64,000 nucleotides of DNA from Lytechinus pictus (GCF_037042905.1 NC_087251.1:1862001-1926000), one strand, 5' to 3'; positions 1-64,000 are shown, counted from the stretch's first letter. Numbers and translations: made by a program. Notes: generated by a model not told the origin, from the sequence alone.

Positions 1-1586
1 GGTGATATGTCAGTGTGGCTTGCCGCAAATACAGTTTCTCTCAATGCCGGCGGTTGCGGGCGGTGTGCAAAGAAGATCATGCCTACGTAGGACACGTCTG
101 GAGGTGTCTTTCCAAGGACCATTCTTCGTATCGCCCAAATCGGCTTTGTGAAACAGTTGAGCGATATCTCGTTCTTACGTAGAACGGTTCTACGAAAGAC
201 CATTTCATGCAACAGGCCCCTGTGTACTACATTGGCATACCAATAGTCCTACCTGTAGATTCCCCACAGGCAGGATGTTTGCAGTGGGCAAGTGCCTTGT
301 TCATTGAATGAGTGTCTATACGCGTCTTTGCAGCTAAGCTACGATAACAAAGATGGCAAGATGGTGACAATAACAGACTGTAAGTAAACACTCCTCTACT
401 TTTAATATTTTCTATTATTTCATGTTTAATTTTATTCAAGACTTTAGTGCCAAAAGCTTACAAATAGTATTGTAGCCCATTTACATAAGTTTGGGCTCAA
501 AACCCTAAAGAAAACAAGTATTTTGGAGCATTATTATTGTTGCCCAATTCATCAGTATGCGTAGAGAAATGGCATCCCGTCCCAGGCTCCGTGGAGAGAA
601 AGCCTAGATCAACATGTACGGATAGTAGAATGATTTTTACTCTCCAGGAGCCTCCTACTACGAGGTTAGTATACTAACTTTTAATACATACAATACATTG
701 TAGATCCTATATTAACCCAGGGAGCTCCGGCCCAAAGAAAAGGAAAAGTTAGACCTCTGTCGCATTCGTTCTCGGTATCGATCAACCATTTTGTTCTCAA
801 TTTTGACAGGAGAACGAACGAGACAGAACTGTCAGGATTCTGTGTCTCACGATAGACCTTCATCCACATAATCAAGGTAAGTGCATAATTTATGTTTTCC
901 CCTTTTATTTTCAGTGCTATTCACCCTTTACCCATATTAATTCCAGGACGGTACAAAATGTGGGCTTACAAAAGTGATATGATGATGAATATTCAACAAC
1001 AATATGAAAAATAATATAAACCAAAATAATATTAATAATTAACCCTTACAATGATAGCACTCAACAAAAAGAGAGGAATCGAGCCCTCCAGAGAAGAAGC
1101 AATAACCCCCCCCCCCCCCAAAAAAAGGCATATTTCCTTTCACCATACGACAAGATACAGTTCATTATAGAATAAACTAAGCTGATGGCGCTACTACAAT
1201 TATTATTGTGTATAAAATAATTAAAAAAAATATTGTGTCAGGGGAGAAAGAGACTACTATCGCTGGATCTCGGAGATCCGAAATAGAAGCATCACCGGAA
1301 ACAGGTATCTGTGGTGAGAAGCATTTTTATACAGCTCTGTAGAGGTCAGTGGTGTGGTCGCTTCCGTTAGCTTTCTTTAATTGAGCACAAGAGGGCGCGT
1401 TACATACTCTACGTAGAAGTCTATGCACTGCTGAGGATCATGACAAATTTCATCACACATTCCGACGATTTCTCGAAGAGTCTTCAAATAAATGACAATA
1501 TATCGTTGATTCCAAGATAAATTACAGCAACAACGGAAGGAAGATCAACGTTTGGTTCGGGGGGAAAGACTGGTGGTATTTACTTT

Positions 1587-3363
1587 TATGGCAGTGAGTC
1601 CAAACTTCGCGCGTGTCCATACTTCGCGGACGGTCATTATCTAAGAAACTAGCCAATATCCTTAAAATCTGACATCATCAACGTGAAAAGCGACCTAAAA
1701 TTACCCTTTGGTGTAAGTTTCTTTAGGATGAGTTCAGTATTCATGAAAATATTGGCAAAAGATCGGCAAATTTGTCACCGTTAGCGCCCGTTTTGAAGAA
1801 ATCTGATATTCTCAACACGCATCACAATATCACCATTTTGCAAGCAGAAATCATCAAACATGTGAGTTAAATGTGGTACAAACCAATTCTATAGCATTTT
1901 GCCATCAATCTGATATAATACACCTATGGGTACATTACCGCCGCCGTGCACAGGATAACCGCTGGCACGGCACTTGCAATAAGTTTTTTATTCTTATTTA
2001 AAAATTTGAAATTTATCTACATTTTACATGAAGTAAGCTTTGGATATGAATCTTACCGAACGATATGAAGCCAATTTCAATTCCTCTCTGTCTTTCTGGT
2101 ACTTTATATCGATGATTTTTCTTGATGTCGAAGCAGGCATGGCCCCGATTAGCTGGTTCTCTCTATACGCACAGAGAGGGCGCGCGATATTATTTAATAA
2201 ACTTGCTTGTTTACGTCGTTTACGTCAGATCAGCTGTACTGCTGGCTGCGTTCTAGGCGCTCCGCATTTTTTTCGCTGTTCAGCGTTATTTTATGATGTA
2301 GCGCCATCAGCGATTATACGTGACATGCAACCTGTTGATTTTTGGTACAATTTCCTATTATGCGCCGGCGACTTGAATCTAGACTGTTCGATAGGAAAAA
2401 TTCGCATTTCGATTGTTGTTTGCGTAATTTCCACCGCAGTATTAAGGATCGGACGGAGTAACTGGCTGAGATTTGGAGGTAAGCGTTTAAAATCAATTTT
2501 TATAGATAAGTTCGTGCTGATTTTTAAAATTAGATTACATTATAAGATTAAGATTACTAAATTTAGTATATTGTGAAGATTTAGGCGTGTTTTTAATTCT
2601 CACATTCGTGTGATGAATGAAAACGTCAAAATTCATTATGAAATGACATGCGTTGTGCGAGGTTCACTCATGGGATCAATGCATCTCGCGTGCGAAGGAT
2701 TCATATGCACATGGTGCACGCGAATTTTTCACACCCTTTTTACTAAAATAACTATGCCATTCCTTTTAAAATAATGTTTCTAATTGTGCTATGACACTTA
2801 CCGAACCATATGGATCGTTTCTTGACTTCTCTTTGGTGTGTTTTTAAGAAAAAATAAGCATTTTCTCGTGATCTTCACGTAGATACCGCAGGGTCATCGT
2901 GGTTGTAAACTTTTGCTTAAAGAGGGCGCGCGATATTATTCACAAGATGTTTGTTTACGGTTCTGCAGCTTGTACTGCTAGCTGCATTTTAGACGCTCAG
3001 CATTATTTTCCTCTTTCTGTTTTTTTTTTTGCTGTCAAGCGGTATTTTCTATTGTAGCGCCATCAGCGATGATGAAATGTAAAGAGTCGCCTTGAAATGA
3101 AGAAAAATTATGTCACATTAATTTGTTAGTTTGTTTCCTATTTTTTTGCACTTTTTTCTTCTTCCTCATCTATGATCAAAGGTGAATACCTTTTTTTTTT
3201 ATATCTGTTCTAAAAGCTGGACATTTTAAATAAATTAATTGTTGTAAATAAATCAACAGGATAGTAATCAAAATGCGATAGAGCTGCCCGAGCTGAAAAT
3301 TCTGATACAAGGACTTGAAAATAGAACATTCTGAGCACTTTTTATAACCATGATGAGGAGACC

Positions 3364-3396
<33 letters not shown>

Positions 3397-5290
3397 GAAA
3401 TAAGCTAACACGAAAAAAAGACGTTTTGGGGACTGTTAAATAAGAATTCATGAGTGGGATAGGTAACTATCTATTCTATTCTTGTTCGTTTTCTATTATT
3501 ATTTGTGTGTTGTGCTTATTTTTCTTGAAGCACCAAAAGGTGGACATGTCCGCTAAGATATATTAACGAAGTCACCATTATTATCACAAGCTAACGGATC
3601 AAAATGCGAGCGTGAAACGTGAGCTTCTTTTTTTCTTAATTCAGTCTTAACGATACTTTTTCATCATATTTTAAAGGTGAATCTCATGATTCAAAATGAT
3701 AAATGCTTGTCGCACGGGCAGAAATAGCGGGACCAATAGTTATTTTCAATATTCCGAACTGCATTCTGGACGTTGTATAAGCGCCTTTGTATAACAATTA
3801 AAAGGGTAGGCCTATTTACCTTACAAATTATGCGAGCGCTGAACTTTTGGACAATTAAACCTCAACAAATGGACATTTTAAAAATATATTATGAACAACA
3901 TCCTAAATGTCACTTACAAAAATGATGCCAGCGCGAAGCTCGCGCTTAGAGTTTTTGATATTGATGACAGGACTGTATCTAAATGAAAAATAATGCGAGG
4001 GCATTTGCGCTTAAGATTTAAATTTGGGATTTGAAAAGTCCGACAGATTACCTATACTTTTAAAAGAGGAATGACCTCCAGAATTCAAGCGCGAAGCGCC
4101 AGTAGATTTATGTTGAAGTTTAGACCTAGAACAGGGACGCTGAACCTTTATAATCATGAAAAAGATGGTATTTTTATAAATAAAACATGGGAGTCTAATT
4201 TTGTTTTAGTGTTAATATTCAGATCTTCAAACTTGACATTTTCCTATCCCCTTCATCATCCCCTCTCCTCCCTTTCCCCATTTTCGTTCTCCCTTCTTTT
4301 CTTCTCCCTTTCCCTTCCCTTTTTCGCTTTTCCTTTCCCTTCTTTTCTTTCCTTTCTCCCTCCCCTACTCTTTTCTCGCTCTTTCCATTTTTCTTTCCCT
4401 CTCCCTTCCCCTCTTCCTTTCTTTTGTTTTCTTTCTATTTTATGGTCTCCTTTTCCCTCTCTCTCCTCTACCTTTCCCCCTCCCCTTTCCCTTTCCCTCT
4501 CCTTTTTTGTGCAAACATTAACACGAACATCTTGCTTCCTACACACACACATTTTTGGTACAATTTCCTATTATGCGCCGACGACTTGAATCGAGAATGT
4601 TCGATAGGAAAATTTTGCATTTCGATTGTTGTTTGCGTAATTTCCACCGCAGTATGAGGATGACTAAGGACGGATCGAACGAAGTATCCTGGTTGAGATT
4701 TGGAGGTAAGCAATAAAAACACTTTAACAAATAATTTATAGGCCTAATTCCTTTTTCAAATAAACTTAAACCATACGATCAAGATTAACATAGTGGACAA
4801 ATATTGAAAGGTTTGGCGTAGTTTAGTCCCTCACATTCGTGTGATGAATGAAAACGTCAAAATGCACTATGAAATCACATGTGTTGTGCGAGGTTAGTAT
4901 ACTAACCTCGCATGTTGTGTGAGTGTGCGAGGTTAGTATACTAACCTCGCATGTTGTGTGAGTGATATGAATATGACACTTTTTGAGCTTGAGTTTTTGT
5001 TTAAATGTCCACAAAAACTTTGGTCCGCGAAGTTAGGTCACACTTTTTCTAAACGCTGTTCCAGCACAGCGCGCATTCGCCGATCGGAAAATAATTTTGA
5101 GATCGCGATACCGGCGAATCCCCTTGACCTACTTTACATTTTTGTCCATGATTTTATAGTTTACGATCTTGCCATCAATGTGGTAACTATTTCTTGAATT
5201 GGTTTTGTATAAATTATGAATATTTTGTGAAAAAATTTAAGCCTGATGAATATTTTTGAAAAGTGCGCGAAGTTTGGACACCCCATCATA
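1587..5290. mobile_element. Degenerate non-autonomous DNA transposon (~3.7 kb) with short TIRs and internal duplications, in RSPH9 intron 1
   Basis: GTCCAAACTTCGCGC at ~1598 is inverted as GCGCGAAGTTTGGAC at ~5265. Subterminal ACTTCGCGGAC / GTCCGCGAAGT at ~1621 and ~5023. Internal direct repeats ~2340-2680 vs ~4553-4900 and ~2175-2312 vs ~2921-3070. Confidence 0.55.
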
Positions 5291-5590
5291 ACATTTTTAT
5301 AACAAATTTTGTCTATGAGTACACCTCACATAGGCCTACCTCTAGTTCCATCCCCTACCTTTTGCTGTAGGCCTATGGCAAATGGTCGGGGATGACGAGT
5401 GATTTTACCCCATTTTGGAGAGCATATGTCCTCGTATTACATGGACGAGTCCTGGGCTCCGCCTCGCGAAGCGGGCCGGAGCTCCCTGCGCGCTGCGTTT
5501 ATTTAGCCCGACGTGAATTTGCTAACACAGTAACACAAATGACAGCATATGGGACTAGCGACAAGTTAAAGTAGATTTTGTAGTTTTTAC

Positions 5591-5817
5591 CTGTAAAGGG
5601 TTTTCCTGTCGACCATTTCGTCGTTTCCACATCCTTGGGCAATAAAGTAGTCACCCTTTATACCCATGATTTTCCCCCAAAAGAAGACACGGCTAAATTT
5701 GTAGTTATTTTGGAGGATAACGAGCGATGTCTGAAGTGCAGCGCTCTGTTCTGCGCTCAGCACAGTGCCACAGGATCCAACATAACTGATGTTCAAATGA
5801 AGCCCTTCCGAATCCAT
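5591..5817 (-). CDS. RSPH9: Radial spoke head protein 9, first coding exon (rest of gene lies left of window)
   Basis: ATG at 5817 gives MDSEGLHLNISYVGSCGTVLSAEQSAALQTSLVILQNNYKFSRVFFWGKIMGIKGDYFIAQG...RKTLY, matching the RSPH9 N-terminus (FWGKI.GI..DYFIAQG). Ends at phase-2 donor AG|GTAAAA. No further RSPH9 exon recognised in 1-5590. Confidence 0.93.
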
Positions 5818-6129
5818 CGTAATATTTTGTCTCCAAGAAATCCTCAAAGGGGTATATATTCTTTAAATGAACTCTGATGTATGCAAGAAAGAGTTTTTAC
5901 ACCTGAAATCAAACGTTTTATGGTGGGAACACATCGGTCGTCTCGTCCAGTTGCTCAATGCTCAATCAATTGTTTTGATGTCGTCATGGAGCTCTGCGCA
6001 TGCGCTGTAGTCGGGTACTCTCGAGCTCGAGCATAATGCCAAAGTGGGGGGGGGGGGGGGGGGCAAAAAGAATGTATGTTTTTTGTTCAGTTATGCTTCC
6101 AAGGGCAAAGTTAACGAACATTGACAAAG

Positions 6130-6530
6130 ATAATGATAATAATAATAATAGGCATTTATATAGCGCCATCTATCTAGAAATATTCTATTCCGAGGCGCAC
6201 AAGAAAAGAAAGAAAGAAAGTTTGGATGAGTGTCAAAGTGCCAATACCTAATACTGTTACAAAAGATAAGACTTCAGTTTAGATTTGAAGGTCTCCAGTG
6301 ATGGTATCATTCTTAAATATAACGGCAAATTATTCCAGAGAGAAGGTGCTGAGGCAGAGAAAGCTCGCGCACCATATGCTATACGTGTCTTGGGAGACTT
6401 GAAGTTGCTGGTGTGATGATCTTAGGCTACGAGCTGGTGTATAAGGCATGACAAGGTCTTGTAGATATGTTGGTGCCAAACCATTTAACAGTGAGAAGAA
6501 GTATTATAAATTCTATACGCTTCCGGATTG
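6130..6530 (-). mobile_element. L2/CR1-clade LINE 3' fragment with (ATT)n tail
   Basis: Minus strand reads GARAFSASAPSLWNNLP..R..PSLETFKSKLKSYL, a typical L2 ORF2 C-terminus, followed by a tail ending in an AAT repeat. Confidence 0.7.
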
Positions 6531-6695
6531 ATCACTTTCCTTCTAACTACTTTTCCTAATTCTCTTCTTATTTACACTTCTCCTTCCTTTTAATTTGCTT
6601 GTTTTATCTATTCACATTCCAGAAAATATAGGCTATAATTCTTCTTGAACACATATCATGATGATACGAGGGAATTAACTCATCAAAAACATTAA

Positions 6696-7304
6696 AGGTC
6701 AAATCCACCCCCCAGAATCTGTTGATTTGAATAAATAGAAAAAAATCAAACGAGCATAACTCTGAAAATTTAATCAAATTCGGATGTAAAATAAGAAAGT
6801 TGTGACATTTTAAAGTTTCTCTTATTTTCCACAAAACATTGATATGCACAACTCAGTGACATGCAAATGAGACAGTCAATGATGGCCCTCACTCACTATT
6901 TCTGTTGTTTTTTATTGATTGAATTATACAATATTTCATTTTTTCTTCCTTTTTTATACAGATTTGACAATTAAGGACCAACTTGATTGAACCATACAGT
7001 ATTAAACAATGCTTATTCTAAATGTTCAGGGAGGAATTAATTGTTGTTTCACAGGGCAACAGGGAGAAAATTGAAATATTTCATATAATAAAATACAAAA
7101 GAAATAGTGAGTGAGTGATGTCATCAGTCTCCTCATTTTCATAACGACAAGGATGTCAATATAACCGTTTTGTGAAATTAAGCGGAACTTTAAATGTCAT
7201 AACTTTCTTACGTTACATCCGATTTTGATGAAATTTTCAGTGTTATGTTTGTTGGATATTTCTCTTTTTATTCAAATCAACTTTTGTTGGGGTGGACTTT
7301 TCCT
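6696..7304. mobile_element. TTAA-flanked MITE (Kolobok-like, AGG...CCT termini)
   Basis: TTAA|AGGTCAAATCCACCCC ... GGGGTGGACTTTTCCT|TTAA, with long imperfect TIRs (AATCAAATTCGGATGTAA / TTACATCCGATTTTGAT). Confidence 0.8.
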
Positions 7305-7726
7305 TTAATAATTTATTTATTTGCTTTCATATTTGTCATTTCTTATTCACACTAAGATATAGGGGTTCAAATTTGAACCCTAAGCCAAGGGTTGGTACAA
7401 TAGCAGCACCTCAAAGGGTGCTAATTAGTGCAATTTTGCTTATTTTGTGCACCTTTAAGGGTGCAATTAACTATATTAAGTACCACATAGGGTGCAAAAA
7501 TGAACCATGCAATAAGGGTTCAAATTTGAACTTTTTTATGTCAAACACTATGCACCTCAAATTTGCACCTTTTAGGGAGCAAACGAGCATTTCTTGGTGC
7601 AAATAAAAATAACAAAGTGCATTTTTGCACCTTTTTCCACTTAGGGTGTAAGATTTAAATATTTGAAATAAATAAATAAATAAATAAAAAATAAAGATTA
7701 CACCCCAAAAGGTAGGTACAAAATAT

Positions 7727-7829
7727 CATTGGCGGCGGAGCAGAGGATTATCTTTGTGTTTGGGGGGGACGCAACAATACGCCCCCCCCCCCCAAACACA
7801 AAAGATAATCCTCTGCTCCGCCGCCAATG
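7727..7829. mobile_element. 103-bp hairpin MITE, hAT-like, 8-bp TSD
   Basis: CATTGGCGGCGGAGCAGAGGATTATCTTT ... AAAGATAATCCTCTGCTCCGCCGCCAATG, flanked on both sides by CAAAATAT. Confidence 0.85.
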
Positions 7830-7959
7830 CAAAATATTCATTTAGGGTTAAACAATGTATTAAAGTGTTGTATTTACAACGCTAAAAGCCTATCATATTT
7901 ATTTACATAATTATAATTTTCTGATAATTTTTAACCACGTAAATAACATAACTAGACAT

Positions 7960-8075
7960 TTGAAAGTCAGGGGTTCGATCCCCGGCCACGGCTCTAACCA
8001 CCAGTGCTCTTTTATCCTATATTTAAATAAATGGGAATGCTATATGTATTCTTGGTAACTAGGTGTGCACTTGTT
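7960..8075 (+). mobile_element. tRNA-derived SINE remnant
   Basis: B-box-like GGGGTTCGATCCCCGGCC followed by a degenerate body. Confidence 0.4.
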
Positions 8076-8189
8076 TTGGGGTTTTTTAAAGTTCTCAATA
8101 AGGAAAGTACCAAATTAATAACTTTTCGTGCCAATAGGACAATTGGCGTACAAGTTCAAGTTTTATTTAAACCAATCAAATAATAAACA

Positions 8190-9190
8190 TGTTACATAGA
8201 TTGAAAAAAAAAATGATATGACATGATAGGATTGGGACCCCATAGAAGCACATCTTGTGAAAGGGCCCCTTAATGAAACAAATAAAGTAAATTATATAGA
8301 ACATTACAACAAGAATATTGATGGAAAAATATTTACAATGATAATTAAGAAAGTAAATAAGAAAAATACATACATGAATCCACACACATACACACATCCT
8401 CAAGTTTCAAGATTTCGTAATCTCTCAAGTAAATATTTTCGACATAGGCAGTGTTGGACTGGATCTGATGCTTTATGGTAACTTATTCCATTCTTTGATA
8501 CAAACTATCACAAAAAGAATTCAAAGCATTTTTGTTCTTGCGAGTGGTTGATGGATAAGATTTCTCTGACATGTATTGTACATACGGTCCTTTGAGTTAA
8601 CAACAAATGCATCTTTAAAAAAGAACAATTTTGAGAGGATTGTGATTTGTACACAAATGTCAAACAATTCAAGGAGACTAAATCACCAATAGGCAGAATC
8701 TTCAGTTGCAGAAATGAAGGTATACTTGGACTTCTGTAATGCTAGTATGTCATGAGCCTGATAACTTACTTCTGAAGAATTGGTAGCTTGTTTAAATGGT
8801 TCCTATAGATATTTCCCCATGCAACATTACAATGAATTATGTGTGGCGTAATAATAGCATTGTAAAGAGTTACTAAAGTTTGCTGAGGTAACGAGAAACG
8901 TAACTTATAAATCACACCAACACTCCTTGATACCTTGGCACAAACATAACTGAGGTGATTTTTCCATGATAAGTGATCGTCAACTACAACTCCCAGAAAT
9001 CTTACATCTTGGCTTCGATTGATCTGATGACCTCCTATTGATAATGTATTAATATCATCAGGGATTCTTTTACCCCTTGTTCTAAAAACAACATATTGTG
9101 TTTTACTAGCATTTAATATAAGTTTGTTACAGCAAAACCACTTGACTATATTTTGTTTGTTGAAAATATAAGATTATGCATATCTTTATG
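8190..9190 (-). mobile_element. Degraded CR1-type LINE ORF2 3' fragment
   Basis: Minus strand has LILNASKTQYVVF, FLGVVVDDHLSWKNH, TLYNAIITPHIIHCNVAWG, LQK.VIRL; interrupted by stops. Confidence 0.75.
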
Positions 9191-10949
9191 ATGGGGAAGT
9201 AAGATTGGGGGCCCTGGGGGCAATGGACCCCAACATTTTTACGATGTAGCAAAAACAAAGAGAAAAGGAAAGGAAAATATGAGATATATTTTCTAATATG
9301 TCAAAATCTATAACAAAATTGGATTTTCATTTTAAACAGGACAATTTTTTGCGCTTTGCTATGGACGGGCACGATTAGTGTGGATTCAGGAAAAAAAAGC
9401 GATAAATAATAAAGGTCCAGCTGTTATAGTAATATCGTTATTCAGTGACGAAATGAGGCATATTAACACATTAAATGAGGAGGCACAATACGGTGTGTGT
9501 GACAAAATGTCTTAAAGTCCAGGGCCAGCGAGGCGATCGAGCAATCATTTTTTATAGACCTTTTTAAAGTGAAAATCTAATTTTTGCGATAGATATTGAC
9601 ATAATATTCAGAAAATAACATTATATCTTACATCTTTTCCTTTAATTTATTTTTCTTGGTCTCGGAACTTTTTTGGGGTAACATGCCTCCCCCTCCCCCA
9701 TCTGCATGTATGCCAGTTATTATTATATAAGCACGGCAAGATACTATGCACCTTATATGCCACACCGGAAATTGCGGAAATTCACACTTTCATGCAACAA
9801 TCTTCTTGGAATCAGAAACAATGTGTAATTATGGGTCCATTTTCATGAAAAACCATGGATAACATTTCTATAATAAGAACGCGTTAACTAGTTTGTAAAT
9901 TATTTTTTAGTCATGTTCACAATTTTCGTTTTTCAGTAATTGAAGGGTTTTGGAAATAAAACAGAGCCTTTCAATTTAATCAACTATTTCATTAGATCAT
10001 ATTGTTCATAACTATGTAATAAACATGGTAAAACAGTGTTGAAGTTTGCGGGCAATGAATGAGCATCCAAAATGATTTTCAACGACAAAAGCTGCCTCAA
10101 AACAGCGGAGTCGACGGAAACATGAATACAAAATCATTTAAAGTTTAATTTGCAATTAAATGAACTCTGAACATTATAAAGATTGCATTTAGATTTCATT
10201 CAGAAACTATTAACGTATGGAAGGATAGCAGTTGAATTTACTGAAAGAATAATCTTTTTGAAGACTGTACATTCATAATATGCGAGGACAGGTGAAAGAT
10301 CAAACATTAAGACAGTTACATCACTAATACAACAAACGCGGATGAAGCTGCTTTTGATATAAATATTTTAGATCAGATTATTCATTAGAATTGATTCTTA
10401 TTTAACCAGTATAGTCATTTCAGTTCTTATTAACTAGATTATTGTGTTGATAAAAGTAGCAAATATTGACAAATGAATCCCAGTTATTATGAATAAATTA
10501 GCATTTCGAATACAGAAACTATCAATTTTTCATCAATTATTGTTAATTTATAACCGATCTTAATTAAGTGCTTAAAGGGAAGTCAACGGTCCGGTGCCGG
10601 GTAAAAATGGCAGAGGTAAAAATGGCAGTGGTAATAATGGCAGAGGTAAAAATGGCAGAGGTAAAAATGGCAAAGGTAAAAATGGCAGAGGTAAAAATGG
10701 CAGAGGTAATAATGGCAGAGGTAAAAATGGCAGAGGTAAAAAATGACAGAGGTAAAGATCATGACATGCTACATCAACAAGGAAGACAGAGCCTTTTCGG
10801 TTAATATCAGTCATAATTATTGAACTTGAATGGACTCCTCTCGACGAAATGAGTATTATGAACTGATTAGATATAATATGGATTTTTTTTTGTCATCGTT
10901 TTAGGCCTATACTTTATCGTTGGTAAGATTAAACTCAAACATTTTCATG

Positions 10950-11172
10950 CAGTGGCGTACCTAGGATTTTCCACAGGGGGGGGGGGCAAATTCGTCAAAA
11001 ATTGACAAGCAAAAAAAAAGGTCTTCAACCACGAATAAAGGATTTCGTACCAGAAAAAAATTAGACAAGTAAAAAAAGGGGTCTTGATGACTCGTCAAGG
11101 GGGCAGGGATATGTCAAATGCGTGGGTTGTGACTCGTCAGGGGCTGCCCCCCCCCCCCTAGGTACGCTAGTG
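10950..11172. mobile_element. hAT-like MITE with 8-bp TSD, nested in the foldback element
   Basis: TTTTCATG|CAGTGGCGTACCTAGG ... CCTAGGTACGCTAGTG|TTTTCATG. Confidence 0.85.
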
Positions 11173-11650
11173 TTTTCATGCCAAAATGATTTCAATTAGT
11201 GATTGATGAAAGGATTTATCTTGGCCAGTTCGTATAGTAGAACAGCACTTCATCCCATACATACCCAACAAATGTAAACACCAATGTAAGTTACCATTAA
11301 CACACTGAAATAGACAAGTTCGGGTTTTCTTTGAACCACTTGCATAACTTGGATAACAGAAAAATAATAAAACGCTCTGTAATAAAAGTAATTTTTATAT
11401 TTCAACATCATAATTTATCCAAATAGATATTGATATGTTACACATGTAGTTTAATGTAAATGATATCATAATAGCAACTAGTGTTAAGTTTTTTAGAGCA
11501 ATACCTCATTGCACCTACTCCAAGTGGATGTCAGGTTCCTAAACTAGTTTCTATGGTAACGGTTACCGCATGAATTTTGAAATGTGTAGCGAATCAGGGA
11601 TTTAAATTTATAGGTGTTTCTTAGGTACCATTCTATTGACCTATTTTTAA

Positions 11651-12132
11651 GTGAAAATTCACCCTGACAATTTTTTTACTGTAAAATTAGCAAAAAAATA
11701 TATTGGTGGTTTGCGGAAAGTCCATCAAAGATTAAGAAAGTTATTAGAAGTTTGAGTTTTGACCTGGGACTTCATATACTAGCAGCTGCCCCGTATTTTA
11801 TGCACCAAATTATATACTTTTCAATTTTTTAATCAGTGGTTCATGATTGCCAAAAAATTCTTTCAGGGGCGGACGTGAAATGATTTATATGATGATATAC
11901 TTAAGGTCCAATAAAAACCCATTTTCATTTTTTGGACGAAAATGACATTCCATTTATATTTTTCATTACACCATATGTGGGGAAAACTGCTCGGAAATGA
12001 CGTCACAGTTAAAATGTAAAATTCTAATAGCTTTTTAAATCTTTGATGGATTTCCTAAAACCCCCACCAATATCATTTTAATTATTTTCTGCTATTTCTA
12101 CAATAATCTTTATGTCAGTGTGAATTTCCCCT
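11651..12132. mobile_element. Degenerate Kolobok-like MITE
   Basis: GAAAATTCACCCTGACA ... TGTCAGTGTGAATTTC inverted ends; internal CCATCAAAGATT / ATCTTTGATGG inverted pair. Confidence 0.5.
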
Positions 12133-13067
12133 GTAATGAATTAAGTATAATACTTGGGATCCATTGTGTGCTTCAAATTTAAAAAGTAGAAGAGCGATTT
12201 GACATGAGAAGGCCTTGCATGTAAGTCCAGGAAAAAATAAGAAATACCAGCTCAAGTGTTATCAATTTGGTCTAGAAGATCTATAGTATCATTTAAAAAT
12301 GTTACCCTTTCCATTAGTCAAACATTATAATTCCAATTTTCTTCTCAGAACCTTTTTTTATTTAATCTACTGTATACATGGAGGGGATTTTGGATTTTTT
12401 GGCATGGGGGTTTAAGACTGACCATTTATACCTCTGTCATTTTTACCTCTGCCATTATTACCTCTGCCATTATTACCGCTGTCATTTATACCTCTGCCAT
12501 TTTTACCTTTGCCATTTTTACCTTTAAAATAAATACTAGCGACAAGTGGGTGGGTGGGGGAGGGGGGTCGCGTTAGGGTATAGATGTATTCTCTTGCATT
12601 CTTTTTGTTGTTTTTCATTATTGTTTAGCTCAATTATTTCTAATGTATAATTCTATTTTATATAATGTACAGTAACTGTTGTTATGTCATGTTATGTACA
12701 GTAACTGTTGTTACGTATTCTCTGGACCCCAGGGAAGAACAGTTTTGTTATATTAACAAAGCTGAGTGGGTTTATCCAGCCATCTCACTATACTTCTGAT
12801 GTTATTATGTACATACATTTACCTTGTATTGTTTTTAACATTGTGATATGGAAAATAAATACCAATACCAATACCTCTGCCATTTTTACCTCTGCCACTT
12901 TTACACCGAGCCCCATGGTCCACCTTAAAGTTGTTTTTTAACCCAGAAGAGTGACAGATATAACTTTGAAGAATTTCCACCACAGAACAATAAAGTTGCG
13001 ATTTCAAAAATTCTTTGATTTAGAGACGTCACATAATAACCAGCCTTCCATGTTATTTTACGTCAGG

Positions 13068-13069
<2 letters not shown>

Positions 13070-13131
<62 letters not shown>
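13070..13131. repeat. (TA)n microsatellite
   Basis: About 30 TA units. Confidence 0.95.
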
Positions 13132-13134
<3 letters not shown>

Positions 13135-14354
13135 AAATAGAAATAAAATACCTTGCATTCCAAAATATAATCAGATACATTATTTCATACATGCTCTTTA
13201 AAAACATCATATTATGAAGTAATGTAAATCTTTGTGAACCATTAAAATGCCAACGATTTCTTTCTCTTAATAGGGGCTAATTTTCCGTGCTTTTTTATGT
13301 TGTACTGTCATATCTGAGATAATTCTGCCCCTCTCTTGCATTTTGTGTCCTATGTTTTGATTATAATAAAGATGTTGAAGAGATATGATAAAATACATAG
13401 AAATACCAAGAAGTGGTTTTTATAGGTTTTTGGTTCTAATTACATTGTTGATACTGAAATATAGAAATTATTTTGTTTATGAATTAATGAGTTAATAATA
13501 AAGTGAATATAAACGTAGAATGGGACTAAGATATGTGTATTCAGACAAACTTGAGTCGAATGACACAGGTGATAACTGGGGTCTATAGATATTATTATGA
13601 TCATAGGGTAAAACCAGGCTTATAATATTACTTAATTAAGACATTAATTCATTCTTACATACCAAACTTATTTGATTTAATCTATATTCTATAAGCAGTT
13701 GGTGTACTTATCAGATAGCCGAATACCACAAGGGTTAAACCTATTTGGTCTACTATTGATTTGGCTGTATTGTTGTTTTGCCTATACTACACTATACTGC
13801 ACTTGATTTTGAGTACTCTCTTTGTTCAATTCTCATTTAGTCTTATTCCTAAATGGTGCTATTTCCATTTCCACTGCTAATTATTTTTGTGCAATTTGTC
13901 AAATGAAAATTTGATCCATATGTACCGTATAGACTAAATATATATAGTGTTAGATCAAGCGGACATTAGACGAAATGACAATTACGCCAGATGTTTATTA
14001 GACGAACTGGTTGTATATAATATATACTAGTATAAGACCTTGTGGGATGAGTAGAAACTGAAAGTAGACGAAGCGGGTTTAGAACAAATGGCAATTGCCA
14101 CATTCTCGATTCCTTTGGAAACCCTCTACGGTGAGACATTAATTAAAAAAAAAAAATCACATTTGCCAGATCAACATTTAGTATCACATCATACTTATCC
14201 GTTCAAAACATGGATGCGAAGCAATAGAAGAACAACGCGTTACCTGTTGGACGTCATAATTCCAGCATCTAATGTCGTCTCAACTTATAGGGCACGAATC
14301 AAAAATCTAATGTATATTTTCATAATCCTTCCTGGCAGTTTCTTCCATTTCATT

Positions 14355-17300
14355 TCATTGATTTGTGTTTATTCTTTCCAAAAGGAATAAATGTCCCAGC
14401 TCGTCTACTGTGATGAATGAAGAAAACTGGGGATTGCACATAATTTGTTTTACACGGCTACTCAGCCGAAATCTCTGCAATAGCACCAGATTTCCTTCTT
14501 CCTCTGTTCTCCACCACTCAATATAACCATGATCCTAAAATGAGAATTATAGGGAAGGTAAAGAAATAAAGTAAGGAACCTGAATTTCAGTTTCGTAATG
14601 ACCTACTCATACAGGAGGACATGGAAGAAAATGAAATTGTTATAATCACTGAAAATGTAGGCCTAATTGAATTTTGTTGCAGAATAATTAGTTTGGTATT
14701 ATTTGTAGGTAATGTTGCAGTTTGTAGGTGATGTTAAAGTTTCTACTCCCAACTCCTTGGTTGCAGAATGGTTTAATGACATGACACAGAACGAAGAGGG
14801 CATGTTTCATTACCGTTGTCACCATCACTAATGGCATCAACATCACACATCGTCATCACCATTCAAGGAATTCATTCTTGTTGGTACCCAATAATGCCTG
14901 GGTCGAATCAGTGCGAGTATTGGTTAAGATATGTCTTATATCCCCATAATTAATTCTTAAAAGTAAAATCTGAATTCTCTTACAAAGGTTCTAACGTGTC
15001 CCGTCGTAACAAACATTGACCCATCTGATGAAACCTGGATGTTATTCACTTGAGTGTAACTCTTTCTCATGCATTTCGTCTTACCATCTCTCGCCGATCT
15101 TGCCTGCAGAAAAATGAGAATAATAATGTGATAAACTTTACTGGCCTATTCCCACTTTCTCCTTTTCATTTTTACTTTACTTTTTTTAAAACGATGACAA
15201 TGAATTGATAATAAATGGAGACTTAACGACATCCGCACCAAAAACCACAGATAAACAGGGGCTGAATCAAGATATTTTTATGGAGAAGATTTTCAACATT
15301 TTCAAGGTCCCAGGAAATAGTTGAACATAATAAAGAAAGGGAATGCAGAGCGGTAAAAAATGAAGAGAAAATTAAGGCATAAGTTAAGTTAATGGAGGTT
15401 TGATCTGTGATATGACACTGAAGGTTGATGTATCACATTTTTTAAAATCTCTTTTCCTGTACATTGTTTTTTAATTACTTTTTGTTGCATTTCCGTGTGT
15501 TATTACACGATATAATCAATGGGTTGTGGTCGGTCGCCCAATCTCATCTACGTGTCACACTGTATAGTTACCAAACTGATAATAATGTTGATACTAAACT
15601 ATATGAGTAAATAATGAAGTTATAATAGTATTCACCTTTAATATACCCCCGGTCACAGTTAATATCATGGTGGAATCCATAATAAACTTTGCAATCGTAA
15701 TAGGCATCTCGTCTGTGATACTGCTTAACTCTTGCAGGGTACTTACGTCATGAACCTAAAGTTTAAAAAGAAAGCACAAAAATACATTCCAATGAATAGC
15801 TATCCCATTTACAGTTCCAATTTATAGATATCATCTAATAGGTAAAACGCAATTGAAAACAAGTGAAAGGAGAAACAAATATATGCATATTAAACGGATG
15901 ACTTCCTTGAAGAATGACTAGTATGGATTTTATAGAATACCGTAGTTTTCACAGTACATGTATAGTAATACCGCAGGGTGTTGGTGGTTAATGATACAAT
16001 AATCTATAAGGAATAAAATTACTTTTACTCGCGTTATGTCTTTGTATCCTTCATGTTTCCTTTCATTTTTCTTTCTCCATATCTTTCGCATTGAACATTT
16101 GAATAAATACTAAGTATTATCATTATCATCATTGTTTTTACCTTAAGATGTTTCCAGCCAGCTAGTAGTAATAGTTTTCCATCTGATGAAAACTGTGCAT
16201 GGCTCACCCGACTTGCTGGACCCTGCAAGCGGGTTGGCTCTCCTTCACATAGCCTCCCATCAGACATCTATCAACAATGAATATATAAATATTTCAAATA
16301 AAAATCAGTGAAAAATTATGGATGACACGTCAAATGATGTCTGGCAATGTTTATTTATATGATAGTAAAACAAAATTGACAATAATAATATTTAGATCAT
16401 TTTCCGCCAACAAATGACATGGTCTTTGAATCTGTAATATTTTAAATATACCTTCACAGCACAACAGTATATCGAAGTATTCGAATTATAATTTATCTGT
16501 TTACACGACATGTGTACACTACATGACCCGTTTGCCATAAAATTTCCCCACTAATTTGTTCCCCTCTATTACCATTTACAAATTTGAATTCTTTCAATTC
16601 CTTTTCATATTTCTATCCGTGTTGGGGACATAGTTTGACTTCAAACATATTATATATAACTATTAAGCGATGATATAATTAATATGAATGTAACCTTGTA
16701 CAGAAAAGCAGTTCCATCAGAGCAGCCAACAACAAGATTTGTTTGATCACGTGATAAATCGGCAGAGAGACCCTGATGTGATGTCACTAGGGGACTGCTG
16801 GAAACCACTGATGGTTGTTTATCCGTTGACCTAACCTGATATTTTTTAAAGAAAAAAATATCAACATGCAATAATTAATATCTTAGTGATCAACGATTGA
16901 CTGTTTGGACTGAGTTCAATAAAGGTACACATAAGTAGTGAGAGTGAGGAAGAAAGAACGTAACCAATGTATTAAGCGGGCAACCTATTTGGAATACATT
17001 TAAAGTGAATAGTGAAAGACATATTGATGACTAGTGGTTGATGATGGATAATGCATCTCACTCGCCACCCACTGGTCATCCATTTATCATTGCCTCGTCA
17101 CCCACTGGTCATCCCTTAATCTCCCACTAGTCACCCACTGGTCATCCAGTTACCTCTCGTCATTCACTTCTCATCCATTTATATATCTCTCTCGCCACAC
17201 ACTGGTTACCCATTTATCTCTCATCACCCATTGGTCATCTATTTATCTCTCATCACCCAATGGTCATCCATTTATCTCTCGTCACCCAATGGTCATCCAT

Positions 17301-20300
17301 TTATCTCTCGTCACCCACTGGTCATCCATTTATCTCTCGTCACCCACTGGTCATCCATTTATCTCTGCCTCGCCAAGCACTGGTCATCCATTTATCTCTC
17401 ATTCGTCACCCAGTGTTCATCCATTTATCTCTCTCGTCATCAACTGAACATCCATTTATTTCTGCCTCGTCACCAACTGGTCATCCTTTATTCTCCCACT
17501 CGTCACCCACCGGTCGTCCCTTTATCTCTCACTCGTCACCCACTGGTCATCCATTTATCACTAGTCACCAACTGGTCATCCATTTCTTTTGTCACTCGTC
17601 AACCACTAGTCATCCATTTTCTTTCACTATCCACTTATTCCAAATAGGTCGCTCGCTTAATAATTTGGTTACGGTCCCCCCCCCATATCACTCTCACTCC
17701 TTGTGTGTTGATCACTGAGATATTTATTATGCATGTTGATGTTTATAGGCTGCTTTTTCTCTCCTGTTTGACGAGTGATAGATAAATGGATTACCAGAGG
17801 GTAACAAGGTAGAGATAAATGGATGATCAATGGGTGACGAGTGAGAGATAAATGGAAGACCACCGGATGACGAGTCAGAGAAGAATCGATGACGAGTGAG
17901 AGAAGAATATTCAGTGGGTGAAGATAAATAAATGGATGACCAGTGGGTGACGAGAGATAAGTGGATGACAAGAGGGTGACGAGTGAGAGAAGAATGTTGA
18001 GTGGGTGACGAGTGAGTGAAGAATGTTCAGTGGGTGAACAGAAATAAATGATGACCAGTGGGTGACGAGTGAGAGAAGAATTGATGACCAGTGGGTGACG
18101 AATGAGAGAGGAATGTTCAGTGGGTGACGAGAGGGAGAAAAATAGATGACCAGTGGGTGACGAGAAATAAGTGGATGACCAGTGGGTGACGAGAGATAAG
18201 TGGATGAAAAGTGGGTGACGTGTGAGAGAAGAATGTTCAGTTGGTGACGAGTGAGTGAAGAATGTTCAGTGGGTGAACAGAAATAAATGATGACCAGTTG
18301 GTGACGAGTAAGAGAAGAATATTCAGTGGGTGAAGAGAAACAAATGATGACCAGTGGGTGACGAGTGAGAGAAGAATTGATGACCAGTGGGTGACGAATG
18401 AGAGAGGAATGTTCAGTGGGTGACGAGAGAGAGAAAAATAGATGACCAGTGGGTGACGAGAAATAAGTGGATGACCAGTGGGTGACGAGAGATAAGTGGA
18501 TGAAAAGTGGGTGACTTGTGAGAGAAGAATTTTCAGTTGGTGACGAGTGAGTGAAGAATGTTCAGTGGGTGAACAGAAATAAATGATGACCAGTGGATGA
18601 CGAGTAAGAGAAGAATATTCAGTGGGTGAAGAGAAATAAATGATGACCAGTGGGTGACGAGTGAGAGAAGAATTGATGACCAGTGGGTGACGAATGAGAG
18701 AGGAATGTTCAGTGGGTGACGAGAGAGAGAAAAATAGATGACCAGTGGGTGACGAGAGATAAATGGATGACCAATGAATGACGAGAGATAAATGGATGAC
18801 CAATGGGTGACGAGGGATAAATGGATGACCAGTGGTGACGAGAGGTAAATGGATGACCAGTGGGTGACGAGAGATAAATGGATGACCAATGGGTGACGAG
18901 GGATAAATGGATGACCAGTGGTGACGAGAGGTAAATAGATGACCAGTGGGTGACGAGAAATAAGTGGATGACCAGTGGGTGACGAGAGATAAGTGGATGA
19001 AAAGTGGGTGACGTGTGAGAAAAGAATTGATGACCAGAGGGTGACGAGAGATAAATGGATGACCAATGGGTGACGAGAGATAAATGGATGACCAATGAGT
19101 GACGAGAGGTAAATGGATGACCAGTGGGTGACGAGAGATAAATGGATGACCAATGGGTGACAAGAGATAAATGGATGACCAGTGGGTGACGAGATATAAA
19201 TGGATGACCAATGGGTGACGAGAGGTAAATGGATGACCAGTGGTAACGAGAGATAAATGGATGACCAGTGTGCGACGAGGGTTAAATGGATGACCAGTGG
19301 GTGACAAGGGAGATGGCGAGTGAGAGAAGAATGGGTTACCAGTGGGTGACGAGAGATAAATGGATGACCAGTAGGTGACGAGGAATAAACGGATGACCAG
19401 TTGGTGACAATGGATAAATGGATGACCAATTGGTGATAAGAGATAATTGGATGATCAGTGGATGACGAGAGATAATTGGATTATCATTTAGAGACGAGGG
19501 ATAAATGGGTGACCAGTGGGCGATGAGTCAGAGAACAATTGATGACCAGAGGGGGACAAGTGAGAGAAGAATGTTCAGTGGGTGAAGAGAATTAAGTGAT
19601 GGCAAGTGGGTGACGAGAGATAAATGGATGTTCTGTGGATGACGAAGGAAAGAAGAATGGATGACCAATGGGTATACGAGAGAAAAATTGAAAACCAGTG
19701 GGTGATGAGAGATAAATGGATAACCAGTGGGTGACGAGAGGTAAATGGATAACCAGTGGGTGACGAGAGGTAAATGGATGACCAGTGTGCAACGAGGGAT
19801 AAATGGATGACAAGTGGGTGACAAGAGATAAATGGATAACCAATGGGTGACGAGAGAAAAATTGATAACCAGTGGGTGATGAGAGATAAATGGATGACCA
19901 GTTAGTGACGAGAGGTAATTTGATGATCAGTGGGTGACGAGGGATAAATTGATGATCAGTTGGTTACGAGAGAGAAAGAGATAAATTGATAATCAGGGGT
20001 GACGAGTGAGAAAAGAATGGATGACCAGTGGGTGACGAGGGGTAAAGTGATGACCAATTGTCGAAGAGTGATCGAAAATTCATGACGAATGGCTGGCGAG
20101 TAAGAAATGAATGCTTGAACCAGTAATGAAACAAAATGGATGAAGAGTGAGTGGTGAGTGAAAGATAAATAGTTCACGAATTGATTTTGATTGAGAGATA
20201 AATGATTCAACAGTGACCAAAGAGACGGGTTGAATGAATTTTCAGTGAAATAAAAGCGGGGGAGGAAAAAAGTAGACAAATAGCTTTTTTTATATAATCA

Positions 20301-23300
20301 ATAATATTAAAAAGGCAAATGTAAGTACGCTATGTACCCGCAAAAATCTGTGAAGTGAAATAGCAATATGTATTCATAATCTTAAACAATACTTATCCTT
20401 GACAACGTGAAAGATAAGACATGTATGCAAAGTGGATTTCACATTATCAAAAAACGACTACCATGTTACTAGGTCTTTAGAAAAGAAATGTTCTTCTATT
20501 AAACTAAGCAAGCGGTTGTATGACTATTATTGTTATCATATTTAGTAACTATCTTACCTCAATGCATATCCCTGATCCAGTGGAGACCGTAAGAAGTTCT
20601 CGCTTAACAGTAGTCCGAGCAAGTAAAATCTTGTTTTCTGATGGCTCAAAGACTTGACAATCATTCGTCGATTTGCTACGATTTTTACCCGGTTTCGGAA
20701 GATTTATAACCTGAAGTATTCAAAGATTGTTAATAACAATTGCGATAGTTTTATATGTCACAGTCACACAAAAAAGGTACGATCAATAGTATGTCATTGA
20801 AAATAACGTATTAGCTTTGATCGGTCTAAAATGGGTTTCCTTGTGGTGACTGCGACATTGATCATAGATAAAACGAATTTTAATATAAATAATAAAGAAA
20901 CAGTACAGAAAATACAACCCCTCATTACATTGTCATCACTCTATCACCACTAACACCTAAGATGCAATAACCACACATGGTCCATTATAGGCACACAAAG
21001 TTAGTATTTTTCATTTGTCAAAAATGCTAGACATGCTTTTATACCCAGTGTTGCAGTCAAGGCTCAAACCATCAATGCCAAGGCTAGGGCTCAGGCCAAA
21101 TTTTTGAAAATGCCCAGGGCCAAGGCATGGACACCGAAGGCCAACGGCAAATCATTTGAAAATAGGCCTTAAATCGCATACAGAAAAAGGCCGAGCATCA
21201 AGGCACTACAACACTCGTCATATCGAAGGCAATGTCTTAATTAAATGAAAATTAACACTTCTACACGAAACTCTTTAATAGCACATTCAGCATTTACTCT
21301 ATTAATGATAGTGACAGATAATATTGAAATCGTATATAATCTACATGCCGTACCTGTAAGCCTTCATCTGTTACCACACCAACCTGTCCTGGTGCTTGGT
21401 TGATATCAATGTCATATATATCCACTTTCTCTCCTACCTTCACTACTTTGGTGCAGGAATCAAAGCAATTTTTCTCCTCCGAGAAATTCACCATCTTATA
21501 TAAAAAATGAATAAATAAAAATCAAGTACACATTTTCTTTGGCTATTTAAATCGAGATGGATAAATCACTAGTTTATACATAACACATGAGATTTGACAC
21601 ATTCGTCGTATAATCTGAACATGTATATAAATTATTAAGCAGATATGACTTACAGCGTAATACTTTGCGTCGCAGGAGACTGTATGAGACTGTATGGGTG
21701 ATATAGATAAACGGGTTCTAGGACAACTACCCCCTGGATAATCACCCCCGGACAACTACCCCCCGGACAATTACCCCCCCCCCGAGGACAATTACCCCCC
21801 GGACAATTACCCCCCGAGGACAATTATCCCCCCGACAATTACCCCCGGACAATTACCCCCGGACAATTACCCCCGGACAATTACCCCCCGGACAACTACC
21901 CCCGGACAACTACCCCCCCCCCCAGACAACTACCCCCCAGCCAACTACCCCCGGACAATTACCCCCCAGACAATTACCTTCAGAAAATCCCCCCTTCTCT
22001 CCAGCATCAATGTTAGAATTAAGCGGGACCCATTGTAAGTTTTGGTCGGTGGCACAGGTTTCCGAAATATTTTCTCCTTTATCTTAAGTTAATAACTTTT
22101 TTTCTTTCTCTTTTATATTGCTCTTTCTCCTGTTCTCTCACTTTCTTCTTTTTTCCTTTTTTGTTTTTGTTTAGCGGCGCCTTCTGCATCATGAAAAATG
22201 GGGGGGGGGGGGGCTTGCACTGAAACCTCCCGTTTGGCTATGCATATATACATCAGAAAATTTGTAAACTGGCCCTCATTCTAAGTTTTCATAGAACAAT
22301 TGAACACGATTAGTCATAATAATCACAAATGCTGAATATCTCTGATTCCAACTGATCTGATTTTTTTAAATATTTATTTTGGGTTTAATTTCAGGTAATA
22401 AATCAGGCAAATAGATAAAAAAGACACCTTTATAGGTAGAAATATTGAAAGTCGATAACGCAACTATCAACACTAACACTGTCAAGTAGACCACTAAATC
22501 TGTTATTTTAAAACAGTTCAACTAACAAGAAGCTAAGAATTATGAAACAATTGGTGCACATTCCAGATTAAGATGTGGCTTTATAACTTAATACAGTAAG
22601 CTAAAAAACTTTATGCAAAGATAATACACACAAGAACACCTTGTAAATTACAAGGTGTTTTTGTGTGTATTATTCTTGGGTGAAAACAATTAAACATTAA
22701 AGTAGGAAATTAAGTACCAAATTTACTAAATTGTAAACAATATGACATAATCAAATACAGTGTTTTTTCTATACAAATTGGCAATCATGATAGTATACAA
22801 TTTTTGTCTAGGGGGTAATTGTCCAGGGGGTAGTCGTCCGGGGGGTAGTTGTCCGGGGGGGGGGGGGTAATTGTCCGGGGGTAGTTGTCCGGGGGGTAAT
22901 TGTCCGGGGGGTAATTGTCCAGGGGGTAATTGTCCGGGGGGTAGTTGTCCAGGGGTAGTTGTCCGGGGGGTAATTGTCCGGGGGGTAATTGTCCCGGGGG
23001 TAGTTGTCCGGGAGAAATTGTCCGGGGGATAGTTGTCCGGGGGGTAGTTGTCCGGGGGTAATTGTCCAGGGGGTAATTGTCCGGGGGGTAATTGTCCGGG
23101 GGGTAATTATCCGGGGGTAATTGTCCGAGGGGTAATTGTCCGGGGGGTAATTATCCTCGGGGGTAATTGTCCTCGGGGGGTAGTTGTCCTCGGGGGGTAG
23201 TTGTCCTCAGGGGGTAATTGTCCGGGGGGGTAATTGTCCGGGGGGTAATTGTCCTCGGGGGTAATTGTCCGGGGGGTAGTTGTCCGGGGGGTGATTGTCC

Positions 23301-26300
23301 AGGGGGTAGTTGTCCTGATACCAGCTAAACGTACATGTGCTAATTACCACTATATACATACTCATTAATGGTAATAAAGATAAACAACCAGTATCCATCC
23401 CCAAAGTTACTTAAATGCATTAAAATATTACCTACTAGTCATTCGACACGGATATGCATTGACTCATGCACTAAAACAACACCCAGGAAGTGCAGTCCTA
23501 AATGAACGGGACATTTACTTTGACCTTTTCTAAATTCATATGAAAAAATGTAGATCCTTGCGATAAAATACACTTACCACTATCTGTTTGGATTCAGGAC
23601 TTTCGCTACCAACGATGCAATTTAATTCTCCTTTGTGGTCAAAGGAAGCATCCCAGATTGCGTAATTCATAATAACAGGTGGATCATGTTTTAATATCTT
23701 CCACACCTGTAGGAATGAAAATTAGTAGTCTGTTCGTAAAAAGAATATTCATCAGATTGGTAATTATTGATAAATGTATATAAATAAATTAAAAACATAA
23801 ATAAAACTTACCATTATTTGATTAACTTGTGGCGGCTGGCTTACATTTGCGGACTGAAAGATATTTTGACAAAGATGTCAACACTATGGATCATATGGTG
23901 TCATAGTTTAGTAATCTATTTAATTTCCAATCATACGGTGTGACATGATAAATCTATGATAAATCTGATAAAAAATACTCCATAACACCTGTGTTACTTG
24001 GAATTGGCCCCGCAGCTATTAGAAGAAAAAAATTGCTGTTTTATTTCAGACCTATCTCTGTACAGTTCCATTTAAGTCCTTATTTCGGTTTTGGTATCGT
24101 TACGTTCCTTTTCCTTCCTTAAGGATGGAAAAGTAATGTAATGACAATTTTTTTCTTTCTTGTGCGTACTCTTTTCCAATAGAAGTAGAAGATATCCCTA
24201 TCTAAAACTACGTGAGAGAGAACACGCTATATTAATTATTTCCGTTTAAAAGGGATAATAAAAAAGGATAATAAATAACGCCATATAACGGTGTTATGTT
24301 GGAAATCAAAACTGATCTTGAACAGATATAATTGATTTCGCTAATATTACAATAATAAAACACAACAACATGACGTTAGTTGAGAAAGGAGCGAGTATTA
24401 CCGGTGTTAGTCCACATTCTAGTGTTAAAACATAACGGGAGTTGAGAAAGGAGCGAGTATTACCGGTGTTAGTCCACATTCTAGTGTTAAAACATAACGT
24501 GAGTTGAGAAAGGAGCGAGTATTACCGGTGTTAGTCCACATTCTAGTACTAAAACATAACGTGAGTTGAGAAAGGAGCGAGTATTACCGGTGTTAGTCCA
24601 CATTCTAGTACTAAAACATAACGTGAGTTGAGAAAGGAGCGAGTATTACCGGTGTTAGTCCACATTCTAGTGTTAAAACATAACGTGAGTTGAGAAAGGA
24701 GCGAGTATTACCGGTGTTAGTCCACATTCTAGTACTAAAACATAACGTGAGTTGAGAAAGGAGCGAGTATTACCGGTGTTAGTCCACATTCTAGTGTTAA
24801 AACATAACGGGAGTTGAGAAAGGAGCGAGTATTACCGGTGTTAGTCCACATTCTAGTGTTAAAACATAACGTGAGTTGAGAAAGGAGCTAGTATTACCGG
24901 TGTTAGTCCACATTCTAGTACTAAAACATAACGTGAGTTGAGAAAGGAGCGAGTATTACCGGTGTTAGTCCACATTCTAGTACTAAAACATAACGTGAGT
25001 TGAGAAAGGAGCGAGCATTACCGGTGTTAGTCCACATTCTAGTGTTAAAACATAACGGGAGTTGAGAAAGGAGCGAGTATTACCGGTGTTAGTCCACATT
25101 CTAGTACTAAAACATAACGTGAGTTGAGAAAGGAGCGAGTATTACCGGTGTTAGTCCACATTCTAGTGTTAAAACATAACGTGAGTTGAGAAAGGAGCGA
25201 GTATTACCGGTGTTAGTCCACATTCTAGTGTTAAAACATAACGTTAGTTGAGAAAGGAGCGAGTATTACCGGTGTTAGTCCACATTCTAGTGTTAAAACA
25301 TAACGTGAGTTGAGAAAGGAGCGAGTATTACCGGTGTTAGTCCACATTCTAGTACTAAAACATAACGTGAGTTGAGAAAGGAGCGAGTATTACCGGTGTT
25401 AGTCCACATTCTAGTACTAAAACATAACGTGAGTTGAGAAAAGGAGCGAGTATTACCGGTGTTAGTCCACATTCTAGTGTGGTTGTTACGAATATCGATT
25501 CTTTACTTCCTTTCTCTCCTTTTATTGTTGAAATGGAAGCATGATTGATACCACGATGAACTCCTCCTGTCCTAAACCGGCAGAATAACGACAGATTCCG
25601 TGATATTGGGAACGTCATTCCCAATCGAAGAATCTGGGAAAAGGGAGTTTGAAAGGGAAAGGGAATTTTAATACAAGTTTCTGAAGGCAAATTTCACACA
25701 AATTATCAATCTTTGTGTATGTCCACCCAGCCCCCCCCCCCCCCCCGTTTTCTCTTTTCTTACTTTACTTCATCAGTCGTGTTCATTTTAGAAAATTAAT
25801 AATTTTTAGTATTGAAAAAAAAAAATCACTTTTGTAAGGTCATACATATCATGCACATAGAGAGGGGTGGGGGGCGGACGGAAATAAAATATGGACACAG
25901 AGACCCAGAAACTCAGTTACGTGTTTTACCCTACGAGGTATTATATCATGACTTTGTACGTATGAACAATCAAACCTTGAATTGAGCAATATATTTTAAA
26001 ATCATCATAAAATGAATGTATAGAGTTAAACTATTTATTGAATTTGTGGGCTACTTTGCCTCCTTTTGGGAGCTTACTTGACTTGAAAATGTCCACAAAA
26101 GGGGATAAATGTCTACCTATAATACAAGCTTTAACTTTGATAAAGGTAACTTTAAACATTTCTACCAATCCTTATTCTTTACCGTGATTGTTCCTCCTCG
26201 GCCGGTAACTGCTATGAAATGACCTTCTGATCCTGAACAACAACTCAGTCTATCAAAGAACTCATGCTCGGTCTGACCAGACCATACACATAGTCGACGT

Positions 26301-28770
26301 CCATTGCTGTTAGATAACTGAACGTCAAAACCTGTTGTTGTCACGATTAAACCATTACTTAAATAATCCGCATCGAGAATATCGTCTGAATGTGTTATCT
26401 CGCATTTTCTTTCTCCCGTTGATGCAGAAAATACCTGCAGATTGTGATAATAACGCATGATTTTAGATCAATCAAAACAGAGAGATAAAATCTATTTATA
26501 TTTTACAATGAACCTGAAATGGTATAAAATAGATATGTATCTCAATTTCACGAAAAGAATTGAAAAAAAAAACATAATCGTAATGGAAATAAGTTACAGC
26601 TAAACGTTTGACAGAAAAGGAATAAAAAAACTTCATCAACTTGACGTTTACAAACGACCCTACTATCAAAGTAAAAAATGCCAAATTGTATAAAAATGAC
26701 TTTATTATATAATGGCAGCACCCTTCAGTTCCGATGCTTTAGCTTATCATAAATCGAGTACATATTTTCCATGTTACAGTTGTGATTTTCAAGAAGTGTT
26801 CCATTAAGAATTTTTTTTAATCACATTCGTTTTCATAAGACCCGGGTCACGTAACACAAAGGTTAGTGATTTATCTTACACTTGATTTTCACTATTGATT
26901 GTATACTGCAGTCAACATAATCAATGCTTTTGCTTTTCAGTGGACCCCTCCATTCTTCTCATGATATATGATTATATTGATTTAATTATATTTAATTATA
27001 TTGATTATATTGATTTAAATTTGACATGCATGTTAATTTATATTTGAATCACTTATTGAATATGTATATTATTTATTCAATGTTGAATTTTGTTCATGCT
27101 TTTATTTGAATTGAATTGATTTATCATGTAATTATTTGTATTATGTTGAAGAATGAAAATAAATTGAATTGAATTGAATTGAAATGGTCAAAAAATGTTC
27201 TATGATCATTGCTAAGGTTTGTGTTACGGGCCCCAGATCATGATCCAACGGCAAACATAAAGTAAAAAAAAAACAGTTCGTTTATTTTTTACTACATGGA
27301 ACCGTTTTGATCATGATACGGTCTCATGAAAACGAATGGGTTAAAAAATCTTGTTCTTAGCTTTGTTATATTTTTTGGGCTAAAAATAGAAAATTAGTAA
27401 ATAATTATAAATGCACCATCGCAGTGTCGTCCCTCTTTGCACACGTTAAAATTGTTCCATCACTGTGACAAGCACTGCAAGAAATGATAGCCAGAGTGTG
27501 TGCTTTCACAGAGTGCTTCAATGAAAAACATCCATCATATATCTGTAAAGACAAACAAGAGAATATCGCAGTAACTTAATTATTTGTTTCACTTGAAGCT
27601 TCAATATTATTTATGCCATTAAGCAAGCAACGTCTTTTTCAAAAATTAAATTACATGTACGTTTCTGTTTCAATTTCTATTCGAATCGGAATTTGTATGT
27701 ATTTATGTATTATGGTGACCCCTTTTAATAAACATTGCTTCTCCTGGGTCTCCGAGCCATCTATGCATTTTTTCTGTTACTTTGTGAATCGTTTATTTAT
27801 CCCTTTGATGGTTGAATTAATGAATGAGTGAATGGATGAATGAATGGATGAATGAATGAATGAATAAATAAATGAATCAAATGGGTGATACACCAAGTAA
27901 AGTGATGATATACCTCGATACAACCTGAATCATCTGCTGATACTAGCATCAATTCCTTGCGGACGGAAACGAAAACACAGCAGGTAATCCTGGAATTATC
28001 CTGGTATAATTGCTTGACAAGACGTTGTGATTGGCTACAATCCTTTGTAATATTCCAGACCTTGATACATCGATCAGCTGAGCATGATGTCGCAAGGAGA
28101 GTACCATCAGGACTAACCGATAGGTCCCCGATACTGTCAGTATGAGCTGAGATTAGTAATCGAACAGCACCAGAATATCTGTCGGCGATCTTTCGTGAGG
28201 TCGTTGTAAAGAAAAAGGTTGTAACATTTTTTTAATCTCTAGGAATTAAACATCAATTTATCCCATTGTTTCATGCATTCGGTAACAAGAAAATTTTATT
28301 TATGAATACATTTTTGCAGGGGGGGGGGGCGTGCAAGAAACACAATACTCTAAAAAACGAAGAGGTAATTTAGCTCTTAAAAGAGCGTGTATAGTGACTG
28401 CACTTCGGAGTGCTGATTTTTCTAGTTCAAATTTGAACTAGAAAAATCAGCACTCCGAAGTGTTTCTTCGTTTTTTTAGAGTGTACTAAACTGGCAGTGA
28501 TCAATGTAGAAACACGTGTTTGTCTGTTATATATATATATAAGGTTATGTCGATACCTCCTTTTATATTCATACCAGTTTCTATTTCACATGAGCATTTC
28601 CCCTTGGTTTAAAATTGTTTATTTATTTGCTGTTTTTTTTTTTTACCTGCAGTCTTCCTTCATATCCAACCGATACGATTTCTTTTCCGTCTGATAGGAG
28701 TTTGGCCCGTTTTGCAGATTTACCAGTGGTCCCATGTCTAACACAATTCATCAAGGGTTGGTCATTTGTC
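14355..28770 (-). CDS. Apaf-1-like gene: WD40-repeat exons (13 exons)
   Basis: Mostly phase-0 exons of ~120-150 nt, about one blade each, e.g. AHTDSIGDLSVSPDGTLLATSCSADRCIKVWN, AHTLAIISCSACHSDGTILTC, SHQGLSADLSRDQTNLVVGCSDGT, GPASRVSHAQFSSDGKLLL, VNNIQVSSDGSMFVT, YIEWW...FITVDELGHLFLL*. Confidence 0.85.
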
Positions 28771-29164
28771 CTAACAAAGTGTTTAAAAGGAGCAATACGT
28801 ACCCGGTCAAAGAAGCACAGATAAATGCCTATTTATGGTTTATGAAATGTCAGTATTAAAAATGTTCTGACATTTCGAATTAAAGTGTTTATTTTACAAA
28901 TGTATTCTTGACAGTAAACTGCCATTGATTTATTTGTCAGTACTCAATCGTTCATTTATAGGACATTTTTGTTATCTAAAAATTATAATGATGATGATAA
29001 CAATGATAATAATGATGTTGATGTTGATGATAATGATGATGATGATGACAACGACGACGAGGATGAGGATAATAATGATAGTGGTAGTGATGGGGATGAT
29101 GATGATGATGCTGATGATGCTAATGATGATGAGGAGGATAATGATGATAGTGGTAGTGATGGGA

Positions 29165-29221
<57 letters not shown>

Positions 29222-29390
29222 GTAGTGATGGGGATGATGGTGATGATGATGATAGTGGTAGTGATGGGGATGATGATGATGGTGGTGGTGGTAGTGATGG
29301 GGATGATGATGATGATGATTATAGTGGTAGTGATGGGGATGATGATGATGATGATGGTGGTGGTAGTGGTAGTGATGGGGATGATGATGA

Positions 29391-29437
<47 letters not shown>

Positions 29438-29516
29438 ATGGGGATGATGGTGATGATGATGATAGTGGCAGTGATGGGGATGATGATGATGATGATGGTG
29501 GTGGTGGTAGTGATGG

Positions 29517-29562
<46 letters not shown>

Positions 29563-29682
29563 AGTGATGGGGATGATGGTGATGATGATGATAGTGGTAG
29601 TGATGGGGATGATGATGATGATGATGGTGGTGGTGGTAGTGATGGGGATGATGAAGATGATGATTATAGTGGTAGTGATGGG

Positions 29683-29716
<34 letters not shown>

Positions 29717-29732
29717 ATGGGGATGATGATGA

Positions 29733-29763
<31 letters not shown>

Positions 29764-32700
29764 GGTGGTGGTGATGGGGATGATGGTGATGATGTTGATA
29801 GTGGTAGTGATGGGGATGATGGTGATGATGATGAGAGTGATAATATTGATTTCCTTAATATTTAATAATAATAATGATAATATTGAATACTATATACTGA
29901 CAGACACTACTATTTCTACGATCAGTAATATTCTTGTTAGGTGAGGCAGCGACGGATCTAACATTTCATGATACATGGGCCAAAAAAAACATGCAGAAAA
30001 AAAGTAGAACATGGATGCAGAATTGTTCGACATTTTCCTTTAAAAAATAAATGCCTAGCTCAAGGGCATGAGGGCCGTGGCCGAGGATCGAAGCCCAGAC
30101 TTTCATGTGTCTTGTCAGCAGCGGCGTAACAGGGGTCGGTGGCCAGGGGGGGGGGGGGGGCAAGAGCCAAAAATTTCCCGGTCATATCATGGTATGAACA
30201 GGTGTAATGGTGTAATGAGGCGACTATTTTGAGAAGGCCAGATATTGCGTATCAGGCAGAATTTATCTTTAAAAAAAAAGTTGCGAGCGAGCAAAAATGT
30301 TGACCTTTTTAATACAAAAATCCAATTTTGTGATAGATTTTGACATGATATCCAGAGAATAATATATTTCACTCTTCTTTCTTTAGATTCCTTTTTTTGT
30401 GGTCTGAACGCCACTGTGAACAGGATTCTGTGCGGCAGTAGCGTGAAGAGTAAAAAAAAAACCCGAAGGGCGCATTATAGCACATGTGCTAAAAAGCTGC
30501 TTTATATAAGTCCCGAGCGAGGGAAGCGAGCGAGAAAAAATCACCTTTTCCTGAGAATCTAACTTTGAGCTATTTTTTATTCAGTAAATAAAATCATATC
30601 CTTCACTTTTCCTTTGCTTTTCTTTCCTCCTTTTTTTTGTTGTTCATGTTTGTAGAACTTTTTGAAGCCATGGCCCAACCCTTCCATACGCTGTGCTGTG
30701 CGGTTGGGGTCCGGGGCGGAGCCCCCGGAACTTCTTGATATCAAAGCCATTTAAACCTCGCAGATTGCCGCTATTTTAATCAAATCGCGGGCATATACAG
30801 AATATAGCTTGATTTTACACAACACATTTATTCAACCCAGTTGCGTAATGAACCAAATATTTTGAGGGAGCAAAACAGGTGACCCGACAATTGCTCCGCC
30901 GACATCTGCTCCGCCGACAATTGCTACGCAAAATAAGACAATTGCTCCGCCGACAATTGCTCCGGACAATTGCTCCGCCGACAGTTGCTCCGTCGACACT
31001 TGCTCCGCCGATATGTGCTCCGTCGACACTTGCTCAGCCGATATTTGCTCCGCCGATATTTGCTCCGCCGACATGTGCTCCGCCGACATCTGCTCCGCCG
31101 AAAATTGCTCCGCCGACAATTGCTCCGCCGATAATTGCTCCGCCGACATCTGCTCCGATTATACGACAATTGCTCCGCGACAATTGCTCCGCCGATATTT
31201 GCTCCGCCGAAAATTGCTCCGATTATACGACAATTGCTCCGCGACAATTGCTCCGCCGATATTTGCTCCGCCGACATCTGCTCCGATTATACGACAATTG
31301 CATGAACATCTTATTTCTCCAAGTTGGTCTATGTTAAATGATAAGAAATTCATCCTGATACAAATTGTTTTGTCGTTGTTTTGTTCTTGTTATTCGTTAA
31401 TGTTTTATTTATTTCATTCTCCCCCTATCATCACAGCTTTCTGCTTAAAAAAAAAAAACAAATTGTCCTCCCTGCCGCTGCCACTTGACAAATTGTAACG
31501 GAGAAGGGGAATGACACACTCCCCATTGAAATTGTGAATCTGGATTTTTGTTCATATATTATTATCATTGGTTTCACTCCGGTCTTGAGCGGGGAGAGAA
31601 TTCGGGGGGGGGGGGTGCTGGACACAATATCTCTTCTGCTTTCCAGCAACTTATACACCATACATTCGCGCGGGCTCTCTCTCTCTCTCTTTCTCGTTTT
31701 GTTCTTTCACGTTGTTTATTTTTTTTTTGGTGACCGCTTGATTTATTGTATATTTATCAGTATTATAATTATTAATATTTTTATCAATAATTTTTATTTA
31801 CGTCTTCGGCCTTATCTACCCTTGCACTTTTTTCCTTCAATTTGTTTCAAACGAAAGTATGATCATCACAGGCGTACAGATGGGGGAGGGGCGTGCTAGG
31901 GGTCATGGATCCCCCCATTCTCCCTACCAATGAAAAACAAAAGAATAAAGGAAAGGAAAATAAATGTCATCCTTGTCTCGCCCCCTCCATTTTTTGTTGT
32001 TGGCTCATTACGCTACTGGTGAGTTACTATAAAACTAGACTTCGGTTGTATTTTTGTTCTGTTCTGTGCAATAGCGACAATATAAATATATTGTAATAAA
32101 TGAATATATGTATGTATCTCTCTCATTACGTCTAAACAAATAATGTTATTTTTAAAAGACAATAATATATATACCAGCTATAATATAGTTACAAATTCAT
32201 GAAACCCAATACGCATCTCACTGAATTTATAATGCGAGCACAAAGCACGAGCTGTTATTGACATGTATACGCCTTTTTTTTAATTGTAAACATGAAGCAT
32301 ATCTCGGGGGGGGGGGATATCTCGTAAAAGAAATGAGAGCACGATGCGTTAATTGAATATTTTTGATATATTTACCAGAGTTACAATTCTATATATTTCT
32401 TTTTCTTTGTGTTATTTCTTTCGACAAACTGTAATTGAAGTATTGAAGAGTATATAGGCTGTTATGCCTGCTGATCATGATAGAATGTGGATTATTTTGC
32501 TGATTCATTAGATCTTAACATGTGTTCTTTAAATTTGGTAATTTGGGTACATGTTAGAAACACAGGCATTGTGCATTCAGATGCACATTGTGGAAATGAG
32601 ATTCAGTATTCCTTGCAGCTAAGAAAGGTTTTGAAAATGACACTACTCTCAATTACATGTATACTGTGTCCATAGTTGCGAGTGTGTGAAAATGAAGGTG

Positions 32701-35700
32701 TTTGCAGTCATTAAACTGTAGTTTTGGTTGGAAAACGTTAATAAAACTGTCGAGAACGTACAGTCTTCATGATTTCATTTATATCATGTTCTGATCAGTA
32801 AATCAAATAAAAAAATGATAATGACAAGAACTTGTTAAGTTTATCCTTCTATTTCAATCCCATGAATAACCAGAAATCGCGATATTCAGAAATAATAAGT
32901 CATACACCTCCTTTTTTCCTCAAGCTCTCACTCACTCCCCCTCTTTCTCTCTCTCTCTCTCTTTCCCTCCATAACCCTTTTCACAATCATGTTTGTTTGA
33001 TTTCCGCATAAGCAAAACGACGACGACAATAATAATGATGGTGATGATGATGAAGATGCTGATAATGATGCTGATGATGATAATGGTGGTACAATGATAA
33101 TGATAATAAGTACATGAACACACGTTTTCTTCTCATAATAGTTCATTCTTGGAAAATACATAGGCGGCCATATACACATGAAGGTATATCATTTATAGAA
33201 GAAAATCTTGTTTGATTGATTTTTTTTATTTTTTGAAACTACGTGTAAAATTATATCCCCCATCAACAACAAATTGTTACTTACATTATAACATCATAAT
33301 GAATATAATTCGACTATTGGCGGACCATATTTAGATTTAGATTAAGATTTATTCATTTTCCGTTCACAAAGCACAACAAAATCAAAGTAACAATACATAG
33401 TCAAATTTAAAGTACAATATCAATCGGAATAATGCATAAGAATTAGAACGTATAAACAATGAGAACTAATGCGAACTAAAGTAACCTTGACTAATAACTA
33501 TATAAAACAGAACATATGGATTTTATTTTTGGATTATTTTTAAAAAATTAATTATCCTTTTTCTATCAGTGAAGAAAACAATCATGATCAACATAAAACA
33601 AAAAAGCAACTCACTATTATATACAGTATTATCATAATCTAAAAACCTACGGTGTGTATGACATGATGTGGATGTGGAGACCAGACTGAGAGCACTGTGT
33701 GTACGAGAGGATATGGAAACCAGAGTGGAGGGGTGTGCCGAGAAGGTGACACGACATGTAGCCTTTTACAAGTTGGTATTTTCTTGAATATTAATTTTTA
33801 CTTACTGAATGTCTTGGTCATGTTTGTGTGGCACAAAATTTGCCGACAGTAAACATTTTGCGTGACTACAGTACAGGTTTTCGACAAAATAAGGTGGGGT
33901 ATACCGTTGAATTTCACCTGGAGCAAATGTCTCCACTTCGGAGCATATTTCGCCAGTCTGAGCGATTTTGACGCTAAGAATGGGGTATGTCTAATTTGTT
34001 TCTACTGTTATAACATGGAGCTATATGGTTATAATAATTACATGAAAACGCGTTTTTTTTTTCATTCTAATCGCCAGGCACGTAATGAAACTTACACAAA
34101 TGCTCCCCCCCCCCCCACCATGAATAAGCATTAAGAATATCTATCCCACCTTTGTGCTTACCCCTTTTTTTCTATTTCTTTGTATATGCATGTATTAGGG
34201 GCCGCGGAGCCGGGGGGCTTTAGCCCCCCAATTTTCCAAAGCCGTGTACAAAAAACGTAAGAATGACCATATGATTGTGATTTTTAGCATTGACAGCCCC
34301 CCACTTTTGACTCATGCGCCCTCACTTTGAAAACCGTTCCGCGGCCCTTGTGTATGACATGTAATATATCATGCAAGCATAGTTTAAGTTTACTTTGTAA
34401 ATTCATGGAATCCATTTACTTTGTAAATTCATGGAATCCATGGTAAATTGACGCCTTCAGCCTGTGCTACAATTGTTATGCGTATGAAAGTACGAATAAA
34501 AAAATAAATAAATAATTGTCGCATTATCGGAGCAATTTACGGCGGAGCAGATGTCGGCGGAGCAATTATCGGCGGAGCAATAGTCGTATAATCGGAGCAG
34601 ATGTCGGCGGAGCAATTATCGGCCGAGCAATTGTCGGCGGAGCAATTTTCGGCGGAGCAGATGTCGGCGGAGCAGATGTCGGCGGAGCAAATATCGGCGG
34701 AGCAAATTTCGGCGGAGCAAGTGTCGACGGAGCACATATCGGCGGAGCAAGTGTCGACGGAGCAACTGTCGGCGGAGCAACTGTCCGGAGCAATTGTCGG
34801 CGGAGCAGCTGTCGTATTTTGCGTAGCAATTGTCGGCGGAGCAAATGTCGGCGGAGCAATTGTCATGGAACCGCAAAACATTGCAATGTGGGAAAAATTT
34901 GTAAAAAGTCGCCAGCGTGCAAAGCGAGCTGGAAAAAAAAAGCCTATTGAAATTAAATTCTAATTATGTGATATATTTTTCCATTATATTCAGCAAATAA
35001 CACCTTTTATTGTTTCCATTCATTTCATTTTACGTTGTCTCATATAATTTATTTTATTTCCTCTTGGGTGTGGAACCAAGACCCCTGTTACACCCACAAA
35101 TGTAATAATCGCCCACAAATGTAATAACGCCCACAAATGTAATAACACTTTACCCACAAATGTAATAACGCCCACAAATGTAATAACACTTTACCCACAA
35201 ATGTAATAATTTTGATCGCCCACAAATGTAATAATGACTTTACCCACAAATGTAATAAATTTGAAGGGATTTTTGGCGAATCCGTTCTAAACTGAAATCC
35301 TATAGTAATACGCTCATATAGCACAAAAGTGCAAAGTCTTTATTTCAAGACCCGGTTAATAAAGAAAGTATAATATAATCCAATGTCTTTTCTTCCAGAC
35401 CCGGTTGTTTCAATAATTATAATATAAGTTCAAAATCTTTTTTCCAGACCAAGTTGTTTAAAAAATTATAATATAAGTCCAAAGTCTTTTTTTTCCAGAC
35501 CCGGTTGTTTAAAAAATTATAATATAAGTTCAAAGTCTTTTTTCCAGACCTGGTTGTTTAAAAAATTATAATATAAGTTCAGACTTTTTTTCCAGACCCG
35601 GTTGTTTCAAAAATTATAATATAAGACCAAACTAAAACAACAAAACAAAGACCTATGGTGTAGTCTTTGCTCCAGACTCAGTTATTTCAAAATAGGAGAT

Positions 35701-38700
35701 AATAAGAAACAATTTAAAAAAAAACTATATCAACAAAGACCCCACAATATCATTGATGTAGAATAACGTTGTTATTGTTATCTTGGGTTTTAAGGTGCGT
35801 ATCATTCAGATATGAACATTTACGCCTATGATTAATTTGTCGTTTTTGTGGTATGCTTTATCACAGGGTTTTAATAGTTAAGAAGATGCTGGGGTTAAGT
35901 CTTAAGATTAAAGTTTCGCTTAATTTGTATTTTTTCTGAAAACTGGGTGTGGGGTACAGACAACACTCTAAACCCAAGCATTTAAACTGGGCTTAATTTT
36001 GAAATTTGGTCTTAGTTTTTTTTTCTCAATATTTCTTTATTTTTTAAATAACCGGGTCTAGACGTAAGACTATGCATAATACTCGTGTTATTCCACAGGA
36101 ATAAGAATATGACAAAGTCTTGTGTTTTTAAGACTGTTTGAATTATTATTTAAATGACTGGGTCTGGAATAAAGACAACACTCTAAACATGTGCTTTTCT
36201 ACATGGTCTTAATTTGGAGGATTGTTGGTTCTTAGATTCGTTGTTGGGGTTGGGTTTTATTGTTTTTTTATTCTTGAAATAACTGTGTCTGGAGGAAAGT
36301 CTACAATCGATCTTCATGTTATTCCACAGTAATTAGATTTTTGGGTATTAATTTTAGAATATTTGTAAAAACTATTTTTTTTTCAAATAATAACCAAGTC
36401 TGGAGAAAGGATGTTTGCTTTACCCATGCATTATTACAATGTTTTGAATGTTTTGTAAGGGTCTTAGTATTATTAAAAAAAAACTGGGTGCGGGGTAAAT
36501 ACATATTTTTACACCCAGTTACACCCAGTAAGGGTGTAACTTTTGAAGATTGGTCTTAGATTTGAACTGTTGAAGTTTTTTTTATTCATTTTTTTTTTAA
36601 TAACCGGGTCTGGTGAAAAGAGTACGTTTTAAAACTCGTGTTATTCCAGAAGAATAAGAATATGATATAGTCTTACGTTAGAAGATTTTTTTTTTGGTAA
36701 TTTTGTTAATGATTAGGTCTGGAATAAAGACAATGCTCTAAACCTCTAAACAGGTTCTTAGGTTGAAGGATTGTTTGGTCTTAGATTTGGAATTTTCTTA
36801 TTATTACTGTTAGCGTTATTTTGAAAAAAAAACTGGGTCTGGCTGAAAGACTATGCTATATGTCCATGTTATCCAGCATTAATAGGATTATGGGGTCTTT
36901 ATACTGTTTTTGTTGTTGTTATTTTGTTATTTATAATTTTCGAATAACAGGGTTTGGAGAAAAGACTAAGCTCGATTTTTATTTTTATTCCACTGGAATA
37001 TCATTATGGTATCTTAGTTTGGACTTATATTACAATTTTTGAAATAACTGGGTCTGGAAAAAAGACTTTGGACTTATGTTGTAATGTTTGAAAAAACCGG
37101 GTCTGGAAAAAGACTTTGGACTTATATTATAATTTTTGAAACAACCGGGTCTTGAAAAAAGACTTAATTTAGACTTATGTCATAAATATTTAATTAACCA
37201 GGTCTGGAAAAAGAATTTGCACTTTTGTGCTATATGAACGCATTACTATAAGGATGTAGTTTTTAGTTTTAAGTAACCGGGTGTGGAGAAAGACTACGTT
37301 TGATTCTCAATTTACTCTTAGCGCATATATTCACAAAACGCACCGTGTAAGTTCAAACAACAACAAAGACATTAATTCCATCAGTTTTAATTAACTGGGT
37401 CTGGAGAAAAGACTAAGCTCGATTCTCATTTTCATTCCACTGGAATATCATTATCGTATCCTAGTTTGGATTTATTTTATGTTTTTTTAAATAACCGTGT
37501 CTGGAAAAAAAAGACTTTGGACTTATATTATAATTTTTGAAACAACCAGGACTGGAAAAAAGACTTTAAATCATATTATAATTTTTGAATTAATCGGGTC
37601 TGGAAAAAAGACTTTACACTTTTGTGCTATATGAACGCATTACTATAGGATTTCAGTTTAGAACGGATTCGCCAAAAATCCCTTCAAATTTATTACATTT
37701 GTGGGTAAAGTCATTATTACATTTGTGGGCGATCAAAAATTATTACATTTGTGGGTAAAGTGTTATTACATTTGTGGGCGTTATTACATTTGTGGGTAAA
37801 GTGTTATTACATTTGTGGGCGTTATTACATTTGTGGGTGCAACACCCCCCCCCCCCCCGCCTGTCTGCCAGTGATTGAACTGGCGTTATAGAGCCATTTG
37901 AAGGTTATAAATGAAGAGCCCCTACTGCGTGGGGTCTGGGGCAAAGCCCCGGTAGCTTATTTGCATAAAATTTAGCCCCGCATTTAGCAAGCTTAAAGCA
38001 CAATGTGGTATGCAGTCCATTAGCTTTTGACTAATTACATTCTACCTTCGTTTCCCGCCATTGTTTGCAATTTTGTCATCTTTTGATCTATTTCCCACTG
38101 TGCTATTGCATTACATAGGCCTATTTCGGAATGATTTGCTCTTTCTCAGATGTTCTTCTTTCGTACATTTTCCCGCTTTCCTTCCTTTTCCATTAAAAAA
38201 AAGTTTTTTCTTCGTTTTCTTTTCACTTTTCCCTTTCCTTTTCCTCCTTTCCTTTTCCCATTTCCTTCCCCTTGCCCTTTCTTTCTCCCTCTTTTTTTTT
38301 TCTTTTTCCCGTTTTTCTTTTATTTTCCCGGTGAAATCCGCCAGGGGGGGCAACTTGCCCCCCCCCTGCCCCCCCCCCCCCCGCCTGTTACGCCACTGCT
38401 TGTCAGGCGCCTTATATAGACCACTCGGCCACGGCATCTCCTTCTATAGAGAGCGGCAGCTCCGGGTAATCAGACCCATCCCCCACTCCCATCTCGATCC
38501 GCCACTTTGATAAAAACCTGTGCATAGTTCAAATGGTGGTAGTGCCTTGAAGTAACTAAAATCTGAAGTACTATTCTACATCATCTAGGGAATGAACTAT
38601 TACATTTTGTCAGGGTTCTTACCGTTCTTTGATGAAAAACTCATTTCTTGTTTGCTGAGCTACTCTAAGCGCTCGCCTGTAAACAGTAGATGAAGGAGGG

Positions 38701-41700
38701 AGTTGTAAGGCGGTCTGGACAATGTCTCTTCTACATGATTTGAATCGACAGAGTGTAAGCAGACATCTAAACTCATTGCAGACAGTCGGAGGCTGATGTA
38801 AAATAAAGAAATAATCAAACTTCGTTATACTGCATATTATCACATGGCCTCTAATAATTGTGCTCGGTTCAAGCACACCCCAAAATCTTCAATATATTTC
38901 CCCTTCTCGGTTTACACGAAAAAAAAATCCTTGACGGTATAACCAAGACAAAAGGTTAATTGATAGATTGTGAAATTGCTTATCATCAAAGTGTAAATCG
39001 GCCATCATTTGTTTGGGATTTTTTGCATTTTAATTTAATTTATTTTAATCAACAATATTGCAAATACCATCAGTAAGAGCAGTTAAGTAGTTATGATATT
39101 ATAACAACATAAATAACTTATCCACAAACCTAAAAAAAAGCCAAACTTCTTATCCATAAGTTTCGTTAAAAAAAAATTGATCTCTATAAATCTTGTTCTT
39201 GAGAAAAGAAAGTGAACTTTCCTCAATAAATGATTTTACACAAAGCGAAAAAGGGTGCTATCGCCACACTTGGGGACCATTTTGGGTTTAAAAAACTCGA
39301 GTAGCCCCCCCCCCCCCCCACCCCACGAAAAAAAAAAGAAAATGGGTCAGGGGAGTCTGAGGGGGGTTAAGGCCCCTTACCCTGGATCAGCACCTACCCT
39401 ACGTTGACCCCTACCTTGTCCTTTGCAGCTCCTCTGGCTACTAGATGATCATGAAGAAGATCATGAATCCAATAGACTCGACATTCATCATATGTAGACC
39501 ATTCTGTCGACACCAAAGACCTCTGAGTAATACCTCTCATCCTATCTTCAACTTCTTCTTTGGAACACTCAACAAGCATCGCTAAGACCTGCATGAAAAA
39601 AAAAAATGTTTGATAATCACCAAGAATCGGTTCACTATAACGGAAACAAACAATTTATGATAAAATGCAACTTATATTCCTAAATGTTTCCATTTCTTAA
39701 TTTCCCGTTGAATGGACAATACCAACACGTAATACAAGCTACATACAACATACTTTTAAATGTTGTCTAAGTGTTCTGGGAAATCGTTAAAGAGTGCTAT
39801 AAGTGACATTCAGGGTTTCTTAAAATATCACTGTAAAAATCGTGATGAAATATTCAGAAAGAAGAAAGATATTAACATTAATACTTTACTTTATAATTTT
39901 CAATAAAAAATAATTATTAACTTCAAACATCATTAAACACAATGAAATAATAACTCACCTGACTTGAAAGTCTAATACCTTCATCAAATACGGCAAACCA
40001 AGAGTAAACTTCGATTTGAGCTTTAGTCAGTTGTTCCACACTCATTTCAATAGCATCATAGACACTACTGTATTCATAGCTGGATTCTGAGGAAAGATCC
40101 TTGAGTTTCTTGGCTTCCATCTTAGCCACATAGAACTGCCATCGATCAGGAAAGTCACGGAGGAGTGCACCTACGATGGAGATGACGAGAGGTGATCCGC
40201 AGCTGAAACCGTGGATGAGCTCAGCTTCGGGAGGAAGATCGTCTAGTGGGATACAAGTCCATTCAGATAAAGCCTTGGTAGACTGGGCTTTAGACAGACC
40301 ATGAGACAGATTCAGCTCTTCTTTATCTCCTGTGGGATAAGAACGTAGCTGAGATATTACATTGTCCTAGGAAGTATGGAGAAACTGTATTTCTAACGAA
40401 AACGGAACGTGCTAGTGTCTCACTTTACTTGAAGTGTGTTGTACAAATATGATATTCTTTGGTTTAGTAATATGTATATTCGTTTCATTTTGTTAACGTT
40501 GGGTTCATCATTTTATAAGTTTATATGATTCCTTTTATTTTTGAACCCCTCATTCTCATGAATTGATTTGTACCTTGTCACAAAACATTTTTTCTACATT
40601 CTATTTATATATGTTCTTTTCCTTTTTTATCGAGAATGTAAAAATGGACTTAATTGAATATATCGTTCAAACTCGTTTAAAAGTTTATTCCATCACACGA
40701 AATGTGTTAATTTGAGTAACACTTTTGAGAACCTGGTCACTTCTTGGCCCGTTTAGATTTAGATATTTATTCCTTAGAGCGTATCAATCTTGTGGATGTT
40801 CTGAATAATAAAATGATATCTTGATATAATGTTCGCATTGATGTTCGCAAACAATCAGGTACAATTTATTGTAACAACTATTAACAAATACCACGCATTT
40901 AGTCTTTTTACGGATACCTGGAATCTATCAACTAGTTTATCATTAAAAAAAAATCTTTTAAAAATAGGATCTGGGAGCAGGCGATCAAGAACGCTGAGAA
41001 CCTTAATAAGCAAAGGTCTCTTGTGTGGGAGAGACCTACTTATATTAACATTGGTTTTAAAGTAAAAAGCCCACAATGACTTGCCTGAAACTCGACTCAT
41101 CACACCGCTATCTCGTGTAGTAATAAGAACAGTGCTACGGACGTCAAATGCTGCCACCACATTTGGAATCCAGATGTCATCCAAGACCAAAAGAGACCTG
41201 TTACAAAACATGTAGTTTTAAATAGGGTTGGAAACTGTATCATTCATTCATGAAAATCGACAAAAATGCAAACATAAACTAGTTGCTACTAAAAAATAAA
41301 ATCATATACAAGATTCGTGTACGAAAGAAGGCGTAAGTCCCTGAAAAATAGTTTTGATGAGATTTTTCCTGTAACACGAAATACCACAAAGAAGGAAGAA
41401 GAACTGAAGGGCTCATCATTATTATTATCAAATAAAAATAGTTACGGCTAATTTTGAAAAAAAATGACAATGAGTTCGATGCTATTCTACTGCTTGTCAT
41501 TGGAAAATCTACAGGTTGTATTCCCTCTCACCTCGGATATCGTTGACTGATGAGTTTAGTTAAGAGATTCTTCCATTGTTCTGTTGTCTTTGGAGGAGAA
41601 GGAGCTGATGATAGATTACTGTCAAAGATTCGACACAATGTCTCTAGACGATCAGGAATACTAGTCTCATCCTTCACCGTACCCATAGACATCCAGAATA

Positions 41701-44700
41701 TACCGTCCGAGAAATGCTCTATTTTTTCGAAATAAGAATTTGAAAAATTAGTGATTCTCAGCACTTTATACCAAATTATATTCACATTTACTCTCGAGAA
41801 ATGGTTTCCATTAGAAAGATATGTATGTGATTTTTTTCAACAGAGTAGAGAAGAATTTTGCTGAAAATTACTGTTCATTCTCATTTTCCTTTTTGTGTAT
41901 CATGATTGCTGAGTTAAAGATTGAAATCTATGTTCACTTTCGTTCATAGTGTGTTATTGTCTATCACAATCGAGCTTTTAGTGACAAAAGTTTTGACCTT
42001 TACAATGTTTAAATCAAATTTCGTGATATATATATTGACAAACTATTCAAAGATCTGTAATATTTCGGTTGTGATTTATTATTATTATTATAATTTTTTT
42101 TTTTTGGGGGGGGGGAGGGGGGGGGGGTGGCCCCAAGCCACTGACGTAAATCCTTGCGTCACACCCATTGTACAGGGGGATGGAACACTAGATCATCTCC
42201 CCGCCTGAACAATAGGTGTGACGCAAGGATTTACGCCCAGTGCCCCAAGCTCCCCTATCTTTATGCCAGCGGTTAAAGGTGTACTCCGGGCTGAAGATAA
42301 TAATATCTCAATAAATAGAGTAAAATTCACAAAGCAAAATGCTGAAAATTTCATCAAAATCGGATAACATATAACGAAGTTATTGAATTTTAAAGACTTG
42401 CACTATTCCGGTGAAACAGTTCTAGGCATGTCCTCATAAATATTCATTAGGTGAACTGATGACGTCATATCCCCACCTGTAATTTTGTATTTTATTATAT
42501 GAAATTAGGTTTATTCATAGTTTTTCTATACTTAGAACTGAAACAGTTGGATTGACAACTGATTAAGTGCATTAGTTATTTATTGCTGCAACTCATTTCG
42601 CCATAATGGAGGCACATCATTTACACATGTATGAAAAAGGAAACAATTATGATTTCTTGTAATAATATAAGAAAAAGGAAAGTGGGGATGTGACACCATC
42701 AGCCCACCTAATGAATATTCATGACGTGCATATGACTGTTTTCACAAAATATTGCTAAATTTTAAATTCAATAACTATGTTATTTGTTATCCGATTTTGA
42801 TGAAATTTTCAGCATTTTGCTCTGTGAATTTTATTCTATATATTTAGATATATATTTTCTTTTTCAGCCCAGACTATCCCTTTAAGATGCATATAATAAA
42901 CAGGTACTTCATGAATAAGTTTTTGGTTTTTTTTTACAGTAACTGCGACTTACCTTCTACAAGTTTATCATCTCTGACAGCCTGATTAGCCAAGACTGTT
43001 TTACCCATTCCTCCCATACCATACACCACCACCCATCGGCTAGGTTTATCCGAAGAAGCAACTCTACGTAGTTTACCCCTCAGTTCAGCTAATTCTGTTG
43101 GTCTCTCTGTTAAACAGTCAGGCAAGGCAGGGACGTTGCCTTCATTCAGTTTATCTTCAACTAGAAAAATAAATAAATGACATTCATTTTTATTTCAAGT
43201 GATGAATTGTTATTAGAAAATTGTAATAAAACTAAGATTGTAAGAAGACGAATAAATGTCTAATCGATATCTATTCACAATCTGAAGGGTGCTCGTTAAC
43301 CCCATGTCAGCAAATTACACAGAAGGTATATTCATGAAGTATTATATAATGTACCCATATTTGGAATTCTAAGAATAATTTTTCCCATGTACATGAATGT
43401 TAAGTGGTAAAGTTTCAAACGATTTCTTAAAGTGATATTCAATAATGGAAGTCATTTTTACCTGATATGGTCCGTAAAGCAGCGTTGCAAAGTCCAAGTT
43501 CTGTAGTAAATGACATTGATAGATGAAATGTACTTTTAATAATTGCATTCAGCAATATCAAGCTATCATAGTAGAACATTATTCTCACGAATAGTGCATT
43601 GATGCGGCAAGACAGAATAAGACGGAAGACCGAAGCGAGGAGGCAACCAAAACTTTTTTAAATCAATATTCCGTCGAAGTTAAGTTTGATTTCATGCCGA
43701 AATACAGTACAACGTTTATTTTTTATTCATTTTTCAAAAAATCTGGTGGGTTTCCAGCCCCAATCCACACTCTACCAATGCGACCGTGTATAAAAGATTT
43801 TACAAACAACACGGAAGTAATCAATCAAATTGACTAGATCAGTAGTCAGGTGGGTGCAACTGATATGTATAGTCACATTTCTGACGGATATCCTAGTCGG
43901 AAATAACTCTTTCCTAGTAAAATACGAGAAGAAAATGGTCAAATATAAATAGAATAACAGTTGCACCCAGCTGACCAAATTCACTCGTCATTTTGACTGA
44001 TTTGTTTTGAGAGCAGGCGCGGATCTAGGAGGGGGCCGAGCCGGCCCCGCCCCCCCCCCTATTTTTTGACAACCTGCAGAAAACGTGTACTATAGGAAAA
44101 GCACTAAAGAAAAGTAGGAAAGAGGCATCATACCCAGGATGTGTAATTTACAACCTCGTAACGGCCGGCCCGACCCCGAAAGGAAACAAGAAAAGGGTGA
44201 GGGGAAGAATTGGAAAAATAACTTTATATAAAAAATTTCGCTCGCGCTTTGCGCTCGCATTGCCTGTGCCAATGAATCCCATTCAAGAGGATTAAATGAC
44301 ACTGATATATCCAGATCTGAAATCAATTTGCACACAATATTTTAGCTCGCACATCAAGCTTTAATTATTTTGTTTGTTTTACACAAATTGTTTATATCAA
44401 AATTTTCAGCTCGCGCTGCGCGCTCGCATTGTTTGATTTGTGAGTTACGTATCCTCTTTGGAAATTCTTACCAAAATTTGTCAAAATGCTCCTTTATCAT
44501 GTCAGTATATAAAAAAATTGAGCTTGTGCTTCGCGCTCGCATTTAATTGTTTGAGACACACAGCTTTTTCTGTATTTAAATAAAAACGCGCTTAGACTGT
44601 CCAGTTTTCAGGTCGGAATATCAAAAATTTTGAGCTCGCGCTTCGCACTATCATTATTTAATTGGTGATACTTGTATCCTCTTCATTAATCAATAAAAAC

Positions 44701-45581
44701 AGTCCTAATTGAGTCCCTTTTCACGTTACTATGATAAAATTTCGGCTCGCGCTTCGCGCTCGCATTGTTTAGTTGGATACTTATCTTTTTCATGATTATA
44801 AAATCTCCTCAGAATCTTCAGGTCTAAGGACATAAAATATCAAAGAATTTGAGCTCGCGCTTCGCGCTCGCATTATATACCTTATCTAGTTTATAACAAT
44901 AAAAACTAACATATACTTAAAACTTCAGTCTCTAGTTAGGACTACCCCCTGAACCCCCCCCCCCAAAAAAAAAAAAAAAAAAAATCAGATTATAGCGGCC
45001 AATCGAGAAAAATGTTGATGAAAATATTTTTCGGCCCCCCCTATTGGCGAAAGCTGGATCCGCCCCTGGAGAGTGTATGTTTCAAAGAGTAAACCGCAAT
45101 TCTAACTATTATTGTTATTGTTAATACCATATAGTCATCGCTATAGCTATGTATAAACACTCATTTGGACAATAGGCCTATAATATTTTAAAGAATACTG
45201 AAATGTAACGTGATTTCCAGCTATACCAGCCTAGATCTTTTTTCAACAGATGGTATTTGATAAGTTCTTTTCACCTGATTGCAACCAATCTGCTGCTTCT
45301 GAGTTCTTGCTGTCTCTCAGAGACTGGATAAGAATTTGTGGCTTGGCTTCATGTCCTTCCCGCCTTTTCCATTCGGTCAACATTCTATACAAACATTCCG
45401 ATATCACTCCAAGATGCGATCGTTCAATCTGAGATAGTCTGTTTTCAGTGAATCCAAGACGGATACCAAGAGGACGGTAATCATTGGGATGGAGGTGTTC
45501 AGCCAGCTCCATCATTAAGATATCACTCAAGGAGGCCCCTATGGCATGGAAACCATGAGTTGGTGGTGAAGGGGATGCCAT
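14355..45581 (-). CDS. Apaf-1-like protein, DEATH domain + NB-ARC + WD40 repeats (~21 coding exons, ~1195 aa)
   Basis: Phase-consistent exon chain: 45581-45275, 43500-43462 (optional 39 nt), 43160-42954, 41718-41532, 41197-41085, 40329-39959, 39588-39415, 38792-38623, 28770-28647, 28189-27914, 27542-27417, 26434-26166 (or -26183), 25571-25457, 23706-23578, 21494-21354, 20710-20558, 16835-16695, 16267-16142, 15755-15636, 15103-14984, 14534-14355 (TGA). Motifs: Walker A GMGGMGKT, Walker B LLVLDDIW, sensor ITTR, GSPL, IHDLL, and the Apaf-1-like C-terminus FITVDELGHLFLL. Confidence 0.9.
17060..20220. repeat. ~29-bp satellite (CTGGTCATCCATTTATCTCTCGTCACCCA) in two oppositely oriented arrays
   Basis: Forward units ~17060-17640, spacer ~17640-17770, reverse-complement units ~17770-20220, with higher-order blocks in ~17900-18750. 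Confidence 0.92.
21714..23322. mobile_element. Foldback (TU/Mutator-like) element with 15-bp (GGACAATTACCCCCC)n arms, 9-bp TSD
   Basis: AGATAAACG|GGTTCTAGGACAA ... TTGTCCTGATACC|AGCTAAACG. Arms 21714-21980 and 22810-23322 are inverted. Confidence 0.85.
24370..25480. repeat. 62-bp minisatellite, ~18 near-identical copies
   Basis: Unit AAAACATAACGTGAGTTGAGAAAGGAGCGAGTATTACCGGTGTTAGTCCACATTCTAGT(ACT/GTT); period 62 seen directly. Confidence 0.97.
26841..27236. mobile_element. MITE with short TIRs
   Basis: GGGTCACGTAACACAAAGGTTAG ... CTAAGGTTTGTGTTACGGGCCC inverted ends; AT-rich interior. Confidence 0.6.
28346..28485. repeat. Palindromic element with perfect spacerless core 28401-28462
   Basis: CACTTCGGAGTGCTGATTTTTCTAGTTCAAATTTGAACTAGAAAAATCAGCACTCCGAAGTG is self-complementary; outer ACTCTAAAAAACGAAG / CTTCGTTTTTTTAGAGT. 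Confidence 0.85.
28985..29835. repeat. Compound (GAT)n/(GGT)n microsatellite with recurring AGTGATGGG motif
   Basis: ~850 bp of GAT runs punctuated by GGTAGTGATGGG; intronic. Confidence 0.95.
30878..34872. mobile_element. ~4-kb foldback (TU/Mutator-like) element with 15-bp (GACAATTGCTCCGCC)n arms, 8-bp TSD
   Basis: GCAAAACA|GGTGACCCGACAATTGC ... GCAATTGTCATGGAACC|GCAAAACA. Arms 30878-31300 and 34516-34872 mirror each other, including variant units. Confidence 0.88.
35086..37844. mobile_element. Non-autonomous TGT...ACA DNA transposon (Ginger-like) with long repeat-containing TIRs
   Basis: CCCC|TGTTACACCCACAAATGTAAT ... ATTACATTTGTGGGTGCAACA|CCCC. About 250-300 bp of near-perfect TIR with (CCCACAAATGTAATAA)n; interior of ~56-bp TTCCAGACCCGG repeats in both orientations. 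Confidence 0.8.
38623..43160 (-). CDS. Apaf-1-like gene: NB-ARC / HD1 / WHD exons (6 exons)
   Basis: EGNVPALP...WVVVYGMGGMGKTVLANQAVRD | HFSDGIFWMSMG...LETLCR | SLLVLDDIW...VLITTRD | ...CGSPLVISIVGALLRDFPDRWQFY...SSYEYSSVYDAIEMSV | ...RSLV...YWIHDLLHDHL | ...DIVQTALQLPPSSTVYRRA; closely follows the Apaf-1 NB-ARC sequence. Confidence 0.93.
42139..42242. mobile_element. 104-bp hAT-like MITE, 8-bp TSD
   Basis: CCCCAAGC|CACTGACGTAAATCCTTGCGTCACACC ... GGTGTGACGCAAGGATTTACGCCCAGTG|CCCCAAGC. Confidence 0.85.
42277..42881. mobile_element. TTAA-flanked MITE (Kolobok-like), related to 6696-7304
   Basis: TTAA|AGGTGTACTCCGGGCTGAA ... TTCAGCCCAGACTATCCCT|TTAA. Shares CTGAAAATTTCATCAAAATCGGAT subterminal inverted repeats with the 6.7-kb element. 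Confidence 0.8.
44014..45068. mobile_element. GC-rich-TIR non-autonomous DNA element with internal GCTCGCGCTTCGCGCTCGC repeats
   Basis: CAGGCGCGGATCTAG ... CTGGATCCGCCCCTG termini, GAGAG on both flanks; ~110-120-bp periodic internal motif. Confidence 0.7.
45275..45581 (-). CDS. Apaf-1-like gene exon 1: DEATH domain
   Basis: LSDILMMELAEHLHPNDYRPLGIRLGFTENRLSQIE...ECLYRMLTEWKRREGHEAKPQILIQSLRDSKNSEAADWLQ fits the death-domain pattern (LG..LG...I...ML..W...L..L). In-frame TAA four codons upstream of the ATG; phase-1 donor G|GTGAAA. Confidence 0.85.
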
Positions 45582-46139
45582 GCTGGTAGATTATAACACC
45601 AATCAACGAAGATTCTGTTTTGAAAAGTCGTGAAAAGGGTATAATTATATATAATATAGATTGCTTAATATTGTTCACTATCCGCTCGCACAAATATAAT
45701 ATGGCATCATACCAAGGTATCGTATCATATTTATTCTTATATGAAATGCAAGTTTGACATATTGTTTTTTATTATTTAAAGGAGTATGCCTTAACACTAT
45801 ATACATAAAATAATGTGTGTTGGAGAAGTAGACTCCGATTTGATCGGTGTCCTCTTAATGATTTATTTTGCAAACTGTAACGGTTGATAAAAGGAAATGA
45901 CACACATTTCCATAATCTATCAAAGGTTTCAAAACAAAAATGGAAATAGTGAACCTAGGTTGATAGCAGCGAGTATTGAGACTTTCAACTCAATGTTGTT
46001 GTTTTTCTTAATTCTAAATTATTTTTTATCAATCTGTGTGTGTTAATTGGACAATCGTAACAAAAACTTTTCTCTTTGTGAAAGTAAAAATAACATAATG
46101 ATTATAAAAGCTGCAATGATCAAAGCATAGGTTAAATGA

Positions 46140-47832
46140 TGAAATGCAATCAGCATACAAGACAAACTTTAGCACAGAAACAGCCCTTTTGAGGCTTCAG
46201 GACTTTGTTTTATCTGCTTTTGATCAACGACGTGGGTTTTTTCTTGTGAATCTAAATTATGTGTAAAGGATACTGTGCTAAAGTGGATGAGATCTTATTT
46301 GTCAGGATGGTCATCCCAAGTTGTAATTGAGGGCGATCTATCTGAATCTCTACCATTACAATTTGGTGTCCCTCAGGGGTCGGTGCTTGGCCCCATCTTG
46401 TATACAAGTTATATTACACCAATTTCAGATATAATTAAACGTTATAACCTTCATTATACTGTATATGCTGATGATATCCAAACCTTTACTCATTTTGATA
46501 ATGTTAATCATAATAATGTCTTGTCAAATATTGCTGCATGTATTAATGAAATAAGAACATGGATGTCTGCCAACTTTCTACGTCTCAATGTCCAAAAGAC
46601 TTCATTGCCTTCACACGTACTCCATTATCCACAACTAATCTTAGTACTCTAAAAGTAGGTAATGATGTCATTCCATTGTCACGTAGTGTAGTCAATCTTG
46701 GTGTTACTCTAGATTCATCCTTTTCTTTGACCAATCATATTAGCAATGTAGTACGCACATGCAATTATCATATAAGAAACATGTGGCGAATGAGACGTTT
46801 TATAGATCAGAAGACATGTCATCATGCTGTTCAAGCTCTGATAATTTCCAGACGATTACTGTAATGGTCTGTTTTCTCTCTTGTCTGCCAAAGATGTAAG
46901 GCGCCTACAAGGTGTCCAAAATCAGGCAGCCAGACTTATTTTTAAGTTAGGACGGCAAGCACAAACTTCTTCTTATTTAAGACAATTACACTGGCTGCCT
47001 ATTGCTCGTAGAATTGATTTCAAACTTTGTCTATATGTACATACATTTTTCACCAATCAAACTCCATCTTATTTCAACAGCAATCTATCAGTCTACACAC
47101 CCAGACGCACACTCCGATCATCAGATGACAAGACCCAATTATTAAAACCAAGATTCCTCTTCACACTCGTCGGCAAACGCTTTGGAATAGTAGCACCCAA
47201 TATTTGGAACAACATACCAAAAAGCATTCGTGAACCCAATACCCCTACGTTTAAAGGCGACCGCACACCTTACGATTGGTCTGCGACCCGATTTCAGAAT
47301 AAAATGTTGTAGAATTTGATGCTAATATTGAGACTTGGAATATCTTACTGTGTAATGTTCAAAATCATCGTACGAATACCTATATTCAAATCTGTGACTA
47401 TGCTATCATCCTTCTTAGAATAAAAGCGAATTTAATATCTAGTCGTAATGACGTCATAGCAGTCGTACGATTGGCTACGATTTGAAACTAATTTGGCCTT
47501 TACTCAAAAAAAAAAAGGTTTGCAATCTTTCAAAATGGTTATATTAGTATTCTCTCAATTAATTTTAACCTCAAATAAAATGATATGTTCAGTTCACATT
47601 TTCAGAAAATGAGCAGAGTGCGATTTGTTCCAAAATCGGATCGCGAACAGTCGTAAGGTGTGCGGTGGCCTTTAGAAGCACCTGAAGTCATATTTCTTTA
47701 ATGCATGATTTATTTTGTTTGTATGGTTTATGATTATGTTGTATTATTATTGTATTCAATGTAAATTTTTGTAAAGCGCTATGGCACAAACGTGAATAGC
47801 GTTTCTAAATACAAGTATTATCATTATTATTA
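46140..47832 (+). mobile_element. 5'-truncated, frameshifted L2-clade LINE (RT domain + 3' tail)
   Basis: QSAYK..STETALL, GVPQGSVLGPILY, YADD, NLGVTLD, LHWLPIARRIDFK, APNIWN; ends in an AT-rich (ATT)n tail. Confidence 0.88.
47255..47671. mobile_element. Kolobok-like MITE inserted into the L2 LINE
   Basis: TTAA|AGGCGACCGCACACCTTACGA ... TCGTAAGGTGTGCGGTGGCCT|TTAG; interrupts the LINE TFK/KHLKSY motif. Confidence 0.8.
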
Positions 47833-48484
47833 TAAAGTAAACGTCAAAAGAACAATTTTCAATAGTATCCAGCTGAGAAATCGTTTATTTGTCTTCGTAT
47901 CTGCAAATGTAACATTCTTTTTGTCAATGTGAATATTACTTACATGAAGAAAAAAAACAAAGAACCAATTTAAGTCACGAAGAGTAAGATACCAAAGTAT
48001 TATGACGGTGCCATGAGAAGAGGTGGGTGATAGGGCAGTATGTCTCATGATACCCCCCACCACGAATTGTCATTTTTTGCCTTTCTTTATCACATCAACT
48101 GTTTTAGTCCGGAGATCATTTTAATTTGGTGTGCTTTCCTTTCATGAGCAAAACATTATCACTCTACATGTATAACTTTCACTTTGAAAGAAGTGGTCCA
48201 AATCACACTCCTTGACGAGCGAGTAAAACAGTGGGAGTATAACGTGCCTATACCCCACTACGAGGATAACAAAATGACGTGTATTCAGACCAGGAAACTT
48301 TATAAGCCGATATCCTCGATAACATGTATATTGAAGGTTTCGATCCAGAACTTTCGATCACTTCGATATTTTTTTTATTCGAGTTCGCAAAGGATACGAA
48401 ATATTGATAGCGAATGTGGCTTTGTTTATTACTAAATCTGGTATACTATGATTAAACACAAAATGATTTTACTACATTCTTTTT

Positions 48485-48722
48485 CAGGGGCCGCGGCACG
48501 GGGGGGGGGGGGGCTAGGGTGTTTGAGCCCCCCCCCCCCCACTTTTTCAAAACCATGTATAAAAATACAATTTTATTGTGATTTTTTTGCTTGGTATGCC
48601 GCCCCCCTCCCCGTTACGGCATATTTTGGTAAATTGCACATTTTGGTAATCTACCACAATGTGCCGTACCCCCCCCCCCCCCTTCGGCGTAGCCAACTCT
48701 GATAACAGTTCCGCGGCCCCTG
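48485..48722. mobile_element. Short GC-rich-TIR MITE (similar copy at ~34196-34350)
   Basis: CAGGGGCCGCGG ... CCGCGGCCCCTG termini. Confidence 0.65.
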
Positions 48723-50978
48723 TTTGAATTTGGCTGAAGGCTTATTATCATTAATCAATGTACCTCTGAAGAAACTTTCAAAAATCTTCTTAAGACTTTT
48801 TTTATTTAACTCTTAGCTCTTTGTGCGCCTTGAGCACTCTACAGAGTGGATTTGGCGCTTTATAAGTCACATTATTATCATTATTTATTATTATTATTAT
48901 TACTATTATCATTATTATTAAGTGCTGCTCATTTTTTTTTTGAAAGGGGAAAATGAGGTAGAAAATACGATATATTTTATTCAATACTGAAACAATATGT
49001 CATTGAGCCGTTACCTACGCATTAAACTACTGTATTTTACACTCTCATACTACCTGTAATGGCTGTTTCCGTTTATTGTGATCAGCTAGGTAGCCGATTT
49101 GTATGAACACTAATTTTGAATAACGATTCTTCTAAAAGGCCTGTATTTTTTTTTCATTTGTAGTGTAACTCATTGGGGGATGTACCCCCCCCCCCCCCCC
49201 ACTCCGGCCTATACGGCAGTGATTCACATTAAACCTCCAGATCAGCTTCACGTCACTCACAAACGACATATATCTGACAAAATGCCTGAGATAAATGAAA
49301 AAAATGGTACGGGCCGCAAGAATGCATTCGTTTTCTGTAAATGGATACTGAACGTGCATTGAACAACGACCATGTCCAAGGCTATGGTTGATCATTGTTG
49401 AATTATCGAGATAAAACAAACACCATGTAGGAATATCATATTTTCATTATCTCTCGTACACTAGTATAACAAGAGGATAGTAGACACAGATTAACATACG
49501 TGATACACACACAGCAACAGTAGGAGTGTGAGCTAAAAATCTCATGTCAAATGAATATAGAAGAATATACTCACATTTTAACTCTATGCCTATTGAGAAA
49601 ATTAAGATCTTATGTAGCGTTCTTGTTGTAAAGGGGTAAAAATGTATATAATTTGCTGGTACCGTAGTACATTGTACAGTGAGTAATAATCAGATGGTCG
49701 CTTGTCTCCATACCATACGGATTGTGTGTGGATGCTTGACGTATCATGGACCTAGGAGGTCCTTGAATACATTGACACGAGAAACAGGAAATTGCTCGAA
49801 GTCTGTACTTCAGTGTCGAATCAAACTCAAACAGTACAAGTTTCACAATCATGATAGGGAAATTACAAACTGCATAGTCCTAGTACAATATTCCGAAAGC
49901 CTCACACAATGTCTTTAATACACAATAATTGAATCAACATAAACACGCTAAAGGTTGAATGGCAAAATATAATTCAGTGCATTATAAAAATAATACTTTG
50001 AGTAGGCCCTAAAGTGGTTTTAAAAACACAAACTATGTACTCTGATAAATAGATTCTTTAAAAACACATACTATATACTCTTCATAAATATATTCTTTAT
50101 AAAGAATCTATTTATGATGAGTACATAGAATGTGTTGTTAAAACCACTTTAAAAAAAGTAATTTTAGTTCTAGAATATAATGATCATATATAGCTCTAAT
50201 ATTGTTATTTTTATCCAATCCATATGCTAAAAAAGAATATACCGGACATGTTCATGACATCCGTCTGTACTTACATAGGGAAAAGGAAAGAAAGCGAATT
50301 AGAATAGAGCCTGAAGAGGCCGGGGCACCGGAGACGATCGAGGTGCCAGAAAGCAGGGAGGGGTGGGGAATAAATAAACGGCCTTGCTTCAGAACAAAAT
50401 ACAGTGTCACTCACAGTTACACTCATGGGACTTTTTATACTTGCTTTGATATTTGCTTTCTTTGGTCCCAGGTAAATTTAGTTTCAATGTTAAGTATATA
50501 GGCCTAGGATCTTGATCATTATAGCCGTAATTTAAGGGTAAACCGAATTTTAGATTCCAAGACATCGAAGTTTTCATTTTGGCGCCTTAAACTTTTGAGA
50601 TGTCGAACTACATTTCCGGAAAGTCTACACGATGATGACATCGCACTGATAGATTTCAATACAGTGACATAGTACTTCGTCTGTACTCTGACCCCGTACT
50701 TCGTGTATAGGTCTATCGCACTGTCTCCGTACGTGCAATTGCCTATTTCATAAATTTACACTCTTTGTGAATTACTGAATTCCCTTTTCACTAAAAACCG
50801 CTCGCGGGATGGTGAGCATTCGTCCATGTAAATTTAGTTGTACAACTGTTATTTTGTTCTAAATTCATGCTGATTTCCGACTCATCAGGGTTTCACAAGA
50901 ACATGTCCAGAGCGTGAATGGTCTTTGTGGTGTACGTGTTCACTTAGTTTAATTGAAGTCCTCACGATAAGTAACATC

Positions 50979-53900
50979 ATGGGACTGTTTCTCGTGATTG
51001 TTGGGTATGTGTTGGCGTTGCTTGCTACGTTGCTTGGAATTGGACTGGTTGTTTTAGTGGTTTCTATTCTTCGAACAGAGCACAATTATCGTGACTTCCC
51101 AGGACCGAAGAGAGATAGGTATACCATCAATTTTAGCATACACTTGCAGAGTATTATTCCGAACGATAAGTTGAATTATAATTTCTGTATCAACCAATAA
51201 AATTAAGTTTAGTAAGCGCTCGATCGATGTATACGTCCATAACCATTTCACCCCCATAATGCTTAATTTGTTGTGCATCTTGTGGTATATTTCACTCTCG
51301 ATCAGCCTGTTTAAATATGCATGATTGAAGCTATATGTATGGTAATGTATAGGTGCTGTATACCCTATATATGCGCACAAAACAGGCGAGGTTATTCGCA
51401 TCTGCAGCTTGTAAGTCAGAAAAGCGTCGAGGTTGGAACTCCCAAACTCTTATATAGAATAATGAATATTTACATGATTTATGAGTGCAATGGACAATAG
51501 GCCTACTTCATGAGTTGGCAGATGAAATGATCCATTCATTTAATCTTATACCGAAATGAGAATTCTGTCCATTGCACGAATGAAAAGAACATCCCTTATT
51601 TGATTTAAATGACACTTTACAAAAGATCCTGTTTCATTTGAAATTTATGAATTTTGATGCAAATTATGCTTATGCCTAATTGGCTTATGCAGTGCTATTG
51701 TCGCGTACATACAAGACGCGCGTGCAAACACGATTGTTTTTGGTGCCTGAGGTCTCGGTGCGCGCGTGCAATGGACAAAATCGTATGGATCCAAAATTGC
51801 ACGATACTAGTAAATGGATCCACAAGTGCACGGATGATGACGTCATTGTAAAATGGGCTGAATGATCATCAAACAACCAAACAAATGATAAGGATCTATC
51901 TAGGTGTCCTATTATCGAATCTGACGAAAAATTCTTGGATATCACGCAATTCGTCCGGATCTTCTGCTTCAAATATCTGAATCATGTTGATTGAATGCAG
52001 TGGTGCTAATACGTTAAGGAACCCCACCATAAAATGCACTCCTTCAAGCCTTTCACATGCAAAATTCGTACCGTAATTTGAGTGAAACTTAACTGGAATT
52101 CACCTCCGGAGTAGAATTTGAATCCGTGATTAGCGTTTGTGATTCTATTCATGTTTTCGTTTGGTTTCACACGTGCTAAAAATGCGTCATTAGCCTTATT
52201 TTTCACTGGAATCATCATTCAAATTACCATTTTTTTTTACCGTGTGAAAGGGCAGCTAGTGACCCGCATATGGTGTAAAAAAATAATATCATTTTATCTT
52301 GAGGAGGTCACGGTTGATTTTAATTTTTTTATGGACGGCTCCATAATAATAATGATAATGAATAATAAGGAGGTATAGTATTCCTCTTAAGGGGGAAAGG
52401 TCATTGTACAATGTGATGAGATGTTAATGTTTTCTTTGTCATGTTTATCATTTCAATCTCCGATCCAAGTGTTTTCACGTATCAGCTTTAGTGGCTTAAG
52501 TGATAACAAAACAAATCAAGACATAGCCAGTTAAAACATTAACTAGATATTCTTTATTTGTTATATATACATGTGTAAAGTTATACATGTACAACAGCTT
52601 TGGCAACTCTTTTATTTAAATATTGTAAAGAAATGGAAAAAGAGATGTTCTCTTCATCCATTTCTTTACAATATAATATATATATGTGTGTGTATATATA
52701 TACATTACAATAACGTTCTCTCTCTGTTTTTTTTTTCCTTCAGTTTTTTGCTTGGGAACATATTAAGCATCATGGGTACAAAGGAGACATTGGGTCAGCC
52801 ATTCGGGATTTTAATGTACACGCTGTGAGTATTTCACTTCAATTCAATTTATTCATATGCATTAGAAAGATACAATAATACAACATACAATATTATATGA
52901 ACAATAAAAAGAACAATCAATACATAAACAAATCAATATAATGACAAATAGAAAGGATAGAACCAACATGCAGTGGATGTGGGGGATAAGCAAAGACCTA
53001 TCGAGGCCAATCCCCCTTGGTTCTGTTTTTTTTTTGTTAAAAAAAATATTCAATAAGTTTTTTTCTCCAAGATTTATCAATAATTTGTGGGCAAGAAACA
53101 AGGAATTTACGTTAGTTAGTTCACAGTTGATTAAAAATCCTACTTTTGAAGGGTCATAACTGTCAAGAAAAGGGCTCGAATCGTCAGCAAATAGGATAAA
53201 TGTTAGAATATCGCTAATGTTTGGCAAGTCATTTACATATAAAAGAAAAAATAAAGGTCCTAGTACTGATACTTGAGGAACACTAAGTAAAATGTCTAAT
53301 GAAGAAGAATTAAAATGATTAATATTCACAAACTGTTTTCGATCTATAATTGATTCTAAAGCAACGGCCCCTACACCGTAAAAATACCGGTCAATAATTA
53401 TAATCAAATGCCTCAGAAAGGTAAAAAAAGATGCCAGTTAAACATTTGATTGAGCAATATTTTCAGTAAAATCAATAAGTGCATGAACAGTAATATAACC
53501 TTGCCTAAAACCATATTGTCGACTTTACAAAATGTCATTCTGAAAAATAAAAGATATTAAATTATCATAAATTATTTTTTCAAATATTTTGCTAGAAAAT
53601 AAAACTGATATTGGACGATAATTACTTAAAAGTAATCTGTTTCATTTCTTTAAAATAGGTATCACCTTGGCAATCTTCAATGAGTCAGGAAAAACACCCT
53701 TCTCAATGGCAAGATTGAAAATATTGCACAAAGGTTTATAAATTGCATATCCTGATTTAAAAAAAAGAACTTTTGAATGACTGTTGTCATAGCCTGGACT
53801 CTTATTTGGATCTAATTTATCTATCGATAAAAACAACAGGTTGGATAAATACAAATGATCTATAATTTCCTTTTAACTACTGTGAAATTTTAATATTCAT

Positions 53901-56900
53901 ATCATTTTCAGTTTCTGTGCACGTAGTACATGAGTTTATATTTGACAGTTTGTCCAATATTTACAAAGAAAATTTGTTAAAAGCATTAGAAATATCGAGT
54001 CTGTCTGAAATGATATCCTCAGCTTCTTGTATTCTTTAATCCGTATTTAATGAACATTCGTGTCATTACTTTTCTTTTACCCTCCTTTATATCGAAAGAC
54101 CCTGACGTGACCCATGTGCTTCACTATATCTCTTTATGCATGGACCTATTACAATTTGTAATAGGTCCATGCTTTATGTGACAGAAGATAAAACTATATT
54201 TTGTTATTAAAGATAATATCTTCTCGCTAAATGCAAGATAATTTTGTTAAAAGGCATATCCGAAATGCCAACGAAATTGGTTTTCACAGAACGAGATTAA
54301 TGATTTTTTTTTAATCAGTAAATTAATAATATTAAAGTGTGTCTCAATATTTGACCTATATCATTATGAATTTCATATCAAGAAACACAACGACCAAAAT
54401 AATGCGATCAATGGTTCACTAAATATCCATACGGCTCATACTCTTCTTATCACCGTTTTATACAAAAGCATTTTTTGAAATGTTATGTATGTATAATCTT
54501 GATATTAAACAGAACTCTTGAACATGGACCTGTATTCTGGATGCGTATTTTTTCCCGAGCTCACATTATCGCTTCTGTTCCTGAAGTTGTGAAGGTACGA
54601 TTCTAGTTTAACAATTTCGATTTCTTTTTATTTCAGTAAATTTTATTACTAGTGCATGAAGTTGATATACTCGTGGTTTTTCGCTTTTAATCATCGATAA
54701 CGTGAAATAAAAAATACGCTTATTTTTGTCTCGCCTGCATAGCAGAACGAGACTATACTAGGCGCCGATTTTTTGCAATGTCATCATGAGCCGAGTTCAT
54801 GAAACTTGGACATATGGGCAATCAAGTATTATTGAACATCCTGCATGGGTTTCAGGTCACATGACCAAGTTCAAAGATCATTTAGGGTCAATGAACTTTG
54901 ATAATGTTGGGGGTATTTGTAGAACTTTCTTCATATCTTTAAAAGTTTATGGATCGAGTTCATAAAACTTGGACATAAGAGTAACCATGTATCCTGTGTG
55001 CGTTTCAGGTCACATGAATAATATCAAAGGTCATTTAAGTTCAATGAACTTTGGCCGTATTGTGGGTATTTGTTGAATTGGCATCATAACTTAGACACAT
55101 GATTATGGTCAAAGAACATGTTGGGTCAATGGACATGGTATTTTATTATCATATATGAGTGTTTCATGATCAACATGATTTCTAAGCACTAAGCATGAGG
55201 CTCTCTTCAATCCAACCTGTCATGTTTGGATGGTCAAGTGCCTCTGATCAAGTGACAAGAATTTCAGATGAAATTTGTAGTTACTTTGTGAAAATTTTCG
55301 TCAAATAATTTTCTAAATTATCACACGCAGCCTATAACATCCTATGATGGAAAGATTCAGGGATACAAATGTTTCGAAATGATATACGCGTACCATTAAG
55401 ATAGTAAGGAATAGACATTGAATATCGGGAAAGGATTTTGCTGTATCAATATGCAGCTCGAGCAAAAAAAAAGGGGTGAGGGTTGGAAGTGTGTCTCGGA
55501 GTAGATTATTTATATATATATGACGCTTTGTAAACATGATAATTGCATATTGTCATTAATATAATATATCATATTTACCCATGTTAATGGCAGGAATTGC
55601 TTCTGAATAGCCGTCATATAAAGCCGCTGAGATTCTATCATCATTTTCAGTACATGTTTGGGACTCGTTTCATGGGCACAGGTCTGGTGTCAGAAATCAA
55701 CCACGATAAATGGTTTCATAAGCGTGCCATTATTAATCCTGCATTCAGGCGAAAGTGAGTTGACCTATATTATTCACCATATTTACCTTTTATTTCCTTT
55801 AAAATGTCCATGTTTCATGTCAGTTGGCCTATTTTTTATGAATTATTTCATGTCTCACCTGTCATGCCTGTCTCACCGAGGAACGGAATGCTTGTCCGTA
55901 GCGATGTTTGGATTTGTCAACTTTTATGACAAGTTTTGCAAACGATTCCGAATGTTTGTGTCATCGAAAGCTATTTACATACTGTTTAAAACCGGAAATG
56001 AATAATATTTGCTTAAACGCATTTTTTTCACGCTGAGTCGATTGTATATGAGGTCGCAAGCAGTGGCCAATCAAAAGGATCTTCATTGACTGTGTCTTAC
56101 AACTTGTTGCAATGAATTACAGATGTTTTTACAAACATGAGCAATTGTTTGCGCGAAAAAAAAAGAGAGTCGAAGAGAGACTTTGAACGTATTCAAATAT
56201 TTTTACACGAAAAGTATTTAGGACATTAAGAACTGTTTAATACAACTTTTATGCAACCTAAGTTATAATTTTGTTTATATATTTTTACAAGCCCTATCGA
56301 AATCCAATTTTTGCGACGTTTGCAAGCATCTCCATACCCCATTATGGGAATCATTTTAAATCGTCCGTAATGCTGGAGAGTGTAATAACTTGTTTGTGCT
56401 TTAAATTTTAAACTAGATATTTAATGGGTATGATGGAGAAATTCAACTCTGAGACTGAAAACCTTTGTGAGCATCTCGTTGGTAAAGCTGACGGACAGAC
56501 AGAAGTAGAAATGCTTGACGAATTCAACAATGTCACTCTGGACGTCATCGCAAACGTTAGTACTTATTTTTTAGATTACAAGAGGGAAGTTGGCTGGGGG
56601 CGTGCTGTTGACTACGCCAAGCGATCAACTCGATGGAGTCCGATAATCGCCTCAATGCAGTTATTTACCGTGATTCAGGTCTGCCTGCTTGAACATATTC
56701 TGTTTACCTACATGTGGAACATGTCCAAAAATTGTAGGAAGATTTGTAAGAAATTCATTTTTGATATGAACTAACAATATATCCAAGGACAGATCCAACT
56801 TTTGCCATGGGGTGATAATTTCATTCCCATTTTTGCCGATCGACCGCTCGAAGAGCTATAAGCTCGTGTTTTTATTATTATTCCCTTCTCTTTATTTGCA

Positions 56901-59900
56901 ACACATTTGTTATTAATCTTATCTTTCTTTCATCTCTTATCTTCCTTTTTATCTCGTATCTTTTGTCTCTTGTCCTTCTCCCTTTATTATTTTTGAGGGG
57001 CGACGTCAATGTGGGAGGTGGTGGCGACTTGGCCCCCTTGCATCTGCATATGAGTGGTAGCAAATAGTTGATGTCTATAAATTAATTAATGTTTGATAAC
57101 AGGGTTTGGGAATATCTGAATGCATGATTCACCTCCCTTTGTGTAAGAGCAGTATCATAAACAATTTGTCAGATTTTGTTAAATGAAAAAAGAATTACAT
57201 GAATGTGTATTTGACATGGTTTATTTATGAGAGATGATACAAGCATGTCTAAAAAAAAAACTCACAACAGATTGACTCCGATTCCCTTGCCAGTTTGAAC
57301 GACGCCCATCCATCATTTGTACATACCATGATACACAACAAGTTCGTATCAGCTTTAGATCACTTTGACTGTGAAATTAATGTACTCTTGCGTATCCTAT
57401 ATTGTGTTCGAAAGAACATTGTTGTTACCAAGTCTTATTTCAGGATCTCAGTTTAACAGGCTAATTCAAGCAAGTAAACAATTAAGCGTATGTCTCTGTG
57501 TTTCATTGAGCCCATTTTCTACCATTCTAATATCAGTATTTGAAAAGATAACAAAATTTAACAAATGTAACAAAGTCTTAATACATAGAACCTCCTTGGT
57601 AATACGTAATAGTTTAAAATCAAGAAAGAGAAATCTTCCCTTCAATGTGTTAACTGGTCTCTTTATTTCTTGTGCAGGTAGCATTCAGTATGTCAACAGG
57701 GGCAATAGGAGACCCAAGTTGCCCCTTTCCAACTGCTTTCAATGCGTGTTTGAGAGGTATGCAAACTATGATAGAACAACCATTTCATATGGTAAGTTTA
57801 AGGACATTGGGTGGGATATCGTGGGTTAACTCACTGCCACATGCAACGATGTCTGACCGGGTATGAAGAGACAAGCAATTTCAATGAATAACAAATACAG
57901 AAAAGATGGAGAGAAGCCACCACATACGTAATAGGGAGCACTTTCCTCCAAAAATGGAAATAAAGTATTTGCTATATTCACACTGGATTTTCTTTTTTTT
58001 GTGTTTTAGTTTCAAGAAAAATTGTTGGAGGCAACAACCTACAATATTCCCCCTTCGTCTGCCTACAGTCATGTTGGCACCAAGTTGTGTGCACATATTT
58101 ACCTTATATTAAAATAGCGAAAAACGTGTTTTTAAACAAATGAGGCATCTTACTAGAATAATGTTAAAGGAGTCATGATTCGATCTTTTAATATTATTTT
58201 CTAGTTTCGTTGCTCACATCAAGAGCAGTGATCGGCCCTGAATGAAGTCCGAGTTCAAGTGTGATAATATTAAAATTCCTTTTAGTCGATTATCCTCCCC
58301 ACTTTATATTGACAAGATTACATTTTTATGTGCATTAAAAGTATGACCCACGAAGCAAGACCAGGAAAGTACGGAACGAATCGCGAGAGGCGGTGAATTT
58401 CGTTCGAGAGACTGGTCGACAGCATATCAAAGAACGAATTGCAGCTCGTCAAAGAGGTGATCATGTACCTCATGATATACTCAATGTGATACTCGATTGC
58501 GCCAACGATCTAGTGGATGACAAAGACTTTACGATGGAGAATATGGTTGATGAATTTACTACAATCTTCGCAGCAGGTAAAAATTTTACGTAAAAAAGAT
58601 TACATCAATGGGTGAGGGGCCAACAGACTTTGGTCGAATTCATTCGCAGCTTCTTTGAAAAGATGTTTTAACTTTAAAAAATGGATAACGAGAAAAGGAA
58701 AGGGAAGAAGGCGAAAGAAGAAGAAAAAGAAGATGATGATGATGATGGTCATGATTATGATGATGAAAAAGGAGGAGGAGGAGAAAATGTGGAAGCATTT
58801 CAGACCCACCAAGATCTTGTCCTGAAGCAAGCGACAACGAAAAACAGCCCTGTAACCATGGTAGCTTGTAAGGCAGGTTCCAACGGTATAGACACGTGCT
58901 CCCTGCAGCCTGCATGCCACCCTTCCTCTTAAAGACATATCTGCCATGGAATAGATTTAAGAGCCGCTTTTTTCTTTTTCCTTTTTTTTTTAAGTTCAAA
59001 TTTGTTTTACTCTTTCAGCTCAATTGATACTGATATCCATATATATATATATATCTTGTTTGTTTTGTTCCATCGTAGGTCAAGAAACGACGAGCGACTT
59101 GCTTTCATTTACCATCCAACAGCTTGGTAGAAATCCAGAAGTAGCTAAGAAGTAAGTCTGTTCCTCTCAAAATCAATAGATCGGTATATTATATTTCATT
59201 TTATTTCATTAAAAAACACAATTAGCAATAAATAGAAACATTGATTCTATAGCATTATCAACAGATTACCGAACGTTATCCGCCTGACCACCGCGGTACG
59301 TCGAAGTGGTGCATGATATTCCTTGGGACTTGTAAAACAAAAGAAAAAAAAATGTAGGCAAAATGCCATGATCAGATTTCGATTAGAATTTGAACCAAAG
59401 TGTAGATTGTTTTCCATTACTTTTTGAAAAATTATCGTGCTTACTGCAAGTTATTTTAACCCTCTTCCAATTATCTGTAAACACTATTTACTTTCTTTGT
59501 CGAGTTTGAGTGGCCCTTTGCCCTCTAATGAGTACATTCTTAGATATAAAAGAGGTCGTTTTCATCTGATATAATGTATTTTTAACGAGCAATTGTGGCT
59601 CATATTTTGTGCGCTGAAGTTCGCCAAACGTACGCCCTCCCAAGTTCGAAAGTTTTTTTTTGTGTGTGTGTGCTTTGTTTTTTAATTGTTCGCAATATGC
59701 AACAGATATGTTCAAAACAAACTCCAAACTTGTAATTATCTGAAGTTTTGGCTGCCTTACTGGGTATATTCTAAAAGTTTTTTATTTCTTGCAATACCAT
59801 ATGCAGTGCACGGAAGTCATTTATGGGCCTCTGTGAAGATGACAATGGAGGTAGATCGAGCTGAAAGCTCAAAGGAATCTCTTTCAACCGAGCCTTGGTG

Positions 59901-62159
59901 ATTGGATCTCCTTAATAATAGACCAGTTATTTTTAAATTCGCTCGTTCAGTGATAAGTCAGTGATGGCCCTTGTTTCAGGGCTTGGGTTTCCTCTATCGG
60001 TAAATGGATGTAGTAATATATATGTATTGATTACATTCTGTTGGTCATTTCAGACTTCAGGCAGAAGTCGACGAAGTTTTAGGTCAGAAATCTTACATCG
60101 AGTACGAAGATTTGGCTAAACTCGAATACATGATGATGGTACGTATAATCATACCCCGTATAATTTGAATATGAATCGTTTGTACCTTTCAGTTTTCCAG
60201 TAGTTTGGCTTATGGTCATGCTTATCACTGATCTATACCAGGCGCGTAGCCAGGGGGGGGGGGCGGTGGGGGCGGTCGCCCCCACCAAAAAAAACGTCCC
60301 CAAAAAGAAAATAAAAGATGGGAAAAAAGAGAGGAGAAAAGGAAAAGGGAAGGGAGGAAAGGGAAAAAAGGTAGCTTTTTTTTTTTTTCTTTTTATTCTT
60401 TTTTTTTTTCTTAAAAGAGAAACTCCTTCACTCTTGCTCTAAATTTATATATGAATTTTGCTTCCGCGCTGCGCGTTATTATTATATTAATTTCCTCCAT
60501 TGTATTCCTTTTTTGTGCGTTCACAATCACTTTTGAAAACAAGGTTCAAAATCACAATATAGTCAACTGAATTGGAGCTATTAGAGACAAGGCTCCTTTT
60601 CATTTTAATTTATGAAACACCAAAAGCTTCGCGCTTGGTGTTGGCTTTGCGTGCATTTACCGCCCCCTCCAAAATGAACTCCTGGCTACGCGGTTGATCT
60701 ATACATATTGGTCAGGATGGTAGAACTGATATATACATGGGTCATATTGGTCAGGATGGTAAAACTCGTGTAAATTATGTATAAACAGATCTTGTGCTTC
60801 ATCAACTCCACCCCTCCTGCCTCCCCATTACCTCCCTGGAATGTGAACATTTTAAAAGGAGCTCTAAGAGCTTACACTAGGGGGTATTTCACGAAGACAA
60901 ACAAAACGCTGACCATTTTAATAAATATCGATCGAGGAATAGTAAAGTTGTAACATAGGTTTGCATTATTTTGGTGAAACGGTTCTATGTATGTCCTCGT
61001 AAATGTGCAGTGACCAAATCGATTACGTGGCACTTATTCTTTTGTACGTTTTATATAAAAATATTTATTCAATTGTTTTTCTCCAAGAATGGAAAATAGT
61101 GTTGATTTGCTGTGTAAGAAAAACATTGCTGTTGATATTAATTCTTTACAAAACGAAAGCACTATTTAACTGTATGAGTAGGTCGATGAAATTGAATTAA
61201 TAATATTTATTCATTCAAACTTAAAGGTTTTCAAAGAGACGCTGAGACTCTATCCCCCTGTTATAGGGACTTCTCGTGTCACTGCGCATCCGATCAAGTA
61301 TAAAGATCTTACTATTCCTGCTGGTGTTGAGGTGTCCGTAAGTATATGAATAATCATGGCATAATTATGGAATAGGTAATGCACGACTTAAAGTATGATT
61401 ATATCATATCTTATCTATCTTTATGACAAATAGAATGACATAATGTTGTGTGAATAATGGCCAATGATAAATGTGTAAGCAGAATGAAATGGAGAGTATT
61501 ACAAGAACCTTCTGATTATACCATGATTTAGAAAGTTTACCATATTCTCACTTGGCCAGTCTTAACCCGGTCACAGGTTTTTGCACCACCATGACCACTG
61601 TAAATAATAGAACCAGCTAATTCTTTTTGATCATATATCAGGGCCCCATCTTACAAAGAGTTACGATTGATCCGATCAATCGAAACTATGGACGGCCAGC
61701 AACGTCAACATGTTATGTTCAAAATATTTTCTAACTATGATGTATATTCATGCATTCATTGTTTTCTTGAAAGTTCAATGTGCTTCTCTTTGTTTACAAA
61801 GAACATTGTACAAATATCCTGTAGAAAAAATTATGACACTGATTGATTTCCATAGAGTTACGATTGATTGGATCAATTGTATCTCTTTGTAAGACAGGGT
61901 CCTGGTGTGTTAGATATTATGTAAAGTTCAAAATTATCCCTTTGCATGTTTCTAGACGGAGCTTTCACGTAGAAGACTTTCAAGTTTTTATATTATTTAA
62001 ACGATGCTCAATAAATATTAAGATTATATTTTTTTGTATTCTTCTCAAACACCATCCCTTAAAGGTTCTCAGTTCAGTTATGGCGAGGATGGAAGAATAT
62101 TTCGATGATCCACTCCTGTTTAATCCTGATCGCTTCAAACCAAGAGAAGATGATAAACT
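50979..62159 (+). CDS. CYP46A1: Cytochrome P450, CYP46A1 (cholesterol 24-hydroxylase)-like; 11 exons seen, heme-binding exon(s) beyond window end
   Basis: Phase-consistent exons 50979-51118, 52744-52824, 54513-54594, 55594-55754, 56417-56555, 57678-57791, 58342-58576, 59079-59151, 60054-60138, 61227-61337, 62065-62159. N-terminal TM anchor + FPGPKRDSFLLG, WxxxR (WFHKR), KADGQTEV, I-helix AGQETT, LQAEVDEV, ExxR (ETLR), MARMEEYFDDPLLFNPDRF; CYP46-family-like throughout. The symbol means family likeness, not proven orthology. Confidence 0.9.
52870..54060 (-). mobile_element. Degraded CR1-type LINE RT fragment in CYP intron 2
   Basis: KSPGYD, FPDSLKIAKVIPILKK, VPQVSVLGPLFFLLYVNDL, FADD; multiple frameshifts. 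Confidence 0.85.
54722..55160. repeat. Interspersed repeat with internal ~135-bp tandem units (GAAACTTGG...CAGGTCACATGA...AAGGTCA), possibly Helentron/DINE-like
   Basis: Starts TTTTTGTCTCGCCTGCATAGCAG..CGAGAC (short hairpin) and has 2-3 internal repeat units; family assignment is inference. Confidence 0.45.
60239..60696. mobile_element. hAT-like MITE, 8-bp TSD
   Basis: ATCTATAC|CAGGCGCGTAGCCAGG ... CCTGGCTACGCGGTTG|ATCTATAC. Confidence 0.85.
61639..61905. mobile_element. MITE with ~40-bp TIRs
   Basis: GGCCCCATCTTACAAAGAGTTACGATTGATCC ... GGATCAATTGTATCTCTTTGTAAGACAGGGTCC. Confidence 0.75.
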
Positions 62160-63088
62160 GTAAGTACAAGTTTTTATTATTATTATTACTATTTCTATTT
62201 GCAAAGCTTATGGTATGCCCTTTGACGATATTGCGACACAAGTTCTCGAATATTTGGTATTACTTGACATGATTTGGGGAGCGTGGTACTGGCCTATTAA
62301 AATAACAAATAGCCGATGCTTTTATGGTCTTAACGATGACTGTCCAAATAACTAGATCAGTTTGAAATGCATACAAAACAGCAATATTCTAATTTGATAT
62401 ACCATATACATATTAAAAGTTTATTGTTTGGTAATAAGCCATGTATTTTCAAGAATCCAGTCCATTGCCTTTTCTGGTTGACATACTCAACAAAGGATGA
62501 GTGTGCCGACTAGGAATGGCAATGCACATTGGTCATCCCCACCCCACCATACAATTATTTTTATTACTTTAACATAATGAACATTTTAACATAAATATAT
62601 ATTTAACCAATTTTGAATGGATAACAATACATGTAGATTAAAGAGTGGATTGTATGAAATAATGCTTCCTTTTTAGAAAAGAAAAAAAAGAAAGCTATTA
62701 ATTTGGGTGAAATTGAAGGAGAAAAACATGTATAAACATTATAAATGAAACAGTAATCTGGGTTGGGATTGTTCTCGATATGCTTGATAATGATTCTAAA
62801 GAAACACTGTGTTGATGAAAATAATAATAGTTGGAGGAATCGGAGTAATGAATGAATTATCTCAAAAGGAATTTAAATTAAAAATAAGAGGACGTGGAAG
62901 TAATATGATCTGAACAAAAATATAAATATAAATGTAAAGTGGGTTATAACATTATTAGCCAGTGATTTTTCGGAAAAGAAAGTTGAGTGATTACTGCAGA
63001 AATTAACAATTAGAAAAATATTTCTAAAGTCAGTTACAGTTTAAGAGAAGCTACAAATAAAACAACAAAGGTATAAAGAAATAGTTCT

Positions 63089-64000
63089 TCACAGTCCATG
63101 GGAGTTTAAAAGTCTCGTAAAGAAGGGGACTGGGCTGTTCCTGTAGCGATCAGTTCTACTTCTAGGTTCGATGCATATTCTTCTTGTTCTTAGTGTCCTT
63201 GTATTTGTGTTCCTATCAAACCATGGGCACCCAGATTCAAAAGCTTTCCGAGCAAACTGTAAGCAAAGTTGATCACGTCTACTTCTCAAGGTAGGCAGCT
63301 GTGCTGATTCGAGAGCATTCTCATATGAATGATATTGAGGGCCGAGGATGATTCTGAGGGCTCTCTTCTGCACAGCTTCGATGTTTTGGCTTTGGGCTGA
63401 GGTCAGCGAACCGTGCCAAACAGGGCAAGCGTATTCAAGTAGAGGACGCACGAATCCTGTGAATACGACAATCAAGTCTCGTAGTGGAAGAGCGAACCGT
63501 TTAAGAGATCTTACCATGAACATTCGACGGTTGGCTCGCGATACGATGTCACGAATGTAAGCGTCCCACTTAAGATTTCCTTGAATGATCACCCCGAGCA
63601 CTTTAATCTCGTTTGCGGCACGCAGCTCCTCATTATTGAGATTCACTTGAGTTGGCGGAGGAAGATTTTTCTTGAAGCATACCTGCATGGTGGAACATTT
63701 CCTCGCGTTGAGTAGCAGATGGTTATCACGGCACCATGACTCAAGGATAGAGAGCGAGTCGTGTAACACATCATCACGATCCAAGACATTGCGAGAAATT
63801 GCTATTGTCATGTCATCTACGTATTTCCAGTGAGCGACAGGCTGGTCGCGTAAAACATCATCGATTAAGGCAAGGAAAATCAAAGGACCAAGGCGTGTAC
63901 CTTGGGGGAAACCTGCTTTAACTACTTGCCAATCTGAAAACTTTCCTTGGTAACGGACACACGTCATGCGACTCGTCAAGAAGTCACATACCCACTGGAT
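63089..64000 (-). mobile_element. CR1/L2-superfamily LINE, ORF2 RT and C-terminus, antisense in CYP intron 11; continues beyond window
   Basis: Uninterrupted ~300-aa frame: GFPQGTRLGPLIFL, KYVDD, LGVIIQGNLKW, VRPLLEYACPVW, IEAVQKRALRII, RYRNSPVP. Confidence 0.92.

What the first reader, a model, noticed from the sequence alone, without database searches (positions are those of the whole stretch)
14355..45581. Apaf-1 paralog with a DEATH domain in place of the CARD: a candidate non-canonical apoptosome
Seen in sequence: one in-phase exon chain joins an N-terminal death domain to an intact Apaf-1-type NB-ARC (GMGGMGKT, LLVLDDIW, ITTR, GSPL, IHD) and a WD40 region ending in the Apaf-1-like FITVDELGHLFLL. 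Established: Apaf-1, Dark and CED-4 recruit initiator caspases through a CARD, while death domains bind other death domains (FADD, RIPK, RAIDD/CRADD, MyD88/IRAK). Inference: this protein would oligomerise like an apoptosome but signal through DD adaptors, i.e. caspase-8/-2 or NF-kB-type outputs rather than caspase-9. Its very diverged WD40 blades may sense something other than cytochrome c, making it an NLR-like sensor built on an Apaf-1 chassis. Apaf-1 paralogs with alternative death-fold domains have been noted in invertebrate genome surveys, so the architecture may not be wholly new; I know of no functional characterisation.
Basis: partly seen in the sequence, partly recalled or inferred. 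Interest (0 to 1): 0.85.

Follow-up and report, generated by a model that had tools for sequence, protein, structure and literature searches.

The report
Sea urchin death-domain Apaf-1 paralog
This is a real, already annotated sea urchin gene for an Apaf-1-like cell-death sensor that carries a death domain where Apaf-1 has a CARD, an arrangement first reported in sea urchins in 2006 and still without any functional study.

Summary
On the minus strand, 21 exons (ATG 45581, stop 14357-14355) translate letter for letter into a 1210-aa NCBI protein, LOC129265618 of Lytechinus pictus.

- **Domains:** Pfam gives Death (E 1.6e-11), NB-ARC (1.1e-28), the Apaf-1-type winged helix and WD40, and no CARD. 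A fold search of the N-terminal model ranks death domains first, with the first CARD at rank 32.
- **No hidden CARD exon:** an RNA-like contig reads from the ATG up to 45614, across an in-frame TAA. This argues against an upstream coding CARD exon.
- **Relatives:** orthologs exist in Strongylocentrotus (81% identity) and Diadema. L. pictus also has a second DD paralog on contig C3 and a canonical CARD Apaf-1 on C9.
- **Origin:** the tree puts both DD paralogs as sisters inside echinoderm Apaf-1, but an AU test does not reject an older origin.
- **Novelty:** the architecture is in print. Zmasek 2007 credits Robertson 2006 for the sea urchin case. I found no functional work.
- **Mechanism:** the proposed apoptosome-like wheel that recruits DD partners is inference only.

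Verdict: correct rediscovery of a known architecture, low novelty, moderate residual interest.

The parts
45582..45614 (-). 5' UTR part of the first coding exon. The acceptor cag lies at 45617-45615 and an in-frame TAA at 45593-45591.
   Evidence: Contig X2 record 13 fits 45472-45614 and then runs on unlike the window. The ORF opens right after the stop.
45275..45581 (-). Exon 1 coding part: ATG and death domain (aa 1-102)
   Evidence: Death PF00531 E 1.6e-11. Contig X2 record 12 stops fitting at 45275.
43462..43500 (-). Exon 2, 39 nt linker (aa 103-115)
   Evidence: exact match to P0001, AG/GT flanks
42954..43160 (-). Exon 3: start of NB-ARC, Walker A GMGGMGKT
   Evidence: Contig X1 record 3 fits 43011-43160 and stops at the acceptor.
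41532..41718 (-). Exon 4 (NB-ARC)
   Evidence: Contig X1 record 2 fits 41530-41718.
41085..41197 (-). Exon 5: Walker B LLVLDDIW, sensor-1 LITTR. The donor is GC, not GT.
39959..40329 (-). Exon 6: HD1 with GSPL
39415..39588 (-). Exon 7: winged-helix domain with IHD
   Evidence: The joint to exon 8 is seen in contigs of X1 and X2.
38623..38792 (-). Exon 8: helical linker (HD2-like)
   Evidence: Joint 38792->39415, CT..AC on the + strand.
28647..28770 (-). Exon 9
27914..28189 (-). Exon 10: best WD40 repeat (E 6.9e-11 for the ORF)
27417..27542 (-). Exon 11 (WD40)
26183..26434 (-). Exon 12
25457..25633 (-). Exon 13. Its last ~24 nt and its donor form the first unit of a 62-bp minisatellite.
23578..23706 (-). 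Exon 14
21354..21494 (-). Exon 15
20558..20710 (-). Exon 16
16695..16835 (-). Exon 17
16142..16267 (-). Exon 18
15636..15755 (-). Exon 19
14984..15103 (-). Exon 20
14355..14534 (-). Exon 21: C-terminus FITVDELGHLFLL and the TGA stop (14357-14355)

Best explanation
**Shown.** The region is the complete coding sequence of Lytechinus pictus LOC129265618. It is a conserved echinoid gene for a 1210-aa STAND ATPase of the Apaf-1 family with this layout:
- death domain (aa ~20-102)
- short linker
- NB-ARC nucleotide-binding domain with intact Walker A, Walker B, sensor-1, GxP and xHD motifs
- Apaf-1-type winged helix
- a short helical linker
- about 665 aa of WD40 repeats

It is one of two death-domain Apaf-1 paralogs in this genome. 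The other is on contig C3, and a canonical CARD-Apaf-1 lies on C9.

**Inferred, by analogy with Apaf-1, Dark and CED-4.**
1. At rest the WD40 region and bound nucleotide hold the protein as a closed monomer.
2. An unknown ligand on the propellers, plus nucleotide exchange, opens it.
3. The NB-ARC domains assemble into a ring.
4. This brings the N-terminal death domains together above the hub. Clustered death domains then nucleate a homotypic death-domain assembly, as in the PIDDosome, instead of the CARD disk that binds caspase-9.

**Most likely output.** Recruitment of a death-domain adaptor that links to a caspase. The genome encodes a CRADD-like CARD+Death adaptor that could bridge to CARD caspases.

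**My odds.** About 0.95 for identity and architecture, about 0.45 for the recruitment mechanism, and no more than 0.15 for any named partner.
For: **Gene model and domains**
- Exact 21-exon map to an NCBI protein.
- Pfam gives Death, NB-ARC, APAF-1-like WHD and WD40, each above its cut-off, on the whole protein.
- The ATPase motifs sit at the same relative places as in canonical Apaf-1s of urchin, amphioxus, zebrafish and a mammal.

**The N-terminus is a death domain**
- Of 17 PDB sequences matched at E <= 10, 16 are death-domain proteins (RIPK1, TNFR1, CRADD, FADD, PIDD, ankyrin). One is an unrelated WhiG, and none is a CARD.
- The AF2 model has mean pLDDT 81.5 and six helices.
- In the Foldseek listing every row above rank 32 is a death domain, with TM 0.58-0.76 normalised to the query. 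The first CARD (chain 5wve_Y) is at rank 32 with E 0.4.

**Conservation**
- The Strongylocentrotus ortholog is also 1210 aa, 81% identical overall, and 92% in NBD-HD1 against 75-76% in the WD regions.
- Diadema has an ortholog at 53% identity.
- The paralog B orthologs all list Death.

**Duplicate of Apaf-1**
- The exon ends of the NOD fall at aa 118, 184, 243, 281, 405 and 465 in canonical-Apaf-1 numbering. Canonical exon breaks on C9 lie at ~114-119, 183/184, 244, 282, 406 and ~463-481.
- In the ML tree the two DD paralogs are sisters (100/100). They sit inside an echinoderm Apaf-1 group (94/97), inside Ambulacraria (87/80).

**Apaf-1-like body**
- The AF2 model of paralog B isoform P0119 has mean pLDDT 75.2 and 60 beta strands, which I count as 15 four-stranded blades.
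- Its best PDB matches are full-length murine Apaf-1 (3shf, 3sfz, E ~1e-43) and the human apoptosome.

**RNA-like contigs**
- Runs X1 and X2 each show the exon 7-8 joint.
- Contigs stop fitting at the exon borders 45275, 45614, 43160 and 41718/41530.
- Depth is 0 in the intron bins 40256-41083 and 45638-46879.

**Candidate adaptor**
- A CARD ORF (E 3.7e-12) and a Death ORF (E 3.5e-14) lie about 0.6 kb apart on C3 at ~23.9 Mb.
Against: - No experiment on this protein or its orthologs was found. Searches were. The library lacks most subscription journals.
- The exon 1-2-3 joint itself was not displayed. It is inferred from contigs that stop at the borders and from the database model.
- The two raw RNA-seq runs laid (X19, X20, about 6% of each read) gave almost no reads on the exons.
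- X1 and X2 are only guessed to be RNA.
- The 15-blade model is of paralog B, not of the window's protein. The window's WD regions are 29-37% identical to B.
- No caspase exon lies near any listed Death exon in this genome (both lists are lower bounds). So a direct death-domain caspase partner is not in sight.
- The nearest death domains in the genome after paralog B belong to a cluster on C4, at 32-40% identity. At least two of 13 listed members sit next to a NACHT exon. This fits an immune-type output as well as a caspase output.
Confidence: 0.6

Rival explanations
1. It is an NLR-like immune sensor rather than a caspase activator. The Apaf-1 body senses a microbial or danger signal, and the death domain feeds the same death-domain adaptor pathway as the urchin Death-NACHT-LRR receptors. 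The output is NF-kB-type or other non-caspase signalling.
For: After paralog B (49% identity), the closest death-domain exons in the genome are a cluster on contig C4 (about 23.85-26.1 Mb) at 32-40% identity. In the two loci I opened, the Death exon is followed by a NACHT exon (NACHT E 9.7e-21 for L007). Death-NACHT-LRR is a known sea urchin NLR branch (Zhang et al. 2010, PMC2858798, passages read). The WD regions evolve faster than the NOD: 75-76% against 92% identity between Lytechinus and Strongylocentrotus.
Against: An identity of 32-40% between death domains does not show a shared partner. The NOD is of Apaf-1 type, not NACHT type. There is a single ortholog per species in each of the two paralog lines, not an expanded family. 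That is unlike typical invertebrate immune receptor families.
Confidence: 0.25
2. It is a modulator of the canonical apoptosome. It co-assembles with CARD-Apaf-1 through the related NOD and changes or poisons caspase recruitment, rather than forming its own platform.
For: The NOD shares 44% identity and all ATPase motifs with the canonical urchin Apaf-1.
Against: The stem leading to the DD clade is long, 1.3 changes per column. The WHD (31-32%) and HD2-like (13-15%) parts are much diverged from the canonical urchin Apaf-1s. Mixed rings therefore seem unlikely. There is no direct evidence either way.
Confidence: 0.08
3. It is a gene-model artefact. The death-domain exon belongs to another transcript and is joined to the Apaf-1-like exons only by prediction.
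For: The exon 1-2-3 joint was not directly displayed in the reads laid. The protein is an automatic prediction.
Against: - The same Death + NB-ARC + WD40 protein is predicted in Lytechinus, Strongylocentrotus and Diadema for paralog A. It is also predicted in L. pictus, L. variegatus and S. purpuratus for paralog B.
- The Lytechinus and Strongylocentrotus proteins have the same length, 1210 aa.
- In paralog B the Death exon again lies about 2.9 kb upstream of the P-loop exon on the same strand.
- Contigs stop exactly at the exon-1 donor and the exon-3 acceptor.
- No other gene lies between 45.6 and 50.9 kb on the minus strand.
Confidence: 0.03

Closest known systems
Sea urchin death-domain Apaf-1-like proteins (Robertson et al. 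2006, Dev Biol 300:321, as cited by Zmasek et al. 2007, PMC2246300)
   Same: The architecture is the same, Death - NB-ARC - WD40. The window's protein is the ortholog (81% identity, same length) of a Strongylocentrotus purpuratus protein that NCBI names 'apoptotic protease-activating factor 1 isoform X1'. I found two such paralogs in L. pictus.
   Different: Only the species differs. The 2006 paper is not held, so I know it through Zmasek's sentence. From memory only, its abstract speaks of at least two such proteins.
Apaf-1 (vertebrate; structures 3sfz, 3shf, 5juy)
   Same: It shares the NB-ARC with all ATPase motifs, the Apaf-1-type winged helix and a C-terminal WD40 region. Intron positions in the NOD are shared with the urchin canonical Apaf-1. 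The paralog B model matches full-length Apaf-1 best.
   Different: The N-terminus is a death domain, not a CARD. The helical linker after the WHD is about 80 aa and is poorly conserved. The activating ligand is unknown.
PIDDosome (PIDD death domain - RAIDD/CRADD - caspase-2; structure 2of5)
   Same: It offers a model for how clustered death domains can lead to a CARD caspase through a CARD+Death adaptor. RAIDD and PIDD death domains are among the best sequence and fold matches. A CRADD-like gene exists in this genome.
   Different: PIDD has no NB-ARC ring. No binding between this death domain and the CRADD-like one has been shown.
Sea urchin Death-NACHT-LRR receptors (NLRs)
   Same: They are STAND NTPases with an N-terminal death domain. 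Their death-domain exons are the closest in the genome after paralog B.
   Different: They have a NACHT rather than an NB-ARC NTPase and belong to a large clustered family. The window's gene has a single ortholog per species.
Amphioxus and Nematostella Apaf-1 homologs with other N-terminal domains (DD, DED, TIR, double CARD; Zmasek 2007, Zhang 2008)
   Same: The theme is the same: swapping the recruitment domain on an Apaf-1 chassis.
   Different: No amphioxus death-domain form came up among the 150 best NOD relatives. The swaps are therefore probably independent.

Membership tests
Apaf-1/CED-4 family (NB-ARC STAND ATPases of animals) | NB-ARC domain above the Pfam threshold | tested here: met
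   PF00931 E 1.1e-28, 100.7 bits against a cut-off of 23.5, aa 141-383
Apaf-1/CED-4 family (NB-ARC STAND ATPases of animals) | Intact Walker A, Walker B, sensor-1 (TTR), GxP and xHD motifs | tested here: met
   GMGGMGKT 163, LLVLDDIW 249, LITTR 271, GSPL 329, IHD 449. The same set is found in canonical Apaf-1s. The motif names are from my knowledge of the family.
Apaf-1/CED-4 family (NB-ARC STAND ATPases of animals) | Apaf-1-type winged-helix domain after the NB-ARC | tested here: met
   PF21296 E 1.1e-6, 29.1 bits against a cut-off of 27, on the whole protein. The exon ORF alone is below the cut-off at 22.1 bits.
Apaf-1/CED-4 family (NB-ARC STAND ATPases of animals) | NOD groups with animal Apaf-1s in a tree | tested here: met
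   The protein falls inside the 34 animal rows, which are split from two bacterial NB-ARC rows at 97/96. The exact place inside is unsure: AU p 0.293 for an older origin.
Apaf-1/CED-4 family (NB-ARC STAND ATPases of animals) | N-terminal CARD that recruits a CARD caspase | tested here: not met
   No CARD family at E <= 1 on exon 1. No CARD hit in the window at E <= 10 in the six-frame genome scan. Death domain instead.
Apaf-1/CED-4 family (NB-ARC STAND ATPases of animals) | Two C-terminal WD40 propellers (7 + 8 blades in Apaf-1) | tested here: inconclusive
   WD40 and propeller families match aa 531-740 and 952-1194 of the window's protein. Sixty strands (15 blades by my count) were seen only in the model of paralog B. 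A fold of the window's own WD region was not made.
Apaf-1/CED-4 family (NB-ARC STAND ATPases of animals) | Nucleotide- and ligand-dependent assembly into a ring that activates a caspase | not testable with these tools
   Needs biochemistry or cryo-EM
Death domain (DD subfamily of the death fold) | Pfam Death above threshold, and not CARD, DED or PYD | tested here: met
   PF00531 at 44.6 bits against a cut-off of 22.6. It was the only family listed for exon 1 at E <= 1.
Death domain (DD subfamily of the death fold) | Six-helix bundle closest to solved death domains | tested here: met
   Six helices, pLDDT 81.5. Every Foldseek row listed above rank 32 is a death domain, and the first CARD is at rank 32. 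All E-values are above 0.001.
Death domain (DD subfamily of the death fold) | Homotypic binding to another death domain | not tested
It needs pull-down or two-hybrid work.
Echinoid DD-Apaf orthogroup A | Full-length orthologs with the same architecture in other urchins | tested here: met
   S. purpuratus P0002 is 81% identical over 100% of the query. Diadema P0003 is 53% identical over 99%. Both list PF00531 and PF00931.

The most novel reading that the evidence does not exclude
The two echinoid DD-Apaf paralogs form apoptosome-like rings whose death-domain crown seeds a PIDDosome- or Myddosome-like helical death-domain tower. In this reading they share one death-domain adaptor with the large Death-NACHT-LRR receptor family. 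Sea urchins would then have rewired both their Apaf-1-type and their NLR-type sensors onto a common death-domain hub, using a ligand that is not cytochrome c. Such a fusion of two kinds of signalling platform has not been seen in any solved complex I know of (my own knowledge).
Probability: 0.2. Interest if true: 0.6.

Novelty: already known. Interest (0 to 1): 0.3.

Why it matters
Apaf-1 is the textbook example of a cell-death platform that works through a CARD. A conserved natural version with a death domain shows that the recruitment module can be swapped while the ATPase engine is kept. It raises a testable question: what does a ring of death domains recruit?

The architecture has been in print since 2006 and the gene is annotated, so the finding adds no new kind of system.
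- an exact 21-exon model
- a contig that reads across an in-frame stop upstream of the ATG, arguing against an upstream coding exon
- the second paralog and the canonical gene located in the same genome
- intron positions shared with canonical Apaf-1
- a candidate CRADD-like adaptor
- the observation that the closest death domains belong to Death-NACHT genes

The function remains open and could be studied in this species.

Tried and rejected
- **Complex prediction.** I paired the window's death domain with the death domain of the CRADD-like gene (L011). The tool returned 'no answer', score 0.02 against a mark of 0.34, and controls were not run. This is no evidence either way.
- **RNA holders.** No listed holder is on record as RNA. 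X1-X4 are only guessed to be RNA. The raw RNA-seq runs X19 and X20 (about 6% of each read) gave next to no reads on the exons. I draw no conclusion on expression level.
- **Death-domain caspase.** I compared 28 Peptidase_C14 matches with 75 Death matches in the genome. No pair lies on the same contig within 300 kb. Both lists are lower bounds, so this does not exclude one.
- **Date of the CARD-to-death-domain swap.**
  - The ML tree favours an origin inside echinoderms.
  - The AU test does not reject a tree with the DD lineage outside all sampled animal CARD Apaf-1s. The log-likelihood is 4.52 lower and p is 0.293.
  - A second, narrower test returned exactly the same numbers and may have reused the first test's saved state. 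I count it as one test.
- **Fold of the window's own WD40 region.** I used the stored paralog B isoform P0119 instead. That result speaks for the family, not directly for this protein.
- **Robertson et al. 2006.** The paper is not held. Its content is taken from Zmasek's citation and from my memory of the abstract. Zmasek's Additional data file 2 (sequence list) was not opened.
- **Pfam on three ORFs of the upstream + strand gene.** No hit at E <= 0.001. My reading of them as cytochrome P450 exons is by eye only.
- **Earlier findings of this scan.** None exist for this genome.

Full report
**1. What is there**

A stop-to-stop ORF list of 14000-46500 showed a chain of minus-strand ORFs. They carry a death-domain-like N-terminus, P-loop, Walker B, GSPL and IHD pieces, and WD40-like pieces.

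Pfam on 13 of these ORFs gave:
- Death (PF00531, E 1.6e-11, 44.6 bits, cut-off 22.6) for the first ORF, and no CARD family at E <= 1
- NB-ARC for three ORFs
- APAF-1-like_WHD for one ORF (below cut-off on its own)
- WD40 at E <= 0.01 for two ORFs (a third ORF had only a weak row, E 0.15)

The exon-1 translation is 100% identical to the start of P0001, NCBI 'uncharacterized protein LOC129265618 [Lytechinus pictus]', 1210 aa. It is 85% identical to P0002, 'apoptotic protease-activating factor 1 isoform X1 [Strongylocentrotus purpuratus]', also 1210 aa.

P0001 maps exactly onto the minus strand:
- 21 exons, from the ATG at 45581 to the TGA at 14357-14355
- 19 GT-AG introns and one GC-AG intron (intron 5)
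- a CDS of 3633 nt

A 39-nt exon (43500-43462) sits between the death-domain exon and the P-loop exon.

On the whole protein, Pfam gives NB-ARC 1.1e-28, Death 3.1e-10, APAF-1-like_WHD 1.1e-6 and WD40 2e-15. The named motifs are all present: GMGGMGKT 163, LLVLDDIW 249, LITTR 271, GSPL 329 and IHD 449. They match the pattern in canonical Apaf-1s of urchin, amphioxus, zebrafish and a mammal.

**2. Death domain or CARD?**

Three independent checks agree.
- **Pfam:** Death only.
- **phmmer against PDB sequences:** 17 matches at E <= 10. Sixteen are death-domain proteins (RIPK1, TNFR1, CRADD, FADD, PIDD, ankyrin), one is an unrelated WhiG, and none is a CARD. The best E-values are about 0.003-0.006, so these are weak matches taken singly.
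- **Structure:**
  - An AlphaFold2 model built from a seven-row alignment has mean pLDDT 81.5 and six helices.
  - In Foldseek against the PDB, every row listed above rank 32 is a death domain (TNFR1, RAIDD, PIDD, FADD, ankyrin, RIPK1, TRADD, DR3 and others), with TM 0.58-0.76.
  - The first CARD (chain 5wve_Y of the Apaf-1-caspase-9 holoenzyme entry) comes at rank 32 with E 0.4.
  - No match reaches E <= 0.001.

**3. Is a CARD exon hidden upstream?**

- A six-frame scan of the whole genome with Pfam CARD gave 15 matches at E <= 10. None lies in the window, and the nearest on the same contig is about 1.7 Mb away. The scan scores only the best candidates.
- Between the ATG and a divergent + strand gene that starts near 50.9 kb, there are only retroelement pieces and short ORFs.
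- Contig X2 record 13 fits 45472-45614 without a break and then leaves the window at an acceptor (cag, 45617-45615). So in that transcript the stretch upstream of the ATG is exonic.
- That stretch holds an in-frame TAA at 45593-45591. Any upstream exon joined there would be untranslated leader, not a CARD.
- This rests on one contig of depth 4.4 in a run that is only guessed to be RNA.

**4. RNA evidence**

No indexed run is on record as RNA. Runs X1 and X2 hold 0.19 and 0.17 of the sampled words of a stretch whose exons make up about a fifth. When laid they show:
- depth on exons
- depth 0 in the intron bins 40256-41083 and 45638-46879
- high depth only at repeats

Both runs carry the exon 7-8 joint (38792->39415; CT..AC on the + strand is GT..AG on the minus strand). 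Contigs stop fitting at 45275 (exon-1 donor), 43160 (exon-3 acceptor) and 41718/41530 (exon 4).

The exon 1-2-3 joint itself was not listed, because the table was cut. Raw RNA-seq runs X19 and X20 (about 6% of each read) gave almost nothing on the exons.

The DD-to-NOD junction therefore rests on three things: these border-exact contigs, the database model, and its conservation in other urchins.

**5. Relatives and origin**

*Closest proteins.* The word-based search with P0001 found 115 proteins at E <= 1e-5.
- The five best list PF00531: L. pictus, S. purpuratus (81%), two Diadema antillarum proteins (53%, 51%), and a second S. purpuratus protein at 39%.
- The Pfam lists of many later rows are cut off in the output, so I give no count.

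*Paralog B.* The second S. purpuratus protein has an ortholog in the window's own genome on contig C3 (49.156-49.178 Mb), with exon-wise identity mostly between about 50% and 92%. The Death exon is again a single exon upstream of the P-loop exon. NCBI names it LOC129255526.

*Canonical Apaf-1.* This gene lies on contig C9. A CARD match at 17649460-17649588 sits next to NB-ARC matches at 17646989-17648905.

*Exhaustive HMMER search.* A search with the NOD (aa 116-466) found 4240 proteins at E <= 0.001 and 37 at E <= 1e-30. I classified the 150 listed with narrow HMMs of my own:

| Class | Count |
|---|---|
| Death domain | 1 |
| CARD | 43 |
| At least 60 aa of N-terminal room but neither domain | 66 |
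| No N-terminal room | 40 |

Of 14 N-termini of the nearest non-DD relatives that I gave to Pfam, 13 score as CARD above the cut-off. One scores only as CARD_2, below the cut-off. These relatives carry source names such as Apaf-1-like of Diadema, Branchiostoma, a hemichordate, lamprey, sea cucumber, a nemertean and sponges.

*Tree.* I built a careful ML tree of 36 NODs, chosen by me from the hits and rooted on two bacterial NB-ARC rows.
- DD-A and DD-B are sisters (100/100) on a long stem of 1.3 changes per column.
- They sit inside an echinoderm group (94/97, not starred), inside Ambulacraria (87/80) and a deuterostome group (93/86).
- The AU test does not reject a tree with the DD lineage outside all sampled animal CARD Apaf-1s (log-likelihood 4.52 lower, p 0.293).
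- A second test gave identical numbers and may not be independent.

*Shared introns.* The NOD exon ends of the window's gene correspond to aa 118, 184, 243, 281, 405 and 465 of the canonical urchin protein. The canonical exon breaks on C9 fall at ~114-119, 183/184, 244, 282, 406 and ~463-481. The canonical gene has one extra intron near aa 345.

My reading is a DNA-level duplicate of Apaf-1 in which the 5' CARD exons were replaced by a Death exon plus a mini-exon. This happened once, before the A/B duplication and before Diadema split from the other urchins. The origin was probably within echinoderms, but the date is not settled.

**6. Where the death domain may have come from, and whom it may meet**

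After paralog B (49%), the nearest death-domain exons in the genome are a cluster on contig C4 at 32-40% identity. In the two loci I opened, the Death exon (E 3.3e-9 for L007) is followed by a large NACHT exon (E 9.7e-21). This is the Death-NACHT type described for sea urchin NLRs (Zhang et al. 2010, PMC2858798, passages read).

The genome also has a CRADD-like gene, with a CARD ORF and a Death ORF about 0.6 kb apart on C3. No caspase exon lies near a listed Death exon (lower bounds).

**7. The body of the protein**

Between Lytechinus and Strongylocentrotus the domains are conserved as follows:

| Region | Identity to S. purpuratus ortholog |
|---|---|
| Death domain | 85% |
| NBD-HD1 | 92% |
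| WHD | 91% |
| Helical linker | 77% |
| WD regions | 75-76% |

Against the canonical urchin Apaf-1, the NBD-HD1 is 44% identical and the WD regions 21-23%.

I could not fold the window's own WD region. The model of paralog B isoform P0119 (1001 aa, 21-row alignment, mean pLDDT 75.2) has 60 strands after the helical part, which I count as 15 four-stranded blades. Its best PDB matches are full-length murine Apaf-1 (3shf and 3sfz, E about 1e-43, over 1100 aligned columns) and the human apoptosome.

**8. How it most likely works**

*Shown:* a conserved Death-NOD-WD40 protein of the Apaf-1 family with an intact ATPase site.

*Inferred from Apaf-1, Dark and CED-4 (established knowledge):*
1. The monomer is autoinhibited.
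2. Ligand on the propellers and nucleotide exchange open it.
3. The NB-ARC domains form a ring.
4. The N-terminal domains cluster.

With a death domain, the clustered crown would seed a homotypic death-domain assembly, as in the PIDDosome, rather than a CARD disk. A CARD+Death adaptor could then bring in a CARD caspase. The alternative is an NLR-like output through whichever adaptor serves the Death-NACHT receptors.

Canonical starfish Apaf-1 seems not to need cytochrome c (Tamura et al. 2018, PMC5785508, passages read). So 'not cytochrome c' is likely but is not special to this paralog.

**9. Novelty**

Zmasek et al. [quoted passage not shown] Reference 18 is Robertson et al. 2006, which is not held. 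From memory, its abstract mentions at least two Apaf-1-like proteins linked to a death domain, which fits the two paralogs found here.

Four full-text searches found no functional study of these proteins. The library lacks most subscription journals.

**Verdict.** This is a correct rediscovery of a known, annotated architecture. The open question is its function.

Noticed in passing
window 24367-25480 (intron 13, minus-strand gene): A 62-bp minisatellite of 18 copies at 96% matches. Its first unit is the last ~24 nt of exon 13 plus the splice donor (…CTAACACCG|gtaatact). The donor site is therefore repeated about 18 times downstream of the one used in the annotated model.
   Followed up: partly
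window 41085 (donor of intron 5): This is the only non-GT donor in the gene (GC-AG intron, gcaagt).
   Followed up: no
window 28771-38622 (intron 8, 9.85 kb): The intron contains an ATG/ATC trinucleotide array (28988-29834, about 281 copies). It also has two arrays of a 15-bp unit in opposite orientation (30884-31285 and 34528-34864), and two arrays of a ~49-bp unit in opposite orientation (35327-35625 and 37018-37224). These could be foldback or transposon ends.
   Followed up: no
window 17061-17585 and 17912-20056 (intron 16): Long arrays of a 29-bp unit in opposite orientations. They give long open frames in several phases and strong GC skew.
   Followed up: no
window 21721-21978 and 22804-23315: Arrays of a 15-bp unit (GGACAATTACCCCC and its complement) in opposite orientation, in introns 14 and 15.
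   Followed up: no
window 46224-47312 (+), 63089-64000 (-); also 52862-53437 (-) and 8766-9173 (-): Reverse-transcriptase fragments of retroelements. RVT_1 scores E 2.2e-15 and 1.1e-12 for the first two. The other two look similar by eye but gave no Pfam hit.
   Followed up: partly
window 42.3-43.1 kb, 44.4-44.8 kb and 46.9-47.7 kb: Very high summed depth in runs X1 and X2, and many reads in the raw RNA runs with loose ends at 47252-47254 and 47672-47676. These look like copies of abundant, transcribed repeats rather than parts of the gene.
   Followed up: no
window 5590-5862 (-): An ORF with a Radial_spoke (PF04712) match, E 6.2e-9. It is probably an exon of a radial spoke head gene downstream of the Apaf-1-like gene.
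   Followed up: partly
window ~50.9-62.2 kb (+): A divergently oriented gene whose ORFs look like cytochrome P450 exons by eye: a membrane anchor followed by FPGP at 50874-51200, and an FNPDRF motif at 61843-62163. Pfam gave no hit at E <= 0.001 on three of the ORFs.
   Followed up: partly
G000 C3:49156440-49177895 (+); locus L010: The second death-domain Apaf-1 paralog of L. pictus (LOC129255526, P0271, 1231 aa). Its death domain is 45-49% identical to the window's.
   Followed up: partly
G000 C9:~17645559-17649588 (-); loci L001, L006, L009: The canonical CARD-NB-ARC Apaf-1 gene of L. pictus. Its intron positions in the NOD match those of the window's gene, plus one extra intron near aa 345.
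   Followed up: partly
G000 C4:~23.85-26.12 Mb; loci L007, L008: A cluster of at least 13 death-domain exons. In the two I opened, each is followed by a NACHT exon, which is the Death-NACHT receptor type.
   Followed up: partly
G000 C3:23908098-23909487 (+); locus L011: A CRADD/RAIDD-like two-exon gene: CARD (E 3.7e-12) then Death (E 3.5e-14).
   Followed up: partly
G000 C9:7090498, C9:6451119, C15:16826299; loci L002-L004: Three further NB-ARC matches inside long uninterrupted frames of 533-575 aa. They are unlike the multi-exon Apaf-1 genes, and I did not examine them.
   Followed up: no
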